Assembly: GCA_964419565.1 (NCBI GenBank)
Contig: CAYQPW010000001.1
Location: 88,754 to 152,753 of the forward strand
Direction: 5' to 3'
Origin: an uncultured bacterium
GTDB lineage: Bacteria > Hydrothermota > Tepidihabitantia > SM23-42
Length of the DNA: 64,000 bases
This document shows, piece after piece, positions 1 through 64,000 of the stretch; positions within the stretch are counted from its first letter, which is position 1; the number at the start of each line of letters is the position of its first letter. Both the position numbers and the translations under genes were made by a program. Below the pieces are notes generated by a model. It saw nothing but the letters and a program-made list of their open reading frames with translations. It did no database searches and had not been told where the DNA came from.

Positions 1-723
1 GTCTGGTATAACTACGATTATACGCCGGCCGGTCTTTTCGGTCGTTTTATCAGTACTGCATGTCAGCCTGAGGGTCATGAACTGCCTATAAGGGTGCTGA
101 CCCAAGGTGCTCTGTTAGAACCTGACATCGCCTTTGGGGACAGCAGTTATCTGGTTGTCTGGCATGAACCATCACCTTATTATGATGATGATGTATACGG
201 ACAGATTGTTTCTACCCAGGGCGCGATGCTCGGCGACGTTATTCCGATCGCCACTGGTTCTGCTTACCAGTACTTGCCGCGCGTCTGTGCAGGTGATAGT
301 GATTTCCTTGTCGTGTGGAATCAGAACTATGCTATTTACGGTCAGTGGCTATCCATGGCTGGTGAACTTATCGGTACGAATTTTCCGATATCAGATACGG
401 CCAGCTGTACCCGTGATTACCCGGCCGTAGCGATGAATAGTACCCGGTGTTTTGTTACCTGGCATCAATTCAATAATGGTAATTATGATATCTTTGGTAA
501 TCTTGATACTGAACTGGGTCTTGCACAAAAACCAGTAAGCGGGCTCGAACACAAGGCCCTTGGAGCCACGATCCTTACCGGACCGCTGTTTTTACCTCAG
601 GCGCAGGAATATCGCGTTTTCGATATCACCGGGAGGCTCGTCGATCCTTTATGTCTTTGCCCGGGCATTTATTTTATAGAAGATCATGGTACTTTGGTTC
701 GAAAGATCGTTAAAATCCGTTAA
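1..723 (+). CDS. secreted repeat protein with T9SS type-A-like C-terminal sorting domain (5' end truncated by window edge)
   Basis: Frame 1 is open from nt 1 with no in-frame stop; the track start at 94 is a GTG. The C-terminus ...PGIYFIEDHGTLVRKIVKIR matches the tail shared by three other ORFs here (G-IYF-E-DG----KIVKIR). Internal (F/Y)LVVW...Y(G)Q repeats are present. Confidence 0.7.
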   Translation, partial: VWYNYDYTPAGLFGRFISTACQPEGHELPIRVLTQGALLEPDIAFGDSSYLVVWHEPSPYYDDDVYGQIVSTQGAMLGDVIPIATGSAYQYLPRVCAGDSDFLVVWNQNYAIYGQWLSMAGELIGTNFPISDTASCTRDYPAVAMNSTRCFVTWHQFNNGNYDIFGNLDTELGLAQKPVSGLEHKALGATILTGPLFLPQAQEYRVFDITGRLVDPLCLCPGIYFIEDHGTLVRKIVKIR

Positions 724-756
724 ATCACTGATTACGAAATTTTAGAGGAGGAATGC

Positions 757-2469
757 ATGAGAAAATTCTCGATCCAGATCGATCCCCTGACCGGCGAAAA
801 ATACATTAATGTTCCGTTTACCGGGCAGCAACTAGTGGAGTATCCCATATATAACAAGGGCTCGGCTTTTACCGAACAAGAAAGAGAAGAGCTCGGTCTT
901 TATGGTATCCTTCCGCGGCACAGTTCAACAATGACTGAACAGCTGCGCAGGGTGTGCGAAAACTATTTTTTGAAAACATCACCGATCGAAAAATTCATTT
1001 TTTTACTCGGTCTGCTCGATCGTAATGAGACTTTGTTTTACCGTTTGGTCCTTGAGAACGCCAGAGAAATGTTGCCGATCGTCTACACACCGACCGTTGG
1101 AGAAGCAGCCAAGACATATAGCCATATGTTCCGTCGACCCCGCGGATTATATATCCCGGCCGACCAGATTTCAAATATAGACAAGATATTATCGAATGCT
1201 CCGTTTTCAAATATCAGCCTGATCGTTGTAACCGATGGCGAGCGTATACTAGGTCTCGGGGATCAGGGGGTCGGTGGTATGGCTATCCCGGTGGGAAAGA
1301 CGAGCTTGTATGTTGTTGGTGCTGGTCTGCATCCGGCACTGTGTTTGCCGATCCTGCTCGATGTCGGGACGAATAGGGAAGAGGCGCTCAATGATCCGTT
1401 ATACCTTGGGCTGAAGCACCGGAGATTGACCGGTGACGCATACGATGCGGTAGTGGAGGATTTTGTAAAGGGTGTGAAAAGATGTTTTCCGCATGCCCTT
1501 CTGCAATGGGAAGATTTCGGTAAACACCATGCGCGGCGTATCCTGTTAAGGTATCAGAAGCGCATATGTTCTTTTAACGACGATATCCAGGGTACTGGTG
1601 CGGTAGCTCTTGCGGTCATACAATCGGCGGTTCGCGGAAAAGAAGAGAGGATAAAGGATCAGCGCTATGTCATCTTCGGTTTTGGCCAGGCAGGTTATGG
1701 TATTGCGCACACCCTGGTCCAGGCATTGATAGAGGAGGGGTTATCTCTGGCAGATGCCAAAGAAAAGATATATGTTATTGACAAAGATGGATTGGTCCTT
1801 GAAGACATGAAGCCTGATGAATATCAGGCGCCATTTGCCCGAAAAAGGAATTGCGTATCGGGCTGGAAATTAAAACACCCAGATAGAATAGGCCTTTTTG
1901 ATGCAGTGTTAAATACTCGCGCAACAGTGCTTATCGGAGCATCCGGGCAGACCGATGCATTTACTGAGGATATTCTTGTTCAAATGGCAGCGAATACCGC
2001 AATGCCCGTGATATTGGCTTTGTCAAATCCCACCAAACAGAGCGAATGCACACCAGAAGTTGCCTACCGGGCCACAAATGGTAGGTGTTTTATAGCGACT
2101 GGCAGTCCCTTTCCACCGGTCACGGTAAATGGTATTGAACACACAATTTCCCAGTGTAATAATATGTACATCTTCCCGGGAGTCGGTCTGGGCGCGATCA
2201 TTTCCATGACGCCCAGTGTTACTGACAGGATGTTCATCGCCGCGTCAAAAGTTCTGGCAGAAATGGTTCCACTTCAGGATGCGGCAAAAGGGATTTTACT
2301 CCCTGACATCCATGATATTAGAAAAGTGTCAGAGAATGTTGCCGTTGCAGTTGCCAAAGAAGCACGAGATGCTGGACTCGGCATCCGGCACTCGGATGAG
2401 AAACTCCGGGGCCTGGTGAAAAATTCCATGTGGGCACCTGAATATCTTCCCTACCGGTATGACAGGTAG
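757..2469 (+). CDS. maeA: malic enzyme (NAD(P)-dependent malate dehydrogenase, decarboxylating), large ~570-aa form
   Basis: GAGGAGG RBS 8 nt upstream. The N-terminal region and the 570-aa length are typical of the malic-enzyme family. Cofactor specificity cannot be told from sequence. Confidence 0.85.
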   Translation: MRKFSIQIDPLTGEKYINVPFTGQQLVEYPIYNKGSAFTEQEREELGLYGILPRHSSTMTEQLRRVCENYFLKTSPIEKFIFLLGLLDRNETLFYRLVLENAREMLPIVYTPTVGEAAKTYSHMFRRPRGLYIPADQISNIDKILSNAPFSNISLIVVTDGERILGLGDQGVGGMAIPVGKTSLYVVGAGLHPALCLPILLDVGTNREEALNDPLYLGLKHRRLTGDAYDAVVEDFVKGVKRCFPHALLQWEDFGKHHARRILLRYQKRICSFNDDIQGTGAVALAVIQSAVRGKEERIKDQRYVIFGFGQAGYGIAHTLVQALIEEGLSLADAKEKIYVIDKDGLVLEDMKPDEYQAPFARKRNCVSGWKLKHPDRIGLFDAVLNTRATVLIGASGQTDAFTEDILVQMAANTAMPVILALSNPTKQSECTPEVAYRATNGRCFIATGSPFPPVTVNGIEHTISQCNNMYIFPGVGLGAIISMTPSVTDRMFIAASKVLAEMVPLQDAAKGILLPDIHDIRKVSENVAVAVAKEARDAGLGIRHSDEKLRGLVKNSMWAPEYLPYRYDR

Positions 2470-2551
2470 AATGACGTCTGGACTTGATGGGGCGCGGGCA
2501 CCTGGATATTATCCACTAAAGCCAGTAGTCAGTAGTTGATGAAGGGAAGAC

Positions 2552-2580
2552 TTGACGCGCTTTTTTTCACATATATAATA
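2552..2580 (+). promoter_or_regulatory. candidate sigma-70 promoter (TTGACG-N17-ATAATA) for the aminotransferase gene
   Basis: TTGACG at 2552-2557, ATAATA at 2575-2580, 27 nt upstream of the ATG at 2607. Confidence 0.35.
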
Positions 2581-2606
2581 ATGAACCTACAAGGCAAGGA
2601 AAATCT

Positions 2607-4007
2607 ATGAAACTGAGTGACTTGCAGACAAAAATCGTTGGCTTGGATGAAGAAGTCATGCTCCTGGACGGTTCAAAACGTCGTTATGTCAATTTTGACA
2701 ATGCTTCAAGTACGCCGACGCTCTTACCCGTGCAGCAGAAAGTCGATGAGTTCTGCAAATGGTATTCGAATGTTCACCGGGGGACCGGTTTCAAATCTCA
2801 GATCTCATCCTGGGTTTTTGAAGAAGCAAGACATATAATCGCTGAATTCGTGGGTGCGGACGAGAAATCGAGTGTCATATTCTGTAAAAACACAACCGAA
2901 GCGATCAATAAGCTCGCCGCCCGGTTCCGGTGTCCTGCGGCAGGTGAGGACAAGCCGATCATTTTGACGACGATAATGGAGCATCATTCAAACGAACTTC
3001 CATGGCGAAAGATCGGTGAAGTCATTCATGCCGAGCTCAATCCGGACGGTACGATCAATATTGCAGACTTCGATGAAAAACTGGAAAAGTACCGGGGTAA
3101 GATTCAACTCGTTGCGGTTACCGGTGCTTCGAATGTCACCGGATACATAAACCCGGTCCATGATCTGGCCAGGAAAGTGCATGGTATTGGTGCACAAATA
3201 GTCGTTGATGCAGCACAGCTCGCTCCTCACCGCCCGATCGACGTAAAACCAAGTGATGATCCAGAACACCTTGACTATGTCGCATTCTCCGCACATAAGA
3301 TGTACGCGCCCTATGGTATCGGCGTTCTCGTTACCACGAAGAATATTTTCAAGATCGGTGCGCCTCAACACGTTGGCGGCGGTACGGTTGATATTGTGAG
3401 TCTTGAAAATGTATACTGGAAAGACCTGCCCGATCGTGAGGAAGCTGGTACACCAGATATCATCGGTGTCGTGGCCCTTGCAAAGGTCATTCTATTGATA
3501 AATGAGATCGGTTTTAAGTCGATAATCGATCACGAAGCCAAATTGACGTCACATGCACTTGAGAGATTATCTAAAATGCCCGAGGTTATTCTTTATGGCG
3601 ATCCGGACCCGGAAAAAGCGCAGACACGGCTTGGTGTCATTTCATTGAATATTAAAGATGTCGATCATGCTCTGGTTGCTGCGATATTGAGCTATGAAGG
3701 TGGTATTGGCGTGCGTAATGGTTGTTTTTGCGCACACCCCTATGTCAAGCGCCTGCTCGGAGTCAGTCGGGAAGATGCTAAAAGAGTTGAGGGGTATATC
3801 CTCGCCCGTGACCGTTCCAAGATCCCCGGTACGATCAGGGTGAGTTTTGGCCTTTACAATAGCAAAGAAGAAATAGACCATCTTTGTGACATGATAAAGA
3901 TGATCATTGAGAAGAAATACAAGGGCAAATATCTCCTGAATAAAGAAAGGGGCGAATATAATCCTGAAGGTTTCAGGATGGATTTTCCTTCAGTCTTCAC
4001 TTTATAA
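2607..4007 (+). CDS. class V aminotransferase-fold PLP enzyme (cysteine desulfurase / SufS-CsdA-like family)
   Basis: N-terminal ...NFDNASSTP... and ...NVHRG... motifs. PLP-lysine motif SAHKMYAPYGIGVL. 466 aa. Confidence 0.8.
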   Translation: MKLSDLQTKIVGLDEEVMLLDGSKRRYVNFDNASSTPTLLPVQQKVDEFCKWYSNVHRGTGFKSQISSWVFEEARHIIAEFVGADEKSSVIFCKNTTEAINKLAARFRCPAAGEDKPIILTTIMEHHSNELPWRKIGEVIHAELNPDGTINIADFDEKLEKYRGKIQLVAVTGASNVTGYINPVHDLARKVHGIGAQIVVDAAQLAPHRPIDVKPSDDPEHLDYVAFSAHKMYAPYGIGVLVTTKNIFKIGAPQHVGGGTVDIVSLENVYWKDLPDREEAGTPDIIGVVALAKVILLINEIGFKSIIDHEAKLTSHALERLSKMPEVILYGDPDPEKAQTRLGVISLNIKDVDHALVAAILSYEGGIGVRNGCFCAHPYVKRLLGVSREDAKRVEGYILARDRSKIPGTIRVSFGLYNSKEEIDHLCDMIKMIIEKKYKGKYLLNKERGEYNPEGFRMDFPSVFTL

Positions 4008-4009
4008 AA

Positions 4010-6034
4010 TCAGGATTTCCTGAATTTCTGGATTAGATACGCTGTTGCGTAAAAAGCGATGCCGATCGCATACATGTAATATCTCGAACCTTGATTCAGA
4101 CCGAATATTTTTACAATGATCCCGGGATAGAAGAGTATTACTGAAGCGGCGAGAAATATCGGTATCTCATACCATTTGTTTCTGAGCAAAAACCATCCCT
4201 GTACAGCATTGGCGAATGCAAAAGCACCGAATATGGCCATGACAAAGATGAGCAGTGCCTGAGCCAAATTATTGATGCCAAAGAGCACGAGCTCGGCATT
4301 GAACACGAACATGAAAGGAATGACCGCAGTCCTTAAGTCATACATGAATCCTTTGATGCCGGTGCGTATCGGGTCTGATTTCGCGATCGCTGCTGCACTG
4401 TAAGCAGCAAGTCCAACAGGCGGTGTGTCGTCAGCGAGGATCCCGAAATAAAAGCAGAATAAATGTGCCGCAATAGCCGGGATATAGCCGATCCCGCTGC
4501 GTGCACCGAGTGTTATAATGACCGGTACGGTGATCGACGCCATGACGATATAGGTGGCTGTGGTCGGTAATCCCATACCGATTATCAGACTGGCGATTGC
4601 GGTTATTAGCAAGAGCAAGAATATATTGCCGGCTGAGAGGATCTCGACGATCTGCACGATCATGCTGCCGATACCCATGGTGACGATGCCGACGACGATA
4701 CCAGCACAGGCAGTTGCCAGGGCAACGGAGAGCATATTACGCGCACCAGATATAAGGCCGCTGCTGATCGTCTTAAACCCGCTTATCGCCGCCTCAATGA
4801 CATTTTTCTTCTCGTTCCGGGCTCTGATGAAAGCGCGGACCATAATGATGATCATGAGGACGATGATCGCATTAAAAGCAGCCAATTTAGGGGTGTGGCG
4901 TATGACCATCAATTCATAGATAAGCATGAAAAGCGGGACCAGGTAGTAGAAGCCATTTTTCATGACAGCCCAGAAATTCGGGATATCTGATTTTGGTAAT
5001 CCCTTCATACCGAGTTTTGATGCTTCCAGATGAGTAATATAAAAAAGAGCGAAGTACGATACAAAAGCAGGGATTGCGGCGGCTTTTACCACATCCAGAT
5101 AAGGTATGCTGAGATACTCGGCGATGATGAATGCGGCCGCGCCCATGATCGGCGGCATGAGCTGGCCGTTTGTACTCGCTGCAACCTCAGTGGCAGCGGC
5201 GATCCTGCTTGGATAGCCGACTTTTTTCATGAGCGGGATCGTGAACGTACCTGTCGTGACGACATTGGCGATGCTCGATCCTGAAACCAGACCGGTGAAG
5301 CCGCTGGCCACGACCGCGGCTTTAGCCGGTCCTCCTTTGTACTTGCCGAGCAGCGATATCGCAAGATCATTAAAAAAGTGGACCGCTCCGGCGCGTTCGA
5401 GCATGGATCCGAGTAGAACGAACAGGAAAACCGTATTGGCTGATACATCAAGAGGGATGCCATAGATCCCCTCGGTTGACAGAGCGACCTGACTGAGATA
5501 TTTTTCCAAGGACACACCGCGCAGGGCAAAGACCGTTGGCATATGGGGTGCAAGAAAGGCATACAGGGTGAACAAAACCGCGATAATAACGAGAGGCAGA
5601 CCAATGACCCGGCGTGATGCCTCAAAGACCAAAACGATGAGGAGCACGCTCATGAACATGTCTCTGGTGCTCGGGATCCCGGCACGCATCGATATCCCGG
5701 TCCAGTCAAATACTATGTACAGGACTGCAAGACACGCCAGACCGGCGAAAATAAAATCCAAAAAGGGGATAGACTTTTTTTCATTAATAAATTTTATCGC
5801 CCGTAAACGCTTGGCAAAGGGTAAGCTCAAAAAAACAAGCACGATGGCAAAACACAGATGGATCGCCCGGATCGTAACACTGTCGAGGATTATTAATCTG
5901 GGCAGAGTGAGTTGAAAAAGCGCCCAGCTGATCGAAACAGCGCCGACGATAATCCTATCGACGCGCCGTTTATCCCTTATGATACCCGTTTCTTCTTTGA
6001 TTTTTTCTTCGGCTAAATCATGGTTCGCCTTCAT
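4010..6034 (-). CDS. TRAP transporter fused permease (DctQ-DctM 4TM/12TM fusion, TAXI-type)
   Basis: 674-aa polytopic membrane protein with a charged N-terminal segment followed by many TM helices. Immediately downstream of a TAXI receptor gene on the same strand. Confidence 0.8.
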   Translation of the reverse strand: MKANHDLAEEKIKEETGIIRDKRRVDRIIVGAVSISWALFQLTLPRLIILDSVTIRAIHLCFAIVLVFLSLPFAKRLRAIKFINEKKSIPFLDFIFAGLACLAVLYIVFDWTGISMRAGIPSTRDMFMSVLLIVLVFEASRRVIGLPLVIIAVLFTLYAFLAPHMPTVFALRGVSLEKYLSQVALSTEGIYGIPLDVSANTVFLFVLLGSMLERAGAVHFFNDLAISLLGKYKGGPAKAAVVASGFTGLVSGSSIANVVTTGTFTIPLMKKVGYPSRIAAATEVAASTNGQLMPPIMGAAAFIIAEYLSIPYLDVVKAAAIPAFVSYFALFYITHLEASKLGMKGLPKSDIPNFWAVMKNGFYYLVPLFMLIYELMVIRHTPKLAAFNAIIVLMIIIMVRAFIRARNEKKNVIEAAISGFKTISSGLISGARNMLSVALATACAGIVVGIVTMGIGSMIVQIVEILSAGNIFLLLLITAIASLIIGMGLPTTATYIVMASITVPVIITLGARSGIGYIPAIAAHLFCFYFGILADDTPPVGLAAYSAAAIAKSDPIRTGIKGFMYDLRTAVIPFMFVFNAELVLFGINNLAQALLIFVMAIFGAFAFANAVQGWFLLRNKWYEIPIFLAASVILFYPGIIVKIFGLNQGSRYYMYAIGIAFYATAYLIQKFRKS

Positions 6035-6047
6035 TGACCCCAGTAGA

Positions 6048-7049
6048 TCAGTCGATGATCAAAACTGGATCGATGAATTTATCAAGACCAGCTTCCCGGT
6101 AATATTTCAGCGCTCCTTTATGTACTGGCGCAGATAGACCCTCAAGCATATTTTCTTTTGTGAGCACCGCATATGCCGGGTGAAGGGCCTTGAATTCTTC
6201 AAAGTTTTCAAAGACGACTTTGGTGATCGCATAGACAATATCTTCGCTCACGTTCTTGGATGTGATAAAAGTCGCCTTAACACCGATCGTTTGAATATCC
6301 TCGGCATTCAAAGCCCGGGGATAGAATGAATGCGGTATCAGCGCTTTTGCATAGTACTTGTATTTTACTATCATCCTGTCTCTTGTTTTACCCGTGATCG
6401 GGACGATGCGCACTTTAATACGACCAGAGGTTGCCTCTTTTATATTCCCGTTGGGATGACCCACAGTATAGAAGAAACCGTCGAGTCTTTCATCCTGGAG
6501 TAAACCCGGTGCTTCTACTGCTTTTACATATTCTGCAGATACATCGCTTTCCGTAAAACCGGCGGCTGATAGAACGTCTTTTGAGTTCTGTAATTGACCC
6601 GACCCTGGATTCCCGAGATTTATTCTTTTTTCTTTCAGATCTTCGATCGATTCGATCTTGCTATCCTCAGATACAACGAGAGTTATGGGTTCAGGGTGAA
6701 GGGCGAAGATCGATCTCAAACTCGTCTGGGGGCCAGCTTTGGACCATTCAGCCAAACCTTGATAGGCCTGATACTGACGGTCGGACTGTGCTATGCCGAA
6801 TTCCATATCGCCGGTCAGTACTGCATTGATATTGAAGACAGATCCGCTTGTCGATTCAACGGTCGCTTTGATTTTGAATTCCTTTACCCGTTTATTGAGC
6901 ATACGGCTCAGTGCACCACCGGTCGGGTAGTATAGACCAGTTACACCACCCGTGCCGATCGTTATAAAAGTCGCTTTTTCAGTTTGACAGCCGTTCAGGC
7001 TGATTACTATCATATTCAAAGCCAATAAAATACACGATAGTTTGCGCAT
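6048..7049 (-). CDS. TRAP transporter solute receptor, TAXI family (lipoprotein)
   Basis: Signal/lipobox ...ISLNGC, TAXI hallmark ...ITIGTGGVTGLYYPTGGA..., 333 aa. Lies 13 nt upstream of the fused permease. Confidence 0.8.
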   Translation of the reverse strand: MRKLSCILLALNMIVISLNGCQTEKATFITIGTGGVTGLYYPTGGALSRMLNKRVKEFKIKATVESTSGSVFNINAVLTGDMEFGIAQSDRQYQAYQGLAEWSKAGPQTSLRSIFALHPEPITLVVSEDSKIESIEDLKEKRINLGNPGSGQLQNSKDVLSAAGFTESDVSAEYVKAVEAPGLLQDERLDGFFYTVGHPNGNIKEATSGRIKVRIVPITGKTRDRMIVKYKYYAKALIPHSFYPRALNAEDIQTIGVKATFITSKNVSEDIVYAITKVVFENFEEFKALHPAYAVLTKENMLEGLSAPVHKGALKYYREAGLDKFIDPVLIID

Positions 7050-7210
7050 GGCGGAAACCTCCTTTCATAGTATAATAATCTGCTCATTAATGTCAAGAAA
7101 ACCATAGGGAGATCTCTGCAAAGAGCCCCTTTTTTTATTTTCTGCTGAACCGTGCTTTTGAACCGTCCGATATCATCTTTACAAGTTCGTTGATTTTGCT
7201 ATAATCTGCC

Positions 7211-9085
7211 ATGTATTATGATGACAGTACCCTGCCATTATTAACACCCGAGCCAGGTGAACGGATCCGAGAGTACGAGATCATCGGCAAGATCGGGAGT
7301 GGTGGTATGGCGACCGTTTACAAGGCTCGCCACACGTTGATAAATCAGGTTGTTGCGATCAAAATAATGAAACCGGCGCTTACTTCTGACCCTCAATTCT
7401 GTGAGCGTTTTCTGCGTGAAGCACAGGCGACCGCGCAGCTGACCGGTCATCCAAATATCGTCACGGTCCATAATTTCTTTGAAGATAATGGTATGTATAT
7501 TTTTGTCATGGAATATATCGAAGGTATCGGCATTAACGATGCAAGGATCCGGACGCTCGCCCAGCGCATCAAGAAGTTCGGCGCTTTTGATATCGATAGT
7601 TTTTCACCGGTTCTTGGAGGGCTTTTGTCAGGTCTGGGTTTTGCTCATGACCAGTCCATCGTGCACCGTGATATCAAACCCTCGAACATCATGTTTTCTG
7701 ATAAATCTTCTGCTAAACTCGTTGATTTCGGCATCGCCCAGATGGTCAGCGATCAAAAAATTACAAGGACCGGGACTGCGGTCGGGACGCCGAAATACAT
7801 GTCACCCGAGCAGGTAAGAGGTAGAGAACTCGACGCGCGCAGCGATATCTATTCGCTCGGCATAACGATCTATGAAGCTCTGACCGGAAAGGTTCCTTTT
7901 CAGGGTGACACGGATTATGAAATAATGCGCAAGCAAGAAGAGGAAATACCGTTGTCGCCCGGCGATATAAACCCGCAGATTACCAGAGTCTGGGATCATC
8001 TTATTCTCAAGTGTTTGTCTAAAGATCCCGGACAGCGACCGCAGAGCTGCCGGGAAATATCGCATATTCTAAAGATGAACATCGTCACTGATGTGCCCCA
8101 ACCACGGGTCAAGATCAAAGCGCATCCTGCTCATGACATAGAACAGGCAGATGTTGACCAGGAGCCAGAAGCGAAAGCGGCCGGTAAAAAGCGGACGAGG
8201 AAGCTGCACGCTATTTTTTATATCGGTCTGGGTGTGCTTATTGCCTGTACGATCGTGGCTTTATTGTACTACTTCACGATCCACTATCCGCGCCACAAGG
8301 AAAGAATCGAACCCGTGCTCTTTGGGGTCAAAAACCAAGCTGACGAGCAAATTACGATCGAATCTCCGGCGCGCAAGTATTCCATAATCGGCAATTTGAT
8401 CGCTGGCTCATCGTATGTGAAAAATGCCTTTGTTTTGTGCGACGAGGCAAAATTGGGTGAGATTATCGACCAGATCAGACAGGACGAACCAGAGATCACC
8501 TATGTACATTTTACAGATGACCAAAATACCATCATCGCCTCGAGCGATCCCGGGAAAATGGGCGCGCTGTACAATTCAAAGCTCCTTGATCCAGGTAATA
8601 ATGCAGTCCGGCAACGCGATCGGTTTTATGAATGCGGTTTCAGTATAGAACTCGAAGAGAAAAAGTTCGGCGCATTGTATTTTGGAGCGCTAACGAGTGA
8701 ACAAGAACAAACATTAACCCAGCATGAGTTGCGCGTTGAAAGGTATAAGAGTATCGGTCAGATCATTGCCCACTCTTCATATGTTGAAGATATGCTGACA
8801 ATGGACGAAATAGCGACGCTCGATGATGTCATCAGCGAATTACGTGATGCGGTAGCTGATATATCACTGGTGCATTTTACAGATGGACAGGGTTTTATAA
8901 TCGCCTCGAGTGACCGGGCTTCTTTAGGCCGTGAATTTTTCAGCGACATCTTTAATAACACTGAATGCGTAGTCAGGTCAAAAGACGGTTATTACGAGGG
9001 TGGATTTAGTATCAGGATAGGGGAGAAAAAAATCGGTGTTTTGTATTTCAAAACGGATATTGCACAGCCGGATAATCCTCAGTAA
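7211..9085 (+). CDS. Hanks-type serine/threonine protein kinase with TM segment and duplicated C-terminal sensor-like domain
   Basis: Kinase motifs GSGGMATVYKA, VAIK, HRDIKPSN, DFGIA, GTPKYMSPE. A TM helix sits at ~aa 330-355. Two ~95-aa C-terminal repeats: (Y/L)VHFTD-Q--IIASSD...G-Y-(E/G)GFSI...EKK(F/I)G-LYF. Confidence 0.85.
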   Translation: MYYDDSTLPLLTPEPGERIREYEIIGKIGSGGMATVYKARHTLINQVVAIKIMKPALTSDPQFCERFLREAQATAQLTGHPNIVTVHNFFEDNGMYIFVMEYIEGIGINDARIRTLAQRIKKFGAFDIDSFSPVLGGLLSGLGFAHDQSIVHRDIKPSNIMFSDKSSAKLVDFGIAQMVSDQKITRTGTAVGTPKYMSPEQVRGRELDARSDIYSLGITIYEALTGKVPFQGDTDYEIMRKQEEEIPLSPGDINPQITRVWDHLILKCLSKDPGQRPQSCREISHILKMNIVTDVPQPRVKIKAHPAHDIEQADVDQEPEAKAAGKKRTRKLHAIFYIGLGVLIACTIVALLYYFTIHYPRHKERIEPVLFGVKNQADEQITIESPARKYSIIGNLIAGSSYVKNAFVLCDEAKLGEIIDQIRQDEPEITYVHFTDDQNTIIASSDPGKMGALYNSKLLDPGNNAVRQRDRFYECGFSIELEEKKFGALYFGALTSEQEQTLTQHELRVERYKSIGQIIAHSSYVEDMLTMDEIATLDDVISELRDAVADISLVHFTDGQGFIIASSDRASLGREFFSDIFNNTECVVRSKDGYYEGGFSIRIGEKKIGVLYFKTDIAQPDNPQ

Positions 9086-9135
9086 TAAACATTTTTTAAT
9101 TTTTTTCTGTCAAAATATCAGTAGAGGAGGTAATT

Positions 9136-9582
9136 ATGGCAGATAAATTTCTTGAACGGTGGGAGCCGTTTAGAGATATGCTAAATTTAAGAGCTGATAT
9201 GGATAAGGTCTTTAAGAGTTTTTTCAGCGGATTCCCCGAAGAAAGAGAAGGGTATTGGGCGCCGATCATTGATATTGAAGAAGACAAAGACAAGATCATT
9301 GTGAAAGTTGAGATTCCGGGTATGAGAAAGGAAGACATACAGGTTGCTGTTCACGGCAATATACTTACAGTATCTGGTGAGCGCAAACAGGAGAGCGAGC
9401 TCAAGGATAGAACTTATCACCGTATTGAACGCGCTTATGGAAAATTCAGCCGTACTATCACCCTGCCTTCTGAGGTGGATGCTGATGAGATCAAGGCATC
9501 TTACAAGGATGGTCTGTTAAAGATCGATCTACCCAAACCAGAATCCATTAAGCCGAGGCAAATCGATGTCGAGATAACTTGA
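9136..9582 (+). CDS. Hsp20 / alpha-crystallin family small heat-shock protein
   Basis: GAGGAGG RBS. ACD signature ...EDKDKIIVKVEIPGMRKEDIQV...ILTVSGERK...F-R-I-LP...A-Y-DGLLKIDLPK. Confidence 0.9.
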   Translation: MADKFLERWEPFRDMLNLRADMDKVFKSFFSGFPEEREGYWAPIIDIEEDKDKIIVKVEIPGMRKEDIQVAVHGNILTVSGERKQESELKDRTYHRIERAYGKFSRTITLPSEVDADEIKASYKDGLLKIDLPKPESIKPRQIDVEIT

Positions 9583-9596
9583 GTTGTTTCTGAATG

Positions 9597-9628
9597 AAAA
9601 GGTCGGGCATTGCCCGACCTTTTTTTAT
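9597..9628. terminator. bidirectional rho-independent terminator shared by convergent hsp20 (+) and RND pump (-)
   Basis: aaaa-GGTCGGG-cattg-CCCGACC-ttttttta: 7-bp GC-rich stem flanked by an A-tract and a T-tract. Confidence 0.7.
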
Positions 9629-9648
9629 GGACTTTGTATTTTGGATCG

Positions 9649-12600
9649 CTACTCTTTTATGATTTTTCCTTTTTCTGGATTATCAGTCGCTTTCTTCTTG
9701 CGTTCGAACAGCGTGTATATCACCGGGATGAACACGAGGGTCAAGAATGTTGAAAGCAATAATCCGCCGATGACTGATCTTGCCATGGGGGCACGCATCT
9801 CACTGCCGGCTCCGATACCGAGCGCCATGGGGATGAGCCCGAAAGTGGTGGTCAGTGCGGTCATGAGGATGGGTCTGAGACGGACTCTTCCCGCCTCGAT
9901 CACTGAATCAAAAAGCGTCATACCTTGATCGCGTCGCAGTTGATTAGTATAGGTAATATAAACGATTGCGTTGTTGACTACGATACCGCCGAGCAAGAGC
10001 ACGCCCATCAGACTTTGCATGTTGATCGTCGTGCCGGTAAAAAAGAGCATCCATACGACACCGATGAGCGCAAGCGGTACCGTAAACATAATAATGAAGG
10101 GTTCTTTGAACGATTCAAACTGCCCGACCATGATCATATAAACAAGAACAAGCGCAAGCAGTATGACGAGGCCTAGATCCCGGAACGTGTTCATCTGTTC
10201 CGCAAAACCGCCACCCATCTCGACGATAAAATCGGCGGGTTTTTGTATATTCGTAACTATTTTCTGGACCTGGGCAGCGACACTTCCCATGTCACGTCCT
10301 TCGACACTACCGGTTATCGTAACGATACGTTTATTATCCTCGTGGTTGATTGAAACAGGTCCTACCGAGATCGTGTCCTTGATGAAATTCTGTAATGGCA
10401 CCTCACCGAGCGGAGTCGTTATCGTCATCGATATTACTTTCTTGAGATCATCGCGGTACTTTTTGTCGATCATCAGTTTAATGTTGTATTCATTCCCCTG
10501 TTCACGGAATTGACTGGCTACCGTGCCTTCCAGACGTGAGCGCAGAACGCTGCCGATCTGATAAGGCGTGAGTCCGAAGTTCGCGGCCTTGAGGCGGTCG
10601 ATGTGCAGCTGGTATTCTGGTTTTCCCTCACCAAAACTAGATTCAATACCAACGAGTCCTTCAACGGTTTGGAGCGTATCCATCAAAAGATTAGATATGT
10701 TCTGTGCTTTTTCGCGGCTGTATCCGAAGATCTTGATTTCAATGGGTGAGCCCCCGCCGAACATGGAGAAATCATCCTGACCGTATGTTACTTTTAATCC
10801 CGGAATGATATTTTCTATCTGAGGTCGCAGGTCACGTTGAATATCGAAGACAGAACGAGCGCGTTTTTCGCGTTGAGGCAGTTCGATCCAGATCTGAGCC
10901 GCATGCGGGCCTGAGGTGGACATGAACAAGCTCATCATACCGCCTGAGCCAGAACCGATCGATGTTGACATGATATCGATCTCCGGTACTTGTTCGGCGA
11001 CGATCTTTTCGAGTTTTTTTACTGCCGAATCAGTGACCCACATATTCGTGCCGACCGGCATTTCGGCATTGATAATGATCTCACCCTGGTCTACATGGGG
11101 AGTCAGTTCAGTGCCGATAAATGGTATCAAACCTCCTAGGCTGACAACGAAGACACCGAGCGTGACAAGTACGACCATCAGTCTGTGGTGCAACGCCCAT
11201 TTAATGATATGTGTATAAACATTTTCGACGCGCACATAGAAATCCGCCAGGCGCTGACCAAATGCCTGTCTTTTCAGCGTTTTAAAGCGCACAGAAAGCA
11301 TCGGGATGATCGTTAATGCCACCAAAAGGGACGAAATGAGTGCAAAGGTAACGGTAAGGGCTAATGGTTTAAAGAAAACCGAGGCCAGACCGCTGACCAA
11401 AAGGAGCGGCAAAAATACCGCGACTGTGGTCAAGGTCGACGCCGTGATCGCCGCCGTTACTTCCTTGGCACCAGCACAAGCAGCTTTTTCAGGCTCTTCA
11501 CCTCTTTCCTTATGACGGAATATGGCCTCGAAGACAACGATCGCTGAATCGAGGACCATGCCTATAGCGATCGTCAAGCCGCCGAGGGAGATGATATTAA
11601 GACTGAGCTTGAAGATATACATGGAGAATAAAGAGAAAAAGACGGTGATCGGGATCGCGACCGCCATATAAAGGGTCGAGCGGAAACTACCAAGGAAAAC
11701 AAATAGGATAATAACCGCAAGTATTGCGCCGAAGATCAGGGTTTCCGCAGTACTGCGCACTGAACGGTTGATAAAGTCTGCCTGGTCAAAAATGATGTCG
11801 ACCTGGACACCGGGTGGCAGGTCTTCTTTTATTTTGTCGAGTTCGTTGACGACCGCGGTCGCGACCGTGACGGTATTGGCGTCAGTACGCTTCTGTACAA
11901 AACCCCATAACGAACGGACACCATTAGTCCGCGAGATAGAGGTCTGTTCTGATGCTAATGAGCGGACCTCGGCGATCTGGGAAAGCAGTATCGGTATGCC
12001 GTTATTATTGCCAACGATGGTATTTCTGATCTCCTCGAGGTTATCGTACTCACCGATCGTTCTTACGATATAGATCTTGCTCTCGGTTTCAATATTACCG
12101 AGTGGATAATTGATGTTCTGAGCCTGGAGTGCATTAGTGACTTGATCCGGGGTTATCCCTGTTCCTTTCAGTTTGAGCGGATCGAGCACGATCTGTATTT
12201 CTTTCATCGCTTCGCTCATAGCATACGACGCGGCAACACCGCCCACACGCTGGAGCCGATCGGCGACATCCTCGGCGACTTCATCGAGTTCAAGCGGGTT
12301 GATATCGCCACCCACAGTATACATGACCACAGGTTGCTGTGAAATATCGAATTTAAAAATAAGCGGGTAATCTGCATCGTCTGGTAAGTACGGGGTTATA
12401 TAACCCAATACATCGCGCACGTCATTTGAGGCCGCATCAATATCTGCTCCCCAATCGAACTGCATGAAGATCAAAGAAAGGTTCTCTGAAGTCGTTGAGG
12501 TCATCTTATCGAGGTTATTGACCGTACCAAGACTTTTTTCAAGCGGGTCAGTTATTTGCGTCTCTATTTCTGCCGGACCAGCACCAGGATAGGTCGTCAT

Positions 12601-12741
12601 TATGAACATCATGGGAAAGGTAACATCGGGGAAAAGGTTGACCGGTAGCTTAGTGACCGAGATCAAGCCGAATAATATGATGGCGAAAAAAACCATTAGT
12701 ACGGTTAGAGGTCTTCTGATCGATATCTCAGTAAGATTCAT
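9649..12741 (-). CDS. RND efflux transporter permease (AcrB/HAE1-like)
   Basis: 1030 aa, 12-TM with two large periplasmic loops. Adjacent to MFP and TolC-like genes. Confidence 0.9.
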   Translation of the reverse strand: MNLTEISIRRPLTVLMVFFAIILFGLISVTKLPVNLFPDVTFPMMFIMTTYPGAGPAEIETQITDPLEKSLGTVNNLDKMTSTTSENLSLIFMQFDWGADIDAASNDVRDVLGYITPYLPDDADYPLIFKFDISQQPVVMYTVGGDINPLELDEVAEDVADRLQRVGGVAASYAMSEAMKEIQIVLDPLKLKGTGITPDQVTNALQAQNINYPLGNIETESKIYIVRTIGEYDNLEEIRNTIVGNNNGIPILLSQIAEVRSLASEQTSISRTNGVRSLWGFVQKRTDANTVTVATAVVNELDKIKEDLPPGVQVDIIFDQADFINRSVRSTAETLIFGAILAVIILFVFLGSFRSTLYMAVAIPITVFFSLFSMYIFKLSLNIISLGGLTIAIGMVLDSAIVVFEAIFRHKERGEEPEKAACAGAKEVTAAITASTLTTVAVFLPLLLVSGLASVFFKPLALTVTFALISSLLVALTIIPMLSVRFKTLKRQAFGQRLADFYVRVENVYTHIIKWALHHRLMVVLVTLGVFVVSLGGLIPFIGTELTPHVDQGEIIINAEMPVGTNMWVTDSAVKKLEKIVAEQVPEIDIMSTSIGSGSGGMMSLFMSTSGPHAAQIWIELPQREKRARSVFDIQRDLRPQIENIIPGLKVTYGQDDFSMFGGGSPIEIKIFGYSREKAQNISNLLMDTLQTVEGLVGIESSFGEGKPEYQLHIDRLKAANFGLTPYQIGSVLRSRLEGTVASQFREQGNEYNIKLMIDKKYRDDLKKVISMTITTPLGEVPLQNFIKDTISVGPVSINHEDNKRIVTITGSVEGRDMGSVAAQVQKIVTNIQKPADFIVEMGGGFAEQMNTFRDLGLVILLALVLVYMIMVGQFESFKEPFIIMFTVPLALIGVVWMLFFTGTTINMQSLMGVLLLGGIVVNNAIVYITYTNQLRRDQGMTLFDSVIEAGRVRLRPILMTALTTTFGLIPMALGIGAGSEMRAPMARSVIGGLLLSTFLTLVFIPVIYTLFERKKKATDNPEKGKIIKE

Positions 12742-13625
12742 TATTCACTCCTTGGAATTGGATTGATTTTTTCCCCACCGGCGAGTCTTTGCTGTCCAAC
12801 GACCACGACCTGCTCACCTTGTGCAATACCATCGAGGATCTCCACAAATTTGTCACCGACCAGACCAACCGTGACATCGCGGCGTTCTGAAGTGCTGTCC
12901 CTGACCACGAATAAATAACTGTCGAGCAAAGCATCACGTGGGATGATCAGTACGTTTTCCCTGGAACCCAAGCTTAATGTTATCCGGGCGGTCATGCCGG
13001 GTTTTAATATCTTTTTTGGATTATTGACGACTGCCTTGGCGCTTATGGTCCGGGTTAACGGATCAATGACCGGGCTTACCTCTGATACTGTACCGTTGAA
13101 TTGATTCCCGGGTGCAGCATCGACCATAACGCGGACTTTGCCGCCTTTGTTTATACAACCCATTGCATTCTCAGACATATTGAAGACAACCTCGACCGTT
13201 GAGAATTCAACGACCATGGCTACTGGTGACTGCGGGGTTACCATTGAACCATTGTCGACCATGATATTAGCGACATTACCACTGATCGGTGCGGTTATGT
13301 AACCCTCTTCATATTCAAAACCTAATGTCTCGTTACGCAAAGCCATAAGCTTGCTGTCTTTATTAACATAAGCGCCTTCTTTTACCAGTACGCGTGTAAT
13401 GCGACCCATTATTTCGGGGAAGACATAGGCAGTTTTGTTTGCCTTTATCGTGCCGATGATCTCACACGTGCTCTGGACATTTCCCAGCCTCACCGGAAAG
13501 GTCTCGACCGGTACTATTTTCTCGGTTTCTTCCTGTGCGGCTGGTTTTTTCGAGACACTGATTCTGACTATGATAGCGATAGCCAAGACAATGACGATTA
13601 ATAAAATAATTAAGAACTTGCGCAT
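12741..13625 (-). CDS. RND efflux periplasmic adaptor (membrane fusion protein, AcrA/HlyD family)
   Basis: 294 aa with an N-terminal TM anchor and barrel-sandwich/lipoyl-like motifs. Start overlaps the pump gene by 1 nt. Confidence 0.8.
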   Translation of the reverse strand: MRKFLIILLIVIVLAIAIIVRISVSKKPAAQEETEKIVPVETFPVRLGNVQSTCEIIGTIKANKTAYVFPEIMGRITRVLVKEGAYVNKDSKLMALRNETLGFEYEEGYITAPISGNVANIMVDNGSMVTPQSPVAMVVEFSTVEVVFNMSENAMGCINKGGKVRVMVDAAPGNQFNGTVSEVSPVIDPLTRTISAKAVVNNPKKILKPGMTARITLSLGSRENVLIIPRDALLDSYLFVVRDSTSERRDVTVGLVGDKFVEILDGIAQGEQVVVVGQQRLAGGEKINPIPRSE

Positions 13626-14897
13626 CTATTCCTCCTTACCGATTGCTTTGTTGATCTCGGCTTTTGCCGTGTAATAGTCTTTCAGTGCCGAGAGATAATT
13701 TGTTCTTGCCTGCATTGTGGCGAGTTGAACGTCCATGAATTCCAGGTTTGTCGCCAGACCATTGCGGTAACGTACATCGATGATCTGGTATGTTTTTTCT
13801 GCTTGAGTAACATTATCCTGTGCTGCGACAATGGACTGCTTTGCAGCCTGGAAATCGTAAAAAGCCTGTTTTACTTCGAGAATAATACCTTTTTCTAAAT
13901 TTTCAAAGGCCAGCTGGGCCCCTCTTGCCTGGAGCGTTGCCTGTCTGTACTGTGCGAGATTTCTAAAACCCGTGAATATGGGGAAGTCAAAACCGATACT
14001 AAAGGTGATATTCGTGCCCCAGTCATCGCCGCCAAGACCAAATGGTCTTGTCCGCGAATAGGTCGCGCCGGCAACGAGCGACGGCAAATTTGCACGGGCT
14101 GCGATCGCTTTACTCAGCTCTGTTATCTGTGAATATTTTTTCAGGTTTTTCAATTCAACGCGGTTTTCAATGGCGGCTGTGGTCAGGTCATCGATAGCGA
14201 ATTCCTCTTCAGCCATTTGTAGTTCACCGGTAAGCTTGAATTCCTGCTGCAGGGGCAGTCCCAGGAGCATTTTGAATCCTTCCCGAGCCAGTTTTAGACC
14301 ATTTTCTGCTTCGATCACTTGTGGTTTCAGATTAGCTACCTGGACCTGGGCGCGGAGTAGCTCGAACTGAGGTACAAGACCGGCCCGGTATCTTGTTTCA
14401 ACGGATTTCGCATGTCTCTCAAGTTGTACCAAACTCTCGCGTGATAGGTTTACCATCTGCTTCAGTATGAGTATGCCGTAGAATGCATCAGTTACTGAAT
14501 ATCGCACTTCCTGTTTTTTTCTTACCAGGTTGAGTTCGGCAATATCCTTACCGATATCAGAAATTTTGTAAGCATTATATATCTTACCCCAGGTAAAAAG
14601 AACTTGCTGAAGAGAAACTTGATAGCTATAGTTTTCATGTTGTCCTACTGGTATGAGCACGCTGTCGAATTCAAAAACCGAAACATCACTCATATATGCA
14701 TAGTAGCCGCTCGCCGAAATGCTGGGATAGAATGCCGACCGTGCTTCATCGACCATCGCTTGAGCAGTTCCGGCATCCAGGGTCGATTGTTCGATCTCCG
14801 GATTGTTCTGCAGCGCATAATCTATTGCCTGATAGAGCGATAATTCTAGTGTATCAGTCGGTGCTGTACCTATAATAAATATCAAAATAAATGCCAT
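13626..14897 (-). CDS. TolC-like outer membrane efflux protein
   Basis: 423 aa with two repeated coiled-coil/beta-strand halves typical of outer membrane factor proteins. Abuts the MFP gene. Confidence 0.8.
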   Translation of the reverse strand: MAFILIFIIGTAPTDTLELSLYQAIDYALQNNPEIEQSTLDAGTAQAMVDEARSAFYPSISASGYYAYMSDVSVFEFDSVLIPVGQHENYSYQVSLQQVLFTWGKIYNAYKISDIGKDIAELNLVRKKQEVRYSVTDAFYGILILKQMVNLSRESLVQLERHAKSVETRYRAGLVPQFELLRAQVQVANLKPQVIEAENGLKLAREGFKMLLGLPLQQEFKLTGELQMAEEEFAIDDLTTAAIENRVELKNLKKYSQITELSKAIAARANLPSLVAGATYSRTRPFGLGGDDWGTNITFSIGFDFPIFTGFRNLAQYRQATLQARGAQLAFENLEKGIILEVKQAFYDFQAAKQSIVAAQDNVTQAEKTYQIIDVRYRNGLATNLEFMDVQLATMQARTNYLSALKDYYTAKAEINKAIGKEE

Positions 14898-14909
14898 GTG
14901 TACCTCCGA

Positions 14910-15500
14910 TCAGGGTATAAAGATCTTGAGTCCGACACCGTGTTCCCAGATCTTTTCATCCTTATCAAAATACCCGTATTTTTCAGGTTCGCTACTCGCA
15001 ATATAGTTGAAGCGCGTTGCATATTCAAGAGCGATATATCTTACCGGTCTAAGCTGCAGTGTTAAACCGCCGACAAAACCGGCGTCCTTTTCAGACATTT
15101 CTGTATTATCAGGCAGGACAACGACTGAACCGTTGTCCAGAGCGTGCCATAAGTATAGTCCAAAGCCTGTTTCAAGGGTGAATTTGAACCAGGTGGATTC
15201 TATGAAGGGCAAAAGATCAAAACTCGTACACAGCGTGAGCGGAACGAATTCATATTCATAAGTTTCTGTACCAGAAACTGCGGGATAAGTTACCATATTA
15301 CCTCTGAATTTCAAACCTATACGGGGTATAAAATTCCTTATCTCAAGCTCGCCGCCAAAGCCCCATTCACCTCTTGGATCGAGGTCATCTTGATACAGAT
15401 AATTATAAGCATAGTGGGGGCTAAAGGAAAGCACGATGCCATTGTTTCCATTAGCTGTTGCGATAAATAGGGGCAAAGTCAGTAAGATTATATTCAGCAT
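14910..15500 (-). CDS. small outer-membrane beta-barrel protein (hypothetical), efflux-operon member
   Basis: Signal peptide MLNIILLTLPLFIATANG, alternating aromatic/hydrophobic strands, C-terminal ...GLKIFIP. 2-nt gap to tetR. Confidence 0.5.
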   Translation of the reverse strand: MLNIILLTLPLFIATANGNNGIVLSFSPHYAYNYLYQDDLDPRGEWGFGGELEIRNFIPRIGLKFRGNMVTYPAVSGTETYEYEFVPLTLCTSFDLLPFIESTWFKFTLETGFGLYLWHALDNGSVVVLPDNTEMSEKDAGFVGGLTLQLRPVRYIALEYATRFNYIASSEPEKYGYFDKDEKIWEHGVGLKIFIP

Positions 15501-15501
15501 A

Positions 15502-16092
15502 CTACCTCCTTTTCTTCAAACCATTAAAAAACAGTCCAAGTATTTCACTTTTGTCTATTTGTTTCTCGGATACGATATAATTAACAAAAAATCCAGTGCG
15601 TATCGTGTTGAGATAATGAAGGGCTGCTACGTGCGGCTCGATTTTTCTGAATTCCTTTTTTATAATACCCTGTTCAATGATCCGCGCGATAATATCGATC
15701 ATTTCCTTTAAACGAACATACATTATTGGTTTTACCGCCTTCATTATCTTACTCGAGAGATTTATGTTCTCAATGGAGAACATAAAAAATGAGCTCTTCA
15801 GTCTGATCATTACGTCGATCCACTCATCCGCTATTTTTTTCAGTTTTTTTGTGGACGACATCGATTCTTTCTCAACCTTATGCAAATATTCAATACCCAC
15901 CTTGAAATGCTCTTCAATGACATCGATATATAGAGAATCTTTGTCTTTAAAATAAAGGTATAGAGTGCCTTTTGCAAGACCTGCGGCCTGGGCGATATCA
16001 TCGACAGTTGTTTTGAAAAAACCCTCCTTGGCAAATATCTTCAATGCGCAGTTTATGATTTTTGCTCTTGTATCCTGTTCTTTTGTTTTCAT
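15502..16092 (-). CDS. TetR/AcrR family transcriptional repressor
   Basis: N-terminal HTH ...ALKIFAKEGFFKTTVDDIAQAAGLAKGTLYLYFKDK... First gene of the efflux operon. Confidence 0.85.
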   Translation of the reverse strand: MKTKEQDTRAKIINCALKIFAKEGFFKTTVDDIAQAAGLAKGTLYLYFKDKDSLYIDVIEEHFKVGIEYLHKVEKESMSSTKKLKKIADEWIDVMIRLKSSFFMFSIENINLSSKIMKAVKPIMYVRLKEMIDIIARIIEQGIIKKEFRKIEPHVAALHYLNTIRTGFFVNYIVSEKQIDKSEILGLFFNGLKKRR

Positions 16093-16124
16093 ATCAGTTT
16101 AGATTCCTTATTCTTTAAAAGGTT

Positions 16125-16152
16125 TATAATGACTGACCAGTCAGTCATTATA
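16125..16152. promoter_or_regulatory. candidate TetR operator: perfect 13+13 bp inverted repeat, 2-bp spacer
   Basis: tATAATGACTGAC-ca-GTCAGTCATTATa, 33-60 nt upstream of the tetR start in the divergent tetR/TPR-protein intergenic region. Confidence 0.55.
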
Positions 16153-16376
16153 TCGGAATATGGGGGTTTGTCAAGGGGGAAATGATCATCAGGGAAAAGC
16201 GGGTTTAATCCCATCTTGTCCTGTGCGCGAACGATTAATATTGAGCATAGTTGGCATTCTGTCGAAAATCAAGGCATAACCCGGCACGGGTAATCGGCTT
16301 GACATTGCCCGAAGCGACGCTATAATTGATTTTAGATAATTGCGCACTGACCGAATCATTAACCAAGGAGGTTTGC

Positions 16377-18032
16377 TTGAAGAAAATTCTTCGATATGGA
16401 TTTGTTTTTTTGATAAGCGGTTTCTTTTGTTTTAGTTTTGGAAAGTCGGTTGATGAGTATATGGTAGAAGCACAAGGATATTTGGACAAAAATAATATAG
16501 AACAGGCGATCGCGACAATGGAGCAGGCGGTCAAGGAGTACCCTGACAGTTCTGTCGTTTACACTTATCTGGGCGTATTCTACAGTGAAAGAGCGCAGGG
16601 GATGTCGGATTTCTCGGTGATATTCGAAGTGCTGGAAAAAACTTTTGCGATGTGGGATAAGGCCATAGAACTCGATCCGAATAATTTCGAAGCTCTTTTC
16701 TACCGCGGCGCGTGGGGTGTCTCGATCCCGAAGTTCGCGGGACGGACTCAAAACGGGGTCGAGGATCTTGAGACCGTTGTCGTGGTTTTTGAAAAATCGG
16801 GTGATCCTTCTTTGCAGGAATATCTGGTCCAGGCATACCACTATCTTGGAACGGGTTATCAAAAACTGATGGAGCTGGAAAAGGCAAAGACGTATTATAA
16901 TAAGGTGATTAAGGCCGCACCGGGTACTGACCTGGCCGAACAGGCACAGGGAAACATATCGAGAATAGCTGATTTTGAAAAATGGCAAGCAGAACACGAT
17001 ATTCAAGCCAGGGTCGATAACCCTCAGATCACTCAACTCGAGCAAGAACTCGCTCAAGATCCTGATGATACCGGATTAATATTATCCCTGGGACAGCAAT
17101 ACCTGGACACTGACCGATACCAGGATGCCGTAGGTTTACTGCAGAGAGCTATAATGGTGGATTCAATGAATGTCGATATTTATAAATTGCTCGCCATGGC
17201 TCTACAAAATTATGCCGGCGAAGAATACAATGCAAGGATATCGCTCGATACTGATTTCCGAACGGACCTGGCTTTTGGGTTGATGGCGATTCTCGATAGA
17301 GCAGTGGCGGTAGCTCCTGATGATATCGAGCTGAGGTTCTGGCGTGGTGTTGCCGGTGTGCAGATGCCGTTTTTTGTGGGCAAGCTGGATCAGTCCATCG
17401 ATGAGCTGAATCTGGTCGTGCAAAGTGATTTGCCTGATGAAGATAAGGCTCAGGCCTTGTATTGGCTTGGACTAGCCTATCAGAAAAAAGCCATGACGCA
17501 TTGGATAAAAGTGGTGACCGAGTATCCTGATCTTGAAGCAGCCCAGATGGTTTTCGATGAAATCACTCCCCGGATCGACCGTCTCGATCTTGCTGCACAA
17601 AAAAAACCATACGTGACGATCGATTTCATTATCGGCTTTCGCGATGAGCTTGCTCCGCAGACCGCAGTATGGGTCGAAGAAAAAAACGGCAAATTCATCA
17701 AAACAATATACGTATCCGGGTTTAGCGGTTATGCCAGGGGTAAGCAGGTGAACTTACCGATGTGGTCGCATTCCTCAGAATATAAAGACGTCGATGGCGT
17801 TACCGCAGCAAGCATCGATCTTGGTCATCATGTGTATGTCTGGGACCTGAAGGATTTCTCCGGCAACAAAGTGAAGTCAGGTGAATATGCGGTCGTCGTC
17901 GAAGTTGCTTTCTGGCCGAGTATGCAGTACCAGAGAGTTTCAGCAGTGGTCGAGATCGGGAAGAAAGGCAAGAAAGTGATTACTGAACAAGGAAACCTCA
18001 TCCCTTACCTTGAAATTAACTATACGAAGTAG
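16377..18032 (+). CDS. secreted TPR-repeat protein with C-terminal ~150-aa beta-rich domain of unknown function
   Basis: Preferred start is the TTG at 16377: AAGGAGG sits 6 nt upstream and it is in frame with the track ORF at 16326. Signal/TM FVFLISGFFCFSFG. Multiple TPR-like helices. C-terminal domain ...YVTIDFIIGF...YVWDLKDFSGNKV... Confidence 0.65.
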   Translation: MKKILRYGFVFLISGFFCFSFGKSVDEYMVEAQGYLDKNNIEQAIATMEQAVKEYPDSSVVYTYLGVFYSERAQGMSDFSVIFEVLEKTFAMWDKAIELDPNNFEALFYRGAWGVSIPKFAGRTQNGVEDLETVVVVFEKSGDPSLQEYLVQAYHYLGTGYQKLMELEKAKTYYNKVIKAAPGTDLAEQAQGNISRIADFEKWQAEHDIQARVDNPQITQLEQELAQDPDDTGLILSLGQQYLDTDRYQDAVGLLQRAIMVDSMNVDIYKLLAMALQNYAGEEYNARISLDTDFRTDLAFGLMAILDRAVAVAPDDIELRFWRGVAGVQMPFFVGKLDQSIDELNLVVQSDLPDEDKAQALYWLGLAYQKKAMTHWIKVVTEYPDLEAAQMVFDEITPRIDRLDLAAQKKPYVTIDFIIGFRDELAPQTAVWVEEKNGKFIKTIYVSGFSGYARGKQVNLPMWSHSSEYKDVDGVTAASIDLGHHVYVWDLKDFSGNKVKSGEYAVVVEVAFWPSMQYQRVSAVVEIGKKGKKVITEQGNLIPYLEINYTK

Positions 18033-18037
18033 CTACG

Positions 18038-19789
18038 ATGATATTGATTAGCCTGATTCTTTTGCTCCATTCTGAAGGGGCACTTTCACGCGTGAAGATA
18101 TATTATCATGACCATAGCCAGTTAATAAAAATCGTGCAAACACCAGAGCTTTCCGTACTCAGGCATCGGGCTGGCGAGTATCTTGAAGTTGTCATAGAGC
18201 CTGATGATATAGCCGTGCTCGATGCTTTGGGCCTGGAATATGATATTGTATTGGATGACATCGCCCGACATCACGAGCAGGTACGCAGTGATAAGAGGGG
18301 CGGTGTATTCGGGAATTACTATCTATATAACGAGGTGCTTCAGGAAATACTCCAGTTACAAGGACAGTATCCAGGTTTGCTCAAAGTCGATTCATTGGCG
18401 ATCCGCTCTATTGAAAACCGCGCGCTTTACACGGTCAAGGTATCGAACAGCCCCGGCGTAAATAATGGCAAACCCGAAGTCCTTTTTTCCGGTGCGATTC
18501 ATGCATATGAACCGATCGGCGTATCAGTATGCATGAACGACATGACTCATCTCTGCGAGAATTATGGATCAGATCCGGAAATTCAGTGGCTCGTAGATAA
18601 CCGGCAGATCTTTTTTATCCCGGTCATGAATCCTGACGGCTATGTGTATAATGAAACTTATCCATCGATGATGTGGCGTAAGAACCGAAGATATAACTCG
18701 GGTGGTTCTTACGGTGTCGACCTCAACCGCAATTACCCATACAAGTGGGGGTATGATAATGTCGGTTCCAGTCCAACCCAGTCTGCCTGGAATTATCGCG
18801 GCACTGAACCAGCTTCAGAACCGGAAACCCAGGCGGTAATCGATTTTGTAAATGCACATAGCTTTCGAACCTGGCATAACCACCATTCGCCAGGTGATGT
18901 ATTGCTTATTCCTTTCTCATACATGAATAGTTATCCCTGGGATGATACACTCGAATACTATACGATATGCCGCGAAGAAAGTCTGCTCTATGGCTTCGTG
19001 GACTGGGGTAATTCAACGCAGGCCTATGGCTACCCGTGCAATGGCGAGTTAGGCGATTGGGCATGGTGTGATTCTGCGACGTATATGATATTTGGACTCG
19101 TTCCCGAGCTTGGTCCTGATTACTGGGGTGGATTGAACGATTCCTCTGAAATAATCGGCATCTGTCAAGATATGCTCCAGGCCGAGATATACCTTATGGA
19201 AGTGAGCGGTTTTTTCCCGGTATTTTCCGCTTTTACAGTCATCGATACCTTTGCAAATGCCAATAATGATGGTGTGCTCAATCCCGGTGAGACTGCCAGT
19301 CTCCATATTGTATTACAGAATAAAGCAGTAGTGGATACGGCTTCTGGTTTATGTGGTTATCTCAGGACAACCAACGGGCAAATCAATATTATGGACTCGA
19401 TCGGCAATTATGGTGATGTGATAAGACTCGCCCAGGCTTCAAATATCGCTGATCCTTATGGTGTCGCCTGCAGTAGTGGAGCCACGCCCTATGAATGGGT
19501 GTATTTTTCTTTGGGCCTTATCTGGGATCAAGGTGCATATGAAAAAACCCTGATCTGCTCATTGCAGGTCGGTCCACAAACCGGGATCACCGAGTACGTT
19601 GAAAGGGTACCAGCACGAGTATCGGTCTGGCCAACGATAATCAACGGCTTGATGCGCCTACCCAAAGATTTACCATATAAAATTTTCGATATCACTGGAT
19701 GCGAAGTAGCCGATCAACACCTTGCCCCGGGGATTTACTTTGTTGAAATCGACGGCACAATTGCGGGGAAGATAGTCAAGATTAGGTAG
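18038..19789 (+). CDS. M14-family zinc carboxypeptidase with T9SS C-terminal sorting domain
   Basis: HxxE zinc motif in ...FSGAIHAYEPIG..., ...VDLNRNYPYKWG... C-terminus ...GIYFVEIDGTIAGKIVKIR. Confidence 0.8.
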   Translation: MILISLILLLHSEGALSRVKIYYHDHSQLIKIVQTPELSVLRHRAGEYLEVVIEPDDIAVLDALGLEYDIVLDDIARHHEQVRSDKRGGVFGNYYLYNEVLQEILQLQGQYPGLLKVDSLAIRSIENRALYTVKVSNSPGVNNGKPEVLFSGAIHAYEPIGVSVCMNDMTHLCENYGSDPEIQWLVDNRQIFFIPVMNPDGYVYNETYPSMMWRKNRRYNSGGSYGVDLNRNYPYKWGYDNVGSSPTQSAWNYRGTEPASEPETQAVIDFVNAHSFRTWHNHHSPGDVLLIPFSYMNSYPWDDTLEYYTICREESLLYGFVDWGNSTQAYGYPCNGELGDWAWCDSATYMIFGLVPELGPDYWGGLNDSSEIIGICQDMLQAEIYLMEVSGFFPVFSAFTVIDTFANANNDGVLNPGETASLHIVLQNKAVVDTASGLCGYLRTTNGQINIMDSIGNYGDVIRLAQASNIADPYGVACSSGATPYEWVYFSLGLIWDQGAYEKTLICSLQVGPQTGITEYVERVPARVSVWPTIINGLMRLPKDLPYKIFDITGCEVADQHLAPGIYFVEIDGTIAGKIVKIR

Positions 19790-19838
19790 GGACCAGACAG
19801 TAGGAACTGAGAACTAGGCACCAGGAAGAAAGAGAGTA
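19769..19838 (+). repeat. 70-nt block identical to 22561-22630 (last 7 codons KIVKIR* of a T9SS cargo gene plus 49 nt downstream)
   Basis: Exact match by eye: aagatagtcaagattaggtagggaccagacagtaggaactgagaactaggcaccaggaagaaagagagta. Confidence 0.85.
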
Positions 19839-19965
19839 AAGAGAAAGGGAATACACTGCGTTGAAGTTACATTTCATTGAAGTCACATCCGCCACACAGC
19901 ATGGCGGATTGCAGACACGCTCCGCTGAAGTTACAAAATAAACTAGAATAATCTGATATCCTGAT
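19790..19965 (+). repeat. mosaic intergenic repeat element, copy 1 (related to 22582-22640, 30800-30990(-), 42655-42975, 43890-44060)
   Basis: Shares ...agagaaagggaatacac..., the hairpin atccgccac-N-atggcgg and tgaag(a/t)(c/t)aca sub-repeats with 42665-42760. Boundaries approximate. Confidence 0.6.
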
Positions 19966-20260
19966 ATACTTTGTAAACTAAATGATCCGAACGTTCAAAT
20001 ATGTAAAAATATACCCAACATAAGGTATTTTCTTCATACAAAGGCAAATTCTGCGCAAAATCACGTTGAATTCCACGATATTATTTTAAAAAACGGGCAT
20101 GGATATTGCGAAATAGACATGCATGAAGAACACTGGGCCCTTCACCAATATGTTGGTGCGGGGTGGGATTAGACAAATCCCGACCTTTGTACAAGGCCGC
20201 GTGGACACTGGAGATTTTCACCCAAACATCATGTTTGGGGGGATCCCTTGGAGGTGATTT

Positions 20261-20530
20261 ATGGTCGGAACAGTAAGTAAAGTCGAACCAGAAGTATGCA
20301 CCTATATCGATCCGCAAGAGAACAGCTTGACCATAGAAGTTATCCTGCCAGGTGCTCACAAGAACAGCATCAAACTCAAAGTCAATTCGCGATGTCTGTT
20401 GGTCTATGCAGCTTCAGATACTGTCAACTATGCAAAATACCTGACATTTAAAGATCCAGTAGCTGCGGAAAAGGCAAAAGCTGAATACGAGAATGATATA
20501 CTACGCGTCACAGTATCTCTGAGGGCTTGA
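20261..20530 (+). CDS. minimal alpha-crystallin-domain (Hsp20-like) protein, 89 aa; paralog of 42984-43256
   Basis: GGAGGTG RBS. ...SLTIEVILPGAHKNSIKLKVNSRCLLVYA...AEYENDILRVTVSL fits the ACD beta-sandwich pattern. ~55% identity to the 90-aa ORF at 42984-43256. Confidence 0.6.
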   Translation: MVGTVSKVEPEVCTYIDPQENSLTIEVILPGAHKNSIKLKVNSRCLLVYAASDTVNYAKYLTFKDPVAAEKAKAEYENDILRVTVSLRA

Positions 20531-20646
20531 TATGATCGAGTCCCTCAATGAAAAGGGTGGTATTATGTGATAATAATAAGGTAATGATATGTTCTCATAG
20601 AATTGGAGTGGCGTATATCGCCGCTCCTTTTTCATTATTAGCTGCT

Positions 20647-21498
20647 CTATTGAATATCTGAATAAGGGTCGCTGGAGAATAACCAGAAATGACATGTACC
20701 GATTCTTATTCTCGGCATCGATACTCCTTGTCCCAGCGCTCCACCGAGGTCATCTATAACGATTTCACTGACCGGATAAGTACGTATTTCACCAGGCGAG
20801 ACCGTAAGGACCTCTGTTGTCCCGCCTTCGATAGCGAATTCACTTGCGCATGAAGCATACCCTTCAACGATCTCGCCGCCGGCAAGAATGCATTTTTCGG
20901 TTACTTCCAGGACGAGCGCATTCGCTTTGATCGACCATGATCCGGCTATGCTCGACAGACGGTTGCCCCAATCCATCTGATTGGCGGTGATCTTGAATGC
21001 ATGATCAGGGTAAAAATAGATCAACTCACCATAACCGGCGGCGACCATCGGGCTTACATGCCAGATTCCGACCAGCTGGTCATCAGCCAGAGCGATAGCC
21101 TGGCTTTTTTTATGCGCTGGCTCGAATAGCTTGATCCTTTCGATGTTTATTGAATCGATCCATGTTAAATAATCATCAACGTTAGATGTGAGCGGTTCAT
21201 ACCAATAAAACTTACTGAACCATTCCTGCAAATCTTTTGATTTAAAAGCATATGCATGCTGGGCATAGATCATGTTCCTCAATAATCTCAGTTCATTTCC
21301 ATTTAATATCGCCAGATTATCATCTGAGAATACCCGCTGGAGTTGCTCAAGCGCGCCGTCATAAATGGCTTTAACCGCGTTATCATTATCGAGCTGTTCA
21401 TATGATTGCTTTTCAAATTCCTCGATTTCCTCCTGGGTAAAGGAAAACAGAAAAAGCGGGAGTAGCAGAATAATGATCTTAAGAGACGATCTGCACAT
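20647..21498 (-). CDS. hypothetical secreted protein (283 aa)
   Basis: N-terminal signal MCRSSLKIIILLLPLFLFSF. No recognisable domain. Confidence 0.5.
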   Translation of the reverse strand: MCRSSLKIIILLLPLFLFSFTQEEIEEFEKQSYEQLDNDNAVKAIYDGALEQLQRVFSDDNLAILNGNELRLLRNMIYAQHAYAFKSKDLQEWFSKFYWYEPLTSNVDDYLTWIDSINIERIKLFEPAHKKSQAIALADDQLVGIWHVSPMVAAGYGELIYFYPDHAFKITANQMDWGNRLSSIAGSWSIKANALVLEVTEKCILAGGEIVEGYASCASEFAIEGGTTEVLTVSPGEIRTYPVSEIVIDDLGGALGQGVSMPRIRIGTCHFWLFSSDPYSDIQ

Positions 21499-21597
21499 AT
21501 GCAGACATTGTAACTATCCTGTAATGTTTGTCAATACAAGCTGAAAATCCCTTGACATAGTTATAATCGAGAGTATATTTATCAAGGAGGTATAGCT

Positions 21598-22581
21598 ATG
21601 AGATTTTCCAAAAGTACTTTGTTTTTCTTCACCCTGCTTATTATACCGTGTTTTCTGGCAGGTGCTTCCGGGGATGTCTATGACATAGCAGCAAAGAGCA
21701 GCATAGTTAAGCCGCAGCCCATCGTCGAGACCCCGGTAGTGAGTGAACTTCAGGTGTATGCCGTGTTGTGGGACACGACGCACGGTGTTTATTTGGACTA
21801 CCAGCCATTTTCCCGGTATACGCAACTGGTCGCCAATCTTGCTGACAGCGGTTACACAATGGCATGCTGCGGTACTGGCGTGCATACAATGGACCTTTCC
21901 CAGTATGATGTCATTGTCATCGCAGTCGGTAGTAGCTGGTATAGCGTGTATACACAGGAGGAAGTAGACTCGCTGGTAAGCTATTATGGTCAGGGCCATG
22001 AGCGTGTTATACTCACCGGTGATATGAATTTTTGCGAGAACACATACTATGGGACTGCAGACAATATCGTCTTTACTGATAATCTTTTTGACTGGTTGGC
22101 TGAGACCGGCGGCATTCTCATTATGGGCGATAACCCGGGATGCGCTAACGGAAATGTCAACCCGGTTTGCAGTGCCTTTGACATGACTGCAGGCGTAGCT
22201 GCGCTCAGCCCCAATGATCTTTACTTCACGAATTTCGCGGCCCATCCTATTTTCAATAATGTTAGCACGGTCTATTACCGAGCAGCAGGTGAGGTGGCGG
22301 CCAATATACCCTCAGAGCCGATCGCCTGGACTGATACAAATCAGCCAACGATCGCTGAACGCGATGAAACAGTAGGCATAAAAGAAAATATGTCACGACC
22401 TACCGATTATCAATATATCGGTTCGACGATATTTTCCGGCTCCCTGAAACTGCCCAGTGATATTCCGTGCAGAGTCTACAATATTGCCGGACGTGACGTC
22501 GACGCCGCACACCTTGCCCTGGGGGTTTATTTTATCGAGATAGACGGAAAGATCACACATAAGATAGTCAAGATTAGGTAG
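21598..22581 (+). CDS. secreted protein with T9SS C-terminal sorting domain (327 aa)
   Basis: GGAGG RBS, signal peptide MRFSKSTLFFFTLLIIPCFLAGASG, C-terminus ...GVYFIEIDGKITHKIVKIR. The 3' end is nucleotide-identical to the 3' end of the M14 gene. Confidence 0.75.
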   Translation: MRFSKSTLFFFTLLIIPCFLAGASGDVYDIAAKSSIVKPQPIVETPVVSELQVYAVLWDTTHGVYLDYQPFSRYTQLVANLADSGYTMACCGTGVHTMDLSQYDVIVIAVGSSWYSVYTQEEVDSLVSYYGQGHERVILTGDMNFCENTYYGTADNIVFTDNLFDWLAETGGILIMGDNPGCANGNVNPVCSAFDMTAGVAALSPNDLYFTNFAAHPIFNNVSTVYYRAAGEVAANIPSEPIAWTDTNQPTIAERDETVGIKENMSRPTDYQYIGSTIFSGSLKLPSDIPCRVYNIAGRDVDAAHLALGVYFIEIDGKITHKIVKIR

Positions 22582-22640
22582 GGACCAGACAGTAGGAACT
22601 GAGAACTAGGCACCAGGAAGAAAGAGAGTAGGGCGTAGGG
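22582..22640 (+). repeat. mosaic intergenic repeat element, copy 2 (short)
   Basis: First 49 nt identical to 19790-19838, then diverges. Confidence 0.6.
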
Positions 22641-22735
22641 TGTAACAAGAAAGCATATTAGGAAATCAAAGTATCAGTGGGAAGCGGATCAGGCTATCAG
22701 AAAACCAGGTAAATAGAAAGACCAAGCCCGACTCC

Positions 22736-22763
22736 TTGACTTCATTTCCTATAAGAATATAAT
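22736..22763 (+). promoter_or_regulatory. candidate sigma-70 promoter TTGACT-N16-TATAAT for the histone-fold-like gene
   Basis: TTGACT 22736-22741, TATAAT 22758-22763, ~70 nt upstream of the ATG at 22834. Confidence 0.45.
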
Positions 22764-22833
22764 CTATTGCGCTAAACACTCTGCGTACCATGCGCGACGC
22801 TGTTTGCTGTTAGTGCAGAAAGGAGTCTGAAGA

Positions 22834-23142
22834 GTGGATAAGAAAGATGTTATGGATTTACAGAAAGTAAATAAGGACGTGGTCCTTGCACAGTTGAGGA
22901 ATTTAGTTGACCCGTTGTTTTTGAGCAATGATATATTGAAACACGTTGAGAAATATTTTTCGTTTGACGAAATCGAGAAAAAGGTGAGTACGGGAGCGAT
23001 CCGGCGTAATGACGTTTCCGATTTTGTTATCGTTTTTGCACAGGTTTTACGTAAGGATGTTAAGGCATCAGGACGCACCGTGATTGAAGCGAGTGATATC
23101 GATGCTGCATATGCCAGAGTGAAAGACCGCTCTCCTTTCTGA
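22834..23142 (+). CDS. small histone-fold-like protein (DUF1931-like), 102 aa
   Basis: GGAG RBS. C-terminal ...DFVIVFAQVLRKDVKASGRTVIEASDIDAAYARV resembles the histone alpha2-L2-alpha3 region (archaeal histone ...GRKTIKAEDIELA). Confidence 0.4.
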   Translation: MDKKDVMDLQKVNKDVVLAQLRNLVDPLFLSNDILKHVEKYFSFDEIEKKVSTGAIRRNDVSDFVIVFAQVLRKDVKASGRTVIEASDIDAAYARVKDRSPF

Positions 23143-23144
23143 TT

Positions 23145-24053
23145 ATGTTATTCTTGGCTCGTTTAGTTTTGTGTATTTTGCTCCTTGCGCCAGCGATAGT
23201 TTTTTCTGGAGATGGACCAGCAGATCCTGCCTTGTATGAAAACAAATGGCTCGTCATTATCGGCAACTACCGCTCTTTTGATATGGCTGAAGATGCTAAT
23301 AACAAGGGCGGGTATCATGCATCAATATTGCTTTCAACACACTTTGAAAACCTCGTACCTGGTTGGTATGTGCTGGTCATGAAGGAATTTTTCTCCAAAA
23401 AACAAGCCCAGGAATTTTCACAAGAACTCATGGATGTTCAGGGGATTGAAAACTATATTAAGAACTGCGGTCAGCTATTTTTTTCTGACGAACAGAGGTA
23501 CCGGATAGTCGAACTTGATGATGAGGATTACTCTTCCATGGGCCCATACACTTTTTATCATATTGGCAATGAATCTCCAGACCAGAAAAAAACTGTGTCT
23601 TTTGAGTCCCATGAGGAAGATCCAGAAGAATTCCCCGTTGTGAGGATGATCCATGATACAAATGCTTTTTATGAGCTATATGTATTTGCTAATACCGAAG
23701 ATATAGCATGGTCTTCAAGATCAGATAAATTCGCATTTGTCGATTACGATGCGTTATATCTTGGTGGCGATCAAAGGTTGTACATTCTCGATGTACACAC
23801 TTTTGCCCATGTTGATTTTTCATTGCACGAACTCATTGAAGGAGAGGATTTTGAAAATCGAAGCATGTTGACTCTTTATAATTTGGAATGGCTGGCGTCA
23901 GGTGATGGGGTCATTTTCAGTATGGATGTTGATTTTTTAGGAACATCAGGAGATGACATGGTCGACCGACACCGTATTGAAAAACTCGGAGAAAATTTCG
24001 GTTCCAGTTCACCTGTTTTTGCCGGTAATTATATTGTATATCTAAAACCATAA
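23145..24053 (+). CDS. hypothetical secreted protein (302 aa)
   Basis: Signal peptide MLFLARLVLCILLLAPAIVFSG. Acidic, no recognised domain. Starts 2 nt after the previous stop. Confidence 0.5.
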   Translation: MLFLARLVLCILLLAPAIVFSGDGPADPALYENKWLVIIGNYRSFDMAEDANNKGGYHASILLSTHFENLVPGWYVLVMKEFFSKKQAQEFSQELMDVQGIENYIKNCGQLFFSDEQRYRIVELDDEDYSSMGPYTFYHIGNESPDQKKTVSFESHEEDPEEFPVVRMIHDTNAFYELYVFANTEDIAWSSRSDKFAFVDYDALYLGGDQRLYILDVHTFAHVDFSLHELIEGEDFENRSMLTLYNLEWLASGDGVIFSMDVDFLGTSGDDMVDRHRIEKLGENFGSSSPVFAGNYIVYLKP

Positions 24054-24061
24054 CGAACAAT

Positions 24062-25147
24062 ATGAGATTTTTTTTACGCATTACGCTCTACCCGTTGCTC
24101 CCTACACTGTTGCTCTCAACAACCTGGACACCAGTCGAAAAGAAATGCCCGATCTGCGGTACAAAAAGCGAATACTATGAAATAACGAGTTATGGTTCAT
24201 ATGTTTATGATTACCCTTCAAGATTCGAATATATTTTCTGGCCATATACTGACGGCAAAGCTCTCTATTCCTGCAGAAAATGCTGGTTTACGTGTTTTAT
24301 GTGGGATTTCGAAGATATACCGGAAAGCAAGCATAAAGAGATTCGAAAGTTCGTCGACAGTCTTGATCTGTATGAAACGAATGGTGATTATTATGTTATC
24401 CCTATGTCTTACCGGCTTTTACTTGCCGAACGGATTTATGAAATACTCGGTAGGGATGAGGAATTCTGGTGTCACTTTTATCGGGTAAAAGGGCACCACA
24501 TGGCAAATGAAGAAAAGTTTGCTCATGCAGCAGAGGCGCGTACAAAAGCACTCAATATAGCTGAAGGCATGCTGCAAGATGAGAACAAAAAAGGTATCCG
24601 CAAAGAGCTGTACATTATAACTGGCGCCATGAGGTATCTTCTTAATGATCTGCAAGGTGCATTGCAAGATTTCAAACAGGCAAAAAACTTGACTTTTGGC
24701 AATGCTAACTGGAACAAAGAGAGTCTAAAGGATATAAATATTTACCTGTCGAAATTGGTCGATGACTATATAGAAAAGATCGGCGAGAAAGAGGGCAAGG
24801 CAGTGTTTTCTACGATGCCGACAATCGTTGAACTGTATGAAGAACCCGATGTGTTCATTGATTCAGTGGTCACTGTGACCGGGATACTGGTAAATAAGGG
24901 AACTGGATATTTTAGAGATTTTAACCCTGTGCTTATGGACGGGACCGGTAATATTATGCCCGTGACTATTTGGGCTCCGCTTGAATTGCCGCCGCCGATA
25001 AATCCTGATCTGACACCGCCAAAGGTGATGAGTTCTTATTTGAATAAGGAGGTCAGAGCGGGCGGTTATTTTCGCAAGGACGATACAGACCGTTTTGATG
25101 GTGACTATTATTTCGAGGTTTTCGACGCCCAGATAGTAGAAGAATAG
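24062..25147 (+). CDS. hypothetical protein with N-terminal CxxC...CxxC zinc-ribbon-like region and helical repeat region (361 aa)
   Basis: Hydrophobic N-terminus; ...KKCPICGTKSEYYE...YSCRKCWFTCF...; TPR-like helices in the middle. Confidence 0.5.
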   Translation: MRFFLRITLYPLLPTLLLSTTWTPVEKKCPICGTKSEYYEITSYGSYVYDYPSRFEYIFWPYTDGKALYSCRKCWFTCFMWDFEDIPESKHKEIRKFVDSLDLYETNGDYYVIPMSYRLLLAERIYEILGRDEEFWCHFYRVKGHHMANEEKFAHAAEARTKALNIAEGMLQDENKKGIRKELYIITGAMRYLLNDLQGALQDFKQAKNLTFGNANWNKESLKDINIYLSKLVDDYIEKIGEKEGKAVFSTMPTIVELYEEPDVFIDSVVTVTGILVNKGTGYFRDFNPVLMDGTGNIMPVTIWAPLELPPPINPDLTPPKVMSSYLNKEVRAGGYFRKDDTDRFDGDYYFEVFDAQIVEE

Positions 25148-25193
25148 TAGGCACTAAGCAGCGAAAAAATTGATTGCAGATACCAGGGGTATG

Positions 25194-27629
25194 TTATAGT
25201 TCTTCCATACCCTCGTAATTTTGTTCGGTATCTTCCGGAGTCTGCTTTTGTTTGTAATTGTTAAAATTGTAATTGAGGCTCAGCATCACGACCGGCGATT
25301 TGCTCGTTGAGTATCTGTAATAATAGAAATCTTCACCTTCTGATGTGTACTCGCGCTTGCGCGTGCCAAAAATATCTCTTGCCTGCAAGGTCAGGGATAA
25401 TTTTTTGTTTAGAAATTCCTGTTTCAATGCTGCATCGACAGTGAAGTATGCTTCGCGCTGGCCTTGAGCCGAGACTGCCGGGCTGCGATACCTGCCGTTT
25501 ATCTGTAATCTTGTTGCCGGGAGTACTTTTAGTTCATTACTGAATCTTGTGCTCCAGGAGAAATCATCTTTAGAAAAATCTATGCCGCCGAGCTCGCCTT
25601 CGATCATCTGCCGGTAGAAGTTCGATGTTAAATTCAGATTCCACCAGGCTGTGAATTTGAGGTCGAGCATAGCTTCAATACCCATTGTCTTTTCAATGCC
25701 CGCGTTTTCAACGGTATGCAAGATAACATTTTCACTGTAGAGTGACTGAACGCGTTCCACGTTATTATGCGTGACCCGGTAATAAGCCTCGGTTGAGAAT
25801 AGACTCCTTCCTATCAAGGTCTGAAACCCGAGCTCGTATGAGTCGATGTATTCAGGTTTCAGATTCGGGTTCCCCTTGCGCACATTATAGGCATCTGACC
25901 AGGTCAAGAACGGTTCAAGCCACCATGATCTCGGACGTTGTATCCGGCGCGTATAACTCGCCATGATCTGCTGACCCTTTGGGAAACTGTATGATAAGTG
26001 GCCGGAAGGGAAAAAGTCCCACCGGTCGATGGTAAATCTTTCATCTTCGCCGATCATTTCAATCAGGCGATACGTATATTCACTGCGCAATCCTCCCTGA
26101 TACCCAAAATCACGATATGTCCCTGAAAACATACTGTACAGCGCGTGGATATCCCGGTTATAATCTGTCGTATGACTGAACTCTTCCATGAACTCATAGT
26201 TCGATGATATTGTGTCATATTCATATGTTCTCGCGATATCTTCAGAGCGCTGGATTCTCCCCTGGTAGCCTGCTTCGAATTTGCTGTTATCGGGCAGAGG
26301 CAGTGTGTAATCGAGTTTGAATTGTCCAAGCATTGATGGACCATCTTCTGAATTTCGGGTACCACTCATGATCGTGCCGGTCGTGTCAGTGAGCTCAGTG
26401 GTCGCGAACTGTTCCTTGTTTCGATGGCTGTACTGCGCCTGCGCGGATAATTTGTGGTCCTTACTAACGAACTCGTGCACGTAATCGAGTATTAATGAAT
26501 AAAAATCATGGGAAAAATCCCCGCTATCCGTGGACAAATACAGATTGTGGCTATCCCCCGGTTCGGTCCATTCATCGTAAGATTGTTCTGAGCCGTTTTT
26601 CATTTTTCTTTGGCCATATTCTCCTGACAGACTCATTTTGTCCATGAGCCCGAGCTCCAGATCTATGCCCGCGCGCAGCCCGTAAGGGTTCCATCTGCGC
26701 GTAGATTGACCGTCGGAGAATACATAGGAGGAAGTATCGTTTGCCGATGTAATATTCTCGACTTTTTGCGTGCCTGGAAAAGCATATTTACGGTAATTGG
26801 CGCTGAGGAACATATTGGCTTTCCCGCGGCGAGTGCTGACCAGAAAATCGCCTCCATACTTGTCATCGATCCCGGCGTTCATGTTTACGATGCCACTGAT
26901 GCCTTGCGTGCTTTTCTTTTTCATTATGACGTTGATAATACCCGATATCCCCTCGGGGTCATAACGTGCCGATGGGTTGGTGATTATTTCTATATTATCT
27001 ATGGTGCTGGCAGGTATCTGTTGAAGGGCGTCACTCGGATCGAGAATAGTCGGGCGTCCGTCAATGAGCACGGTGAAATTTTCGCTGCCCCGGAGACTGA
27101 CATTACCCTCTATGTCGACATCGACCGACGGCACATTTTCAAGCACATCGACGGCAGAACCTGACACCGATGTTGTCTGCCGGGCTACATTTATCACTTT
27201 TTTATCTATTTCATAGGCTATTGCCGGACGCTCGGCAATAATTTCAGTGCCTTCCACTTGCAGAACGGTCGGCTCTAAAGAGATATTTCCTGTATAAAAG
27301 TCCGGCTCTGCCGGGCCTATTTTAATATTGTCTATCTTGCGGGTTTGATAGCCCATAAACGATATTTCGATGAAATATGTACCGGGTTTGATATTAGTTA
27401 ATCGAAAAAAACCGCCGGGATCGGTGATCGTGCCGGTGACCTGGGAATTATCTTCATGCTTGTAAAGGACGATATTTGCATAGCTTATCGGTTCGCGGTA
27501 CTCGGCGTCATATACGTTCCCCGATATCCTGCCATTGAATTCATCAGCATTACCCGGACGCTGTGCAGATGCACTTGCAAGCAATGCAAGCATCAGGATA
27601 ATACCTGGCCAAAAAGTTGTTTTTATCAT
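25194..27629 (-). CDS. TonB-dependent outer-membrane receptor with N-terminal carboxypeptidase-regulatory-like domain
   Basis: Signal peptide. CarbopepD_reg-like ...GYQTRKIDNIKI... Plug motif ...DVLENVPSVDVDIEGNVSLRGSENFTVLIDGRP... 811 aa with a C-terminal aromatic-rich barrel. Confidence 0.8.
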   Translation of the reverse strand: MIKTTFWPGIILMLALLASASAQRPGNADEFNGRISGNVYDAEYREPISYANIVLYKHEDNSQVTGTITDPGGFFRLTNIKPGTYFIEISFMGYQTRKIDNIKIGPAEPDFYTGNISLEPTVLQVEGTEIIAERPAIAYEIDKKVINVARQTTSVSGSAVDVLENVPSVDVDIEGNVSLRGSENFTVLIDGRPTILDPSDALQQIPASTIDNIEIITNPSARYDPEGISGIINVIMKKKSTQGISGIVNMNAGIDDKYGGDFLVSTRRGKANMFLSANYRKYAFPGTQKVENITSANDTSSYVFSDGQSTRRWNPYGLRAGIDLELGLMDKMSLSGEYGQRKMKNGSEQSYDEWTEPGDSHNLYLSTDSGDFSHDFYSLILDYVHEFVSKDHKLSAQAQYSHRNKEQFATTELTDTTGTIMSGTRNSEDGPSMLGQFKLDYTLPLPDNSKFEAGYQGRIQRSEDIARTYEYDTISSNYEFMEEFSHTTDYNRDIHALYSMFSGTYRDFGYQGGLRSEYTYRLIEMIGEDERFTIDRWDFFPSGHLSYSFPKGQQIMASYTRRIQRPRSWWLEPFLTWSDAYNVRKGNPNLKPEYIDSYELGFQTLIGRSLFSTEAYYRVTHNNVERVQSLYSENVILHTVENAGIEKTMGIEAMLDLKFTAWWNLNLTSNFYRQMIEGELGGIDFSKDDFSWSTRFSNELKVLPATRLQINGRYRSPAVSAQGQREAYFTVDAALKQEFLNKKLSLTLQARDIFGTRKREYTSEGEDFYYYRYSTSKSPVVMLSLNYNFNNYKQKQTPEDTEQNYEGMEEL

Positions 27630-27680
27630 ATATAGTTCCTTTAATATTGGACAACAGCAGATGATATAAGGTTTAAGAAT

Positions 27681-29165
27681 TCAACGATACTGGCTGACCT
27701 TTTTTACGCACTTATAAGCCGCATTTATCGCACCAGGTATGCCGCCAAACTGTGATGCCCAGCACGAGCCTATGAACAAGTTCTTCACCGGTGTTTCGAC
27801 TTTTACCGCAAAAGCATTTTTGAAGAACTTCTTATGCGGGTTCCATGACCAGGCTGAACTGGCGCCGTCAGTATTGTGAGTAAACCGTTCAAAAGTCAAG
27901 GGCGTAGCCGAATCTTCGAAGATGATATGTTTATCAAGATCCGGTATTATCTCACTCGTCTTTTTAATCAGGGCTTTGGTCGCGATCTCCTTGAGCTGCC
28001 TGTAAATTTGTTCGTCGCCATGTCCCCAGTTGTTCATCCATCGATGCGGACATATGCAATGGATCATGAGCGATGATTTTCCTCTGGGCGCGAGATCAGG
28101 GTTCATTAGCGACGGTGAATAGATCGCGGGTGATGTTTTTTCAAAGAAACTCTCATCATTGCTGTTACTAATATCATAGTCAGGATGGTGAGCATAATAG
28201 TAAATATGGAAGGTCTTCATGTGCTTTATCAATTCCTCAGCGGTCATATCGAGTCCGAGATATACGCTGAAAAAAGCCTCGGATACCGGCGCTTTTTCCG
28301 TTCTATCTTTAAAATCCTCCGGCAGGATACCAGGATCATCAAGAAGCTGGAAAAATGTTTTCTTATAATCGCTGGCTGATATCACAAAATCCGCCTTGAA
28401 TGTTTCGCCCATGCTTTCCACGCCGACCGCGAAATTGTCTTCGGTCAATATTCTATCGACCTTTGATTTGAGTTTCAGCTTACCACCCAGATTTTTAAAT
28501 TTATCAGCGAGTGCATCTGCCCATGACTGCATACCGTTCTTTATGGTCCAGTAATCGCTGACAAAGGCGATAAAGGCTCCGGCAAGGAGGATAACGCTCA
28601 TCTCTGGATAGCCCATGCTTTTGAATAGTTGGTAAGGCTTCGAATCCTCGCTAAAATAACGCGCCGCGAATTCAGACAGCGTCATATCAGAATATTTTTT
28701 TACCAGGAACATGAACCTGGCGAGTTTCAGCGGGTATGCGATGCCGGTTAAAACATTTGTCGGTCTGGCAAGAGAAAGCAGACCCTTTGTCATCTTTTTT
28801 ATTTCGGAAAAAGATCTTATAAGGTTCTCTCTTTCACCCGGGTATGCATTGATTATATTTTCATATGCATGATCAAGCTTATCCGGGATAAAATCAAATT
28901 CTGGTGAAAGCCATCTGATGCGTTGCCGGACGAACTCGACCTTTTCATGTACGCCGATATCTTTCATCGTTCGGATGATATCGGCAGAATTTTCAAAGGA
29001 AAGCGTGCCGCTCTCAAAATAAAAGCCTTTACGCCAGAAACCGGAAGTGTAACCGCCCGGCGCGCTGTGCGCCTCGAATATCGTAACGTCGTGTCCCTTG
29101 CGTGCCAGCAGGTTGCCGCAGACTAGACCCCCCATACCAGAACCGATTATCGCTACTTTACTCAT
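27681..29165 (-). CDS. FAD/NAD(P)-binding oxidoreductase, phytoene-desaturase (CrtI)-related family
   Basis: N-terminal Rossmann ...VAIIGSGMGGLVCGNLLARKGHDVTIFEAHSAPGGY... 494 aa. Confidence 0.75.
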   Translation of the reverse strand: MSKVAIIGSGMGGLVCGNLLARKGHDVTIFEAHSAPGGYTSGFWRKGFYFESGTLSFENSADIIRTMKDIGVHEKVEFVRQRIRWLSPEFDFIPDKLDHAYENIINAYPGERENLIRSFSEIKKMTKGLLSLARPTNVLTGIAYPLKLARFMFLVKKYSDMTLSEFAARYFSEDSKPYQLFKSMGYPEMSVILLAGAFIAFVSDYWTIKNGMQSWADALADKFKNLGGKLKLKSKVDRILTEDNFAVGVESMGETFKADFVISASDYKKTFFQLLDDPGILPEDFKDRTEKAPVSEAFFSVYLGLDMTAEELIKHMKTFHIYYYAHHPDYDISNSNDESFFEKTSPAIYSPSLMNPDLAPRGKSSLMIHCICPHRWMNNWGHGDEQIYRQLKEIATKALIKKTSEIIPDLDKHIIFEDSATPLTFERFTHNTDGASSAWSWNPHKKFFKNAFAVKVETPVKNLFIGSCWASQFGGIPGAINAAYKCVKKVSQYR

Positions 29166-29175
29166 GATATCTCCT

Positions 29176-30741
29176 TTAAAATATCCCTTTGATGACGACT
29201 GGTTTTGTAAAGAGGGTTGATTCAGAAACCGACAGGACCGCTTTATCCTGACTGAACACCGCGGTCACTTTATAATCATTGATGTTTGCTATTTCATTTA
29301 TTTCGATCGACAGTGTCGTGTCATTCATCCACATGCCGCGTGCTCCCACGGGCAAGCCATAGGCACCGCTTTCTGACATGGCATATATACCGCCCATACG
29401 AATGCGCAGGATCTGCTCGGCTCCGGCTCTTTTCATTTTTAGATCAGCATACTGCGGATCAATGAACGTTATATTGATACTCTCCAGTTCCAATGGATTT
29501 TGTTCAAGGGTCAGGGTTTTACCAGAGATGACCTGGGCCACTATTGGAAACTGTATCATGGCTAGCCAGGCTGGTTCTGTTTTAACCTGGCTAATAATAG
29601 CCTGCAGGTGTTGAAAGGCTGCTTGGTTTTCAGGCAGTGCATTTTGTGCACTGATAGTTGCGATAAGATGTTCAGCTATTATACCCTGGTCAAAACCCCC
29701 GCCCGTAAAGACAATGATTATATTTTGCTCCGGCCAGATAATGATATGCTGACCACCGCGACCATTTGCTTCGTATATTCCTTGGAGTTTGCCTGAAATC
29801 ACCCACCACCCATAAGAATAATCGATGTGTATGTCTCCAGGAGGTCCAGGGACATCTACCTGATGCTGCCTGGATTTGGCGACCCAGTCTGGACCGATTA
29901 ACTGTTTTCCTTCCCATACTCCATTATTAATGAGCAAATAGCCGAGCTTGGCCATGTCGCGCGGATGCAGTTTAAGATCGCCCCAACCGTGACTATTCCC
30001 TTTTGGGTCTTCAGGCCAGACAAAATCATTTATGCCGAGCGGTTTAAAAAGGTTTTCCCGGGCAAAATCAGCCATTCTCATGCCCGTTGCCCGGCTTATT
30101 ATCATTGAAAGAAGGTGAAAGTTGCAGCTGTTATACCCGAAATGCATCCCCGGCTCATATACCGACGGTAAATCCAGGATGTACTCGAGCCAATCATCTT
30201 CGGTGAACATGCCAAAGAGTGTGGCTTCGGCAAATATCGAACGGGTCGGGTCACTGTTTACCAATTCCAACCCAGAGGTCATCGTGACAAGATCTTTTAT
30301 TGTAAGGTGTTCTTTGGGTGTATTCTTAAAAAACGAATCATATTCAGGAAAAAAATCTTTGACCAGCACGTGTTCATCTCTGATCAAACCTTTATTGATA
30401 GCTGCACCAACGAGTACAGAAGTCACGCTCTTGGTGACTGATGCGATGTCGTGTACGGTGCTGCCGTCGTACGGGTAAAAATAAACTTCAGTCACCAGAT
30501 AGCCGTTGCGCGCGATGTGCATGCTGTGCACAGGTATTGAATTTGTCTGAATATATTCGATCATTTCCGCGATCTTTTCAGAATCCATGCCCTGTTTTTC
30601 AGGCGTTGAGGTCTGCCATCGGGACGTTGGCCAGTAATCAGGTGCTTGGAAAGCGGATCTTGTCTTTGGTGTTTTGCACCCACCAACAAATACCATTATT
30701 ATAATAAATAATAACACAGATACGACATATAATTTTTTCAT
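29176..30741 (-). CDS. beta-lactamase-fold serine hydrolase (class C / PBP4-like family), lipoprotein
   Basis: Lipobox ...VFVGGC. SxxK motif ...IASVTKSVTSVLVG... 521 aa. Confidence 0.75.
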   Translation of the reverse strand: MKKLYVVSVLLFIIIMVFVGGCKTPKTRSAFQAPDYWPTSRWQTSTPEKQGMDSEKIAEMIEYIQTNSIPVHSMHIARNGYLVTEVYFYPYDGSTVHDIASVTKSVTSVLVGAAINKGLIRDEHVLVKDFFPEYDSFFKNTPKEHLTIKDLVTMTSGLELVNSDPTRSIFAEATLFGMFTEDDWLEYILDLPSVYEPGMHFGYNSCNFHLLSMIISRATGMRMADFARENLFKPLGINDFVWPEDPKGNSHGWGDLKLHPRDMAKLGYLLINNGVWEGKQLIGPDWVAKSRQHQVDVPGPPGDIHIDYSYGWWVISGKLQGIYEANGRGGQHIIIWPEQNIIIVFTGGGFDQGIIAEHLIATISAQNALPENQAAFQHLQAIISQVKTEPAWLAMIQFPIVAQVISGKTLTLEQNPLELESINITFIDPQYADLKMKRAGAEQILRIRMGGIYAMSESGAYGLPVGARGMWMNDTTLSIEINEIANINDYKVTAVFSQDKAVLSVSESTLFTKPVVIKGIF

Positions 30742-30799
30742 GATGCTGCATTATAACTGACAATAATACCGTGTCAAGCAAAGTCAGAGCCTGACTCAT

Positions 30800-30990
30800 C
30801 TCAATCTTATTTTGTCCTTTAATAACTCAATTATTTAATGACTTAATAACTGCTCTTTTACGAATACGATTCTCCAGGAACGAAGTGACATGTCTCCAGC
30901 ATCAGCGTGTCTTCAGGTTTCGATAGAAACCATGTCTTCAGACTTGTTGTTTAGTTGTGTATTCAGTTACTGCCTTTACTTGACAATCCT
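30800..30990 (-). repeat. mosaic intergenic repeat element, copy 3 (core in inverted orientation relative to 42700-42760)
   Basis: caggaacgaagtgacatgtctccagcatcagcgtgtcttcag is the reverse complement of ~42712-42750 at ~90% identity. Also ...tatttaatgacttaataactgctcttttacgaatacgatt... related to 42880-42940 and 43910-43940. Boundaries approximate. Confidence 0.55.
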
Positions 30991-31007
30991 TATTGTGCCA
31001 TTATAAT
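30980..31007 (+). promoter_or_regulatory. consensus sigma-70 promoter TTGACA-N16-TATAAT for the propeller/T9SS gene
   Basis: TTGACA 30980-30985, TATAAT 31002-31007. GGAGG RBS before the ATG at 31024. Confidence 0.5.
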
Positions 31008-31023
31008 AGCTTAAGGAGGAAGT

Positions 31024-32313
31024 ATGTTATATAAAAAGTTGTTTGTAATTCTAATATTTTTACCGGTCATGATATTTGCTCAGGTCAATTTCACCAGGAA
31101 TGTCATCGACAGCACGACGATCAGCTTGCCGTATGATGTAATGGCTCTTGACCTTGACCAGGATAATGATATCGATGTGCTTGCGGCTATTGCCGGTGAC
31201 AATCAGGTTGTCTGGTGGGAGAACGACGGGAGCGAGAACTTCACAAGACATTTGCTCGCCGACAGCGTTGATTTTGCCAATTCAGTATACTACATCGATA
31301 TGGAACCAGACGGCGATATCGACGTTGTCAGTACATCTCAGTCACATGCTGAAGTTTTGTGGTTTGAAAATGATGGGAGCGAGAATTTCACAAAACATCT
31401 CATAACAAATACCTTCACCAATGCACAGTCAGTTTTTGCTGTCGATCTTGATGAAGATGGTGACGGTGATGTGTTGGCCCCATCATTTCAGATCGATTGT
31501 ATTGTCTGGTGGGAGAATGACGGCAGCGAGAACTTCACCGCCGATACGATCGAGTCGAATTATGATGCTGCGTCCTGGGTTATTGCCGATGATCTCGACG
31601 ATGACAATGATATCGATGTTATCGGTACTGCTTATCAGGCGCATGATTTATCCTGGTGGGAGAACGACGGCAGCGAGAATTTTACCAGACATCCGCTCGG
31701 CACGGTCATTGGCGCGCTTTCACCATGCGCTATTGACGTAGAGCCGGACGGCGACAAGGATCTCGTCGTCGCTGCATATCTTAGTAATTCCATATACTGG
31801 TTTGAGAACGATGGCAGTGAAAACTTCACGCAGCACACGATCGATAATGCATTCGGCGGTGTCTGGGGTATTGACGCAGCAGACCTCGATAATGACAATG
31901 ATGCCGACGTTATCGGTACCGCAGCTGTTGACGATGACCTTTCCTGGTGGGAGAACGACGGCAGCGAGAACTTTACCGAACATGTCCTCGATGCCAACCT
32001 CGACGGTGCGATCACGGTTTTTGCTTGTGATATTGACCAGGATACAGATCTCGATATCCTGTCCGGGGCGCGCGAAGCAAATGACATATCATGGTGGGAA
32101 AATGATCTGGTCGGTATTGAAGAACACCAATTTAGACCATATGACATTTCATGCGCGACGATAATTCGAGGTGCCCTGGTTTTACCCAAAGACAAAGTAT
32201 GCAGAGTTTTCGATATTACCGGACGTGAGATAGTTGATCAGTACCCCGCACCGGGAATTTATTTTGTCGAAATAGACAACGTAATTATTCAAAAAGTTGT
32301 GAAAATTCGGTAA
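31024..32313 (+). CDS. 7-bladed FG-GAP/VCBS-like beta-propeller repeat protein with T9SS C-terminal sorting domain
   Basis: Seven ~60-aa repeats, each D-D-DGD-D(V/I)...WWENDGSENFT.H. Signal peptide. C-terminus ...GIYFVEIDNVIIQKVVKIR. Confidence 0.8.
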   Translation: MLYKKLFVILIFLPVMIFAQVNFTRNVIDSTTISLPYDVMALDLDQDNDIDVLAAIAGDNQVVWWENDGSENFTRHLLADSVDFANSVYYIDMEPDGDIDVVSTSQSHAEVLWFENDGSENFTKHLITNTFTNAQSVFAVDLDEDGDGDVLAPSFQIDCIVWWENDGSENFTADTIESNYDAASWVIADDLDDDNDIDVIGTAYQAHDLSWWENDGSENFTRHPLGTVIGALSPCAIDVEPDGDKDLVVAAYLSNSIYWFENDGSENFTQHTIDNAFGGVWGIDAADLDNDNDADVIGTAAVDDDLSWWENDGSENFTEHVLDANLDGAITVFACDIDQDTDLDILSGAREANDISWWENDLVGIEEHQFRPYDISCATIIRGALVLPKDKVCRVFDITGREIVDQYPAPGIYFVEIDNVIIQKVVKIR

Positions 32314-32454
32314 GCACTTATGTCATTCCCCGACTCGATCGGGGAATCTAGTAATGCCATTCATATATGGATTATCCGGTCAAGCCGGATAATGACAAAC
32401 AATAACACAATGACTTCCCGCGCAGCGAAATCCTCCCCGTTGTATTATAACATT

Positions 32455-32520
32455 ACTATAGATATATGGAGCGAGGGCAGGCGATTTTCCGATATTATTT
32501 TCTAATATGAAAAATTGGGA
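32455..32520 (+). repeat. conserved ~65-nt intergenic element, copy 1 (copy 2 at 45713-45780)
   Basis: attactatagatatatggagcgagggcaggcgattttccgatattattttctaatatgaaaaattggg versus attactttagatatatggaacgagggcaggcgatttacctatgttttttctaatatgaaaaatcggtc, ~85% identity. Not preserved at peptide level. Confidence 0.6.
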
Positions 32521-32631
32521 CAATGACTTTCACCCTGTTCGACATGGACGTCGACTGCAGTGAAACCTTTTGTCCAAATCTTACGTATAATAAGCAATGA
32601 ATAACAATATTAGAAAGAATAAGGAGGTAAA

Positions 32632-33054
32632 ATGTTGAGTTTGATCAGTGCTATTTTATTAGCTGCAAATGTATTCTGTGTTCAGCCCATGGCTGATTAT
32701 GTCTCAGAAAATCAAGAGATCGGGAATTTGCCCGAAATAGTCATTACTGCCCCGAGGTATGAAGGTGAGGATATAGCTTATAGCGGAATGCTGCCAGAAA
32801 TACTCGTAACCGCGCCTCGAGGACCTGAAATAGGTATGCTCGACGAGATCGTTATTGCAGAACCGCGCTTTGAAGGTGAGGATATAGCTTACAGCGGGAT
32901 GTCGCCCGAGACCATAGTTACGGCAAAAAGGCATAGAATTACTCAGCCGGTCCTCACATTTATGCGTCTGGTAAGGCACGAAGTGCCTGTGCGCATAACC
33001 AGTCTGCTCATCGTTAAAAGACTCGATTCCCGCAATATCGGGTATTTAAACTAA
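32632..33054 (+). CDS. small secreted protein with internal repeats (140 aa), hypothetical
   Basis: AAGGAGG RBS, signal peptide. Repeated (E/P)EI(V/L)(I/V)TAPR.EGEDIAYSGM(L/S)PE units. Confidence 0.55.
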   Translation: MLSLISAILLAANVFCVQPMADYVSENQEIGNLPEIVITAPRYEGEDIAYSGMLPEILVTAPRGPEIGMLDEIVIAEPRFEGEDIAYSGMSPETIVTAKRHRITQPVLTFMRLVRHEVPVRITSLLIVKRLDSRNIGYLN

Positions 33055-33064
33055 AGTTAGCACC

Positions 33065-33098
33065 AAAAGCCCCTGCTTTGTGCAGGGGCTTTTTATTT
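33065..33098 (+). terminator. rho-independent terminator
   Basis: aaaa-GCCCCTGC-tttgt-GCAGGGGC-tttttatttc. Confidence 0.7.
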
Positions 33099-33144
33099 CA
33101 TAGCGAAAACCGCTTGACTAACGGGTAAAAACATGGCATATTAA

Positions 33145-36100
33145 ATGCATATCTATGATACGACCACAATTAACAGGCAAAGAATCTGTCCTATGAAGCC
33201 GAATAGTTTTCTTGATTCGATTTTCATAGGGCGTAAAAAAGAGATCACCTTACTCAAAAAAAAATTAAATGATGTCCTTGGAAATAACGGCAATTGCCTG
33301 TTTATAACAGGCGAAACGGGTATCGGTAAAACTCGTCTTGTCGATGAATTTATTTCAAAAGAGGCCGGTAATGCACTGGTTTTCAGGTTAGATGCAAAAT
33401 CACATACATCAAGCGCGCGAGATTTCTTTGCCGAGATCATCAGGCTATACCTGCAGAGGGTAAGCCACAATACACGGACGATAACAAAGGCTATCGACGA
33501 TCAAATGTATAATGAATTTGCCGACACGCTCCCTGAATTGAGTCTATACTATCCATATGAAGCTAAAACACGAGATAAAGCAATTACCGGATCTGAAATG
33601 AATGCTTTGTTTTATCGTTTTTTGTCGAATACAACAGACCTTGCCCCGGTTATTTTGATCATTGATGATTTTCATGAATCAGCTTGTGATGTCCGGGATT
33701 TGCTTGAATACCTACTCCAGCATATAGGAGATGGATCTGCTTTTTTAGTTCTCATTGCGCGTGAAAATCCGGCACTTTTGAAATGGTTTGATGAAGTTGA
33801 ATCACAATCAGTAGAGAGAATCGTCCTGCATCATCTTGATGAGGAAGAGTTAATGGATCTGAATGCCACCCTGTTCAAAAATGAGATGGATGAGATTTTC
33901 ATCAAATGGCTGTGCGCCAAGACCAAAGGTGTTCCTCTGTTTTTAAAAGAGTTTTTATACGCGATGTTCGAAAAGGGTATTATCTATTATGATAGTGAAA
34001 ATACGCGCTGGAAAACGATAAGTTCATATTTACAGATCGATATACCTGACCGGGTGACTGAGATGATCAAGTCGCGTTTTCAAAATCTCCCCGATGATAC
34101 CATCATCTTCCTCAAAGTCGCCTCAGTAATAGGAGATAATTTCGATCCGTCGATAACGGTCCTTAATGGGAAAAAGGCCATAATATCGTCGCTTCGGAGG
34201 ATGGGATTCATCACGAAAAAACATGATGAATATGTTTTTGCACACCCTTTGATCCGTGAAACTCTATATGAGCAGATACCAGCGCAGGAAAAGATAAAAC
34301 TCCATCACAAGATCGGTGATTTCTTCCTTGAACATGGCTATAAAAAACAAGCGGTCGAGCACTTGCTTTCTGCTCATGAAAAGAGCACCAGGGTATTGCA
34401 ACTACTTCTAAGGCTCGGTAAAGAGTCACGCCAGGCAGGTGATTATGCACGGAGTCATCATTATCTGGAAAATGCACTTTCTATTGCCCGTCAAAAAAAT
34501 AAGATAGCACCAAAAAAGCTCGTTGACATAATGCTCGATTTTTCGAAAAGCCTATTCCTCTATGAAAAATATGGTCAGTTTTTTGATCTATCAAAGACGA
34601 TTATTCCTTTTATTAAAAAACACCGGCTAAATGTCGATGATAAAAGACTTCTAAGTTATTATAATGAGTTAACTCAGGTACTCCGGCATCTCGGGAAATA
34701 TCAAGAGGCACTCAAAATGGTAAATAGAGGGTTACGACTGATCAGGAAGGTTAAAGCCGGTAAATTCGATGAGCTAGAACTTGAACTTGTCATGAACCGG
34801 GCTTTTTTGTTAAAGAATATGGGCAAGGTCGATAATGCCTTGCACCAGGTGCTCAAGATAAAAGAGATCTATGCTGACACTGCTTCTTCTTTTGATCGCT
34901 ATAATATCTACAGGTTATTAGGCTCGATATATAATGAAAAACACAACTTCAAAGAAGCGGTAACCTATCGTGAAACTGCCCTTGCTGCGGCGCAGGAAAC
35001 CCAGATAGGTCATATCATAGCAGCATCTTTAGGTAATCTCGGTGTTTCCTATGCAAATTCCGGTGAACTGACAAAGGGCATGGGTTATCTGCGGCAGTAT
35101 CAGAATTACAATATTCGTGCAGGCAGATTGAGAGCTGAGCTCGTATCGTATATACACATCGCACAGATATATTTTAACCAGGGTTATTTTCCCCGGGCAG
35201 AGAGCGAATTCAACAAAGGTATCAAGCGCTGGACTCGCTTTGGAACGCGTCTAAAAGAAGTGCAATACGAACTCGAGTACCGGTACGGGACTTTTCTGGT
35301 CGTTGATGAAAAATATGAAAAGGCACATGGACATCTCATGACTGCGCTCAAGCTGGCTGAGGAGTTTGATAATCAAACAGTGAAGATCTATCCGCTTTTA
35401 AACCTAGGGTGTCTGTATGTCGGTATTAAGGATAAAAAAAACTTGAATAGAACACTCAAAACGATCAGTGATAGTTTTAAAGATAGCGCAAAAAAATTTG
35501 CTACTTTCAATATCCTCCGCGGATTTCAGTCACTCTTTGAAAAGAAAAGAAAAAAGGGTCTCGAGCAAATAGAAAAAGGTCTGCAAATGCTACGGTCGAT
35601 GAAAAACATGACAGGTTTGTTTAGATTGTTATATCTTTGCATTATCTATTTAAAGGCAGGCAAAGCTGGTGAAAAAATAATACGGCAATATATGACCGAA
35701 GCGCGGGATATCGCTCAAAGATTGCATATGACCGGTTGGCTCGAGCGATTTGACGTTAAACAGAAAAAACCCGCTGCTCAGCCGCTCAAAATACATTGTT
35801 GCGGTTCTTTCCTTATTGAACACCCTGTGCACGGTTTGATCGGTGATGAACAATGGCAGCGCGCAAAGCCAAAGCAGCTATTATCAATATTGATCTCAAG
35901 CATGCTTACTGGCTTACGTGTCGACCGGGCCAAGATCGGTTCCATGCTCTGGCCTGAGTTATCAACGACAAAAATGATCAATAATTTCCACGTCTGCCTA
36001 CATCAACTCAAGGCGATAATCGGAAAACACTATATAAAGCACGTAAGAGGCGTATATAGACTCGAAAACGTATGGATCGATGTCGATAAATTCAAAGAGC

Positions 36101-36513
36101 TGACCCATGACGCCGAGATGCTATTTCAAGAGGGTAAGATCCATCTTGCCGAGATCAAACTCAAGGGAGCAATGGAGCTTTATCATGGTGATTTTCTTGA
36201 AAATACGTACGATCCCTGGGTCGAGGATGTTAGAAACACGTACGCTGCCTTGTACCGTGAGCGCATGTTAATGCTGGGCAGAATATATTTTAAGAAACTG
36301 AAATTTGAAAGTGCAATACAACTCGGCAAAACAATCTTAGCATCCGATCCTTTCGACGAAGAAGGGCACCGTTTTTTGATGCGTGCACACCTTGGCAGCG
36401 GCGAAAAGGCCAAAGCGATAAATCAATACAAAAAATGTGTTGAATTATTCAAAAGAGAACTCAATTGTCTGCCTTCAGAAGAGACCCAGCAAGTATATAA
36501 AAAACTCCTTTAA
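33145..36513 (+). CDS. STAND-type AAA ATPase - TPR - C-terminal SARP (OmpR-type wHTH + BTAD) transcriptional regulator
   Basis: P-loop ...FITGETGIGKTRLVDEF... (Walker A), long TPR-like middle region. C-terminal ...AKPKQLLSILI...GLRVDRAKIGSMLWPE... (wHTH) followed by ...LYHGDFL...DPWV...R...Y (BTAD). True start may be the ATG at 33193 (MKPNSFLDSIFIGRKKEI). Confidence 0.75.
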   Translation: MHIYDTTTINRQRICPMKPNSFLDSIFIGRKKEITLLKKKLNDVLGNNGNCLFITGETGIGKTRLVDEFISKEAGNALVFRLDAKSHTSSARDFFAEIIRLYLQRVSHNTRTITKAIDDQMYNEFADTLPELSLYYPYEAKTRDKAITGSEMNALFYRFLSNTTDLAPVILIIDDFHESACDVRDLLEYLLQHIGDGSAFLVLIARENPALLKWFDEVESQSVERIVLHHLDEEELMDLNATLFKNEMDEIFIKWLCAKTKGVPLFLKEFLYAMFEKGIIYYDSENTRWKTISSYLQIDIPDRVTEMIKSRFQNLPDDTIIFLKVASVIGDNFDPSITVLNGKKAIISSLRRMGFITKKHDEYVFAHPLIRETLYEQIPAQEKIKLHHKIGDFFLEHGYKKQAVEHLLSAHEKSTRVLQLLLRLGKESRQAGDYARSHHYLENALSIARQKNKIAPKKLVDIMLDFSKSLFLYEKYGQFFDLSKTIIPFIKKHRLNVDDKRLLSYYNELTQVLRHLGKYQEALKMVNRGLRLIRKVKAGKFDELELELVMNRAFLLKNMGKVDNALHQVLKIKEIYADTASSFDRYNIYRLLGSIYNEKHNFKEAVTYRETALAAAQETQIGHIIAASLGNLGVSYANSGELTKGMGYLRQYQNYNIRAGRLRAELVSYIHIAQIYFNQGYFPRAESEFNKGIKRWTRFGTRLKEVQYELEYRYGTFLVVDEKYEKAHGHLMTALKLAEEFDNQTVKIYPLLNLGCLYVGIKDKKNLNRTLKTISDSFKDSAKKFATFNILRGFQSLFEKKRKKGLEQIEKGLQMLRSMKNMTGLFRLLYLCIIYLKAGKAGEKIIRQYMTEARDIAQRLHMTGWLERFDVKQKKPAAQPLKIHCCGSFLIEHPVHGLIGDEQWQRAKPKQLLSILISSMLTGLRVDRAKIGSMLWPELSTTKMINNFHVCLHQLKAIIGKHYIKHVRGVYRLENVWIDVDKFKELTHDAEMLFQEGKIHLAEIKLKGAMELYHGDFLENTYDPWVEDVRNTYAALYRERMLMLGRIYFKKLKFESAIQLGKTILASDPFDEEGHRFLMRAHLGSGEKAKAINQYKKCVELFKRELNCLPSEETQQVYKKLL

Positions 36514-36600
36514 GCCACCCCAGTAGATCCCTGAAAGCGTTGTCAGTGTTTACTTTAAGCATGTTAAGAGCGATGTTAAGAAGTCCCTGTATAATGATCT

Positions 36601-36798
36601 ATGAAAGAAATAATAGCGATTTGTTCAAAATGCGGTTTTGTTTCGGTTACAAAAAAAGAGAAGTATTGTCCCAATTGCGGATTAGAATTGATCAAAAAAT
36701 GCCCGTACTGTAAAGAACCGATCGATCATCCTATGGCGCAGTATTGTCCGGTCTGCGGGGCGATGTATACACAACCAAAAACCGTAAACCGGAGATAA
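36601..36798 (+). CDS. double zinc-ribbon protein (65 aa)
   Basis: Four CxxC pairs: CSKCG...CPNCG...CPYCK...CPVCG. Confidence 0.55.
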   Translation: MKEIIAICSKCGFVSVTKKEKYCPNCGLELIKKCPYCKEPIDHPMAQYCPVCGAMYTQPKTVNRR

Positions 36799-36818
36799 TG
36801 TTGGTAAGAGGAGGAAAC

Positions 36819-39701
36819 ATGAAAGGTTTGAAATTGTGCATTATAGCACTGTGTACAGTGTTTCTGCTGTATGCACAGACATCTGGCGTATCCGTTGACA
36901 ATATACGTTTAGCGCCAAGATTACTCAATTACCAGGCGTATCTGACCGATACACTCGGTGTGCCGATCGATGATTCGCTCGACATGACAATAAAAATCTT
37001 CGATGCGGTATCGGGTGGTAATGAGCTGTGGTCAGAGACCCAGACGAATGTGCCTATCGAAAGCGGTGTTTTCAGCGTCATGCTCGGTGAAGTAACGCCG
37101 ATACCAGATAGTGTGTTCTCTGATTTCACAGACACATGGATTGAATTGACACTTGAGGGACCCCAGATATTGACACCCCGTACGCGCATTACCTCAGTCG
37201 GCTATGCCTATACTTCAACGTATTCGGACACGAGCGAGTATGTAAGGATCGGCTTGCCAGATAGTGATTGGGTTTTTAACAACAATCGTCTTTACCCGGC
37301 TGGTGATTATGGGTTAGCCATGCGCAGCAGTAATGTGATGTGGGGTACAGCTTTCAATACCCATGTTAATTTTGGGGTTGCGTGTACGACCGGAGTTTTG
37401 ATGCTTAACAATGAATACTGTACAGTGGGCGGCGGCTATCGTAACCGTGCAACTTATTCTTCAGCGACGGTTGCTGGTGGCTGGCAGAATACAGCAGCTC
37501 ACCATTATGCTGCGGTTGGTGGTGGAAGTTATAATTATAATGGCGGTTATTATTCAGTTATCCCTGGCGGTTATGCCGATACGATCACTGCGACAGGTGG
37601 TTATTCATATTTGTTCGGCATTAACTCGAACCTTACCCAGGATTCAACCTTTATGGTCGACATGCCGCACATAAGATTCGGCGATGAGTCGAGTGGCTAT
37701 GAATTCCCGGTTCAGGACGGGTCAAACGGGCAGGTGATCCTGGCAAATGGCAGCGGTCAGTTATCCTGGACCAACATTTCGTCTTTAGGCAACTGGCCCA
37801 AGATCGATTCAGTGCTTTATACAAATAAGTACTGGGGTATTGCGCGCGGTGGTGCTGATAATGTTCTATATGGTGACAGCACGCATACTCATATTAATTT
37901 AGGAGCAGCATGCACGACCGGTATGAGTGGCTACAATATCAGATATTGCACAGTCAACGGCGGATACCGAAACCTTGCCACTAATAACGGTGCAACGGTA
38001 CGTGGTGGATTGTTGAATTTCGCAGGAGGTAATTATTCATCCGTAGGTGGCGGTTGTGCTGATAGTGCTGAACATCACTATGCAACAGTGGGTGGTGGGG
38101 ATTTTAACCGCGCCAGGCAGCAATATGCAACAGTCGGTGGCGGGAAGGATAACGACGCTCGTGAATACTATACGGTGGTTTGCGGCGGCGAGGTCAACCG
38201 CGCTCGTGCACAATGCGCAGCAGTTGGAGGCGGGCAATATAACATTGCCGACGATCGTTGTGCAATTGGCGGCGGATTTAGTAAGAGCGCTTCTGGCTTC
38301 TGTGCTGCAGCAGTTGGGGGAGATGCAAGTATTGCAACAGATGATTTTGCGGCGATTTGCGGTGGACTAAATAACCATGCCTCTTTAGATTATTCAAATG
38401 TGGGAGGTGGATATAATAACGCGAGTTGGTTGGATTATTCGACGATAACCGGCGGTTATGCAGATACAGCGTGGGCACGGTATGGCGGTATTATATCGGG
38501 CTGGCACAATACTGCGGGCGATACCTTGACTGATACTGCCGCTTTTGTCGGCGGCGGAAGAGATAATGCAGCGTTTGCACCGTATGCGTTTGTAGGCGGC
38601 GGTTATGCAGATAGTGTATGGGCTATGTACGGCGGTATTATATCGGGTTGGCATAATATCGCAGGAGATGCATCAACTGATACTGCTGCATTTATTAGTA
38701 GTGGAAAAGACAACGCCGCGATAGCACAATATTCAACGGTAAATGGTGGGCATGCCGACACAGTTCATGGCGTATATGGCGGTATAGCGTCTGGATACAG
38801 TAATTTTGCCGGTAATGTAGTATCAGATACCGCAGCAAATATAGCTGGCGGCTGGAGCAATCTTGCCGCGGCCAAATACTCATTTGTCGGCGGCGGTCGT
38901 GATAACATTGCCGACAGTGCCTATGCTGTGGTTGGCAGTGGATATCACAACAGCTCCAGTGGTAACTATACGACCGTGATCAGCGGATTGAATAACAGAA
39001 CATATGCGCGATACGCGGCCGTGGGTGGTGGAATAAATAACCGGGCAAACGCACAATATGCAACGGTAAATAGCGGCGATCAAAATACAACCAGCGGCGA
39101 TTATTCGACTATTGCAGGCGGCTATGCCGATACTGTTGCAGCATATGCTGGTTTTGCGACAAATTATAGTACCAAGGTCAATGTCAGCGATACTAATTCA
39201 GCTGCATTTACGACAAGTCATACGACCGCGCCAAATCAAGTTCGTGCTGCAGCATTCTCTACCGGGTCATTGGTCTTTTCTATGGACCATCCAATAAACC
39301 CTGCAGAGAAGATCCTTAACCAATATGCCGTTGGATCATCCGAGGCAGTGTTGTTATATAACGGCAATGCATTTATTGGAGAAAACGGTCGTATCAGAGT
39401 TTTCTTACCCAATTATTTTGATGGGATTAATAAGAATCCACGCATTCAATTGACCGGTGTTGGTTCTTCTGATGTTGTGTATGTGGTAAAAGAAGTTAAA
39501 GGCAATTCATTTATTATCGGCGGTAAACCGGGTATGAAAGTTTACTGGACGGTTACTGCGGAGCGCGAAGATATTCATGCTGAGATCGCGCGCATTCATA
39601 CACCGATTGAACAACCAAAAACCGATGATCTCATCGGGCATTCACTTGACCATGATGCATCCATCGGATTCAGTGGATATTGGTTTTTGAGGGGGGAATA
39701 A
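36819..39701 (+). CDS. large secreted beta-roll repeat protein (adhesin / tail-fibre-like), paralog 1 (~960 aa)
   Basis: Start moved to the ATG at 36819 (GAGGAGG RBS, signal peptide MKGLKLCIIALCTVFLLYAQ). Conserved ~110-aa N-domain (LLNYQ.YLTDT.G.PIDDSLDMT.KIFDAVS.GNELWSETQT.VPIE.GVFS). Tens of 15-aa (Y/F)ATVGGG..N.AS.. repeats. Motif YSYLFGINSNLTQDSTFMVDMPHI.FG...GYEFP..DGS.GQ.L...GSGQLSW. Conserved ~170-aa C-domain. No T9SS tail. Confidence 0.8.
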   Translation: MKGLKLCIIALCTVFLLYAQTSGVSVDNIRLAPRLLNYQAYLTDTLGVPIDDSLDMTIKIFDAVSGGNELWSETQTNVPIESGVFSVMLGEVTPIPDSVFSDFTDTWIELTLEGPQILTPRTRITSVGYAYTSTYSDTSEYVRIGLPDSDWVFNNNRLYPAGDYGLAMRSSNVMWGTAFNTHVNFGVACTTGVLMLNNEYCTVGGGYRNRATYSSATVAGGWQNTAAHHYAAVGGGSYNYNGGYYSVIPGGYADTITATGGYSYLFGINSNLTQDSTFMVDMPHIRFGDESSGYEFPVQDGSNGQVILANGSGQLSWTNISSLGNWPKIDSVLYTNKYWGIARGGADNVLYGDSTHTHINLGAACTTGMSGYNIRYCTVNGGYRNLATNNGATVRGGLLNFAGGNYSSVGGGCADSAEHHYATVGGGDFNRARQQYATVGGGKDNDAREYYTVVCGGEVNRARAQCAAVGGGQYNIADDRCAIGGGFSKSASGFCAAAVGGDASIATDDFAAICGGLNNHASLDYSNVGGGYNNASWLDYSTITGGYADTAWARYGGIISGWHNTAGDTLTDTAAFVGGGRDNAAFAPYAFVGGGYADSVWAMYGGIISGWHNIAGDASTDTAAFISSGKDNAAIAQYSTVNGGHADTVHGVYGGIASGYSNFAGNVVSDTAANIAGGWSNLAAAKYSFVGGGRDNIADSAYAVVGSGYHNSSSGNYTTVISGLNNRTYARYAAVGGGINNRANAQYATVNSGDQNTTSGDYSTIAGGYADTVAAYAGFATNYSTKVNVSDTNSAAFTTSHTTAPNQVRAAAFSTGSLVFSMDHPINPAEKILNQYAVGSSEAVLLYNGNAFIGENGRIRVFLPNYFDGINKNPRIQLTGVGSSDVVYVVKEVKGNSFIIGGKPGMKVYWTVTAEREDIHAEIARIHTPIEQPKTDDLIGHSLDHDASIGFSGYWFLRGE

Positions 39702-42667
39702 TGAAATTATTCAAGATACTTCTTTTATTCTTATTCGTATTTTGTAATCTCTATGCACAGATGACACGTGTTTCAATGGACAATGGACGGTTGGTGCCTC
39801 AGCTGCTCAATTACCAGGGCTATCTTACTGACACGACTGGTATTCCAATTGATGATTCGCTCGATATGACGTTTAAAATATTTGATGCCGTGTCGAGCGG
39901 TAATGAATTGTGGTCAGAAACACAGACAAGTGTCCCGATCGAGCGCGGCGTGTTCAGTATCATACTCGGTGAGATAACACCGATCCCGGACAGTGTCTTT
40001 GACGATTTTTCAAACACATGGTTCGAGCTAACACTTGAAGGACCTCAGACCTTAGCGCCCCGCACGCGCATCACGTCAGTAGGGTATGCATATACTTCAA
40101 CGTATTCGGACACGGCTGAGTTCGCAAGAGTGGGCGCAGCAGATAATGACTGGATTGTCAACAGTAATCGTCTTTACCCGGCTGGTGACTATGGGTTAGC
40201 GATGCGCAGCAGTAATGTCATGTGGGGGTCAAATCTCAATACCCACGTGAATTTTGGCGTGTCCTGTACGACCGGTACCCTCTTACAGAACTATAATTAC
40301 TGCACTATCGGCGGTGGCTATCGTAATCGTGCAACACATTCTGCGGCGACCGTTGCCGGTGGATATCAGAATACCGCGGCTTATCATTATGCTGCGGTGG
40401 GCGGTGGGCGTTACAATTATAATGCCGGTTACTATTCAGTTATTCCAGGCGGTTATGCAGATACGATCACCGCGACCGGTGATTATTCGTATCTTTTCGG
40501 TATCAACAGCAACCTCACCCAGGATTCGACCTTCATGGTCGACATGCCGCACATTTGGTTTGGGAATGAAACAGGCGGGTATGAATTTCCAACATCAGAT
40601 GGTTTGGCTGATCAGACATTAATCACAGATGGCAGCGGACAGCTGAATTGGTCTGATGTGCCGTCATCAAGCAACTGGTCAGTTACCGATTCTGTGCTTT
40701 ATACAAATAATTACTGGGGTCTGACCCGCGGTGGTGCTGATAATGCTCTTTATGGTGATTTTGCTTATAGCCATGTCAATTTAGGAGTTGCATGCACGAC
40801 TGGATATTACCTAAGTAATAATTCATACTGCACTGTCAGCGGTGGATATCAAAACTCCGCCAGTGACTGGTACGCCACAATTGGCGGAGGTTTACAGAAC
40901 ATTGCGAGTGACTGGTACGCGACGGTCGGTGGAGGTTTACAGAATACGGCCAGTAATAACTACACGACCATAGGCGGCGGAGACAATAACCAGGCACTTG
41001 AACAGTATGCAACGATCGGCGGCGGATGGAATAACACTGCTGGTGGTTTATTTTCCACTATTGGCGGCGGTTATTGGAACACTGCAATTGGTGATTATGC
41101 AGCGATCTGCGGAGGACAGAGTAATCTGGCTGCTGGCGATTATGCAACTGTAGTTGGCGGTCAAAATAACCTTGCTGATAGCGCCTATACGACTATTGGC
41201 GGTGGTTATTATAATAAGGCGAGTGGTGATTATGCAGCAGTGAGCGGCGGTTATTATAGCCATGCTCTGGGCTATTGTACATATGTTGGTGGTGGTTATC
41301 GTAATAATGCAGTTGGTTATTGTGCGTTTGTAGGCGGCGGTTATGCGGATACAACGCGCGCAGATTATGGCGGTGTTGCATCGGGTTGGCATAATACTGC
41401 AGGAGATGCTTTGACTGATACCGCTGCGTTTGTGGGCGGCGGGAAAGATAATGCAGCTTTTGCACCGTATGCGAATGTCGGAGGTGGCTATGCAGATACT
41501 GTATGGGCTTTATATGGCGGTGTTGCATCGGGTTGGCATAATACTGCAGGAGATGCTTTGACTGATACCGCCGCGTTTGTGGGCGGCGGCAAAGATAATG
41601 CAGCGCTTGCACCGTATGCGAATGTTGCTGGTGGATATGCAAATACGGTTCAGGCACTGTATGGCGGTGTTGCATCGGGTTGGCATAATATAGCAGGAGA
41701 TGCTTCTAATGATACCGCTGCGTTTGTCGGCGGCGGGAAAGATAATGCCGCGTTTGCGCCGTATGCGAATGTCGGAGGCGGCTATGCAGATACTGTTTAT
41801 GCAGTGTACGGTGGTATTGGTTCTGGATACAGTAATCTGGCCGGCGATGAGACGGCAGATACTGCAGCAGCGGTTGCAGGTGGCTTGAACAATTCAGCTA
41901 CGGGTAAATATTCGTTTGTCGGCGGCGGTCGCGATAACATCGCCAGTGCAGATTACGCATCAGTAGCCAGTGGGTTTCAGAATACGGCCAGCGGCAATTA
42001 TGCGGTAGTAGCCGGCGGTTATGATAATACTGCTTCATCCTATGCGAGTTTTGCGGCGAATTCCGGCTCTCAAGCCTCCCACAATATGTCCGCAGCGTTT
42101 ACTATTAGCCATACCACAGCACCACTTCAAGTCCGCGCAATGGCGTTTTCCACAGGGACATTGGTTTTCTCGATGGATCATCCGTCCGATCCGATGAACA
42201 AGATACTCAATCAACATGCTGTGGGGTCTTCTGAGGCAATATTACTATATAATGGTACTGCGACTATTGAAGAAAATGGTCGTGTCGAGGTATTGCTTCC
42301 TGATTATTTTGAAAAGATCAATAGGAATGCCTGTATCCAGATAACCGGTGTCGGTTCTTCTGAGGTCGTGTTTGTTGCCGAAGATTTAAAAGGAAATTCA
42401 TTTATTATCGGCGGTCAGCCCGGCACAAAAGTCTACTGGACTGTGACCGGCGAGCGTACGGATATCCACGCCGAGATCGCGCGCACCCTGACCCCGGTCG
42501 TCCAGGAAAAGACCGGTGATTTGATCGGACACTCGCTCGACGATGATGCGCTCATCGGTATTTACGATCGCCTGCAGCAAGAAAAACCTGGTATGTTTTC
42601 ATTTAAAACTGAAGAAGGCCGCCGTGTCCACGAACAGAGTAAACAAACTGTAGAGAGTAGGGAGTAG
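39701..42667 (+). CDS. large secreted beta-roll repeat protein, paralog 2 (~988 aa), tandem to paralog 1
   Basis: ATG at 39701 overlaps the upstream stop (TAATG). Signal peptide MKLFKILLLFLFVFCNLYAQ. Same architecture; N- and C-domains ~75% identical to paralog 1. Confidence 0.8.
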   Translation: MKLFKILLLFLFVFCNLYAQMTRVSMDNGRLVPQLLNYQGYLTDTTGIPIDDSLDMTFKIFDAVSSGNELWSETQTSVPIERGVFSIILGEITPIPDSVFDDFSNTWFELTLEGPQTLAPRTRITSVGYAYTSTYSDTAEFARVGAADNDWIVNSNRLYPAGDYGLAMRSSNVMWGSNLNTHVNFGVSCTTGTLLQNYNYCTIGGGYRNRATHSAATVAGGYQNTAAYHYAAVGGGRYNYNAGYYSVIPGGYADTITATGDYSYLFGINSNLTQDSTFMVDMPHIWFGNETGGYEFPTSDGLADQTLITDGSGQLNWSDVPSSSNWSVTDSVLYTNNYWGLTRGGADNALYGDFAYSHVNLGVACTTGYYLSNNSYCTVSGGYQNSASDWYATIGGGLQNIASDWYATVGGGLQNTASNNYTTIGGGDNNQALEQYATIGGGWNNTAGGLFSTIGGGYWNTAIGDYAAICGGQSNLAAGDYATVVGGQNNLADSAYTTIGGGYYNKASGDYAAVSGGYYSHALGYCTYVGGGYRNNAVGYCAFVGGGYADTTRADYGGVASGWHNTAGDALTDTAAFVGGGKDNAAFAPYANVGGGYADTVWALYGGVASGWHNTAGDALTDTAAFVGGGKDNAALAPYANVAGGYANTVQALYGGVASGWHNIAGDASNDTAAFVGGGKDNAAFAPYANVGGGYADTVYAVYGGIGSGYSNLAGDETADTAAAVAGGLNNSATGKYSFVGGGRDNIASADYASVASGFQNTASGNYAVVAGGYDNTASSYASFAANSGSQASHNMSAAFTISHTTAPLQVRAMAFSTGTLVFSMDHPSDPMNKILNQHAVGSSEAILLYNGTATIEENGRVEVLLPDYFEKINRNACIQITGVGSSEVVFVAEDLKGNSFIIGGQPGTKVYWTVTGERTDIHAEIARTLTPVVQEKTGDLIGHSLDDDALIGIYDRLQQEKPGMFSFKTEEGRRVHEQSKQTVESRE

Positions 42668-42975
42668 AGAGAAAGGGAATACACATCCGCCACATTCATG
42701 GCGTATTGAAGACACGCTGACGCTGAAGACATGTCACTTCGTTCCTGAAGGCACGCTACGCTGAAAAAAACCAGAAAAGCTGGAAGGACAAATATAACGA
42801 TATCAACGATCTCTAACTTAAATCACTGCAATCTGCTTATGCATCTCTGTAATCGACACCGTGGGTGAAACGATCTAAACGATCCAAACGTCTTTTAACA
42901 ACTTAGTTACTTAATGACTATTCTTTTACTAATCCTTTTTGTTTTGCTGCTTACTGCCTAGTTCCTAGTGCCTAC
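42655..42975 (+). repeat. mosaic intergenic repeat element, copy 4 (longest)
   Basis: Begins ...agagaaagggaatacacatccgccacattcatggcg...ttgaagacacgctgacgctgaagacatgtcacttcgttcctgaagg... Ends ...ttgctgcttactgcctagttcctagtgcctactgtc, which resembles the inverted 19795-19825 motif and 44008-44045. Boundaries approximate. Confidence 0.55.
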
Positions 42976-42983
42976 TGTCTTTT

Positions 42984-43256
42984 CTACGATCTCAGTGGCA
43001 TTTCGATGCGCAAAAGTCCGTGTCCAAATGCAGCTATCGCCTTTTTCGCGATGACCGGGAAGCGGAAGCACATGTACTTGGCATAATGTATATCGCCGGA
43101 AACTGCAAAAAGGATCAAGCACCTGGAATTGACTCTTAATTTTATATTATTTTGTGAGACATTGGGCAGCACTATCTCGACGGTCATATGATTCATCTGG
43201 TCATCAAGGTACGTGCATACCTCAGGCTCTAATTTCTTGCGGATAAAGGGCTTCAT
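42984..43256 (-). CDS. minimal alpha-crystallin-domain (Hsp20-like) protein, 90 aa; paralog of 20261-20530
   Basis: ...EPEVCTYLDDQMNHMTVEIVLPNVSQNNIKLRVNSRCLILFA...LLRIEMPL. Start overlaps the upstream gene stop (ATGA). Confidence 0.6.
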   Translation of the reverse strand: MKPFIRKKLEPEVCTYLDDQMNHMTVEIVLPNVSQNNIKLRVNSRCLILFAVSGDIHYAKYMCFRFPVIAKKAIAAFGHGLLRIEMPLRS

Positions 43257-43657
43257 AAGAATGTAATCTCCTTTAAAGCGGTCAAAATCGCAAATATCCG
43301 CTCATTGTTACTTGCTCTATCAATTGGATTGAAGAAGAAACCCTGGCGCTGTACTGAATAACCATTAGTGATCCCGTAGAGAATTTCGCCATCCAGAAAT
43401 TCAACCTTTACTTTTTTACCGTAAACTTTTATTCCTTTAAAATCGTCGAAAGATTTCTTTAATGACGAATGGCCGTTTCCATTCAAGTCCTTGACAAAAA
43501 AGACCGCTTTGAGCACGTGCGTGTGCACGATAAACGGTCTATCTCCTTGTTCTGTTTTTATCATTAGATGGAATACTTCCTTATCCGGGTTAAAGTCGGT
43601 TGTATAGCCCCGGATAATTGCTCCATCAAGAAAACGTGCGACAACTTTATTTAACAT
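43253..43657 (-). CDS. hypothetical protein with internal duplication (134 aa), translationally coupled to the ACD-like gene
   Basis: Two related halves: ...VARFLDGAIIRGYTTDFNPDKEVFHL... and ...VEFLDGEILYGITNGYSVQRQGFFFNP... Confidence 0.5.
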   Translation of the reverse strand: MLNKVVARFLDGAIIRGYTTDFNPDKEVFHLMIKTEQGDRPFIVHTHVLKAVFFVKDLNGNGHSSLKKSFDDFKGIKVYGKKVKVEFLDGEILYGITNGYSVQRQGFFFNPIDRASNNERIFAILTALKEITFL

Positions 43658-43889
43658 GATCCATTCCTTTCTATATTTATATACAGCAGATACTCGACTT
43701 TATTCATTGTAAAGGGTTTTCGAGTTCGTGTTTTAATAGGCTTCATACCCTTATAATATGCAAATCATATGCCAGTCAAATGTTTTGAAATTTCAAGGAT
43801 TTATAGATATTTCATGCACAAATCAACAGTTCTCTGCACAAAAATTGTGCAGTATTTTAGCTCTTCTGGTCTTTTTTGTTTTTTTAGTT

Positions 43890-44060
43890 ACTCAATTACA
43901 TAATTACTATTCTCTTACGAACACGAATAACGATTCACGAATACGATTTTATTTGGTCTTTTTAGTTATTGTGGTTTTTCTCTTTGCTCTTTACTCATTA
44001 CGCCATACGCTTTTGCTGCTTACTGCCTACTTCTTAGTGTCTGCTGTCCGTTTACTCAGT
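43890..44060 (+). repeat. mosaic intergenic repeat element, copy 5
   Basis: ...tacgaacacgaataacgattcacgaatacgatt... and ...ttgctgcttactgcctacttcttagtgtctgctgtc, related to 30850-30870 and 42938-42973. Confidence 0.5.
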
Positions 44061-45424
44061 TTATGCCGGTACATCGACCGGTCAGCAGTCGACAGTAATT
44101 TATATACTGTTTGTGGTTTTTCCGGGTTGTAATGAGCCCAGCCGATGCTCAGCCTGAGGGAGAAAGGCAAGCTTGTTTTTTTGTTGAATGAATCAAGGCT
44201 TGCCAGTAATCGAATATAAAGGTCTTGAGCACGGGTTTCCCCGGTTTCTGAGGTTAGTACAACGAATTCATCACCACCGATGCGGGCTATTATGTCGGAT
44301 CTACGGAACGTCGCTTTAAGTATGTTAGTTGTTTCGATCAAAGCCCGGTCTCCGATCGCATGACCGAATTTATCGTTTATCGCTTTGAGATTATCGAGGT
44401 CGGTAAAAAGCAGGATCACCGCTTTTCTCTTGGATACGGCGATCTTTAATTGATGTTCGGCCAGGGTCATAAAACCGCGCCGGTTGTACAGTCCGGTAAG
44501 ATCATCGACCAGAGAAAGAGCACGCAGCTGGTCTTCTTTCTGCTTACGCTCGGTAATGTCTTCGATCACACCATCTATCCATTTTACCTGACCTCTGTCA
44601 TCAGACTGCGCGCGCGCATAGATCGATACCCATATTGGTTTTCCGTCTTTTTTCTCCATTAAAATTTCACGATTTTTAACGAATTTCTTACGCTTCAATT
44701 CTTTTATCAACCCGAGTCGATCCTTACGATCATGATATAATTCCTGAACCTTGATTTTCAGCAGCTCTTTCAATGATTTGTAGCCAAACATCTTGACCAG
44801 GGCAGGGTTAACCTGCACAAAATGGCCTTCAGGATCGCCCGTAGTTCGAAAGACACCGACATTTACGTTTTCAACGATCGTCCTGAATTTGATATCGATA
44901 TCACGAAGAGCCAATTCCGCAGTTTTATGTTCAGTAATGTCCTGTGTAAGGATGACGATCTGCTCGACCTTTTTCCTTTTGTTCTGGATCGCATAATAAT
45001 ACTGTGATATCCACATCGTTGCGTTCGTCTTTTGATTGTGCACTTTGAGTTCAGGCAGGAATAATTCACCGCCGTGTTCAAAAATACGCCTGAATTTTGA
45101 TATTTTGCCCTTGAGGTAAGGATATCTTTTGCTCAACGGCAGATACCTGGTTTTTCTGTCTTGTATCATGACCTGCCGCGTTGTAAGCCCCCATAATTTT
45201 TTCCAGGCTTTATTGACGAAGAGAAGATCTCCAAAGCGATCGCGGATAGAGATGCCGACCGGTGAATGGTCGAACAATGCGTGGTTAAGTACTTTACTTT
45301 TACGCAGCATTTCTTTGAGTTGTAGGTTCACGGTTTCGAGCTTACTAACGCGCTGGTTTGACCTACGCTGTTTTTTCTTTTTTAATCGATTCTTGCTTTT
45401 TCGTTTACTAGTTTTTTTCTTCAT
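44027..45424 (-). CDS. PAS-PAS-GGDEF diguanylate cyclase with Lys/Arg-rich N-terminus
   Basis: C-terminal GGDEF domain with ...RIGGDEFVVL..., two PAS-like regions, N-terminal MKKKTSKRKSKNRLKKKKQRR. Confidence 0.8.
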   Translation of the reverse strand: MKKKTSKRKSKNRLKKKKQRRSNQRVSKLETVNLQLKEMLRKSKVLNHALFDHSPVGISIRDRFGDLLFVNKAWKKLWGLTTRQVMIQDRKTRYLPLSKRYPYLKGKISKFRRIFEHGGELFLPELKVHNQKTNATMWISQYYYAIQNKRKKVEQIVILTQDITEHKTAELALRDIDIKFRTIVENVNVGVFRTTGDPEGHFVQVNPALVKMFGYKSLKELLKIKVQELYHDRKDRLGLIKELKRKKFVKNREILMEKKDGKPIWVSIYARAQSDDRGQVKWIDGVIEDITERKQKEDQLRALSLVDDLTGLYNRRGFMTLAEHQLKIAVSKRKAVILLFTDLDNLKAINDKFGHAIGDRALIETTNILKATFRRSDIIARIGGDEFVVLTSETGETRAQDLYIRLLASLDSFNKKTSLPFSLRLSIGWAHYNPEKPQTVYKLLSTADRSMYRHKLSKRTADTKK

Positions 45425-45712
45425 TACACGCTAAGGCTAGGTAATAATACACATATATTAAAAAAAAGTCAAGGGAAAATATCACCATATCAGTAAACCT
45501 CCTCACATCATAGACTTAAGTCTAATTATATCGATTTATTATAATTTGTCAACACCCATGTTGATTATTGTTTATTTCTTGTAGTCGCCCGATTCATCGG
45601 GTAATGTCTGATAAATCAGACGACTACAGTCTATTTTTGGTTTTTTTAATCTTTTTATTTACCTGATTTTCTGATAGCCTGATCTGCATGATCAAAACGT
45701 TTTTGTGTAAAA

Positions 45713-45780
45713 TTACTTTAGATATATGGAACGAGGGCAGGCGATTTACCTATGTTTTTTCTAATATGAAAAATCGGTCA
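45713..45780 (+). repeat. conserved ~65-nt intergenic element, copy 2
   Basis: See 32455-32520. Lies between the 3' end of the nuoI-gltD fusion gene and the 5' end of the GGDEF gene (both minus strand). Confidence 0.6.
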
Positions 45781-45787
45781 GATAACT

Positions 45788-47629
45788 CTATTTCAATAAC
45801 ATCTTGCATATACCTTCGACTGCTATCTTGCCGTCGGCGATCGCGGTTACTGCGTCGAGGTTACGATTAACAATGTCTCCACCGGCAAAGATACGGGCGA
45901 TCGATGTCTGTCCATTTTCGTCGACGCGGACCTTGCCTCGATCAAATTGTAATTCGTCCTTAAGGACTTTTGGCAAATACGAGAAATCAGCCATCTGTCC
46001 GACCGCCTCGATGATCATATCGCCGTTAATCGTTTTATTTTTTTCTTCATAGAATGTCGGGGCAAATCTTCCTTGTTCATCGAACACGGATTTTACCGCC
46101 TTGCATTCGAGTCCGATAATTTTTTTGTTTTTTAATAGAATTTTTTTCGGACCCCATGATACATTGAACAAAACTCCTTCTTCTTTGGCTTCGGTGTGTT
46201 CTTCCTCGGTCGCCGGGATGATATCCCACGATTCAAGACAGACAATATTGACCGAGGTTTTCTCACCAGGATATTGCATGTGTTGTAATCTAACGCAGGT
46301 CCGGGCAACGTCCATTGCCACATTACCACCGCCGATAATAATGATATTTTTACCGACTTTGATTTTCTTGCCGGATTTGACCTTGGTCAGAAAATCAATG
46401 GCCTGGGGAGCCATTTGCTCGTTCTCGAGTTTGATGTACCTTCCTTTGCACATGCCGGTGCTGATGTATACGGCATCGGCATTATCATAGATAGCCTCGA
46501 ATTTTATATCCTTGCCTACCTCGGTATTGAATTTAAATTTAACACCTAATGACTCTATATAATGTATGTCCCGGTCAATAATATCCAACGGCAGCCGGTA
46601 TTGCGGCGGTCCTATTCTCAGCATACCGCCGCCGCCGGGCAGGGAATCGTAGACAGTGACCCGATGACCTTTGAGTCTTAAGAAATGTGCGACTGTCAGA
46701 CCGGATGCTCCAGCACCGATCACCGCGATTTTTTTAGCTGTATCCGAAGCGACTTTTGGCTTTAATGCCTCTCTGAAATCGACAACCTCATCAGCGACAA
46801 ATCTCTTGAGCCATCTGATTGCCAGGGGCTTGCCGCGTATGCCAATAGAGCAGGCATCCTCGCAATGCTTCATGCATATCCTGCCGCATATTGAAGGGAT
46901 CGGATTGTCTTCAAATACTTTTCTGAGCGATTCTTCGTAGTTGCCCTGGGCGATCGCTTTGATATAGTCTGATATTTTGAGGTGAGCCGGGCAGGCTTCT
47001 TCACAGAGCTTACACTCTAAGCAGCGCGCTGCTTCAGCCCGTGCTTTTTCCTCAGAATATCCCAAAACCATTTCAACAAAAGATTTTTTCCGATCGGCTG
47101 GTTCGATCACGTCCATGAAGACCCGTTCGGGTTCGAACAAAGCGAATTTTAGATCGGAAGTAAATCCTTCATAATCCTTTTTTCGGTGGGTGAGACTGGC
47201 TTTGAAAATAGAATATTTCTCAGCGGGTAAGAAGTGCTCATTATCTGATTTCTGATCTTTGGCAAGTAAGGTAAAACTTTTCGTGTCGAAGTGGATATGA
47301 AAATAATCTCTTGATAACCTCAGGCAGCCGGGCGGACATACATCGACACATAAACCGCAAAAGCAGCACCGTCCATAATCGATTTGAGGGCGTTCATTTT
47401 TCTCGCCTGGTTTTGGCTTAATTCCAGGGATTTCGATCATGGTGATCGCCTCATTCGGGCATATGTCAAGGCAGTTGCCGCAGCCCGTACATTTTTCCCA
47501 ATCGTTGAGATGGAGGCCCCGGTATCTTTCAGCCGGTTCCTTGGGTTCGAATGGGTATCTCAGTGTTTTCGGTTTTTTAAAAAGATATCTGATCGCTTTA
47601 AAAGGACTAAAGATATTTGGTTTGCCCAT
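45788..47629 (-). CDS. fusion of NuoI/MbxN-like 2x[4Fe-4S] ferredoxin subunit with GltD/SudA-like NAD(P)H-dependent FAD/FeS oxidoreductase (613 aa)
   Basis: N-terminal ...LRYPFEP.EPAERYRGLHLNDWEKCTGCGNCLDICPNEAI...YGRCCFCGLCVDVCPPG is NuoI-type. From ~aa 190: ...CLECKLCEEACPAH... and ...ICGRICMKHCEDAC... (GltD FeS motifs), KIAVIGAGASGLTVAHFL (FAD GxGxxG), IIIIGGGNVAMDVART (NAD(P)H site). Last gene of the cluster, 10 nt after the nuoD-like gene. Confidence 0.8.
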   Translation of the reverse strand: MGKPNIFSPFKAIRYLFKKPKTLRYPFEPKEPAERYRGLHLNDWEKCTGCGNCLDICPNEAITMIEIPGIKPKPGEKNERPQIDYGRCCFCGLCVDVCPPGCLRLSRDYFHIHFDTKSFTLLAKDQKSDNEHFLPAEKYSIFKASLTHRKKDYEGFTSDLKFALFEPERVFMDVIEPADRKKSFVEMVLGYSEEKARAEAARCLECKLCEEACPAHLKISDYIKAIAQGNYEESLRKVFEDNPIPSICGRICMKHCEDACSIGIRGKPLAIRWLKRFVADEVVDFREALKPKVASDTAKKIAVIGAGASGLTVAHFLRLKGHRVTVYDSLPGGGGMLRIGPPQYRLPLDIIDRDIHYIESLGVKFKFNTEVGKDIKFEAIYDNADAVYISTGMCKGRYIKLENEQMAPQAIDFLTKVKSGKKIKVGKNIIIIGGGNVAMDVARTCVRLQHMQYPGEKTSVNIVCLESWDIIPATEEEHTEAKEEGVLFNVSWGPKKILLKNKKIIGLECKAVKSVFDEQGRFAPTFYEEKNKTINGDMIIEAVGQMADFSYLPKVLKDELQFDRGKVRVDENGQTSIARIFAGGDIVNRNLDAVTAIADGKIAVEGICKMLLK

Positions 47630-47639
47630 TCACTACCTC

Positions 47640-48737
47640 CTAGCGGTCTATCTCAGGAGCAACCACATACAGGCTTATCATAATGTTACCGACATCAGCG
47701 ATACTGGCATTCTTCAGTAGCTTTTCCAAAATTACGAGTCCGTGCGTGTATGACGGTGTTCTGAAGTGCACCCGGTAAGGTTTGTCTCCGCCGTCGCTCA
47801 CCAGGTAAAGCCCGAGTTCTCCCCGTGATGACTCGACTCTCACATATGCATCGCCCGGGGGAATGGTCCATTTGAACGGGTTGGGGATCCGGTTATATAC
47901 TTCACCTTTGGGTAGATTATCAAGCAATTTGAATATCATGTGAACACTTTCGATCATTTCATCCCTGATTACCCATACCCGGGAATAGGCATCGCCATCT
48001 TCTCTTATCGGCACCTCAAAATCAACTTTCTGATAGGCAGCATACGGCTCAATTTTTCTGATATCGGATTTTAATCCGGTAGCGCGTATTACCTGGCCGA
48101 CCCCACCCATTTTTATCGCTTCTGCTTGCGTGATTTTGCCGATATCTTTGGCGCGTTCGTAAAACAGACGGTTATTAAAGAATGTCGCGTCATAGTCAGG
48201 CACACATTTGCCAATAGAGTGGAGTGTAGATACCATCCTGTCCTCAAAGCCCCGGGGAAAATCACGACGTACGCCGCCGGGCCAGATGTAGATGTGATAA
48301 ACCCGGCCGCCGGTGAGCTCTTCGAACAGATCGAGGATAAGGTCGCGGTGATACATCGCCCACTGGGCGACCGTATCAAAGCCAAGCATATTGGCATATG
48401 CCCACAGACCAAAAAGGTGCGAGCCGACGCGGGCAAGTTCAAGGTAAATGCTTCTGATATGGTGCGCTCTTTCAGGGACTTCGATGCCAGCGAGTTTTTC
48501 CACAGCCATCGAATACACCATTTCCATATGATCGGGCTCCACGACATTTATTCGGCACACCAGAGGGAAATTCTGGATCCAGGTTCGATACTCCATGAGT
48601 TTTTCAAAACCCCGATGAAGATATCCAGGATTGGCGGTCGCTTGAATGATACGGTCACCTTCGACTTTGAGGGTAATACTGAAGTTTCCTACCATGCCAA
48701 GATGTTGAGGACCAAAAAAGAGTTCCAGTTCTCTCAT
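47640..48737 (-). CDS. NuoD / Mbx-L-like 49-kDa-family subunit lacking NiFe-ligand cysteines
   Basis: ...FGPQHLGMVG... and ...NPGYLHRGFEKL... are NuoD-like. No RxCGxCxxxH near the N-terminus. The C-terminus ...SLYVVAPEIDR has no DPCxxCxxH/R. Confidence 0.8.
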   Translation of the reverse strand: MRELELFFGPQHLGMVGNFSITLKVEGDRIIQATANPGYLHRGFEKLMEYRTWIQNFPLVCRINVVEPDHMEMVYSMAVEKLAGIEVPERAHHIRSIYLELARVGSHLFGLWAYANMLGFDTVAQWAMYHRDLILDLFEELTGGRVYHIYIWPGGVRRDFPRGFEDRMVSTLHSIGKCVPDYDATFFNNRLFYERAKDIGKITQAEAIKMGGVGQVIRATGLKSDIRKIEPYAAYQKVDFEVPIREDGDAYSRVWVIRDEMIESVHMIFKLLDNLPKGEVYNRIPNPFKWTIPPGDAYVRVESSRGELGLYLVSDGGDKPYRVHFRTPSYTHGLVILEKLLKNASIADVGNIMISLYVVAPEIDR

Positions 48738-49219
48738 TTGTCCTCCTTGACAAAGGGGATCTCATCGAAATACTCTTTCACATACTTTCTTGTATCGAAG
48801 TCCTTACGAAAAGGCGGTATTTCATAATCTCTTTCCAAAAAGAGCGGGATCTGTCTGGGGTGCCCTTTAAAATCAATGCCGAAGAGTTCGTGTATTTCCC
48901 TTTCATAGGGTTCGGCATTTTCGAAAATATCGATAACAGTCCTGAAATCTAACTTTTTGCGCGGGATATTAGTTTTTAGAATAATATGATCGTTTTCAGA
49001 ATAGGAACTAAGGATATACACCAATTCCAGTTTTTCCTTATCGATCCAGTCCACGCATGAGATCAGGGCAAGATGAATGTATCCTTGATCCTTTAATGAT
49101 TTCAGAACATCTCCTGTACTATCCATGGGCACTGAGATAACAAGCCGACCGTTTTTTTCAGTCGATATTTCAATCCCGCGAAAGATCGCCTTCAGTTTCC
49201 TTTTTATTGAATTATCCAT
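48734..49219 (-). CDS. NuoC / Mbx-K-like 30-kDa-family subunit
   Basis: 161 aa, ...ERDYEIPPFRKD... Overlaps its neighbours by 4 and 8 nt. Confidence 0.7.
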   Translation of the reverse strand: MDNSIKRKLKAIFRGIEISTEKNGRLVISVPMDSTGDVLKSLKDQGYIHLALISCVDWIDKEKLELVYILSSYSENDHIILKTNIPRKKLDFRTVIDIFENAEPYEREIHELFGIDFKGHPRQIPLFLERDYEIPPFRKDFDTRKYVKEYFDEIPFVKEDK

Positions 49220-49778
49220 TTCGCTTATTTATGTTATATAGGGGGGGCCAGGCGAGTTTACCCAATGCCCTTTCCTGGTTTTTCCGGTAGTACGTGTATT
49301 TTTCTCGGTACTTTTTGTAGCCATTAGCCATTTCCTTATCGATCAGGGTCCAGAGGTGAGTAACCGCGATGAAGATTGCCTCTGGTCTTGGCATGCACCC
49401 AGCGATCCATCCATCAACAGGAATATATTTATCAAGATGTTTTATGGTATTGTAGGAATCCCAGTACATGCCGCCATTTATCGGGCAGGACCCAAAGCCG
49501 ACCGTGTATTTTGGCTCAGGCATCTGCTCGTACGTTCTGATGATCGCCTTGAGTGTTTTCAAAGAAACATACCCGGTGATCAAGAACAAGTTTGCCTGTC
49601 TCGGCGAGCCCACGGGAATTACTCCGAATCGTTCAGCATCCCATCTGGTCGTTATCACCGGCGGCACTTCAATGATCCCGCAGCCCGTGCAAAAATAAAC
49701 CGCCCACAAGGAATATTTGTTACCCATTTTTTGTGGTTGTTTGAACCACTTTGTAAGCACATTTCTATCCATAGCCAC
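49212..49778 (-). CDS. NuoB / Mbx-J-like 20-kDa (PSST) subunit carrying the N2-type [4Fe-4S] site
   Basis: ...FCTGCGIIE..., ...GSCPINGG..., ...GCMPRPEA... cysteine motifs. 188 aa. Confidence 0.75.
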   Translation of the reverse strand: MAMDRNVLTKWFKQPQKMGNKYSLWAVYFCTGCGIIEVPPVITTRWDAERFGVIPVGSPRQANLFLITGYVSLKTLKAIIRTYEQMPEPKYTVGFGSCPINGGMYWDSYNTIKHLDKYIPVDGWIAGCMPRPEAIFIAVTHLWTLIDKEMANGYKKYREKYTYYRKNQERALGKLAWPPLYNINKRNG

Positions 49779-50655
49779 CCCATATGTATGTGATGATCAA
49801 TCCAGCCAGGGCAAGAATTGTTGGCCAGGTCCAATTAAAACGGATCGCCTGTTCAATTCTAAACCTCGGAAAGACCGCGTTAATGAAAACTCCAAGGACA
49901 AACACGATCACCATTTTGAGCAGGAATGTAAAAGGCTCGCCTGCACCGCCTAAGAATAAATTTACAAACAGCGCGATCACGATAAAGCGACGGAAGGCGT
50001 GTTCAATATAATAAAGTGCTAAGAACTTACCGCTGTATTCCACTTTCAATCCAGAAGATATTTCCTGGGGCGCTTCGACCATATCGAATGGCCTGATGCC
50101 GAGCATTGCCGGTAAGATCAGAAAATAAGCGATGCCGGCTAAGGGAAGGGAAACGATACCCCAACTTGATGCTCTTTGAAAATGAACCAGGTTGACGAGT
50201 GATATCGTCCGGTAATAGAACATTAGCGTCAGCACGATCAATAGAAAGGGCACCTCATAGCTCAAGGCGAGAAGCATTTTGCGGGAAATACCGATACTGA
50301 TGTTAGGATTGGAACCACTGCCCCCGGACAAGGCGATGCCGATCGGAGCAAGGAGCATGAGGTAAAGGACCACGAGTAACCCGCCTGAAATATTGAGCGG
50401 GCATATATTGCCGATCGGAATAAACAATAATGTCACGACACTACCGGCCAATGATAACAACAATCCCAGTTCAAATATCACCCCGTGGGAAACGCTTTTT
50501 TGCAAGAACAGCTTTATTATATCGATTACCGGTTGATAGAGCGGCGGACCATAGCGCCAGTGTATCCGGGCCATTATTATTCTGAACAACCCCATAAAGA
50601 ATATTCCGATAACGAATCCGATGACCGGTGAGAGTATAAAGCCTGCCACACCCAT
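49765..50655 (-). CDS. NuoH / Mbx-M-like membrane subunit
   Basis: Start moved to the ATG at 50655 (4 nt after the upstream stop; the track ORF began at 50763 inside the upstream gene). ...RIHWRYGPPLYQPVIDIIKLF... 8 TM helices. Confidence 0.7.
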   Translation of the reverse strand: MGVAGFILSPVIGFVIGIFFMGLFRIIMARIHWRYGPPLYQPVIDIIKLFLQKSVSHGVIFELGLLLSLAGSVVTLLFIPIGNICPLNISGGLLVVLYLMLLAPIGIALSGGSGSNPNISIGISRKMLLALSYEVPFLLIVLTLMFYYRTISLVNLVHFQRASSWGIVSLPLAGIAYFLILPAMLGIRPFDMVEAPQEISSGLKVEYSGKFLALYYIEHAFRRFIVIALFVNLFLGGAGEPFTFLLKMVIVFVLGVFINAVFPRFRIEQAIRFNWTWPTILALAGLIITYIWGGYG

Positions 50656-50659
50656 GATA

Positions 50660-52528
50660 TTACCAAGGCCTCCAGATAAGCTGCACACAGATGAGCACCG
50701 CAAGAAATAACATAATATAGATGACGTAATTACCCAAATCTCCGGTATACATACGCCTGACAAATTCAGCGAGCTTTTCGCTAATTTTGCCGATCCACAC
50801 GTAGAACTGGTCTATTCTATCCTTTAACCACGGTTTGACCATTGTGTAAAAAGGATTATAAAAATCCACGGTATAATGGTATTTATCTGCAGGTACATAT
50901 GCACCTGCAGCATAGGAGTTATCCTGGGATACCAGCACCGATTTACCGCCGGTGCGGAATATTATGTAGACGATAAAAACTAATACTATGATAGCAGCAA
51001 ATATATTGATCGTATTCAGAGTGCCTGTTTCCGAGGCAATGCCCCAAAGATTGACACCCAGTGATTCGAATCCCAAAGAGATGCCGATCGAGTTGATGAT
51101 ATTCAATCCGAGACCGGGAAGGATGCCAAATATAATAGTGACTGCACACAATATTACCATTGGCAGCCGCATGCTAAAAGGAGCACTCTTTATATTTTTA
51201 TGCTTTTCCGAGAGCTGCCCCAGAAACATGTTGTGTAATAGTTTGTAGATCGCCAGTAAACTCCCCCACGTTCCGATCAAAGCCGCAAAAGCAAGGAAAG
51301 GAGAGCCGTTAAGAATCAGTGTTTTATAAATCAACCACTTGGAGACAAACCCATTCGTAAGGGGGATGCCGATCAAACCGCATGCCCCTACCAGGGTGGC
51401 GATAAAGGTAACCGGCATTTTATTTGCCAGGCCGCCTAAGGAATTTAGATCCCTGACCCCGCCGGTCCGGAATTCGACCGCACCGACCGCAAGAAAGAGG
51501 AGTGCTTTGAATATCGCATGGTTGAAAAAATGGAATATTCCGCCGGCTAGTCCCAGACTTGTACCAAAGGCGATGCCCAGGATAATGTAGCCGCATTGTC
51601 CAATACTCGACCAGGCAAGCAATTTCTTGGCATCGTCTTGAAAAACCGCGATGAAGTTGGGGATGACAATGGTGATGCCCGCGAGCAAACATAGAATATA
51701 ATGAAAACTCAGTCGCCCCTGCCCCAGATAGAGAAATATCCGCGACCCGAGCATTATATAGAATATCATGAGAAAACCAAAGGTTCCCATCTTCGCGAGC
51801 ATGCCAGAAAGCAAAGCAGTAAAGGGACTGGGTGATTCAGTATAAGCCGAAGGTACCCAGACGTGAAGCGGCATGAGGCCATTTTTTATTCCGAAAGCAA
51901 TGCAGAACATGATAAGGATGAAGACTATATAACCACGAGGAGCGCTGGCAATAAAACCTGCGATCTGCGAAATATCGAATGTTCCGAAATTCCCATATAT
52001 TGAAAGGATCCCCACTAACATGCATAACGAGCCGGCAAGAGATATTATAATGTATTTCAAACCTGCCGCCAGGGCCGGACCTTTATTATAGCTTACCAGC
52101 ACAAAAATACTCCAGGACATGATCTCCCAGAAAACGTAGAATGAGATCAGGTCACCGGACATGACAATACCGAGCATGCTGGTGCTTACCAATAGCATCA
52201 TCATATAGTAAAGACCGAGTCTTGTTTTATCTTTCATGTAGCTCAATGAGAAGATTATTGACATGGTGCTCAGTACGGTGATGGTAATGGCAAAGAGCCA
52301 GGAAAGATTATTGATCCTCAAGATCAGGGGATGGTCAAAGAACCTGGCGTACACTAATTCTTTTCCATAACCGTGTAGTCCTGCTACCATGAGTACGAGC
52401 ACTGAAGAGATAAAAATGGCAAAACCATTGCGCACATTTTGCGAGACCTTACCTAAAAGATAGGTCAGAAATGCGCCTCCCAGGGCGACGATGAGCAGGT
52501 TATTGAATATGATATCAGGGTAAGACAC
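50660..52528 (-). CDS. MrpA/MrpD-like (NuoL/M/N family) antiporter-type membrane subunit (Mbx-H'-like), 622 aa
   Basis: Polytopic protein of the NuoL/M/N proton-pumping family. Overlaps the upstream gene by 14 nt. Confidence 0.75.
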   Translation of the reverse strand: MSYPDIIFNNLLIVALGGAFLTYLLGKVSQNVRNGFAIFISSVLVLMVAGLHGYGKELVYARFFDHPLILRINNLSWLFAITITVLSTMSIIFSLSYMKDKTRLGLYYMMMLLVSTSMLGIVMSGDLISFYVFWEIMSWSIFVLVSYNKGPALAAGLKYIIISLAGSLCMLVGILSIYGNFGTFDISQIAGFIASAPRGYIVFILIMFCIAFGIKNGLMPLHVWVPSAYTESPSPFTALLSGMLAKMGTFGFLMIFYIMLGSRIFLYLGQGRLSFHYILCLLAGITIVIPNFIAVFQDDAKKLLAWSSIGQCGYIILGIAFGTSLGLAGGIFHFFNHAIFKALLFLAVGAVEFRTGGVRDLNSLGGLANKMPVTFIATLVGACGLIGIPLTNGFVSKWLIYKTLILNGSPFLAFAALIGTWGSLLAIYKLLHNMFLGQLSEKHKNIKSAPFSMRLPMVILCAVTIIFGILPGLGLNIINSIGISLGFESLGVNLWGIASETGTLNTINIFAAIIVLVFIVYIIFRTGGKSVLVSQDNSYAAGAYVPADKYHYTVDFYNPFYTMVKPWLKDRIDQFYVWIGKISEKLAEFVRRMYTGDLGNYVIYIMLFLAVLICVQLIWRPW

Positions 52529-53990
52529 TTCTGATATATTCTCCTCTGTCCAGGAGCATACCTGCAGCTGAGTTGAGTATTTTGCTGAGTACTTCTGGAT
52601 ATATGCCGATACCGACTACTAGTACCATTAAAATGCATATCGGGATAAGAACTGCGAGTGATGTATTCTTTCGTGTTTGGTCAGGATCTTTGTTGCTTTC
52701 TTTGAAGTAAATGATTTGGATCACTTTAAGGAAATAAGCACATTCAATGACTGTCGCTAGCAATACGAATCCAAGAAGAATAGTCAGCAAAAGATCATGT
52801 TGGACCAGTGTTGCTTCGACAATGAGAAATTTTGACGCAAATCCCACAAAAGGGGGAAAACCGATGAGCGAAAAAACGCCGATGACAAAAGCAAGGGAAA
52901 TCACCGGCAGTTTTTTCCCCATACCTGCCAGGGAATCGATCTCCATCGAACCCGAGCGATAGATCATATACCCGACCGTAAGAAAGAGCAGCGCTTTAGC
53001 CAGTGCGTGGGAGGTGATCTGAAACAGTGCTCCTTTTATTCCGAGAGCACTGGCAAGGCCAAATGCAAAGATAATAAGACCGATCTGGCCGGTCGATGAA
53101 TAAGCGAGCATTCTTTTTATGTTGTTCTGGCGGAAAGCGGCCAATTCTCCCACGAGCAGGGTGATCAAGCCTATAAACAAAAGGAAATGAAGAAGGCTGC
53201 TTGCTCCGAATAGCGTAAAGATGATCCTCATGATCGAGTAGACCCCCATCTTTATCGCGATGCTGGATAGGATTGCCGAGATCGAGGAAGGTGCCGAAGA
53301 GTGCGCATCAGGTAGCCAGGCATTGAGCGGGATTATTGCTGCTTCGACGCCGAATCCAGTGATCAAAAGAGCCAGCGGTAAAAATGCGGATAACGGTGTG
53401 ATCGAGTGAATATGTTTCGCAATGTGCGCCATATTAAGCGTTCCAAAATAGCCATAGAGCAATGCAATACCCATGAGGATCAATCCCGAGCCAACCGTGC
53501 CCTGGATCAAATATTTTATGCCTGCTTCAATACCTGGTTTGTCCTGGTTATATGCAACGAGCGCGTACGATGAGATGCAGAGGATCTCAAAGAACACGAA
53601 TAGATTAAATATGTCACCGGTAAGAACGATCCCGGTTGCACCAACCAGGAGCAAGAGATACAACATGTGATAACTTTGGGTGGCGCCTTTTTTGATATAA
53701 TCGACAGCGTAAATGGAGATCATCAATCCGACCAGGGCGATGAGCACGGCCAAGAACACGGCCAGAGGATCGACCATCAGGTTTATGCCGAAAGGCGCGG
53801 GAAACCCACCCAGGCTGATAATGATCGGTGCTTGGAGTACCCGGGGGATAAGGGTGATAGCGGCAGCAAGATTAAAAATCATCCCCAGAATAGGGATATA
53901 TTTTGTGATTTTTTTCGAAATAAAGCCAAACAAAGGTATGGTGAAAGTTAAGCCCAAGGGTATGACTATTAAGAGTACGGGGTTTACCAT
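52515..53990 (-). CDS. MrpD-like (NuoM/N family) antiporter-type membrane subunit (Mbx-H-like), 491 aa
   Basis: Same family as the preceding gene. Confidence 0.75.
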   Translation of the reverse strand: MVNPVLLIVIPLGLTFTIPLFGFISKKITKYIPILGMIFNLAAAITLIPRVLQAPIIISLGGFPAPFGINLMVDPLAVFLAVLIALVGLMISIYAVDYIKKGATQSYHMLYLLLLVGATGIVLTGDIFNLFVFFEILCISSYALVAYNQDKPGIEAGIKYLIQGTVGSGLILMGIALLYGYFGTLNMAHIAKHIHSITPLSAFLPLALLITGFGVEAAIIPLNAWLPDAHSSAPSSISAILSSIAIKMGVYSIMRIIFTLFGASSLLHFLLFIGLITLLVGELAAFRQNNIKRMLAYSSTGQIGLIIFAFGLASALGIKGALFQITSHALAKALLFLTVGYMIYRSGSMEIDSLAGMGKKLPVISLAFVIGVFSLIGFPPFVGFASKFLIVEATLVQHDLLLTILLGFVLLATVIECAYFLKVIQIIYFKESNKDPDQTRKNTSLAVLIPICILMVLVVGIGIYPEVLSKILNSAAGMLLDRGEYIRSVLP

Positions 53991-54325
53991 TTTAATTCTT
54001 TGATCTTACGCACATCGAGTGTACCATAATGACGGTACAATCTTATGACCAGGGAAAGAGCAAGGGCAAGGGTCGCGACACCGATTACGATCGCCGTGAG
54101 AACCAGAGCCTGGGGGATCGGGTCAACCATGAGTGACGGATTGAGTTTGTCCTTTGAAAAAATCGGAGCGGTGCCCCCTTTTATGTAACCGGTGCATACA
54201 AGAAGTATAAAAATCCCGGTTTCGAATATATCGAGTCCGATAATGACTTTGATCAAATTTCTCTTGGTGAGAACGATATACAACCCGATAATTATTAAAC
54301 CGATCGCTCCGATATAATAGATCAT
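53984..54325 (-). CDS. MrpC / NuoK-like small membrane subunit (Mbx-G-like)
   Basis: 113 aa, ...LTKRNLIKVIIGLDIFETGIFILLVCTGY...PQALVLTAIVIG... Confidence 0.7.
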   Translation of the reverse strand: MIYYIGAIGLIIIGLYIVLTKRNLIKVIIGLDIFETGIFILLVCTGYIKGGTAPIFSKDKLNPSLMVDPIPQALVLTAIVIGVATLALALSLVIRLYRHYGTLDVRKIKELKW

Positions 54326-55014
54326 GGTTCCTCTATTAACCTGTCCAGAACTCCGGTCAGTTCAGCACCGACTTTAAAGCCGATCGCAACATAGATGATC
54401 GGAATGATCCCGGCGCTGAACAACTCATTGGGCAGTCCTTTGGGCAAGTAATTAGCAAGAAAGTAACCGCTGTATAGCAGTCCCAAGAGGCCGATCACCA
54501 CAAAAACAAGCCCGCCAATAGATTCAGTTATTTTCGCAGCACTTTTATTGATGCCGCGCCATTTCCAGCATCCCAGCATGGTCAGCAGAAAACCCGAGGC
54601 AATTATCGCTCCGCCCTGGAATCCTCCGCCTGGAGTTAAGTGACCGTGGATGAAAATATAGGCGCCGAAAAGCATGGTCAACGGGAATAAGAATCTGCAC
54701 CCCGTGTAAAGGATCAAACTGCTTTTCCTGCCTTCTTTTTTCGGTTTTTTTTCTTCCTGATGAAGTACTGCGGACAGACCGATCGCCGCGAGAAATAGAA
54801 CTGTCACTTCACCGAGCGTGTCGAAACCGCGATAATTAACGACCACTGAAGTGACGATGTTGGTGGCTCCGGTATCTTTGATCCCGTTGTCGATATAGTA
54901 TTCTCTTACCTTGCTTAATGATCGACCGAATGGTATTTCTGTTAAACAAAAAATTACTCCGCTTAAAAGTATTGCCAGCAGGATAAGGCTAACTATTTTT
55001 CTCATCGTCCTCAT
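54322..55014 (-). CDS. MrpB-like membrane subunit (Mbx-F-like) with C-terminal extension
   Basis: ...GATNIVTSVVVNYRGFDTLGEVTVLFLAAIG... 230 aa. Confidence 0.65.
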   Translation of the reverse strand: MRTMRKIVSLILLAILLSGVIFCLTEIPFGRSLSKVREYYIDNGIKDTGATNIVTSVVVNYRGFDTLGEVTVLFLAAIGLSAVLHQEEKKPKKEGRKSSLILYTGCRFLFPLTMLFGAYIFIHGHLTPGGGFQGGAIIASGFLLTMLGCWKWRGINKSAAKITESIGGLVFVVIGLLGLLYSGYFLANYLPKGLPNELFSAGIIPIIYVAIGFKVGAELTGVLDRLIEEP

Positions 55015-55240
55015 GCCTTTTTGTCTTTTTTAAAGCTATGACAAATATCGCCACCGTAAGTGCCGCGCCAATCGAGGCTTCAGCCATGGCAACATCTGGA
55101 GCGTTGAGCAGGAAGAACAATATCGCCGCGATAAAACTGACGAAACCAGCGGCGATCACCGCATTTAACAGGTTTTTAAAAGTCCCGGCGCTGACTGCAG
55201 CGACCAGCATCACCAGAACAAGAATTATTTCAAGAATCAT
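54989..55240 (-). CDS. small membrane subunit, DUF4040 / MrpA-C-terminal-domain-like (Mbx-D-like)
   Basis: 83 aa, ...FFLLNAPDVAMAEASIGAALTVAIFVIAL... Confidence 0.55.
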   Translation of the reverse strand: MILEIILVLVMLVAAVSAGTFKNLLNAVIAAGFVSFIAAILFFLLNAPDVAMAEASIGAALTVAIFVIALKKTKRHEDDEKNS

Positions 55241-55559
55241 TTTCTTCCTTGCAAAGATCTTTTGATTGGTTCACTTTTGTTTTGTCGCAAAGAGAAACAC
55301 CGGACAGGCAGGAAGCCCGACCGAGCGCGTGGCTGGATATTGGATTCGTTAATAAAACAAATACCGCAATGACCAGAGTCGTCCAGAACCAGGAAGGTTC
55401 GAGTATGCCGACGCCGATAATCGTACAGAATGCTCCCAGGGTGGTGCATTTCGTGCCCGCCTGTAATCGGTTATACACGTCGGGCATCCGGTATACGCCG
55501 AGCGAACCAAGGAATAAAAATAACACGCCAAAGCCGGTCACGAACCAGCCAATGATCAT
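55230..55559 (-). CDS. MrpG-like subunit (Mbx-C-like)
   Basis: ...GSLGVYRMPDVYNRLQAGTKCTTLG... matches the MnhG/PhaG family. Confidence 0.7.
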   Translation of the reverse strand: MIIGWFVTGFGVLFLFLGSLGVYRMPDVYNRLQAGTKCTTLGAFCTIIGVGILEPSWFWTTLVIAVFVLLTNPISSHALGRASCLSGVSLCDKTKVNQSKDLCKEENDS

Positions 55560-55810
55560 AGAGTTCCTCCTTCAAGATACCGGGCAATGGCTACTGAACC
55601 GACAAAAGTCAAGACCGCATATACCAATGATACATCGAGATAGACCTGCCTCTGGAGTATGAAGCCGATCAAAACTAAGAGGGCGGTCGTGACGGTCACT
55701 GCCGTATCAAGGGCAACGGCACGATCAGGAGCAGTCGGTCCTTTTAGCATTCTTAAAAGACAGAGTACTACACCACATCCGATGATCACCAGATAGATAG
55801 TTCCTATCAT
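55556..55810 (-). CDS. MrpF-like subunit (Mbx-B-like)
   Basis: ...RMLKGPTAPDRAVALDT...LDVSLVYAVLTFVGSVAIARYLE... Confidence 0.7.
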   Translation of the reverse strand: MIGTIYLVIIGCGVVLCLLRMLKGPTAPDRAVALDTAVTVTTALLVLIGFILQRQVYLDVSLVYAVLTFVGSVAIARYLEGGTL

Positions 55811-56277
55811 TGAAATATAACCTTTAAAATTTTCTCGAATTTTTCGCCAATAATTTTTGTCGTTGTATCGATATCGACTGCTTTGACATCTATCCAGTGG
55901 ATGAGCATTTTATCTTCCTGAATATCAAGTGTAAATGTTCCCGGTGTAAGGGTGATGGAGTTGGCAAGGACTGTCTTTGCGATATCTGATTTAAGTTCCG
56001 TGTGTATGATAACGACCCCGGGGTTTATCGGGAGCGCGGGATGTATTACGCGCAGCGCTACGTCAAAATTTGCTTTTATTATTTCGAAAAAAAGAACTGC
56101 GATATACCAAAGAAAATATATAACGCGTTTTGGATTTATTGCAGGAAAACCGAGTCCGAGGTAGAATTCATTGGCAAAGAGAGCAATAAGAAATGCCACG
56201 ATTGCGCCGGTCCATAGTTTCTGATAATGGAATGATGTTGTAAGCAAAAGCCATAAAAAGAGTAAGAAAAAGAACAT
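55807..56277 (-). CDS. MrpE-like subunit (Mbx-A-like); first gene of the cluster
   Basis: 156 aa, N-terminal TM helices. 4-nt overlap with mrpF-like. Confidence 0.6.
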   Translation of the reverse strand: MFFFLLFLWLLLTTSFHYQKLWTGAIVAFLIALFANEFYLGLGFPAINPKRVIYFLWYIAVLFFEIIKANFDVALRVIHPALPINPGVVIIHTELKSDIAKTVLANSITLTPGTFTLDIQEDKMLIHWIDVKAVDIDTTTKIIGEKFEKILKVIFQ

Positions 56278-56396
56278 CCAGATAAAGCTCTTGAGCCTGT
56301 CCTTAAGCCTGACTTTTTGGTCCGTACGATCTCCTTTTAGTTTATATTATTCTGGTTGGGGTGATCATAATACCCCTCTTTTACTACGATAATAAC

Positions 56397-56425
56397 CATT
56401 ATATGCATAATATTATATTTGTCAA
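56397..56425 (-). promoter_or_regulatory. candidate sigma-70 promoter (TTGACA-N16-TATAAT on minus strand) for the mrp/nuo-like operon
   Basis: Reverse complement reads cacTTGACAaatataatattatgcaTATAATgg, ~120 nt upstream of the mrpE-like ATG. Coordinates +/-2 nt. Confidence 0.4.
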
Positions 56426-56508
56426 GTGCTTTATTTTTCGATATTTTACTATATTTATATAAAGTTATAATTTAATTCGCCAGCTACGAAAAGTTGATGC
56501 AGCATCCA

Positions 56509-56537
56509 TTGACATGGATTTAAAATTCAATAATAAT
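56509..56537 (+). promoter_or_regulatory. candidate sigma-70 promoter TTGACA-N17-AATAAT for the CGGC-domain gene
   Basis: TTGACA 56509-56514. The ATG at 56514 used by the ORF track lies inside this -35 box, which supports the downstream start at 56571. Confidence 0.35.
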
Positions 56538-56570
56538 AGTCAACATCGAAGTAAAACAGGGGGTGTTTTA

Positions 56571-57014
56571 ATGGAAAAGATAAATATCGGAATAATAATA
56601 TGTCATCGTTACCATACCTGCGCTGGTGGCAAGTGCTTGCGCGCGGCCCGTAACCGTGAGGGCGCATTCAGTGTGTACCGTAATAAAGACATAGAGATCG
56701 TCGGGTACACCTCCTGCAACGGCTGCCCAGGCGGCAATATCGAGTATGCGCCTGAAGAGATGAAGAAAAACGGCGCAACGGTTATACATCTTGCAACCGG
56801 CCTGGTAGTCGGCTACCCGCCCTGTCCATACATCGCGCATTTTAGGAATTTTATCAAGGAAAAGTTTGATATGGATGTGGTTATCGGTACACATCCGATC
56901 CCGCAGAAATACTATATAACGCATACAGCCTTAAAAACATGGAATACACCAGAATGGAAAGAGTTTATCAAGCCGACCTTGGTCGATCAAGCTCTTCGTC
57001 AAGCTTACGATTGA
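56571..57014 (+). CDS. CGGC-domain protein (predicted metal-binding, ~147 aa)
   Basis: MEKINIGIIICHRYHTCAGGKCL...YTSCNGCPGG... cysteine pattern. Divergent from the mbx-like operon. Confidence 0.6.
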   Translation: MEKINIGIIICHRYHTCAGGKCLRAARNREGAFSVYRNKDIEIVGYTSCNGCPGGNIEYAPEEMKKNGATVIHLATGLVVGYPPCPYIAHFRNFIKEKFDMDVVIGTHPIPQKYYITHTALKTWNTPEWKEFIKPTLVDQALRQAYD

Positions 57015-57039
57015 GCAGGGCGCTGAAAGGAGAATAGTC

Positions 57040-58209
57040 ATGAGTACTTTATGGCAGGCAGCTGATCGGGTGAATAAGATCGCGAAATCAGCGATCCACG
57101 AGATGACACGTCTATCCCAGCAGATCAAGGATGTCGCTTTTCTCTCTTGGGCAAAGCCCACATCAGGCACGCCTGCTCATATCAATGCTGCAGCAATCGA
57201 TGCTATTAACAAGGGATTAGTCGGTGGTTACTCACCGACTAACGGCTTGCTATTGCTGCGTGAAGCAGTTGCCGTAAAACTAAGGCGCGATAACAGAATA
57301 CCGGCCAAGGCTTCAGATGTGATCATCACCGTAGGTGCCATCGAAGGATTGGCAGCCGCATGCATGGCCGTGCTTGATCCAGGCGACGAGGTGATATTGC
57401 CATCGCCAACATATTCAACGCACATCCGGCAGGTCTTGCTTGCGTCAGGAAAGCCGGTTTTTGTGCCGACGATCGAAGAGCAGGGATTTGCGCTCGATAT
57501 CCAAGGGGTCAAAAAAGCGATAACGCCAAAAACAAAAGCGATAATGTACTGCTCGCCATCCAATCCATCGGGTACGGTATTTAGCGAGGCTCAATTAAGG
57601 CAGCTTGCGGAAATCGCCATGGAACACAAGATCATGGTCATCACTGACGAGGCTTATGAATATTTCGTGTACGACGGGCATGAGCACTTCAGCATCGGAT
57701 CGATCCCCGAGATGAAAAAGCAGGTTATCAGCTGTTTTACATTCACTAAGACTTATGCCATGACCGGATGGCGGATAGGCTATCTGCACGCGAATGAGGA
57801 ATTGGTTCCGCAGATCGAAAAAGCGCATATACCGTTTGCGATCTGTGCGCCGGTCGTATCGCAGTATGCTGCCCTTGCCGCACTCACTGGTCCGCAAGCG
57901 TGCGTAACCGAATTTCGTGAACACTACAAGTCGGCGCGCGATCTGATGTGTGAACGGCTTGCAAAGCTCAGCCCGGTTTTTACTTTTCAGAAACCGAGCG
58001 GGTCATACCTGATGTTTCCACGTATTCTCGCGCCTGAGGGAAAAGACTCGGCAACATTCTGCAAGCGCCTTTTGCAGGAAGCCAAGGTATCGACAACACC
58101 CGGTGTTGCTTTTGGCCCGACCGGTGAAAGCCATTTGAGACTGTCGTTTTGCGTTCCCCATGATACTATCAACCGGGCATTCGACCGGATGGAAAAATAC
58201 TTTTCATGA
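57040..58209 (+). CDS. class I/II (aspartate-aminotransferase-family) PLP-dependent aminotransferase
   Basis: PLP-lysine motif ...FTFTKTYAMTGWRIGY... 389 aa. Confidence 0.85.
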   Translation: MSTLWQAADRVNKIAKSAIHEMTRLSQQIKDVAFLSWAKPTSGTPAHINAAAIDAINKGLVGGYSPTNGLLLLREAVAVKLRRDNRIPAKASDVIITVGAIEGLAAACMAVLDPGDEVILPSPTYSTHIRQVLLASGKPVFVPTIEEQGFALDIQGVKKAITPKTKAIMYCSPSNPSGTVFSEAQLRQLAEIAMEHKIMVITDEAYEYFVYDGHEHFSIGSIPEMKKQVISCFTFTKTYAMTGWRIGYLHANEELVPQIEKAHIPFAICAPVVSQYAALAALTGPQACVTEFREHYKSARDLMCERLAKLSPVFTFQKPSGSYLMFPRILAPEGKDSATFCKRLLQEAKVSTTPGVAFGPTGESHLRLSFCVPHDTINRAFDRMEKYFS

Positions 58210-58276
58210 GACCGCGTTGATAAATATACGAGTACGAACTTCTGATCTCCTGATATTCTTTTAAACGTGGTGTTAG

Positions 58277-58954
58277 CTAATGTGGTTTTATTTCACAAAA
58301 GACACTCGACCCGTCGACTTCCTTGATCGCTACATCGATATCAAAGCCAGATGTCAATTTTTCAAAATCATGCGGCCGTACTGTGCGCGCGGTAAACCCA
58401 TCTTTGGAAACGATAACGCCGTCGCGTGTGCCTTTCAAATCGATCTTGCCGAGCAAACCGGCATCAGCCTGGATCTTGAACCAGTTCAGCCGTTCTGACC
58501 AGAACTTGTCCGCGTAACTTGAAAACAATATCGTGCCCCCGGGTTTTGTAATGCGGATGCTTTCACGTATCAGTTCTTTTTGGTCGACATGGAACGCTGA
58601 AATACCGTTCTGTATGCAGACAACCGTATCGAATGACGCGTTGCGAAAGCTCGTGCAGATCGCATTCATATTAAATAACGCATAATTAGAAAAAGCCTTC
58701 ATCGTTTCTTTGCAAAGCGACAAACTTGCAAACGAAGTATCAATGCCCGCTGCAATACCCGCGCGCCCGGCAAGGCGCGCGAGCACGCGACCGTATCCGC
58801 AGCCCAGTTCCAGGACCAAGGATTCAGCATTTATCTTCTTGAGAACATATTGTATTTCTGATTCCAGATACTGTTTGACTCTTGACGGAGCGATCTCATA
58901 GCACTGCCTTAGCTTATCCGCCGCGAGTTTTTCCTGGTAATAATCGCAATTCAC
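58277..58954 (-). CDS. class I SAM-dependent methyltransferase
   Basis: Motif I ...VLELGCGYGRVLARLA... 225 aa. Confidence 0.75.
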   Translation of the reverse strand: MNCDYYQEKLAADKLRQCYEIAPSRVKQYLESEIQYVLKKINAESLVLELGCGYGRVLARLAGRAGIAAGIDTSFASLSLCKETMKAFSNYALFNMNAICTSFRNASFDTVVCIQNGISAFHVDQKELIRESIRITKPGGTILFSSYADKFWSERLNWFKIQADAGLLGKIDLKGTRDGVIVSKDGFTARTVRPHDFEKLTSGFDIDVAIKEVDGSSVFCEIKPH

Positions 58955-59147
58955 GGTAATATTCTATCCGTAACTAAGGCACGGTGCAAGACTCTGTGTT
59001 TCTTTTTGCTTGCATTTCACGATTTTTTCACATATACTCGGGCAACACCTACCTGCTAAGGCGATCAGATGTATTTATAAACGGTACAGGATAGACAAAA
59101 TATCCGGGCCTGCTAGCGCGCAGGTCAGTCCCCGATTCGCAGGTGTC

Positions 59148-60236
59148 CTACCTGTTTTGAGTAACATCGAAAGGAGAAGCATCGAAGGGCTGGTGTCCTT
59201 CTTTTTCGCGCGAAATTTTGATCAACATCAGGATCCCGGCCGTGCACATCATAACGCCGATCGCAATTACTATCAGCTCAGCGAGGACATTCTGGTCTAT
59301 TGATGCGTTATTTGACATTGTCGGATCACGCAAACCGTAGTAAAATATTAACGCAGTTATGTTAGTGAAACTGTGCGCTATGATGCATGCCCATACAGAC
59401 CGGGTCAATATGTATAACCAGGCTAATATCAAACCAATAATAAAACCCCATATCATGAGCACGTACTGGCCGTGCATAATGCCGAACAAAAGCGCGGTAA
59501 TAATAATCGCTCCTGCAGTCGAGTATCTTTTTAAATAGCCGCGTAAGAGCAGGCCCCGAAAGAACAATTCCTCAATTACCGGAGCAATAATAACGATGAA
59601 TAAAAATGACCATACGATGCCCTGAGTATATATTCCGACAAGATCTTCCATTAGTATCTTGTCCAAATTTCTGTACTCGGGGATCAGTTTGAAGGTGATC
59701 GATCCGATCCCGGCAAAACAACCGCGTAAACCCAGCAGCACGACACAGATCATTATTAATGGGAGCCACCTGAACGCCCTGAGCGAAAAGACTTTCTTAA
59801 ACGGTTCTTTGACCTGTGTATAGCCGAAGTACATAGTAATGATCATCGCCGTGCTCACAATAAAATACATTATGACAGGATCCTTGTGCATCGGATAACG
59901 AATTATTGTACCGATAATTACGATATTAAAGACCAAAATACTAATGGCCGCCATGTAAATAAGAAACAGCAATAATGTCTGGGAGAAACCCGGGAAAGGT
60001 TTTGAAGGCGCGGCGGGCACGTCTACGTCGACGATGACGCTTTGTTTTTTCACTGGCGGTTTTTCATCGTAAACCGGGGGTCTATTATGGTATTCTGGTT
60101 CCTTATTTGTTTCGGCCGCATCCATGGGTATTATGTTTTCTGCACCGCAATTTCGGCACTTTGCCTGTTCGCCAGGTTTCAAGTACTTTACCACGATGGC
60201 GTGACCGCATTCTTTACAGCGAAATTCCAATGCCAT
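59148..60236 (-). CDS. CPBP-family intramembrane metalloprotease (CAAX protease/Abi) with N-terminal zinc ribbon
   Basis: N-terminal CKECG...CRNCG. Motifs EELFFRG, FGIMHG, HSFTN in the membrane domain. Confidence 0.8.
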   Translation of the reverse strand: MALEFRCKECGHAIVVKYLKPGEQAKCRNCGAENIIPMDAAETNKEPEYHNRPPVYDEKPPVKKQSVIVDVDVPAAPSKPFPGFSQTLLLFLIYMAAISILVFNIVIIGTIIRYPMHKDPVIMYFIVSTAMIITMYFGYTQVKEPFKKVFSLRAFRWLPLIMICVVLLGLRGCFAGIGSITFKLIPEYRNLDKILMEDLVGIYTQGIVWSFLFIVIIAPVIEELFFRGLLLRGYLKRYSTAGAIIITALLFGIMHGQYVLMIWGFIIGLILAWLYILTRSVWACIIAHSFTNITALIFYYGLRDPTMSNNASIDQNVLAELIVIAIGVMMCTAGILMLIKISREKEGHQPFDASPFDVTQNR

Positions 60237-60367
60237 GCATATTCCCCTGATGTATTATTGCACTAATGGACAGGATGTCAATAGTCTTTTTCTTGGATTA
60301 TAAAGGTAAGAAAATCCTTGCCAACGGACGAATTTCGAGTAAACTATAAGGATAACCTGGAGTAAAA

Positions 60368-61543
60368 ATGAAAAAAATATTTCAATTAAAAAATACCATT
60401 ATGGTATTATGTATCCTTGCACTTGTCAGTACCGCACAGGCGCAGGATCCTGACTCGGCAGAGGTCGAGGAAGCAAAACAGTATTATTCTTTTGGACAGG
60501 AATACCTCAGGCAGAAAAATTTCGACAAAGCCATCGAGAGCTTTGATAAAGCTATCGGAATATGGCCCGGATATTTTTCCGCCTACATAGCGCTCGCCGC
60601 CACTTATACCGCCGTGTCATTTATCGCCGATGCCGAGTCCACCTATGCCACTGCCAAGCGTTTGTTTCCCGACAGCTCAAAAGCATATGAAGGACTCGCT
60701 ATCCTGTATCTCGACCGGAAAGATTACCAGGCAGCAATATTGCAATATAATGAAGGATTGCAAAGACATCCGGACGAACTCAAACTTCTTTATGGTCTGG
60801 GTTATGTATACATGCAGGAAAAGGAATACAACACGGCACTTGAATACTATAACCGGGTGCTGGCCCTGGATCCCGAGTACCTTGAAGCAATGGTTGCCAT
60901 CGCTGACCTGTATATTGAAAAAGGCGTCTCAGAGAGCGCCACGGGTTATCTTCTTGATGTGCTCAAGAAGAGACCGGATAATATCATGATCCGCGAAAAA
61001 CTGGCGAATGTTTATATCGACCTTAAAGATTACAAAAAGGCAGCTGGGCAGTACGCGCATATTACGACCCTGGAGCCGGAAAACTACTACTACTTTCTGC
61101 AGTTAGGACTCGTCTATAAATGGGACAAGAAATTTGCGCGCGCCGACACGGCGCTGAAAAAAGCGCACAAGCTTAAGCCGGAAAGTGCTGAGGTTTTATT
61201 CCAGATTGCTGACCTGTATATTTCCTGGGGGAAATACGGCGCCGCCGAGGATTACGTAAAAGATGCGCTCGCCCTGAGCCCGGGCAATGCCTACGGCGAT
61301 TACCTGTACGGGGATATTTACCTGCGCCGCGGTTATTCCTACTATGTCGCATGGATGAAAGAAAAGAAAAAGGCGAACTGCCCGAAACTGAACACGGCGC
61401 TCAGCTATTTTAATACCGCTGTGTCGTATTTCAATAAGGTCGCATCCGACCCTACGTTCGGTTCATACTCAAGACAGAACATAGGCAGCTGTAATAAATA
61501 CATAGCAACCCTGAACGAGGATAAGTGGTTCTACTGTAAATAA
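60368..61543 (+). CDS. secreted TPR-repeat protein
   Basis: Signal peptide ...ALVSTAQAQ. About 8 TPR units (AY..LG..Y...K.Y..A...Y...L). Confidence 0.75.
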   Translation: MKKIFQLKNTIMVLCILALVSTAQAQDPDSAEVEEAKQYYSFGQEYLRQKNFDKAIESFDKAIGIWPGYFSAYIALAATYTAVSFIADAESTYATAKRLFPDSSKAYEGLAILYLDRKDYQAAILQYNEGLQRHPDELKLLYGLGYVYMQEKEYNTALEYYNRVLALDPEYLEAMVAIADLYIEKGVSESATGYLLDVLKKRPDNIMIREKLANVYIDLKDYKKAAGQYAHITTLEPENYYYFLQLGLVYKWDKKFARADTALKKAHKLKPESAEVLFQIADLYISWGKYGAAEDYVKDALALSPGNAYGDYLYGDIYLRRGYSYYVAWMKEKKKANCPKLNTALSYFNTAVSYFNKVASDPTFGSYSRQNIGSCNKYIATLNEDKWFYCK

Positions 61544-61544
61544 T

Positions 61545-61585
61545 CCGGGGATGCGTATGATAGCATCCCTTCTTTTCTCCAGCTT
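61545..61585 (+). terminator. candidate rho-independent terminator
   Basis: cc-GGGATGC-gtatgata-GCATCCC-ttcttttctcc. Confidence 0.5.
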
Positions 61586-61828
61586 GCCCGGTTAAACGAA
61601 GTTGGACATGAGTGTAGTGTGTATCCCTTTTCTCCTTCATTCAGTGAATATCCCTGTTCCGCATCGCGGAATCCCGACTTCTTCTATAAATCAATTTGTC
61701 AGGCAATTTTAAAACCGGGATAATCAACGATAACACAGTTATCATTGACATTTCAATATTTCTCTCTATACTTAAGTATCCTATTTAGATAAGTTGATTA
61801 ATGCATAACAATTGGCCAAGGAGGAAAC

Positions 61829-64000
61829 ATGTGTCGCATAGCATTAATTGTATCATTACTATTCCTGTCATTTGCATTCAATCAGGCAGGTGATGTCTCA
61901 ATACAAGAAAGTCGTTTGATCCCTAAATTATTGAACTACCAGGGTTATCTTACCGACACGCTCGGTATTCCGATCGATGATACACTCGACGTGACCTTCA
62001 AGGTTTTCGATGCCGTATCGAGCGGTAATGAGCTGTGGTCAGAGATGCAAACAAATGTGCCGATCGAACGCGGCGTGTTCAGCGTCATGCTCGGTGGAAT
62101 AACACCGATCCCGGACAGCGTGTTTGCTGATTTCACGAGTACGTGGCTGGAACTCACGCTCGAAGGTCCGCAGACTCTCACACCCCGCACGCGTATCGTA
62201 TCGTCAGCTTACGCCTACACTGCAACCTATTCAGACACGGCGCTTTACGCGATTAATGCGGTCCCGGACAATGACTGGAATTTTCGCGTGACCGATGGCG
62301 CGGATACGACCCTGCAAATGAACGGTCGCTGGGGCATGGCGCGTTTCGGCAATACGATGATTGGCAACGCCGACAGCACGCATACTAACCTTGGTATCGG
62401 CAGCACTACAGGGTTCCCCAGTCAAAATTTTAAATATTGCACAATCGGCGGCGGCTACGGCAACACAGCCAGAGGCCCAGGGGCGACAATAAGCGGCGGC
62501 TACGGCAATAGCGAGATTGTCAATGGCAATGGAGCAACAATCGGCGGCGGTTACTACAACTCATCCAATCATGAGTATACGACAGTAGGCGGCGGCTACA
62601 GTAACTATGCCGGTCAATTTGGGGCGACAATAAGCGGCGGCTACGACAATAATGCCAGTAGTTATTGTGCAACAATAAGTGGCGGGTACCAAAACGTAGC
62701 CAGTACTAATGATTTTGCGACCGTGGGCGGCGGCAGAGCCAATCTAGCCAGTAGCTTTGCTGCGACCGTGGGCGGCGGTACCTACAACACTGCCAGCGCT
62801 AGTAATGCGACCGTTGGTGGCGGTACTTATAATACCGCGAGCGCTAACTTTGCGATCGTGACCGGTGGATACTATAACGGTAATGCTGGTGATTATTCCG
62901 CGATCCTTGGTGGTTACGCAGATACGATCACGGCGGCCGGGGACTATTCCTACCTCTTTGGCATCAATAGCAACCTTACCCAGGATTCGACATTCATGGT
63001 CGACATGCCGCATATCTGGTTTGGTACTGAAGCAGCTGGTTATGAATTCCCGACAACCGACGGTACTAATGGCCAGGCGCTCGTTACAGATGGCAGCGGT
63101 CAGGTATCATGGGCGGCGACGAACGACAATGACTGGAATTTTCTTGTGTCCGATGGTGCGGATACGACACTGCAAATGGGCGGCCGCTGGGGTCTGGCGC
63201 GTTTCGGCAACACGATGTACGGTAATGCTGACAGCACGCATGTGAACTTCGGCGTGGCCTGCACGACTGGAACAAATGGGCAAAACTATGGATATTGCAC
63301 AGTTGGCGGCGGATACTATAACTCAGCCGGCGGTGGTTTCAGTGCAACCGTGAGTGGTGGAGATTATAACAAGGCCAACGGGAATCGTGCAACTGTGGGT
63401 GGTGGACAGAGTAACACTGCTAGCGGTTGGTGTGCGACAGTTAGTGGTGGAATCTTCAACACGGCCAGCAATTGGTATGCGACCGTGGGTGGCGGAGAAC
63501 AAAACGGAGCCGGCAACCAATATGCGACCGTGGGTGGCGGCCGCCAAAACACCGCCAGCGGCTGGATCGCGACGGTGTCCGGCGGATGGAACAACACCGC
63601 CAGTAGCGATAGAGCAACTGTGAGCGGAGGAGAAGCCAACATGGCCAGTGATCAATATACGACCGTGGGTGGTGGACAAGCGAACATAGCTAGCAGCGTG
63701 CATGCGACCGTGGCCGGCGGGCGCGAAAACACCGCCAGCGGTTATGCTGCAATCGTAGGCGGTGGATGGGGCAATATTGCTAGCGGCTATTGTGCGACCG
63801 TGGGCGGTGGCGGGGATAATGACGCAGGTGAATATGCTACCGTAGGCGGCGGTGGGTTTAATCATGTGGCGGGTAGGTATTCCGCGATCTTGGGCGGGTA
63901 CGCGGATACAATCGCGGCGACCGGCGATTATTCCTACCTCTTTGGCATCAACAGCAACCTTACCCAGGATTCGACATTCATGGTCGACATGCCGCATATC
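61829..64000 (+). CDS. large secreted beta-roll repeat protein, paralog 3 (3' end beyond window; >=724 aa)
   Basis: AAGGAGG RBS, ATG at 61829, signal peptide, same N-domain (LLNYQGYLTDTLGIPIDDTLDVTFKVFDAVSSGNELWSE...). Reading frame checked open by hand. Absent from the ORF track only because no stop occurs before nt 64000. Contains two NDWNF...YSYLFGINSNLTQDSTFMVDMPHI modules. Confidence 0.75.
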   Translation, partial: MCRIALIVSLLFLSFAFNQAGDVSIQESRLIPKLLNYQGYLTDTLGIPIDDTLDVTFKVFDAVSSGNELWSEMQTNVPIERGVFSVMLGGITPIPDSVFADFTSTWLELTLEGPQTLTPRTRIVSSAYAYTATYSDTALYAINAVPDNDWNFRVTDGADTTLQMNGRWGMARFGNTMIGNADSTHTNLGIGSTTGFPSQNFKYCTIGGGYGNTARGPGATISGGYGNSEIVNGNGATIGGGYYNSSNHEYTTVGGGYSNYAGQFGATISGGYDNNASSYCATISGGYQNVASTNDFATVGGGRANLASSFAATVGGGTYNTASASNATVGGGTYNTASANFAIVTGGYYNGNAGDYSAILGGYADTITAAGDYSYLFGINSNLTQDSTFMVDMPHIWFGTEAAGYEFPTTDGTNGQALVTDGSGQVSWAATNDNDWNFLVSDGADTTLQMGGRWGLARFGNTMYGNADSTHVNFGVACTTGTNGQNYGYCTVGGGYYNSAGGGFSATVSGGDYNKANGNRATVGGGQSNTASGWCATVSGGIFNTASNWYATVGGGEQNGAGNQYATVGGGRQNTASGWIATVSGGWNNTASSDRATVSGGEANMASDQYTTVGGGQANIASSVHATVAGGRENTASGYAAIVGGGWGNIASGYCATVGGGGDNDAGEYATVGGGGFNHVAGRYSAILGGYADTIAATGDYSYLFGINSNLTQDSTFMVDMPHI

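Follow-up and report, generated by a model that had tools for sequence, protein, structure and literature searches.

Why do several gene ends in one stretch of bacterial DNA share pieces of the same non-coding sequence, and how did these pieces come to be there? Are they relics of transposition, genes for small RNAs, or something simpler? The window that we analysed is a stretch of 64,000 nt from the genome of an uncultured WOR-3 bacterium; to our knowledge, little is known of the non-coding DNA of this uncultivated lineage. The original prediction described at least five intergenic loci built from shared sub-modules in varying order and orientation, and read them as MITE- or REP-like elements or as a family of small RNAs. 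The dispersed, non-coding, intergenic family withstood closer analysis; the MITE, REP and small-RNA assignments did not.

Results

A family of intergenic repeats

Self-alignment and BLAST bear out the sharing of sub-modules among the five loci, recover all six of the quoted sub-modules in place, and extend the network to at least seven loci by adding 32314-32631 (locus D) and 45425-45787 (locus G). Smith-Waterman local alignments between loci reach z = 7-35 over shuffles (A-B 34.8, C-E 31.9, D-G 30.1, B-G 20.5, A-E 15.0, E-F 11.6), whereas control intergenic pairs stay at z ≤6.3, the majority <4.5. E-values in the BLAST self-comparison of the repeat loci reach 5e-33. Over 70 nt, 19769-19838 matches 22561-22630 at 100%, a 44-nt module at 42707-42750 recurs inverted at 30872-30915 (93-95% identity, E = 6e-11), loci D and G have a 64-nt module in common (91% identity), and a 38-nt module at 45650-45687 in G matches 22684-22721 in B at 92%. 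The stretch beginning TTGCTGCTTACTGCC at 42942-42979 aligns with 44011-44048 (89% identity, E = 2e-4) and is the reverse complement of the tract behind the stop codons at 19790 and 22582. Exact copies of AGAGAAAGGGAATACAC lie at 19840-19856 and 42668-42684; with up to 3 mismatches allowed, it is found three times against 0.22 expected, a count reached in 0 of 100 shuffles. The short motifs ACGAATACGATT and TTACTTAATGACT are not significant alone and lie in register within longer alignments.

The non-coding, dispersed intergenic repeat family is genuine. All copies lie inside 26 kb, so that "dispersed family" stands on one region, and no further copies were found in the remaining 38 kb of the window or in the 8.8 kb upstream. 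Some copies flank T9SS cargo genes and two small ACD-like paralogs, as had been noted.

Anatomy of the copies

With every copy turned to its own strand, the main modules have a single order and a single orientation: six copies agree with M1 < M4 < M2 < hairpin < M3 < M7 < M8, and none departs from it. The varying order and orientation of the original prediction gives way to colinearity, and the "inversion" at 30878-30920 is instead an entire element on the minus strand. The copies look mosaic because each retains a different subset of parts.

In the sense of the upstream gene, a full copy runs from the stop codon through a purine-rich heptamer tract, AGAGAAAGGGAATACAC and a short hairpin to 3-4 TGAAGNYAC boxes, a CGAATAC heptamer tract and an AT-rich tail. 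The first tract consists of purine-rich, C-poor, degenerate heptamers (TAGGNAC, GTAGRGA, AAAGAGA; purine fraction 0.73-0.76). Stop codons stand in all three of its frames and, where it is of the TAGGNAC type, recur every 7 nt. Its start coincides with the gene's own stop codon or precedes it by as much as about 20 nt of coding sequence. The distance from M1 to the stop of a long sense ORF never exceeds 16 nt in the four copies, and the last 6-7 codons of two genes are encoded by the heptamer tract. The core is a 16-17-nt unit repeated 3-4 times, each with a TGAAGNYAC box, the array being interrupted by the short hairpin.

M1, M2, M4 and M7 have heptamer character; M5, M6 and the core lack it. 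A, B, E and F alone show raised lag-7 autocorrelation (z = 2.7-5.5; controls ≤1.1). TRF period-7 arrays start at 42650, 42955, 43917, 43976 and 44016, and all those of about 3 or more copies fall in E and F. The boxes, 3-4 per locus and 16-32 nt apart, cluster only in A, C and E: TGAAGNYAY has 19 exact matches in 128 kb of strand, three short stretches of about 175 nt in all account for 8 of them, and ~618 kb of other loci contain no cluster of ≥3 boxes except that of the locus A ortholog. The GC hairpin palindrome (ATCCGCCAC...) has two copies in the 64 kb, at 19887-19909 and 42685-42706, in the same orientation. Decayed tandem repeats, with units of 7 nt and 16-17 nt, make up much of each element, a feature that the first reading of the DNA had overlooked.

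Loci A and B comprise the following features.
19790-19838 (+), A, M1 heptamers (TAGGAAC TGAGAAC TAGGCAC CAGGAAG ...), identical to 22582-22630; lag-7 z = 2.7
19839-19856 (+), A, M2 = AGAGAAAGGGAATACAC, the last heptamer-like units; exact second copy at 42668-42684
19853-19978 (+), A, core; 124/126 bases identical to the ortholog contig L022
19862, 19878, 19910 (TGCAGACAC) and 19926 (+), A, TGAAGNYAC boxes of the core (box-repeat search)
19887-19909 (+), A, GC hairpin of the core
19931-19976 (+), A, AU-rich inverted repeat of the core, containing TCTGATATCCTGATAT at 19952-19967
22582-22630 (+), B, M1, the same tract as in A, behind the stop of the T9SS-tail gene 21598-22581
22631-22683 (+), B, further degenerate heptamers (GTAGGGC GTAGGGT GTAACAA ...); TRF period 7 at 22628-22644; lag-7 z = 2.9
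22684-22721 (+), B, M6 = GCGGATCAGGCTATCAGAAAACCAGGTAAATAGAAAGA; 92% complementary to 45650-45687

In locus A, M1 follows directly on the TAG that ends the M14 peptidase/T9SS gene 18038-19789, with this stop 12 nt ahead of the M1 motif and a purine fraction of 0.76, and the core lies about 280 nt upstream of a conserved ACD-like gene. The 70-nt identity of A and B spans the final 21 nt of coding sequence; further upstream, coding identity falls to 75%. Since 70 nt at 100% sit in this background and the identical stretch has sharp ends, the pattern fits gene conversion.

Loci C, D and G are made up as follows.
30800-30965 (-), C, whole element between two divergent consensus promoters
30957-30965 (-), C, GAATACAC
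30932-30940 (-), C, box
30916-30931 (-), C, hairpin
30872-30915 (-), C, M3
30860-30871 (-), C, M7 = ACGAATACGATT
about 30818-30858 (-), C, AT-rich tail M8
32452-32515 (+), D, M5, 64 nt; 91% identical to 45712-45774, E = 1e-12
45650-45687 (-), G, M6 copy, behind the Fe-S oxidoreductase gene 45788-47629
45712-45774 (+), G, M5 copy (alignment with M5 of locus D)

The promoters flanking C (30750-30777 on the minus strand, 30980-31007 on the plus strand) match at 12/12 positions. Because C sits between two divergent promoters, a 3'-UTR role is the poorer fit here; with no upstream sense gene, a role at the DNA level, or none, fits better. M5 of locus D lies upstream of a 140-aa gene (32632-33054).

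Loci E and F contain the features below.
42650-42684 (+), E-left, heptamers GTAGAGA GTAGGGA GTAGAGA, then M2; TRF period 7, 3.1 copies
42685-42706 (+), E-left, hairpin ATCCGCCACATTCATGGCGTAT
42707-42770 (+), E-left, M3 box array TGAAGACAC, TGAAGACAT, TGAAGGCAC, TGAAAAAAA; spacings 17, 22 and 16 nt
42868-42890 (no strand), E middle, 9-nt tandem repeat AAACGATCY; TRF period 9, 2.6 copies
42903-42979 (-), E-right, element behind the stop of the 90-aa ACD-like gene 42984-43256 (TRF period 7; alignments)
42951-42979, 42940-42955 and 42903-42928 (-), E-right, M1, M4 and AT-rich tail M8
43885-44048 (-), F, element at the end of the GGDEF gene 44027-45424; lag-7 z = 5.5; three TRF period-7 arrays
44027-44048, 44011-44026, 43976-44001 with 43917-43949, and 43885-43919 (-), F, M1, M4, heptamer tracts and tail M8

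The adhesin-like gene 39680-42667 takes its final 6 codons and its TAG stop from the E-left tract, and the GGDEF gene its final 7 codons and stop from M1 of locus F. In E-right the gene stop lies 10 nt ahead of the M1 motif. M3 of E-left is 95% identical to the minus strand of 30875-30915 in C.

Conservation among relatives

How stable are these sequences? In the ortholog contig L022 the locus A core is identical at 124 of 126 positions, against 83% identity over the whole contig, and both changes fall at degenerate box positions. The adjoining heptamer tract is 47-68% identical. This one orthologous comparison suggests purifying selection on the core; a short recombination patch between lineages would look alike. 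Among themselves A, C and E differ in sequence, in contrast to the match of locus A, the one locus compared across species, with its ortholog. In relatives at 72-75% protein identity, synteny is kept and the core, M5 and gene B are lacking. The tract behind the M14 gene is absent in L023, L024 and L025, and M5 of locus D is absent from the orthologous spacer in L023. Across seven further samples, contigs of this strain show 99.94-99.98% identity and not a single indel, so that slippage is not directly seen. The near-invariance of one core in a related species had gone unremarked in the original prediction.

Discussion

Origin of the family

We lean, a little beyond an even balance, towards the view that the loci represent a composite, non-coding repeat specific to the lineage of this WOR-3 bacterium, which arose by slippage and recombination and whose core is under selection. 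The heptamer and other short-unit tracts would be born and decay through replication slippage. Homologous recombination or gene conversion would copy them between gene ends, at times together with neighbouring genes, and their spread would involve no transposition. Gene ends may be the places where stop-bearing tracts are tolerated, because the stop codons of the heptamers make an invading tract truncate a gene by only a few codons. The tracts themselves are probably near-neutral filler, and the box-hairpin core most likely serves as a cis-acting platform for a putative protein, on 3' untranslated RNA or on DNA.

Could the similarities instead reflect chance between low-complexity spacers, or unannotated coding sequence? 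The tracts are compositionally biased, with the purine fraction given above, and short ORFs overlap the elements (124 aa at 43758-44132; 37-56 aa antisense to A, C and E). Scores nevertheless lie far over composition-matched shuffles, long exact matches have E-values down to 5e-33, the overlapping ORFs show no conservation between copies beyond that imposed by the shared DNA, Pfam yields no match for the 124-aa ORF, and the A ortholog is conserved at all codon positions. BLAST E-values, shuffle z-scores and this codon-position pattern refute such an origin, which we hold to be extremely improbable. Nor do we favour non-autonomous mobile elements (MITE, REP/BIME or BOX-like) moved by a transposase encoded elsewhere and favouring gene 3' ends. 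Copy borders are fairly sharp and contexts unrelated, presence or absence varies among related species, copies coincide with breaks in synteny (gene B, the 25.2-30.7 kb block, the region beside 45788), and REP/BIME (PMC2817692) and BOX (PMC3049150) are likewise extragenic and modular. But the inverted-repeat search within each locus found no terminal inverted repeats at element ends, the lone inverted pair (16 nt, 81%, in locus E) joining two separate convergent elements, and border alignments found no target-site duplications at M1/M4, M3, M5, M6 or M8. The lack of both speaks against a MITE, and the sole recurring palindrome, with its two copies in 64 kb, against a REP. No pair of copies is alike over its full length, and there are no matches in plasmids, phages or viral contigs. 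No transposase was found among the window genes, as the original prediction had it, and no integrase or RAYT gene either (Pfam scans; 47.6-55.2 kb from precomputed annotation only). Taken together, we consider mobility quite unlikely.

If the cores were small regulatory RNA genes or structured cis-regulatory RNAs, with the heptamer tracts as mere spacers, the near-invariance of the locus A core would be accounted for. On the minus strand, 19850-19985 has a better fold than its shuffles (z = -2.5; 3 of 200 shuffles equal it), a weak promoter-like site (TTTACA, 18 nt, GATTAT) lies on that strand within the conserved block, and C has a different hairpin in the position of the A/E hairpin. Against this stand the absence of any Rfam match at gathering or permissive thresholds and the shuffle-like folding of the cores of E, C and the A plus strand (z = -1.1 to +0.4). 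Fold energies, a check proposed along with the small-RNA idea, did not surpass those of shuffles for the main modules (z = -0.6 to +1.2) or for the loci A, B, C, E and F (z = -0.5 to +1.2). None of the cores is followed by an intrinsic terminator, no promoter-plus-terminator pair frames a copy (promoter-like sites being at most weak), and the three core layouts are too different for one fold. Covariation would have to come from a sole ortholog that is almost identical and from paralogs too rearranged to be aligned on one structure. An RNA family thus understood is unlikely. Alternatively, a transcription factor of the neighbouring genes might bind the boxes as operator- or iteron-like DNA sites, with the remainder as filler. 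Direct 9-bp boxes occur at three loci with spacings of 16-17 and 22-32 bp, locus C exactly fills the gap between two divergent -35 boxes, the 8-bp palindrome GACATGTC lies inside M3 of both C and E, and the A core precedes the conserved ACD-like gene. Box spacings, however, are not multiples of a helical turn, the A and E boxes are fixed in orientation to the upstream gene and lie behind genes, not ahead of promoters, and no candidate regulator is linked to them. We regard operators as very unlikely.

Within the composite repeat arising by slippage and recombination, we tentatively put forward, with much more doubt than conviction, a new class of cis-element in WOR-3, whose members would be the 126-nt core and the paralogous cores at 42685-42770 and 30872-30965. 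In this view a hairpin flanked by TGAAGNYAC sites would form a platform for a putative protein, on 3' untranslated RNA or DNA. The cores would be kept near-invariant by selection and shielded from ribosomes and RNA structure by the purine- and stop-rich tract ahead of them. The interval 19853-19978, which changes far less than the surrounding genes, offers a concrete candidate regulatory element.

Relation to known repeats

The family is a variant of known bacterial intergenic repeats; it is neither transposon-like nor a clear small-RNA family. Intergenic heptanucleotide assemblages are long simple-sequence repeats, such as TAACTGA of Beggiatoaceae, Cyanobacteria and Bacteroidetes; close relatives lack them, and spacers that lie beside paralogs carry them in nearly identical form (PMC4679880). 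Like them, our family has tandem stop-bearing 7-nt units, an intergenic position and several heptamer types per spacer (PMC4679880), as well as near-identical spacers beside paralogs, absence from the relatives' spacer and similar units in distant phyla. Unlike them, its arrays are short and decayed (3-8 imperfect units), its unit is TAGGNAC or GTAGRGA instead of TAACTGA, and its tracts in the window abut stop codons, not start codons, and are joined to a non-heptamer core. The STRR of cyanobacteria are related intergenic heptamer repeats.

With STAR of Staphylococcus the family has in common a short direct box, short spacers, an intergenic position and a locus-specific sequence conserved in the lineage, as judged here from one locus (PMC3532100). 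It differs in box sequence, unit length and phylum, only three arrays are present, and the strain contigs show no expansion or contraction. BOX of Streptococcus pneumoniae, boxA-(boxB)n-boxC, likewise has a fixed module order with modules variably present, and both appear to be non-coding, co-transcribed with their neighbours and confined to one species group (PMC3049150). BOX, however, is highly structured and has >100 copies, against no excess structure and 6-7 copies here. The REP/BIME of enterobacteria and pseudomonads are similarly mosaic and extragenic, at gene 3' ends and between convergent genes (PMC2817692); our copies lack their 20-40-nt imperfect palindromes in alternating orientation, are few, and have no RAYT in the window. 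Bacterial MITEs, too, are small, non-coding, multicopy and intergenic, but possess the terminal inverted repeats and target-site duplications missing here, where the window holds no related IS (PMC3184786, PMC10969869).

Simple tandem units of 7 nt and 16-17 nt can therefore assemble an apparent mosaic repeat family, and heptamer tracts can overwrite the final codons of genes. For annotation, "mosaic repeats" at gene ends are not necessarily transposon relics. Unrelated genomes and 36 viral contigs also contain TAGGNAC-like arrays.

A colinear, non-coding repeat family placed at stop codons

The window holds a real, colinear, non-coding repeat family, which is mostly tandem repeat, is placed at stop codons and is lineage-specific. 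Seven intergenic loci are linked by shared sequence:

19790-19978, plus strand: locus A
22582-22721, plus strand: locus B
30800-30965, minus strand: locus C
32314-32631: locus D
42650-42979: locus E (E-left on the plus strand, E-right on the minus strand)
43885-44048, minus strand: locus F
45425-45787: locus G

Each sub-module quoted in the original prediction is present at its position, and self-alignment, named there as a check, returned significant matches. In a short-word self-BLAST of the window (E down to 5e-33), 19769-19838 equals 22561-22630 (100% over 70 nt, E = 5e-33), 42707-42747 matches the reverse strand of 30875-30915 (95%, E = 6e-11), 44011-44048 matches 42942-42979 (89%, E = 2e-4) and 42662-42684 matches 19834-19856 (E = 0.013). 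Two additional matches had not been predicted: 45712-45774 with 32452-32515 (91%, E = 1e-12) and 45650-45684 with the reverse strand of 22687-22721 (94%, E = 2e-7). By Smith-Waterman alignment against shuffles, the loci A-G are linked at z 7 to 35, compared to z <= 6.3, mostly < 4.5, for pairs with any of nine control spacers.

Could these stretches be unannotated coding sequence? Gene calls place them outside long ORFs, and overlapping short ORFs show no conservation beyond that of the shared DNA. A 124-aa ORF across locus F has zero Pfam matches. Antisense small peptides or type I toxins were considered, as ORFs of 37-56 aa are present, but their likeness is forced by the DNA repeat and they diverge wholly past ~9-14 residues, ortholog included; this reading was rejected.

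The order and orientation of the sub-modules had been described as varying. This variation vanishes once all copies are turned to the same sense, and the order is then constant.

Order of sub-modules, and the modules present in each copy
Position 1: M1, GACAGTAGGNACTNRGAACTAGGCA
Position 2: M4, GCAGTAAGCAGCAAAA
Position 3: M2, AGAGAAAGGGAATACAC
Position 4: short hairpin, between M2 and M3
Position 5: M3, TGAAGNYAC boxes
Position 6: M7, AATCGTATTCG-type heptamers
Position 7: M8, TAAAAGAATAGTCATTAAGTAACTAA
Copy A: M1, M2, hairpin, M3
Copy B: M1
Copy E-left: M2, hairpin, M3
Copy E-right: M1, M4, M8
Copy F: M1, M4, M7, M8
Copy C (whole element on the minus strand): GAATACAC, hairpin, M3, M7, M8

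M5 and M6 (loci B, D and G) are separate short repeats that co-occupy spacers with the main family. By Tandem Repeats Finder (TRF), positions 42650, 42955, 43917, 43976 and 44016 carry period-7 arrays, and 42868 carries one of period 9. Autocorrelation at lag 7 is elevated in A (z = 2.7), B (2.9), E (2.7) and F (5.5), with no rise in C, D, G or controls. The box-hairpin part, or core, is a repeated 16-17-nt unit, and 8 of the window's 19 exact TGAAGNYAY matches fall in A, C and E. Within it, TGAAGACAC-N8-TGAAGACAT is a candidate for predicted protein binding, as RNA or as double-stranded DNA.

All four copies of M1 lie <= 16 nt from the stop of a long sense ORF. Since we estimate that ~1% of strand positions are so near a stop codon, three independent M1 placements by chance are very unlikely. 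Two genes, the adhesin-like gene 39680-42667 and the GGDEF gene 44027-45424, take their final 6-7 codons and their stop from the tract; the Pfam domain of the GGDEF protein ends at residue 459 of 465. The heptamers after the stop read TAGGAAC, TGAGAAC, TAGGCAC, CAGGAAG, AAAGAGA, GTAAAGA, GAAAGGG and AATACAC. The post-stop tract has a purine fraction of 0.73-0.76 in the upstream gene's sense; most other gene ends have ~0.5, and several of these bear canonical terminators. A minimal example of this tract type, a stop-bearing CAGTAGT CAGTAGT pair, lies outside the main cluster at 2523-2536, 54 nt past the malic enzyme stop.

Locus C is exceptional in that it occupies the whole gap between two divergent 12-of-12 promoters. 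Perfect sigma-70 consensus promoters of this kind were seen at 30750-30777 (-), 30980-31007 (+) and 45525-45552 (-). Only 8 nt separate the end of the first from the start codon (ATG) of the beta-lactamase-like gene, suggesting that this mRNA is leaderless.

Conservation and distribution of the elements

At the level of sequence, the core of locus A proves extremely conserved. L022, an orthologous contig, encodes an ortholog of the M14 peptidase with 83% protein identity; its DNA can be aligned with the window for 3.7 kb and is 83% identical there. In sliding 60-nt windows, genes range over 58-93%, the heptamer tract 19790-19858 falls to 47-68% and 19859-19978 rises to 97-100%. Base by base, 124 of the 126 bases of 19853-19978 are identical at this one orthologous locus, and both changes lie at variable positions of two boxes. 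We calculate a probability of ~2e-8 for <= 2 changes in 126 bases at 17% background divergence.

Gene order is preserved in three more distant relatives, L023, L024 and L025 (protein identity 72-75%), but the core block 19853-19978 is missing from them; L023 is also without M5, gene B, the 25.2-30.7 kb gene block and the BTAD gene. Beside the Fe-S oxidoreductase gene, relatives have other genes where the window has loci G, F and E, and in the closest relative of that gene a different gene comes next. These absences and replacements indicate that the modules are lineage-specific and tend to lie at gene-order breakpoints.

We examined 73 kb of this genome, and the 8.8-kb upstream extension of the window holds zero further copies. 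Loci A and E, and likewise module M3, had zero matches in plasmids, phages and viral contigs. An nhmmer profile of four cores found known copies only in all DNA of the comparison set; one weak match in contig L003 (E = 0.034) was dropped, as it sits in ordinary, probably coding, sequence. A paralog search with a 62-aa T9SS-tail protein retrieved nothing. Contigs from seven other samples represent the same strain (99.94-99.98% identical, zero indels). The G+C content of the window is 45.5%, sigma-70-type promoters and Shine-Dalgarno sites accompany its genes, and two of its proteins have their closest named homologs in candidate division WOR-3.

The motif TCTGATNTCCTGATAT (two CTGATAT units) occurs at 19952-19967, within the conserved locus A core, and at 58241-58256 (2 matches in the window vs 0.02 expected), as well as at 13847-13862 of contig L015 and 3114-3129 of L022. 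The sites, from at least two WOR-3 species, are gene 3' ends or gaps between convergent genes. A related WOR-3 species (contig L012) has its own, unrelated intergenic repeats at 14100-14260, 16870-16990 and 19210-19300. One is tandem, with a unit of ~40 nt; in another, a ~100-nt stretch containing a hairpin and a promoter-like site is duplicated after two neighbouring genes, the first with a T9SS tail.

Heptamer arrays in other organisms

Scans of genome and metagenome contigs with the M1 pattern, which did not return the organism itself, gave nothing but similar heptamer arrays of other phyla (Syntrophobacterales, Deltaproteobacteria and Bacteroidia MAGs, and soil contigs). These few matches are heptamer arrays too, and several adjoin stop codons. 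Behind the array of the Bacteroidia contig come GGGAGAAAGAAT and then (GTTGAA)n, the succession also present in locus A. The Syntrophobacterales contig L002 shares 29 exact nucleotides with locus E-right (598-626 = window 42948-42976, GGCACTAGGAACTAGGCAGTAAGCA...), and both spacers hold convergent heptamer arrays; horizontal transfer and convergence are not distinguishable here. Metagenome contig JABAHS010004023.1 comes from an organism far richer in heptamer repeats than ours: its 14 kb contain dozens of arrays of many unit types, including AGGTGTC, GCATAGA and ATCCCAC.

A viral-contig scan for TAGGNACTAGGNACTAGGNA hit 36 loci, whose arrays reach 19 units. Perfect (TAGGNAC)n arrays (units TAGGCAC, TAGGAAC, TAGGGAC and TAGGTAC) occur in these 36 IMG/VR contigs, L027-L062, giant-virus MAGs among them. 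Near many of the 33 distinct arrays a long ORF ends <= 25 nt from an array end.

Do the heptamers act on the genes they follow? The long-ORF ends at the 33 viral arrays are 12 sense and 12 antisense, and because CTAG is palindromic, TAG recurs every 7 nt on both strands. This argues that gene ends are simply where arrays are tolerated, and against a strand-specific RNA role of the heptamers. Fail-safe stop codons and a strand-specific 'insulator' were rejected on the same grounds. According to one published study, additional stop codons in bacteria are under no selection (PMC6764699).

Classification and possible role

What kind of repeat is this? The elements had been likened to MITEs, REPs or small RNAs. 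Neither transposase nor integrase was found among the window proteins (Pfam scans and gene table), as the prediction held for transposase. The MITE likeness fails for want of terminal inverted repeats and target duplications, and the REP/BIME likeness for want of an abundant palindromic unit. Integron attC sites were rejected, as the window has no integrase and, by eye, no GTTRRRY/RYYYAAC core sites at the element ends. BOX elements share the modular order, but their structure is missing here (PMC3049150). Known intergenic heptamer assemblages bear stop codons, are absent in close relatives and are near-identical beside paralogous genes (PMC4679880), with further examples in Geobacter (PMC2700814); the window elements fall in this class by their tandem 7-nt units and their absence or divergence in close relatives. 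The core has those of STAR-like interspersed direct repeats, including locus-specific conservation at the one locus compared (PMC3532100). Given these likenesses and the failure of the MITE and REP/BIME comparisons, we assign the family to known repeat kinds, as a variant.

The small-RNA idea is not borne out by folding: A, B, E-left, E-right, F and C are no stabler than shuffles (z -0.5 to +1.2), and among the cores only the locus A minus strand reaches z = -2.5. The elements contain no tRNA gene and no Rfam family. Strong hairpins were found only in locus D (z = -4.2; 32321-32397, two adjacent stems directly after the FG-GAP/T9SS gene) and locus G (z = -8.4; 45580-45628, a 19-bp stem downstream of the Fe-S oxidoreductase gene). 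Both lack a U-run, and the L023 counterpart of the locus D hairpins has a different stem sequence. The hairpins of the two loci are probably non-canonical terminators.

The tracts may have originated by slippage. Their spread would have involved recombination or gene conversion, as suggested by the 70-nt identity between A and B, which is sharp-edged and extends into coding sequence. Cores A and E probably belong to 3' UTRs, and core C is upstream of two promoters; the core may have a cis-acting role, with data compatible with action at the RNA or the DNA level.

Other features of the window

Upstream of the 89-aa ACD-like gene (20261-20530) lies a conserved, structured leader with three hairpins (20128-20260), with counterparts at L022 3280-3379, L023 11905-12113 and L025 7560-7674. 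Compensatory changes affect 7 of its 22 predicted pairs across four WOR-3 relatives, its motif is tandemly duplicated in L023, and Rfam contains no family that matches it. The leader may be a cis-regulatory RNA not yet described. Three adhesin-like paralogs (36744-42667; 61829-64000), the first two overlapping by 22 nt, carry GGG-x-N-x-A-rich internal repeats of 45 nt (15 residues) and 147 nt, and in Pfam have a weak UspA1-repeat match only. Finally, the 881-nt gap in the ORF map at 49779-50659 is not intergenic: contig L009 has a gene for an NADH-dehydrogenase-type membrane subunit called there.

What the first reader, a model, noticed from the sequence alone, without database searches (positions are those of the whole stretch)
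36819..42667. Tandem pair (plus a distant third copy) of ~980-aa secreted beta-roll repeat proteins
Two back-to-back genes (stop/start TAATG) and a third paralog at 61829-64000 share four elements. (1) A signal peptide ending YAQ or QAG. (2) A conserved ~110-aa N-domain. (3) Dozens of 15-residue repeats (Y/F)ATVGGG..N.AS.. that resemble YadA-head / Hep_Hag-type left-handed beta-roll units. (4) A conserved motif ...FMVDMPHIWFG...GYEFPT.DG..GQ.L.TDGSGQLSW, reminiscent of the opening motif of Bacteroidota tail-fibre-domain proteins. The first two also share a ~170-aa C-domain. None has the T9SS tail found on other cargo proteins here, so a different export or display route is implied. They may be adhesins or phage-tail-fibre-like surface fibres. 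The repeats are Cys-poor and Gly/Ala/Thr/Asn/Tyr-rich.
Basis: partly seen in the sequence, partly recalled or inferred. Interest (0 to 1): 0.65.

Follow-up and report, generated by a model that had tools for sequence, protein, structure and literature searches.

The report
Phage-like surface fibre proteins, WOR-3 bacterium
Three neighbouring genes of an uncultured WOR-3-type bacterium encode long secreted fibres that join the anchoring domain of Bdellovibrio's prey-recognition fibres to an adhesin-type beta-roll shaft and a phage-tail-like tip, which puts this recently described kind of fibre in many uncultured phyla.

Summary
P1 (36819-39701, 960 aa) and P2 (39701-42667, 988 aa) overlap in TAATG. 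P3 (61829 to the window end) is a third paralogue.

All three share four parts:
- a signal peptide;
- a ~120-aa N-domain;
- about 30 fifteen-residue turns;
- a strictly conserved connector.

P1 and P2 also share a C-domain.

What the parts are:
- **N-domain:** homologous to the N-domain of Bdellovibrio mosaic adhesive trimer (MAT) fibres. NCBIfam Bdello_MAT_N matched 22 of 22 relatives, but every score is below the curated cut-off.
- **Repeats:** the left-handed beta-roll of the UspA1 adhesin head (PDB 3pr7, E 6e-41).
- **C-domain:** not Peptidase_S74. It is a beta-sandwich with a helical tail, related to phage minor-tail and tailspike C-termini. It has no Pfam or NCBIfam model, yet occurs in at least 12,110 protein clusters.

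The N-domain always follows a signal peptide. It sits on proteins of 253-1909 aa with swapped tips, including C1q/TNF-like and tail-collar tips. These occur in tandem arrays in WOR-3, Zixibacteria, Ignavibacteria, Omnitrophota and other phyla.

The genes are not phage-borne, not autotransporters and not T9SS cargo.

Best reading: Sec-exported, probably trimeric, MAT-like surface adhesin fibres. This is a new variant of a known kind. A BTAD regulator and a small zinc-ribbon gene are conserved upstream.

The parts
33145..36513 (+). Associated regulator: 1122-aa AAA_16 ATPase - TPR - BTAD transcriptional activator, directly upstream of P1
   Evidence: Pfam BTAD 4.6e-20 and AAA_16 1.8e-18. The same family lies directly upstream on the same strand of N-domain fibre genes in L006, L013 and L008 (23-82% identity), and next to one in divergent orientation in L009.
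36601..36798 (+). 65-aa ORF with four CxxC pairs (double zinc ribbon), between the regulator and P1
   Evidence: Sequence read. Weak Zn-ribbon NCBIfam hits. Conserved at the same position in L006 (86%), L013 (38%) and L008 (41%).
36819..39701 (+). P1, 960-aa fibre gene. Signal peptide 36819-36878; N-domain 36888-37253; beta-roll 1 37404-37559; connector 37560-37769; cap plus beta-roll 2 ~37794-39143; C-domain 39195-39671, which lacks the terminal helical tail
   Evidence: An identical gene is on Logan contig L001.
39701..42667 (+). P2, 988-aa fibre gene whose start overlaps the P1 stop (TAATG). Signal peptide 39701-39760; N-domain 39770-40138; beta-roll 1 40286-40441; connector 40442-40651; cap plus beta-roll 2 ~40676-42055; C-domain 42086-42661
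41366..41796 (+). 147-nt (49-aa, three-turn) tandem repeat inside beta-roll 2 of P2; 2.9 copies, 88% identical
   Evidence: The short-read contig L001 ends at 41395. P0056 equals P2 minus one unit.
61829..64000 (+). P3, third paralogue, cut by the window end (724 aa seen). N-domain 61895-62263; beta-roll 1 ~62423-62902; connector 62903-63112; cap plus beta-roll 2 ~63113-63886; second connector from 63887
   Evidence: The orthologue in L005 is 1611 aa and has no C-domain.

Best explanation
P1, P2 and P3 are Sec-exported, probably homotrimeric cell-surface fibre adhesins of the mosaic adhesive trimer (MAT) type.

Proposed working, from the cell outwards:
- A cleavable signal peptide takes the chain across the inner membrane.
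- The conserved ~120-aa beta-sandwich N-domain sits next to the cell and docks the fibre on a surface element that is still unknown.
- The shaft is built from modules. Each module has a cap (NDW...THVN.G..CTTG), a run of 15-residue left-handed beta-roll turns like the UspA1 head, and a rigid conserved connector.
- The distal C-domain is the ligand-binding tip. It is a phage minor-tail/tailspike-like beta-sandwich with a short helical tail.

Paralogues and relatives keep the N-domain and swap shafts and tips, which gives a repertoire of binding specificities. Expression is probably controlled by the adjacent AAA-TPR-BTAD regulator and the small zinc-ribbon protein.

Shown here: the domain homologies, the mosaic architecture, the multi-copy arrangement, and the absence of S74, YadA-anchor and T9SS signals.

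Inferred: trimer state, surface retention, adhesive function and regulation.
For: **N-domain**
- Bdello_MAT_N (NF053851) matched P2 at E 1.4e-5 for the whole protein and 1.6e-7 for the domain alone.
- It matched 22 of 22 N-domain relatives, best 4e-13.
- The AF2 model is a beta-sandwich (pLDDT 76) with no specific PDB match. The MAT paper says the same of its own N-domain (PMC10769870).

**Position and mosaicism**
- In 79 loci the N-domain is always N-terminal, on ORFs of 253-1909 aa. Tandem arrays reach five genes.
- Only a subset of these proteins carries the C-domain.
- Other tips include C1q/TNF-like (L009), phage tail collar (P0020) and tail-fibre motifs (P0024).
- 104 of 209 fetched proteins have both the N- and the C-domain.

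**Shaft:** the UspA1 head, PDB 3pr7, matched at E 6e-41, 4e-24 and 8e-24. UspA1_rep scored above Pfam's cut-off in P2.

**Tip**
- Foldseek's best PDB matches are phage tailspikes and a pyocin fibre (7eea at E 8e-4).
- BFVD gave 31 matches at E<=1e-3. The top one is the Arthrobacter phage Mufasa8 minor tail protein (1.4e-10).
- tblastn confirmed that match (34.5% identity, 1e-10).
- The C-domain also follows collagen triple-helix repeats in P0142, which fits a position at the end of a trimer.

**Operon:** the TAATG overlap with an internal ribosome-binding site, and no terminator-like site on the + strand between P1 and P2.

**Regulator cassette:** conserved in four genomes.
Against: - Every Bdello_MAT_N score is below NCBI's curated cut-off (31 against 60 bits for P2). 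For P2 only the first half of the domain aligns (residues 32-93 to profile positions 13-76 of 162).
- In the cited MAT paper the solved Bdellovibrio fibre regions (Bd3182, Bd2133) are trimeric beta-helices, not UspA1-type beta-rolls. The shafts are therefore not shown to be homologous.
- No trimer model could be made; both structure predictions were of monomers.
- No anchor or export partner is conserved within 6 kb.
- Nothing here shows surface display or any ligand.
- WOR-3 bacteria are not known predators, so the Bdellovibrio function cannot simply be transferred.
- P1 lacks the terminal helical tail and might be impaired.
Confidence: 0.66

Rival explanations
1. They are domesticated or resident phage tail-fibre or tailocin receptor-binding proteins. 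They would be assembled onto a phage-tail-like particle, not onto the cell.
For: The C-domain is related to phage minor-tail and tailspike C-termini. Some family members carry tail-collar and tail-fibre modules with PHROG hits.
Against: - All members start with a Sec-type signal peptide, which phage fibres lack.
- The neighbours are a regulator, a GGDEF protein, Hsp20 and metabolic genes, with no phage structural genes.
- P1-P3 have no PHROG hit, and the N-domain has none.
- Pattern scans of IMG/VR with the N- and C-domain profiles confirmed no relative.
- No conserved tail or baseplate neighbour appears in 79 loci.
Confidence: 0.07
2. They are beta-roll proteins with a non-adhesive physical role, such as ice-binding or antifreeze activity or a surface coat or S-layer-like sheath. 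The flat faces of the repeats would be the functional part, not the tip.
For: Weak LbR_Ice_bind hits: E 0.006-0.014 in P2 and P3, and 8e-7 (29.5 bits against a cut-off of 30) in the L002 relative. PDB 3ult, an ice-recrystallisation inhibitor, matched at E 0.009-0.07.
Against: - All these hits are below threshold and are many orders of magnitude weaker than the UspA1 match.
- They reflect the shared 14-15-residue left-handed roll.
- The conserved N-domain with swapped tips, including lectin-like C1q, is the signature of a receptor-binding fibre, not of a coat.
Confidence: 0.07
3. They are the passenger part of a split trimeric autotransporter or two-partner system, and the membrane anchor is encoded elsewhere.
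For: The head repeats are of the trimeric-autotransporter type (UspA1).
Against: - There is no YadA_anchor or any beta-barrel domain in P1 or P2.
- In autotransporters the anchor is C-terminal and fused to the passenger. Here the C-terminus is a phage-like sandwich.
- No conserved outer-membrane partner lies within 6 kb in 79 loci.
- No coiled-coil stalk was seen.
Confidence: 0.05
4. They are released, soluble proteins such as lectin-like bacteriocins or matrix and biofilm scaffold proteins. In that case the N-domain is a fold or oligomerisation module and not a cell anchor.
For: No anchor motif, lipobox or sorting tail was found. A GGDEF gene lies next to the genes. MAT anchoring is unproven even in Bdellovibrio (PMC10769870).
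Against: Strict conservation of one end with free swapping of the other fits presentation from a fixed platform. MAT proteins were shown to be surface-exposed on Bdellovibrio (PMC10769870).
Confidence: 0.1

Closest known systems
Bdellovibrio bacteriovorus mosaic adhesive trimer (MAT) fibres (Caulton et al. 2024, PMC10769870; NCBIfam NF053851 Bdello_MAT_N)
   Same: - A signal peptide is followed at once by a conserved beta-rich N-domain of ~120-130 aa, which is detectably homologous.
- The proteins are about 1000 aa.
- There are many paralogues per genome, with one conserved end and swapped C-terminal tips. The tips include TNF/C1q-like and phage-like folds.
- The 'non-S74' subgroup ends in beta-sandwich tips.
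   Different: - Scores are below the curated family cut-off.
- The host is a WOR-3-type bacterium not known to be predatory.
- The shaft is made of UspA1-type 15-residue beta-roll modules joined by a family-specific connector, not the beta-helix regions described in the solved Bd fibre fragments.
- The tip is a different domain, one that is widespread.
- There is a linked BTAD regulator plus zinc-ribbon cassette.
UspA1 / YadA-type heads of trimeric autotransporter adhesins (PDB 3pr7, 3ntn; Pfam UspA1_rep)
   Same: The same 15-residue GGG-x-N-x-A left-handed parallel beta-roll turn. Sequence matches reach E 6e-41.
   Different: - There is no neck, coiled-coil stalk or C-terminal YadA anchor barrel.
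- The rolls are much longer (about 27 turns) and occur as repeated modules.
- Export is by an N-terminal signal peptide only.
- The cell-proximal end is presumed to be the N-terminus, the reverse of an autotransporter.
Phage minor tail proteins, tailspikes and tail fibres (Arthrobacter phage Mufasa8 gp19; cyanophage Pam1 tailspike 7eea; R2 pyocin fibre 6cl6)
   Same: The C-domain beta-sandwich resembles their C-terminal domains: 34.5% identity to Mufasa8 gp19, and Foldseek probability 1.0 to 7eea. Overall it is a modular fibre with a distal receptor-binding tip.
   Different: The genes are chromosomal, outside any phage context, and carry signal peptides. The N-terminus is not a phage baseplate-attachment domain, as it has no PHROG hit.
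Peptidase S74 intramolecular chaperone domain (endosialidase CIMCD; S74-type MATs such as Bd3182)
   Same: It occupies the same C-terminal position on trimeric fibres. UniRef labels one homologue (P0033) 'Peptidase S74 domain-containing'.
   Different: There is no PF13884 hit in 19 members at E<=10. hhalign probability against the K1F domain is 0.2%. The SDxxxK dyad is not conserved, and no S74 structure appears among the best 50 PDB matches listed.

Membership tests
MAT (mosaic adhesive trimer) superfamily | A signal peptide followed at once by the conserved ~130-aa beta-rich N-domain | tested here: met
   The hydrophobic leaders end LYAQ or NQAG. The N-domain starts at about residue 24. Bdello_MAT_N matched 22 of 22 relatives at E<=0.01, best 4e-13. 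AF2 gives a beta-sandwich.
MAT (mosaic adhesive trimer) superfamily | Score above the curated NCBIfam cut-off for Bdello_MAT_N (60 bits) | tested here: not met
   P2 scores 25 bits as a whole protein and 31.2 bits for the domain alone. It is therefore a distant relative, not a member of the Bdellovibrio subfamily model.
MAT (mosaic adhesive trimer) superfamily | Mosaic build: a conserved N-end with swapped C-terminal tips, and many paralogues | tested here: met
   There are three paralogues in the window and tandem arrays of up to five elsewhere. Tips include the C-domain, C1q, tail collar and others.
MAT (mosaic adhesive trimer) superfamily | Homotrimeric fibre displayed on the cell surface | not testable with these tools
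   Only monomer prediction was available. The trimer is inferred from the trimeric UspA1 head and from the C1q and collagen partners of the shared domains.
Trimeric autotransporter adhesin (type Vc) | YadA/UspA1-like head repeats | tested here: met
   PDB 3pr7 at E 4e-24 to 6e-41. UspA1_rep scored 29.6 bits against a cut-off of 27 in P2.
Trimeric autotransporter adhesin (type Vc) | C-terminal YadA_anchor beta-barrel translocator | tested here: not met
   No such Pfam or NCBIfam hit at E<=1 in P1 or P2. The C-terminus is a soluble sandwich plus helices.
Peptidase S74 / intramolecular chaperone (ICA) domain | Match to PF13884 and a conserved SDxxxK catalytic dyad | tested here: not met
   None of 19 members matched at E<=10. 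The K1F control scored 5.7e-10. hhalign probability is 0.2%. The motif occurs only in P2 and is not conserved in the alignment. PROSITE PS51688, the likely source of the UniRef label, could not be run.
T9SS cargo | C-terminal sorting domain (Por_Secre_tail type) | tested here: not met
   No HMM hit. The tails of P1 and P2 do not match the C-terminal domain shared by four other window ORFs.
Phage tail fibre / tailspike | Encoded in a phage or prophage next to tail genes; no signal peptide | tested here: not met
   No phage genes nearby. No PHROG hits for P1-P3. No confirmed IMG/VR relative. Signal peptides are present.
Phage tail fibre / tailspike | C-terminal receptor-binding domain of a phage-fibre fold | tested here: met
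   Foldseek hits 7eea, 9k4a, 4ru5 and 6cl6. BFVD gave 31 hits at E<=1e-3. tblastn to the Mufasa8 minor tail protein gave 1e-10.

The most novel reading that the evidence does not exclude
The window samples a very large, unmodelled family. Its members have a signal peptide, a MAT_N-like anchor domain, interchangeable trimeric shafts and interchangeable phage-like tips. Under the strong reading, many uncultured lineages (WOR-3, Zixibacteria, Ignavibacteria, Omnitrophota, Latescibacterota and others) use these fibres as a programmable system for recognising other cells. Each lineage would hold a repertoire of tips, and a dedicated STAND/BTAD regulator with a zinc-ribbon partner would switch the genes on. 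That would point to contact-dependent lifestyles such as predation, epibiosis or specific aggregation in phyla where none is known. It would also mean that Bdellovibrio's MATs are one branch of an ancient, general bacterial fibre system.
Probability: 0.3. Interest if true: 0.72.

Novelty: new variant of a known kind. Interest (0 to 1): 0.5.

Why it matters
MAT fibres were described only in 2024, as the prey-recognition toolkit of one predator. How they attach to the cell is still unknown.

- Finding the same N-terminal domain on tip-swapping fibres in WOR-3 and at least eight other, mostly uncultured, groups suggests the architecture is general and not specific to predators.
- These relatives give many independent sequences for working out what the anchor domain binds.
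- The work exposes a widespread C-terminal tip domain (at least 12,110 clusters at 50% identity) that has no Pfam or NCBIfam model. UniRef mislabels at least one example of it as Peptidase S74.
- It shows a new way to build a fibre shaft: UspA1-type beta-roll modules with a rigid connector.
- A conserved regulator cassette offers a handle on when the fibres are made.

Tried and rejected
**Ideas tested and rejected**
- Peptidase_S74 at the C-terminus: rejected.
- Trimeric autotransporter and T9SS cargo: rejected because the anchor and sorting domains are missing.
- Prophage or tailocin origin: no phage neighbours, no PHROG hits for P1-P3 or for the N-domain, and no confirmed IMG/VR relative.
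- Assembly collapse or duplication artefact: rejected. The paralogues are ~75% identical in DNA, and an independent assembly agrees. Only the number of 147-nt units in P2 stays uncertain.

**Searches that found nothing useful**
- Profile searches of PDB sequences with the N-domain, the C-domain and the connector found nothing beyond UspA1.
- Foldseek of the N-domain model against the PDB gave only generic Ig-like sandwiches, all at E>=0.026.
- A search for a conserved export or anchor partner within 6 kb of 79 loci found only the BTAD regulator family.
- The connector profile found only six short fragments in the 5.8-billion-protein collection.
- The literature search found no paper linking WOR-3 to tail fibres or to MAT proteins.

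**Things that could not be done**
- The supplementary tables of the MAT paper that list non-Bdellovibrio homologues are not held as text.
- P0056 could not be traced to a contig.
Full report
**1.

The ORF listing and translations show three genes.
- P1 runs 36819-39701 (960 aa).
- P2 runs 39701-42667 (988 aa).
- P3 starts at 61829 and is cut by the window end (724 aa seen).

The P1 stop and the P2 start overlap in TAATG. A G-rich Shine-Dalgarno sequence lies inside the end of P1. No terminator-like site lies on the + strand between the two genes. They are therefore probably co-transcribed and translationally coupled.

All three proteins begin with a typical Sec leader ending LYAQ or NQAG.

The three-way alignment shows the following shared parts:
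- the N-domain;
- a cap motif (NDW...THVN.G..CTTG);
- runs of 15-residue turns;
- the invariant connector YSYLFGINSNLTQDSTFMVDMPHI.FG.E..GYEFP..DG..Q.....GSGQ..W;
- for P1 and P2, a common C-domain.

The 15-residue period is very strong. Identity at lag 15 is 0.29-0.38, against 0.09-0.11 (sd 0.013-0.023) in shuffles. P2 has about 5 turns before the connector and about 27 after it. The distal part uses a 49-residue super-repeat of three turns.

**2. Not an artefact, with one caveat**

P1 and P2 are only about 75% identical in DNA, and P3 is more distant. An independent short-read assembly (Logan, SRR9700687) matches window 32321-41395 with a single mismatch.

That contig ends exactly where a 147-nt tandem repeat begins (41366-41796, 2.9 copies, 88% identical). 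A database protein, P0056, is P2 with exactly one 49-aa unit missing. The number of units in P2 is either polymorphic or uncertain. The genes themselves are real.

**3. N-domain**

NCBIfam gave a single hit, Bdello_MAT_N (NF053851, 'mosaic adhesive trimer family chimeric fiber protein'), to residues 32-93 of P2.

A word-indexed search of 5.8 billion proteins with the N-domain found only 30 relatives. Most are short, apparently partial proteins, and the few that carry a name are from candidate division WOR-3. All 22 aligned members hit Bdello_MAT_N at E<=0.01, best 4e-13. All scores are below the curated 60-bit cut-off.

The AF2 model is a six- to seven-strand beta-sandwich (pLDDT 76). It has no specific PDB neighbour, no PDB sequence relative and no PHROG family.

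This fits the MAT paper. [quoted passage not shown] The authors presume it binds a surface element of the predator (PMC10769870).

**4. Mosaic family**

A scan of one genome per GTDB species found 125 loci that encode the N-domain. The record titles name WOR-3, Zixibacteria, Ignavibacteria, Latescibacterota, Fermentibacteria, Omnitrophota, Bacteroidota, Nitrospirota, Planctomycetia and some 'Proteobacteria' MAGs.

HMM searches over the 79 loci held showed the following:
- The domain is always N-terminal.
- It sits on ORFs of 253-1909 aa.
- Tandem arrays are frequent; L044 has five genes in a row.
- The P1/P2-type C-domain is present in only a subset.

Other members end in other tips:
- a C1q/TNF-like domain (L009, from the closest related genome), the fold used by Bd2439 and Bd2734;
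- a phage tail collar (P0020);
- tail-fibre motifs (P0024).

Of the 209 proteins fetched, 104 have both the N- and the C-domain.

This is the defining MAT logic: one conserved end for presentation and one diversified end for binding.

**5. Shaft**

All three proteins match the crystallised head of the Moraxella adhesin UspA1 (PDB 3pr7) at E 6e-41, 4e-24 and 8e-24. The turns align in register (GGG.N.A...ysTigGG). P2 passes Pfam's cut-off for UspA1_rep.

That head is a trimer of left-handed parallel beta-rolls (established knowledge of 3pr7). This is the main basis for inferring a trimer here.

Weak sub-threshold hits to the grass antifreeze beta-roll reflect the same fold type.

**6. Connector**

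Nineteen distinct copies were collected from family members. Each one follows a beta-roll. All but one lead into the next cap; the exception is the last connector of the L007 protein.

A profile of the connector shows that its first half is the last turns of a UspA1-like roll. Its second half (FMVDMPHI...GSGQLSW) has no PDB relative. Only six fragments in the large protein collection match it.

I read it as a family-specific joint between shaft modules. This is an inference.

**7. C-domain**

It has no Pfam, NCBIfam or PDB sequence match.

An exhaustive HMMER search found it in 12,110 clusters at 50% identity with E<=1e-3, and in 1,476 with E<=1e-30. In the 150 best hits listed it lies at or near the C-terminus, on proteins of very different lengths.

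The AF2 model (pLDDT 75) is a beta-sandwich (residues ~28-125) followed by helices.

Structural matches:
- The best solved matches are the cyanophage Pam1 tailspike (7eea, E 8e-4), Klebsiella phage depolymerase 9k4a, the phi297 tailspike and the R2 pyocin fibre.
- Among predicted viral structures there are 31 matches at E<=1e-3. The top one is the Arthrobacter phage Mufasa8 minor tail protein (E 1.4e-10, 32% identity). Cyanophage tail-fibre-like and collagen-repeat phage proteins are also listed.
- tblastn confirms the Mufasa8 match (34.5% identity, E 1e-10).

One homologue, P0033, is named 'Peptidase S74 domain-containing protein' by UniRef. The evidence is against that label:
- None of the 19 members hits PF13884 even at E<=10.
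- The K1F endosialidase chaperone, used as a positive control, hits it at 5.7e-10.
- hhalign against that control gives a probability of 0.2%.
- SDxxxK occurs only in P2, at a non-conserved position.

The tip is therefore of the 'non-S74' kind.

P1 lacks the last ~35 residues (the helical tail), because P2 starts there.

**8. Context**

Directly upstream lie a 1122-aa AAA_16-TPR-BTAD regulator and a 65-aa ORF with four CxxC pairs. The same order of regulator, zinc ribbon and fibre gene is found in L006, L013 and L008. The regulators there are only 23-82% identical to the window's. L009 has such a regulator in divergent orientation.

No other gene family recurs near the fibre genes in 79 loci. 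No dedicated export or anchoring partner is evident.

Downstream are Hsp20-like, DUF6982 and GGDEF genes. In a related MAG this block is followed directly by the P3 orthologue (1611 aa, no C-domain), which shows a rearrangement between relatives.

Four other ORFs of the window share a 50-85-aa C-terminal tail that looks like a T9SS sorting domain. P1 and P2 do not have it. No T9SS model matched at the thresholds used.

**9. Mechanism and rivals**

The best-supported reading has four steps:
- export by the Sec pathway;
- trimerisation;
- the N-domain docked at the cell surface;
- a rigid modular beta-roll shaft that presents a phage-like beta-sandwich tip to a ligand, most likely a surface glycan of another cell or particle.

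From about 32 turns at roughly 4.8 Å each, plus the other domains, I estimate a shaft of some 20-30 nm.

The domain homologies and the mosaicism are shown. The trimer state, the surface retention, the ligand and the regulation are inferred.

The rival readings are less well supported, for the reasons given under each one: phage or tailocin fibre, ice-binding protein or surface coat, split autotransporter, and released lectin or matrix protein.

**10. Novelty**

The kind is known (MAT fibres, 2024). The authors noted that other bacteria 'predatory and otherwise' have relatives.

These points are new in the sense that I found no description of them in the held literature:
- the WOR-3 and candidate-phyla distribution;
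- the shaft of UspA1-type beta-roll modules with its connector;
- the very widespread tip domain that no database models;
- the linked regulator cassette.

I rate it a new variant of a known kind, of moderate interest.

Noticed in passing
window 33145-36513 and 36601-36798; L006, L013, L008, L009: A conserved cassette has a ~1120-1160-aa AAA_16-TPR-BTAD regulator, then a 65-aa double zinc-ribbon ORF, then the fibre gene(s). It keeps the same order and strand in four genomes, although the regulators are only 23-82% identical. The BTAD regulator family is the only gene family that recurs near N-domain genes in 79 loci.
   Followed up: yes
window 1-720, 18038-19789, 21598-22581, 31024-32313 (all + strand): Four otherwise unrelated ORFs, including an M14 peptidase and an FG-GAP protein, share a 50-85-aa C-terminal tail (36-56% identity). 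It ends ...GIYFVEIDNVIIQKVVKIR and looks like a T9SS sorting domain. No Pfam or NCBIfam T9SS model matched the ones scanned at the thresholds used.
   Followed up: partly
window 41366-41796: A 147-nt tandem repeat (2.9 copies, 88% identical) lies inside P2. A database protein (P0056) is identical to P2 except that it lacks one 49-aa unit. A short-read contig breaks at this point. This is either copy-number variation or an assembly uncertainty.
   Followed up: yes
window 61829-64000: P3 has GC3 of 0.57, against 0.42-0.43 for P1, P2 and the regulator; its overall GC is 54% against 45.5% for the window. This may indicate a different history, such as a recent transfer or a tip or shaft swap.
   Followed up: no
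window 39600-39701: P1 ends ...HSLDHDASIGFSGYWFLRGE. It lacks the ~35-residue helical tail that P2 and nearly all the aligned relatives have, because P2 starts there. The tandem duplication junction seems to have truncated P1.
   Followed up: partly
L005 (JBARXB010000009.1) compared with window 42900-45600 and 61745-64000: In a related MAG the P3 orthologue (1611 aa, no P1/P2-type C-domain) lies directly after the Hsp20/DUF6982/GGDEF block. In the window that block follows P2, about 16 kb away from P3. The fibre loci are rearrangement points.
   Followed up: partly
L009 5887-8439 (CBFDDH010000001.1): In the closest related genome an 850-aa N-domain protein ends in a C1q/TNF-like domain (Pfam C1q 7.8e-7, above the cut-off). 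This is the tip fold of Bdellovibrio MATs Bd2439 and Bd2734.
   Followed up: partly
L044 1505-12290 (CAYUIF010000003.1): Five N-domain genes lie head-to-tail in a MAG labelled Alphaproteobacteria. A second contig of the same MAG (L069) carries three more. This is the largest array seen.
   Followed up: no
P0033 (OGC43550.1, UniRef100_A0A1F4UFH3): UniRef names this C-domain homologue 'Peptidase S74 domain-containing protein'. Neither Pfam PF13884, hhalign against the K1F chaperone, nor the catalytic motif supports that name. It is probably a database mislabel.
   Followed up: yes
window 42984-43657 (- strand): A 90-aa Hsp20-like ORF and a DUF6982 protein overlap by 4 nt and are followed by a PAS-GGDEF cyclase. 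All three are conserved (86-87% identity) next to the fibre gene in the related MAG L005.
   Followed up: no

Follow-up and report, generated by a model that had tools for sequence, protein, structure and literature searches.

A thirteen-gene bacterial cluster of the Mbx/MBS family whose NuoI-like subunit is fused to an NfnB/GltD-type flavoprotein

What kind of enzyme is encoded by a bacterial gene cluster that joins an Mrp antiporter-like gene set to homologs of NuoH, NuoB, NuoC, NuoD and NuoI, and where would its electrons enter and leave? The cluster occupies positions 45788-56277 of a 64,000-nt stretch of DNA (the whole of which is denoted the window), and all 13 minus-strand reading frames that the preliminary description had placed there are present. 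They run in the order A-B-C-D-E-G-H-H'-M-J-K-L-N. A public contig of identical sequence carries shorter gene calls for three of them, M (49765-50655, 296 aa), J (49212-49772, 186 aa), and E (54322-55005, 227 aa; longest reading frame to 55014), and once these starts are adopted, adjacent genes either share 4-17 nt or lie no more than 10 nt apart. Reading frames, spacing, and Pfam thus bear out the claim of tightly packed genes in the Thermococcales Mbx/Mbs order, and Pfam E-values of 1e-19 to 1e-73 across the 13 genes exclude chance as the source of the matches. A sigma-70-type promoter (56398-56425, minus strand; TTGACA, 16 nt, TATAAT) that agrees with the consensus at 12 of 12 positions lies ~120 nt upstream of gene A, and a second one (45552-45525, minus strand; again 12/12) serves the gene after the operon; together they delimit the 13 genes as one unit. 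A long stem-loop (45580-45628, minus strand; stem ~19 bp; region z-score of -3.98 against shuffles), which is devoid of a U-tract, lies ~160 nt past the stop codon of the last gene and is a candidate terminator or RNA-stabilizing hairpin.

The first genes form the complete Mrp-like module that had been proposed. These are mbxA/mbsA (MrpE-like membrane subunit, 156 aa, 55807-56277; Pfam MNHE, 1.5e-39), mbxB (MrpF-like, 84 aa, 55556-55810; MrpF_PhaF, 7.7e-20), mbxC (MrpG-like, 109 aa, 55230-55559; PhaG_MnhG_YufB, 2.5e-25), mbxD (MbhD-like, resembling NuoJ TM1-3, 83 aa, 54989-55240; MbhD, 2.7e-19), mbxE (formerly named F; MbhE plus MrpB-like, 227 aa, 54322-55005; MnhB, 3e-25, and MbhE, 7e-11), and mbxG (MrpC/NuoK-like, 113 aa, 53984-54325; Oxidored_q2, 5.9e-28). 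Two antiporter-like pump subunits, both with Proton_antipo_M, complete the set. The first, mbxH (491 aa, 52515-53990), has chain H of the Pyrococcus furiosus MBS structure (PDB 6U8Y) as its top PDB match, with 316 bits over 271 bits for MbhH, and conserves E135, E216, K247, and K387, while Q324 replaces P. furiosus H330. The second, mbxH' (622 aa, GTG start, 50660-52528), aligns over residues 16-615 with its top match, chain X of 6U8Y (MbsH', 278 bits), bears a C-terminal lateral-helix extension, and conserves E135, K215, K246, H333, and K397. The membrane anchor of the peripheral arm is NuoH-like mbxM (296 aa, 49765-50655; Pfam NADHdh), which scores 202 bits with MbsM and ~70 bits with ND1 and MbhM.

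Next come J, K, and L. NuoB-like mbxJ (186 aa, 49212-49772; Pfam Oxidored_q6) carries the proximal [4Fe-4S] cluster in the motif FCTGCGIIEVPP and scores 226 bits with MbsJ, compared with 133 for NDH-K, 105 for MbhJ, and ~100 for complex I. Its alignment with MbsJ is ungapped, including the short MBS-type CxxC loop, and the three ligand cysteines are kept in 60 of 60 relatives, the non-ligand cysteine being replaced in two of them. In MBS, this loop leaves the proximal cluster with three cysteine ligands, and the cluster is the proposed catalyst (PMC7684303). NuoC-like mbxK (161 aa, 48734-49219; Pfam Complex1_30kDa, 1.5e-30) is followed by mbxL (365 aa, 47640-48737; Pfam Complex1_49kDa), which resembles NuoD and the [NiFe] large subunit and matches MbsL with 352 bits, complex I with 247, and MbhL with 139. 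As previously asserted, mbxL is devoid of NiFe ligands: none of the four cysteines is present, with N64 aligned to P. furiosus MbsL C85 and V359 to C385. Across phyla, J and L stand well above the rest in conservation, with a median identity of 82% compared with 54-70% for the other subunits, which argues for chemistry at the J/L site.

Judged by sequence, the 13 genes specify the subunits of a single membrane complex in the Mbx/MBS family, Mrp-derived and similar to complex I. P. furiosus MBS is matched far better than complex I or MBH by every subunit compared, namely L, J, M, H, H', and N. Complex I/NDH-1 does share homologous NuoB, NuoC, NuoD, NuoI, the NuoH anchor, NuoK, and antiporter-like pumps, and is conceptually also an L-shaped, ion-pumping complex with NADH input. 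The cut-offs of the NCBIfam models for NuoB and NuoD are passed, and nuo genes have been reported from almost every genome in WOR-3 surveys, as would suit an ordinary complex I with its NuoEFG genes elsewhere. However, Pfam finds neither NuoE, NuoF, NuoG nor NuoA among the cluster's 13 genes, in agreement with the preliminary description, and its further claim that NuoJ is absent is qualified by one weak match of the MbhD-like protein. The separate NuoJ and the full NuoJ/L/M/N set of complex I are missing; MrpE/F/G and MbhD/E are present; and the N subunit has a flavoprotein of its own, of a different evolutionary origin from the NADH module of complex I. Ordinary complex I has a negligible probability and is effectively refuted by the subunit comparisons, in which the best matches are to MBS.

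A minimal NADH:menaquinone oxidoreductase, analogous to complex I with an alternative N-module, would power two pumps. In MBS, the chamber is hydrophobic and matches that of complex I in width (PMC7684303). The phyla that carry the operon include Planctomycetota, Bacteroidota, and Desulfobacterota. Menaquinone is made by all three. Nevertheless, mbxL lacks both quinone-headgroup ligands, with near-invariant V16 and V65 at the positions of Nqo4 H38 and Y87; in J, a CxxC of the hydrogenase/MBS type stands where complex I has its tandem CC; and the subunits score far lower with complex I/NDH-1 than with MBS. Quinone reduction is accordingly improbable.

One feature that sets the complex apart from the archaeal enzyme is its last subunit, denoted N' (mbxN', 613 aa, 45788-47629, minus strand). 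P. furiosus MbsN is a ferredoxin-accepting protein of 208 aa without a flavoprotein. In N', residues 1-110 are NuoI-like with two [4Fe-4S] clusters (MbsN match over these 110 residues, 108 bits), residues 110-180 form a conserved linker, and residues 180-613 are NfnB/GltD-like, with two further [4Fe-4S] motifs, an FAD fold, and an NAD(P)H fold with a CLE motif. Pfam reads the flavoprotein part as Fer4_20 plus Pyr_redox_2, it aligns full length with NfnB, StnC, and GltD in the PDB, and NCBIfam NF010590 covers N' end to end, which substantiates the claimed fusion of a ferredoxin-like subunit to its own flavoprotein. With the nucleotide-binding module attached, the complex needs no NuoEFG. The 16 cysteines of the four cluster motifs, the two dinucleotide folds, and the LE motif are invariant in 81 of 81 sequences. 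Unlike NfnB, GltD, and StnC, the flavoprotein module of N' is joined to a NuoI domain by a conserved 70-residue linker, and neither NfnA nor GltB is present as a partner. All NADPH-binding relatives of known structure carry YRR where beta-2 ends, whereas the window clade and Thermosipho have an invariant (S/C)LE with an insertion. By the general Rossmann-fold rule, this substitution predicts that the nucleotide of N' is more likely NADH than NADPH.

The complex had been taken for a type not characterized so far, but it is not a new type. Bacterial mbx clusters of 13 genes have long been known, from Thermoanaerobacter (PMC3608648), Caldanaerobacter (PMC4596419), T. maritima (PMC9431562), and strain 3DAC (PMC10356935). 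In 2015, a gltD-related flavoprotein was reported in place of NuoI in mbx-like operons of Thermotoga and proteobacteria (PMC4758237). The Thermotogae references used here are the T. maritima mbx operon (mbxA = THEMA_RS08165) and the Thermosipho melanesiensis locus with ABR31076.1. The latter, from a cultured organism, consists of rex plus the same 13 genes in the same order, 34-54% identical per subunit to those of the window. Its last subunit is the same fusion (616 aa compared with 613), with the same nucleotide motif and insertion, a shorter linker, and a rubrerythrin-like gene following it that is absent from the window. No biochemical characterization of the fused form was found in the searched literature; measured activity belongs to the archaeal MBS, and the window complex is known from genes. 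P. furiosus MBS has the gene order and subunit set of the window; it tops the PDB matches of L, J, M, H, and H' as well as of the N-terminal portion of N', and it shares the identical CxxC loop, the conserved pump residues, and the absence of quinone ligands (L 48%, J 62% identical). It differs in the Trp-rich C-terminal dimerization tail of MbsD (PMC7684303), which mbxD lacks. Both P. furiosus MbsL and Thermosipho L keep two vestigial NiFe cysteines that have been lost from L of the window clade, which carries an invariant C61 instead; N64 is invariant as well (69 relatives). The J/L site therefore differs in detail, a point counted against the reading preferred below.

We give about an even chance to an enzyme that oxidizes NADH, translocates ions, and passes the electrons at the J/L site to an acceptor other than a quinone, probably sulfane sulfur. 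We infer the direction of electron flow, the NADH specificity, the acceptor, and the ion pumping alike. NADH would bind the C-terminal flavoprotein of N' and reduce FAD, and electrons would travel along the two Fer4_20 [4Fe-4S] clusters and then the two of NuoI type until they reach the proximal cluster of J. There, atop the L/J/M chamber, a non-quinone substrate, most likely polysulfide, would be reduced as in P. furiosus MBS, and this reaction would drive H+/Na+ across the membrane by way of H, H', and the Mrp-like module (A-G). Conserved pump residues in H and H' are counted in its favor. With textbook potentials of -320 mV for NADH and about -260/-270 mV for polysulfide, the calculated yield is ~10-12 kJ/mol per two electrons under standard conditions. 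This equals the energy level of MBH (PMC8165549), yet both pump subunits of the 42 kJ/mol MBS are kept, which counts against the proposal.

Ferredoxin to NAD+ yields more free energy. In the original Mbx hypothesis, that of an ion-translocating ferredoxin:NAD(P)+ oxidoreductase analogous to Rnf, reduced ferredoxin at the NuoI-type domain would pass electrons through the fused flavoprotein to NAD(P)+; this function was assigned to the gltD-fused operons (PMC4758237) and to bacterial Mbx (PMC3608648, PMC4596419, Mesotoga preprint), and Thermotogae models that assume a ferredoxin donor or NAD(P)+ acceptor (PMC9431562, PMC4758237, Mesotoga preprint) weigh against NADH input. Such a route would leave out the J cluster and the L/J/M chamber, although conservation is highest in J and L. 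Structurally studied relatives all couple chemistry to pumping at that cluster and chamber, and for P. furiosus Mbx the Fd:NADP+ role has been superseded by sulfane reduction (PMC7684303, PMC8165549). We consider it possible but unlikely, and slightly less likely still is a dual-input or confurcating enzyme in which a shared cluster chain leading to the J/L site would receive electrons both from reduced ferredoxin, docked on the NuoI domain, and from NADH, bound by the flavoprotein, powering two pumps while regenerating NAD+. Dual input resolves the thermodynamic shortfall of NADH alone, residues 1-110 of N' still match ferredoxin-accepting MbsN, and the closest flavoprotein modules are those of the bifurcating enzymes NfnB, NfnI-L, and StnC. 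However, the operon has no second branch or NfnA-like partner, and the Glu beside the cluster cysteine, also found in non-bifurcating GltD, is non-discriminating.

Neighboring genes bear on the same choice. Rex is an NADH/NAD+ sensor, and the genes under its control are normally NADH consumers; an NADH producer induced at high NADH would be counter-intuitive for the ferredoxin:NAD(P)+ route. Thermosipho and 15 relatives have a rex gene adjoining the operon, and Thermosipho also has a Rex box; ahead of the operon, rex genes and Rex boxes are frequent among relatives, and several of the rex-linked loci have upstream boxes with 0-2 mismatches. In some relatives, CoADR/NSR-like, sulfhydrogenase-like, or true group-4 hydrogenase genes flank it. 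T. maritima mbxA is up 4.4-fold with S0 (PMC9431562), and the only WOR-3 isolate lacks psr and dsr but still respires S0 (PMC12285271). Rex linkage, such neighbors, and the S0 response are counted for NADH-driven sulfane reduction; against it, the 64,000-nt window was found to hold no rex gene, Rex box, or nearby sulfur-metabolism gene. The NAD(P)H-oxidizing direction first proposed is thus plausible, being supported by Rex linkage in relatives, with NADH the likelier nucleotide.

Close copies in which the gene order is identical are carried by no fewer than 440 species genomes, representing more than 15 phyla, and such operons are very widespread in sediment bacteria. The complex belongs to a bacterial branch of the family whose ferredoxin-accepting N subunit carries an NfnB/GltD-type flavoprotein as an extension.

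The thirteen consecutive minus-strand open reading frames at 45788-56277 follow the order A-B-C-D-E(F)-G-H-H'-M-J-K-L-N, in which E carries the older name F. Pfam domains place A with MrpE (MNHE), B with MrpF, C with MrpG, D (54989-55240) with MbhD, E with MbhE plus MnhB, G with NuoK/MrpC (Oxidored_q2), H and H' (491 aa and 622 aa) with Proton_antipo_M, M with NuoH (NADHdh), J with NuoB (Oxidored_q6), K with NuoC (Complex1_30kDa), and L (47640-48737) with NuoD (Complex1_49kDa). The last gene, N' (45788-47629), encodes 613 aa, with residues ~1-110 resembling NuoI and holding two 4Fe-4S motifs, and the rest made up of Fer4_20 and Pyr_redox_2 domains. On an identical public contig the starts of M, J, and E are called slightly shorter, and with these starts adjacent genes overlap by 4-17 nt or are separated by at most 10 nt. 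A sigma-70 promoter matching the consensus at 12 of 12 positions (TTGACA-16-TATAAT, 56425-56398) precedes the operon, and a long hairpin lies 3' of N'. The thirteen genes form a single compact unit, and we infer that they are co-transcribed. The preliminary description of a 13-gene cluster was accurate in its reading frames, domain assignments, and spacing, and the promoters and hairpin agree with it.

Perfect consensus promoters are uncommon. The window has two less than 11 kb apart, since a second 12/12 sigma-70 promoter, at 45552-45525, belongs to the downstream PAS-GGDEF gene. Between the operon promoter and the start of gene A, the 5' UTR contains an imperfect inverted repeat, GGGGTGATCATAATACCCC (56358-56376), which could be an operator or a leader hairpin. 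A gene for a CGGC-domain protein (56514-57014) diverges from the operon with its own near-consensus promoter (56509-56537), and it is not kept beside the operon in other phyla. The flanks comprise the PAS-GGDEF protein, a DUF6982 protein, the CGGC-domain protein, an aminotransferase, and a methyltransferase; none of the flanking genes is conserved beside the operon in relatives, and no functional partner was found in the window. The other genes of the window are unrelated (malic enzyme, TRAP transporter, RND efflux, TonB receptor, regulators, and surface proteins), and an Rfam scan of the whole window gave no match. Two adjacent ORFs of ~970-990 aa (36798-42667) and three consecutive ORFs of 300-360 aa (21598-25147) have no or almost no Pfam match, and GC content and GC skew are raised at 38-42 kb. 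A long ORF that runs past the window end (61829-64000) also lacks a Pfam match and lies in a stretch of 55% GC, compared with ~45% elsewhere.

The family of the complex was assigned by searching subunits L, J, M, H, H', and N against all PDB chains. The membrane-bound sulfane reductase (MBS) of Pyrococcus furiosus (6U8Y) is the top match for each. L scores 352 bits with MBS, 247 with the complex I 49-kDa subunit, and 139 with MbhL of the related hydrogenase MBH; J scores 226, against 133 for NDH-K, 105 for MbhJ, and ~100 for complex I; and M scores 202, against ~70 for ND1 and MbhM. The antiporter-like pumps H and H' reach 316 and 278 bits, the latter including the C-terminal lateral-helix extension, with MbhH at 271 and 245. 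The N-terminal part of N' scores 108 with MBS and 57 with NdhI. These matches assign the cluster to the Mbx/MBS family of Mrp-derived, complex-I-like, non-hydrogenase complexes, and to neither complex I nor the hydrogenases. The features that define Mbx/MBS are present: the thirteen genes A through N in order, subunits nearer MBS than MBH, complex I, or Mrp, and a large subunit without a complete set of NiFe-binding CxxC motifs. The cluster also falls within Ehr in the broad sense, having group-4-hydrogenase-like subunits without Ni/Fe ligands together with Mrp antiporter-like subunits, and Mbx is counted as a type of Ehr (PMC6349859).

NCBIfam Nuo models also match the operon subunits, which reflects shared ancestry only. 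An ordinary complex I, the assignment that the preliminary description had named as its own refutation, is excluded: the best subunit matches are to MBS, and the NuoEFG N-module, NuoA, the tandem Cys-Cys of NuoB, and the quinone His/Tyr of NuoD are all absent. A group 4 [NiFe]-hydrogenase of the Mbh or Ech kind was likewise rejected, as L has neither the L1 (RxCGxC) nor the L2 (DPCxxC) motif.

The large subunit, described at the outset as lacking NiFe ligands, indeed has Cys at none of the four NiFe positions. The archaeal enzyme still has two of these cysteines, MbsL C85 and C385, and its activity in P. furiosus does not depend on them (PMC7684303); their counterparts in L are N64 and V359, so no NiFe ligand is left. 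Position 359 is V, I, T, or A in relatives, while N64 is invariant and stands within a signature, C61-R-I/V-N64-V, that is invariant among 60-69 related sequences. Cys61, three residues before the lost cysteine position, is present in 69 of 69 relatives; Thermosipho melanesiensis and P. furiosus differ from this clade in having Cys at the canonical position. The quinone-headgroup ligands of Nqo4, H38 and Y87, are V16 and V65 in L, and the absence of these ligands speaks against a quinone reductase, a rival reading in which quinone would be the electron acceptor.

J resembles its archaeal counterpart closely, with residues 18-174 aligning to MbsJ 13-169 over 157 residues and zero gaps. Its loop reads FCTGCGIIEVPP, compared with FCTGCGGIEMPP in MbsJ; at the level of sequence, this is the short loop of MbsJ, whose CxxC leaves the proximal cluster ligated by three Cys. 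The MbsJ loop is three residues shorter than that of MBH and its first Cys cannot ligate; the three-Cys cluster is the proposed catalyst of MBS; and activity is unaffected by mutating the non-ligating MbsJ Cys or MbsL C85/C385 (PMC7684303). Among the 60-69 relatives, the three ligand Cys of J are invariant, and the non-ligand Cys is replaced in two sequences. The pump residues listed for MbsH are kept in H (E135, E216, K247, and K387), as are those listed for MbsH' in H' (E135, K215, K246, H333, and K397), with the sole exception of H330, which is Q324 in H.

The fused subunit N' sets the window apart from the Thermococcales. There, MbsN is a stand-alone subunit that accepts electrons from ferredoxin, MbsL keeps C85/C385, and the defining activity is ferredoxin-dependent reduction of polysulfide or DMTS with formation of a Na+ gradient; the window instead has a 613-aa NfnB/GltD-like fusion and neither cysteine in L. 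Residues 180-613 of N' align end to end with NfnB-type modules (9N5U_A, StnC 8OH5_C, T. maritima NfnB 4YLF_B, P. furiosus NfnI-L 5JCA_L, and GltD 6S6S_G). The Cys motifs C47/50/53/57, C88/91/94/98, C203/206/209/213, and C248/252/256/260 and both dinucleotide-binding glycine motifs are invariant among 81 sequences, which predicts four [4Fe-4S] clusters and an FAD; the 70-residue linker is likewise conserved. An AlphaFold2 model of N' from a 12-sequence alignment has a mean pLDDT of 55.7, with residues 1-191 below 50, and is too poor to use. The window D subunit (54989-55240) has a charged tail and is without the Trp-rich C-terminal extension that mediates dimerization of P. furiosus MBS; the bacterial complex may not dimerize in that way.

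In Rossmann folds, an acidic residue where strand 2 of the nucleotide-binding fold ends marks NAD and arginines mark NADP. All five aligned relatives, each from an NADPH-dependent enzyme family, have YRR at this position, whereas N' of the window has CLE, with E466 as its acidic residue, and its clade an invariant (S/C)LE, with an insertion upstream. By this rule, the flavoprotein module should prefer NADH. More distant fused clusters are in part of the LE type, including Thermosipho, and in part still YRR. Across the fused-subunit sequences P0121-P0132 and N' of the window (45788-47629), the (S/C)LE type with its insertion includes the window clade, Thermosipho, and some WOR-3, and the YRR type is found in Hydrothermae/WOR-3 and Spirochaetaceae representatives. 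This split suggests that the family has NADH- and NADPH-dependent versions. The Cys pattern and adjacent Glu are common to NfnB, NfnI, and N', and so do not discriminate between bifurcating and non-bifurcating flavoproteins; a dual-donor or confurcating enzyme is a possible reading.

The same fusion ends the 13-gene operon of Thermotogae-type MBX, and the gltD-type fusion of bacterial MBX has already been described (PMC4758237). In Thermoanaerobacter and strain 3DAC, bacterial MBX is of the unfused form. The comparator locus, that of Thermosipho melanesiensis standing in for T. maritima, has rex and the same 13 genes, fused subunit included, together with a rubrerythrin-like gene and, 4.7 kb downstream, a CoADR/NSR-like gene; its L retains both vestigial cysteines, unlike the window clade. 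The window clade, Thermosipho, and P. furiosus are about equidistant (L 48-49%, J 56-62% identity).

Distribution was taken from a single scan of species-representative genomes for full-length relatives of N'. At least 440 species-level genomes encode one, all in one 50%-identity cluster. The best 80 of these have 60-88% identity and come from WOR-3, Aerophobetes, Planctomycetota, Zixibacteria, Cloacimonadota, Bacteroidales, Spirochaetota, Desulfobacterota, Sumerlaeota, Fermentibacteria/Aegiribacteria, Marinimicrobia, Atribacterota, Elusimicrobia, and others. The exact N' protein occurs on several metagenome contigs, with relatives at 80-87% identity labelled WOR-3. In a library clustered at 50% identity, the whole window clade is one representative, and about a dozen further full-length fused clusters lie at 39-48%, Thermosipho (ABR31076.1) being one of them. 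Every related locus whose contig extends far enough has all 13 genes in unchanged order. Compared with the window, J and L have a median identity of 82%, and the medians of the remaining subunits lie at 54-70%. A 4177-bp contig binned as 'Thermoplasmata archaeon' (L010, DAOVMN010000247.1) carries J-K-L-N' with 81-85% identity in J/L and 67% in N' to the bacterial clade, and is probably a mis-binned bacterial contig.

Fifteen loci have a gene for a Rex-type repressor (PF06971 + PF02629) beside the operon, and in 12 this gene is immediately upstream and shares the operon's strand. Rex boxes with 0-2 mismatches lie ahead of rex or, in Bacteroidales loci, directly ahead of gene A; the L077 box is perfect and that of Thermosipho has 2 mismatches. 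Matches occur in 15 of 31 upstream regions, and the background rate is 0.078 per kb. The window has neither a rex homologue nor a Rex box, only two Rex-box-like matches elsewhere with 3 mismatches, at chance level, so Rex control is not claimed for this locus. An adjacent rex or Rex operator is a frequent associate of bacterial MBX and not a strict defining feature. Some related loci contain a CoADR/NSR-like gene, or downstream two putative sulfhydrogenase beta/gamma-like genes, for which Pfam gives only generic Fer4_22 and FAD/NAD-binding domains. Some also have a genuine group-4 [NiFe]-hydrogenase cluster, which in L077 (14556-17528), L009, L012, and L044 comes immediately after the mbx-like operon. 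RICGICS and DPCYCC motifs are present in the large subunit of the L077 cluster (16341-17528). This pairing echoes MBH plus MBS in Thermococcales. The window is without rex, CoADR/NSR-like, sulfhydrogenase-like, and group-4 hydrogenase genes.

A single electron wire from NADH through N' and J to a substrate in the chamber is the most parsimonious reading. NADH would reduce the FAD of N'; electrons would pass to the two [4Fe-4S] clusters of the Fer4_20 domain, the two of the NuoI domain, and the proximal cluster of J, and in the L/J/M chamber would finally reach the substrate. As happens in MBS, this would power the movement of ions through H, H', and the Mrp module. Three observations argue that the chemistry takes place at the J/L site: the loop of J is of the MBS type, ligands for quinone and NiFe are lacking, and J and L are more constrained than any other subunit. 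NADH oxidation is argued by the built-in flavoprotein, the LE motif, and the Rex linkage, because Rex regulons typically comprise NADH-consuming enzymes. The reverse direction, an ion-translocating Fd:NAD(P)+ oxidoreductase with electrons leaving to NAD(P)+, has been proposed (PMC4758237, PMC3608648, PMC4596419, and a Mesotoga preprint), but it would give no function to the enzyme's most conserved part and agrees poorly with Rex control.

For the wire from NADH, sulfane sulfur is suggested as acceptor by homology to MBS, by the induction of T. maritima mbxA by S0 (PMC9431562), by the NSR-like and putative sulfhydrogenase-like neighbours in some relatives, and by the only WOR-3 isolate, which respires S0 without psr or dsr (PMC12285271). 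Induction by S0/thiosulfate has been measured for mbxA of T. maritima. Energetics is the main weakness of this reading. From textbook potentials, NADH to polysulfide is calculated to yield ~10-12 kJ/mol per 2 e- under standard conditions, which is at the level quoted for MBH, and MBS with its two pumps works on 42 kJ/mol (PMC8165549). The shortfall would disappear if ferredoxin also fed in electrons, if the acceptor had a higher potential, or if few ions were moved per electron. A wider proposal, which we regard as tentative and less likely than not, casts the clade as a 'sulfur-reducing complex I' independent of NuoEFG. It would be an NADH:sulfane-sulfur (or other non-quinone acceptor) oxidoreductase that pumps ions, is controlled by Rex, and has spread across >15 phyla of anoxic-sediment bacteria with >80% identity in its catalytic subunits. 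If true, it would be a major way, so far unrecognised, of regenerating NAD+, conserving energy, and reducing sulfur.

The preliminary description took the complex for a type not yet characterised. As a new type this does not stand, since the architecture is known from genome analyses and NCBIfam model NF010590 spans the fusion (model positions 8-606 of 611, 697 bits, under the cut-off of 946); the window thus adds one further member of a biochemically uncharacterised kind, a modest gain, and the cultured Thermotogae are the better experimental handles. To our knowledge, bacterial MBX belongs to a small group of complex-I relatives for which no substrate pair has been measured. Nothing relevant came from literature searches that paired Mbx with Rex or with names such as WOR-3, Zixibacteria, and Planctomycetes, and those on locus tags TM1205-TM1217 gave only a gene-order table. 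The breadth and tightness of the mesophilic 'sediment' clade, the loss of the vestigial cysteines with an invariant C61, the predicted NADH specificity, and the recurrent rex-mbx arrangement appear to be absent from the searched literature. Surveys of WOR-3 name 'complex I (nuo)' for almost every genome, with no mention of Mbx or MBS; we infer that this operon contributes to those calls, and genome surveys may currently count the clade as 'nuo'.

The version in the window is not rare, and its gene order is invariant and its J and L unusually conserved. Ion pumping coupled to NADH oxidation and sulfane sulfur reduction, if this is what the complex does, would account for S0 respiration where lineages lack psr/dsr, a phenotype that the cultured WOR-3 strain sy37 shows. 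If true, this would also put right 'complex I' calls where the metabolism of anaerobes is reconstructed, and would represent a second, independent acquisition of an NADH-dehydrogenase module by an Mrp-type pump.
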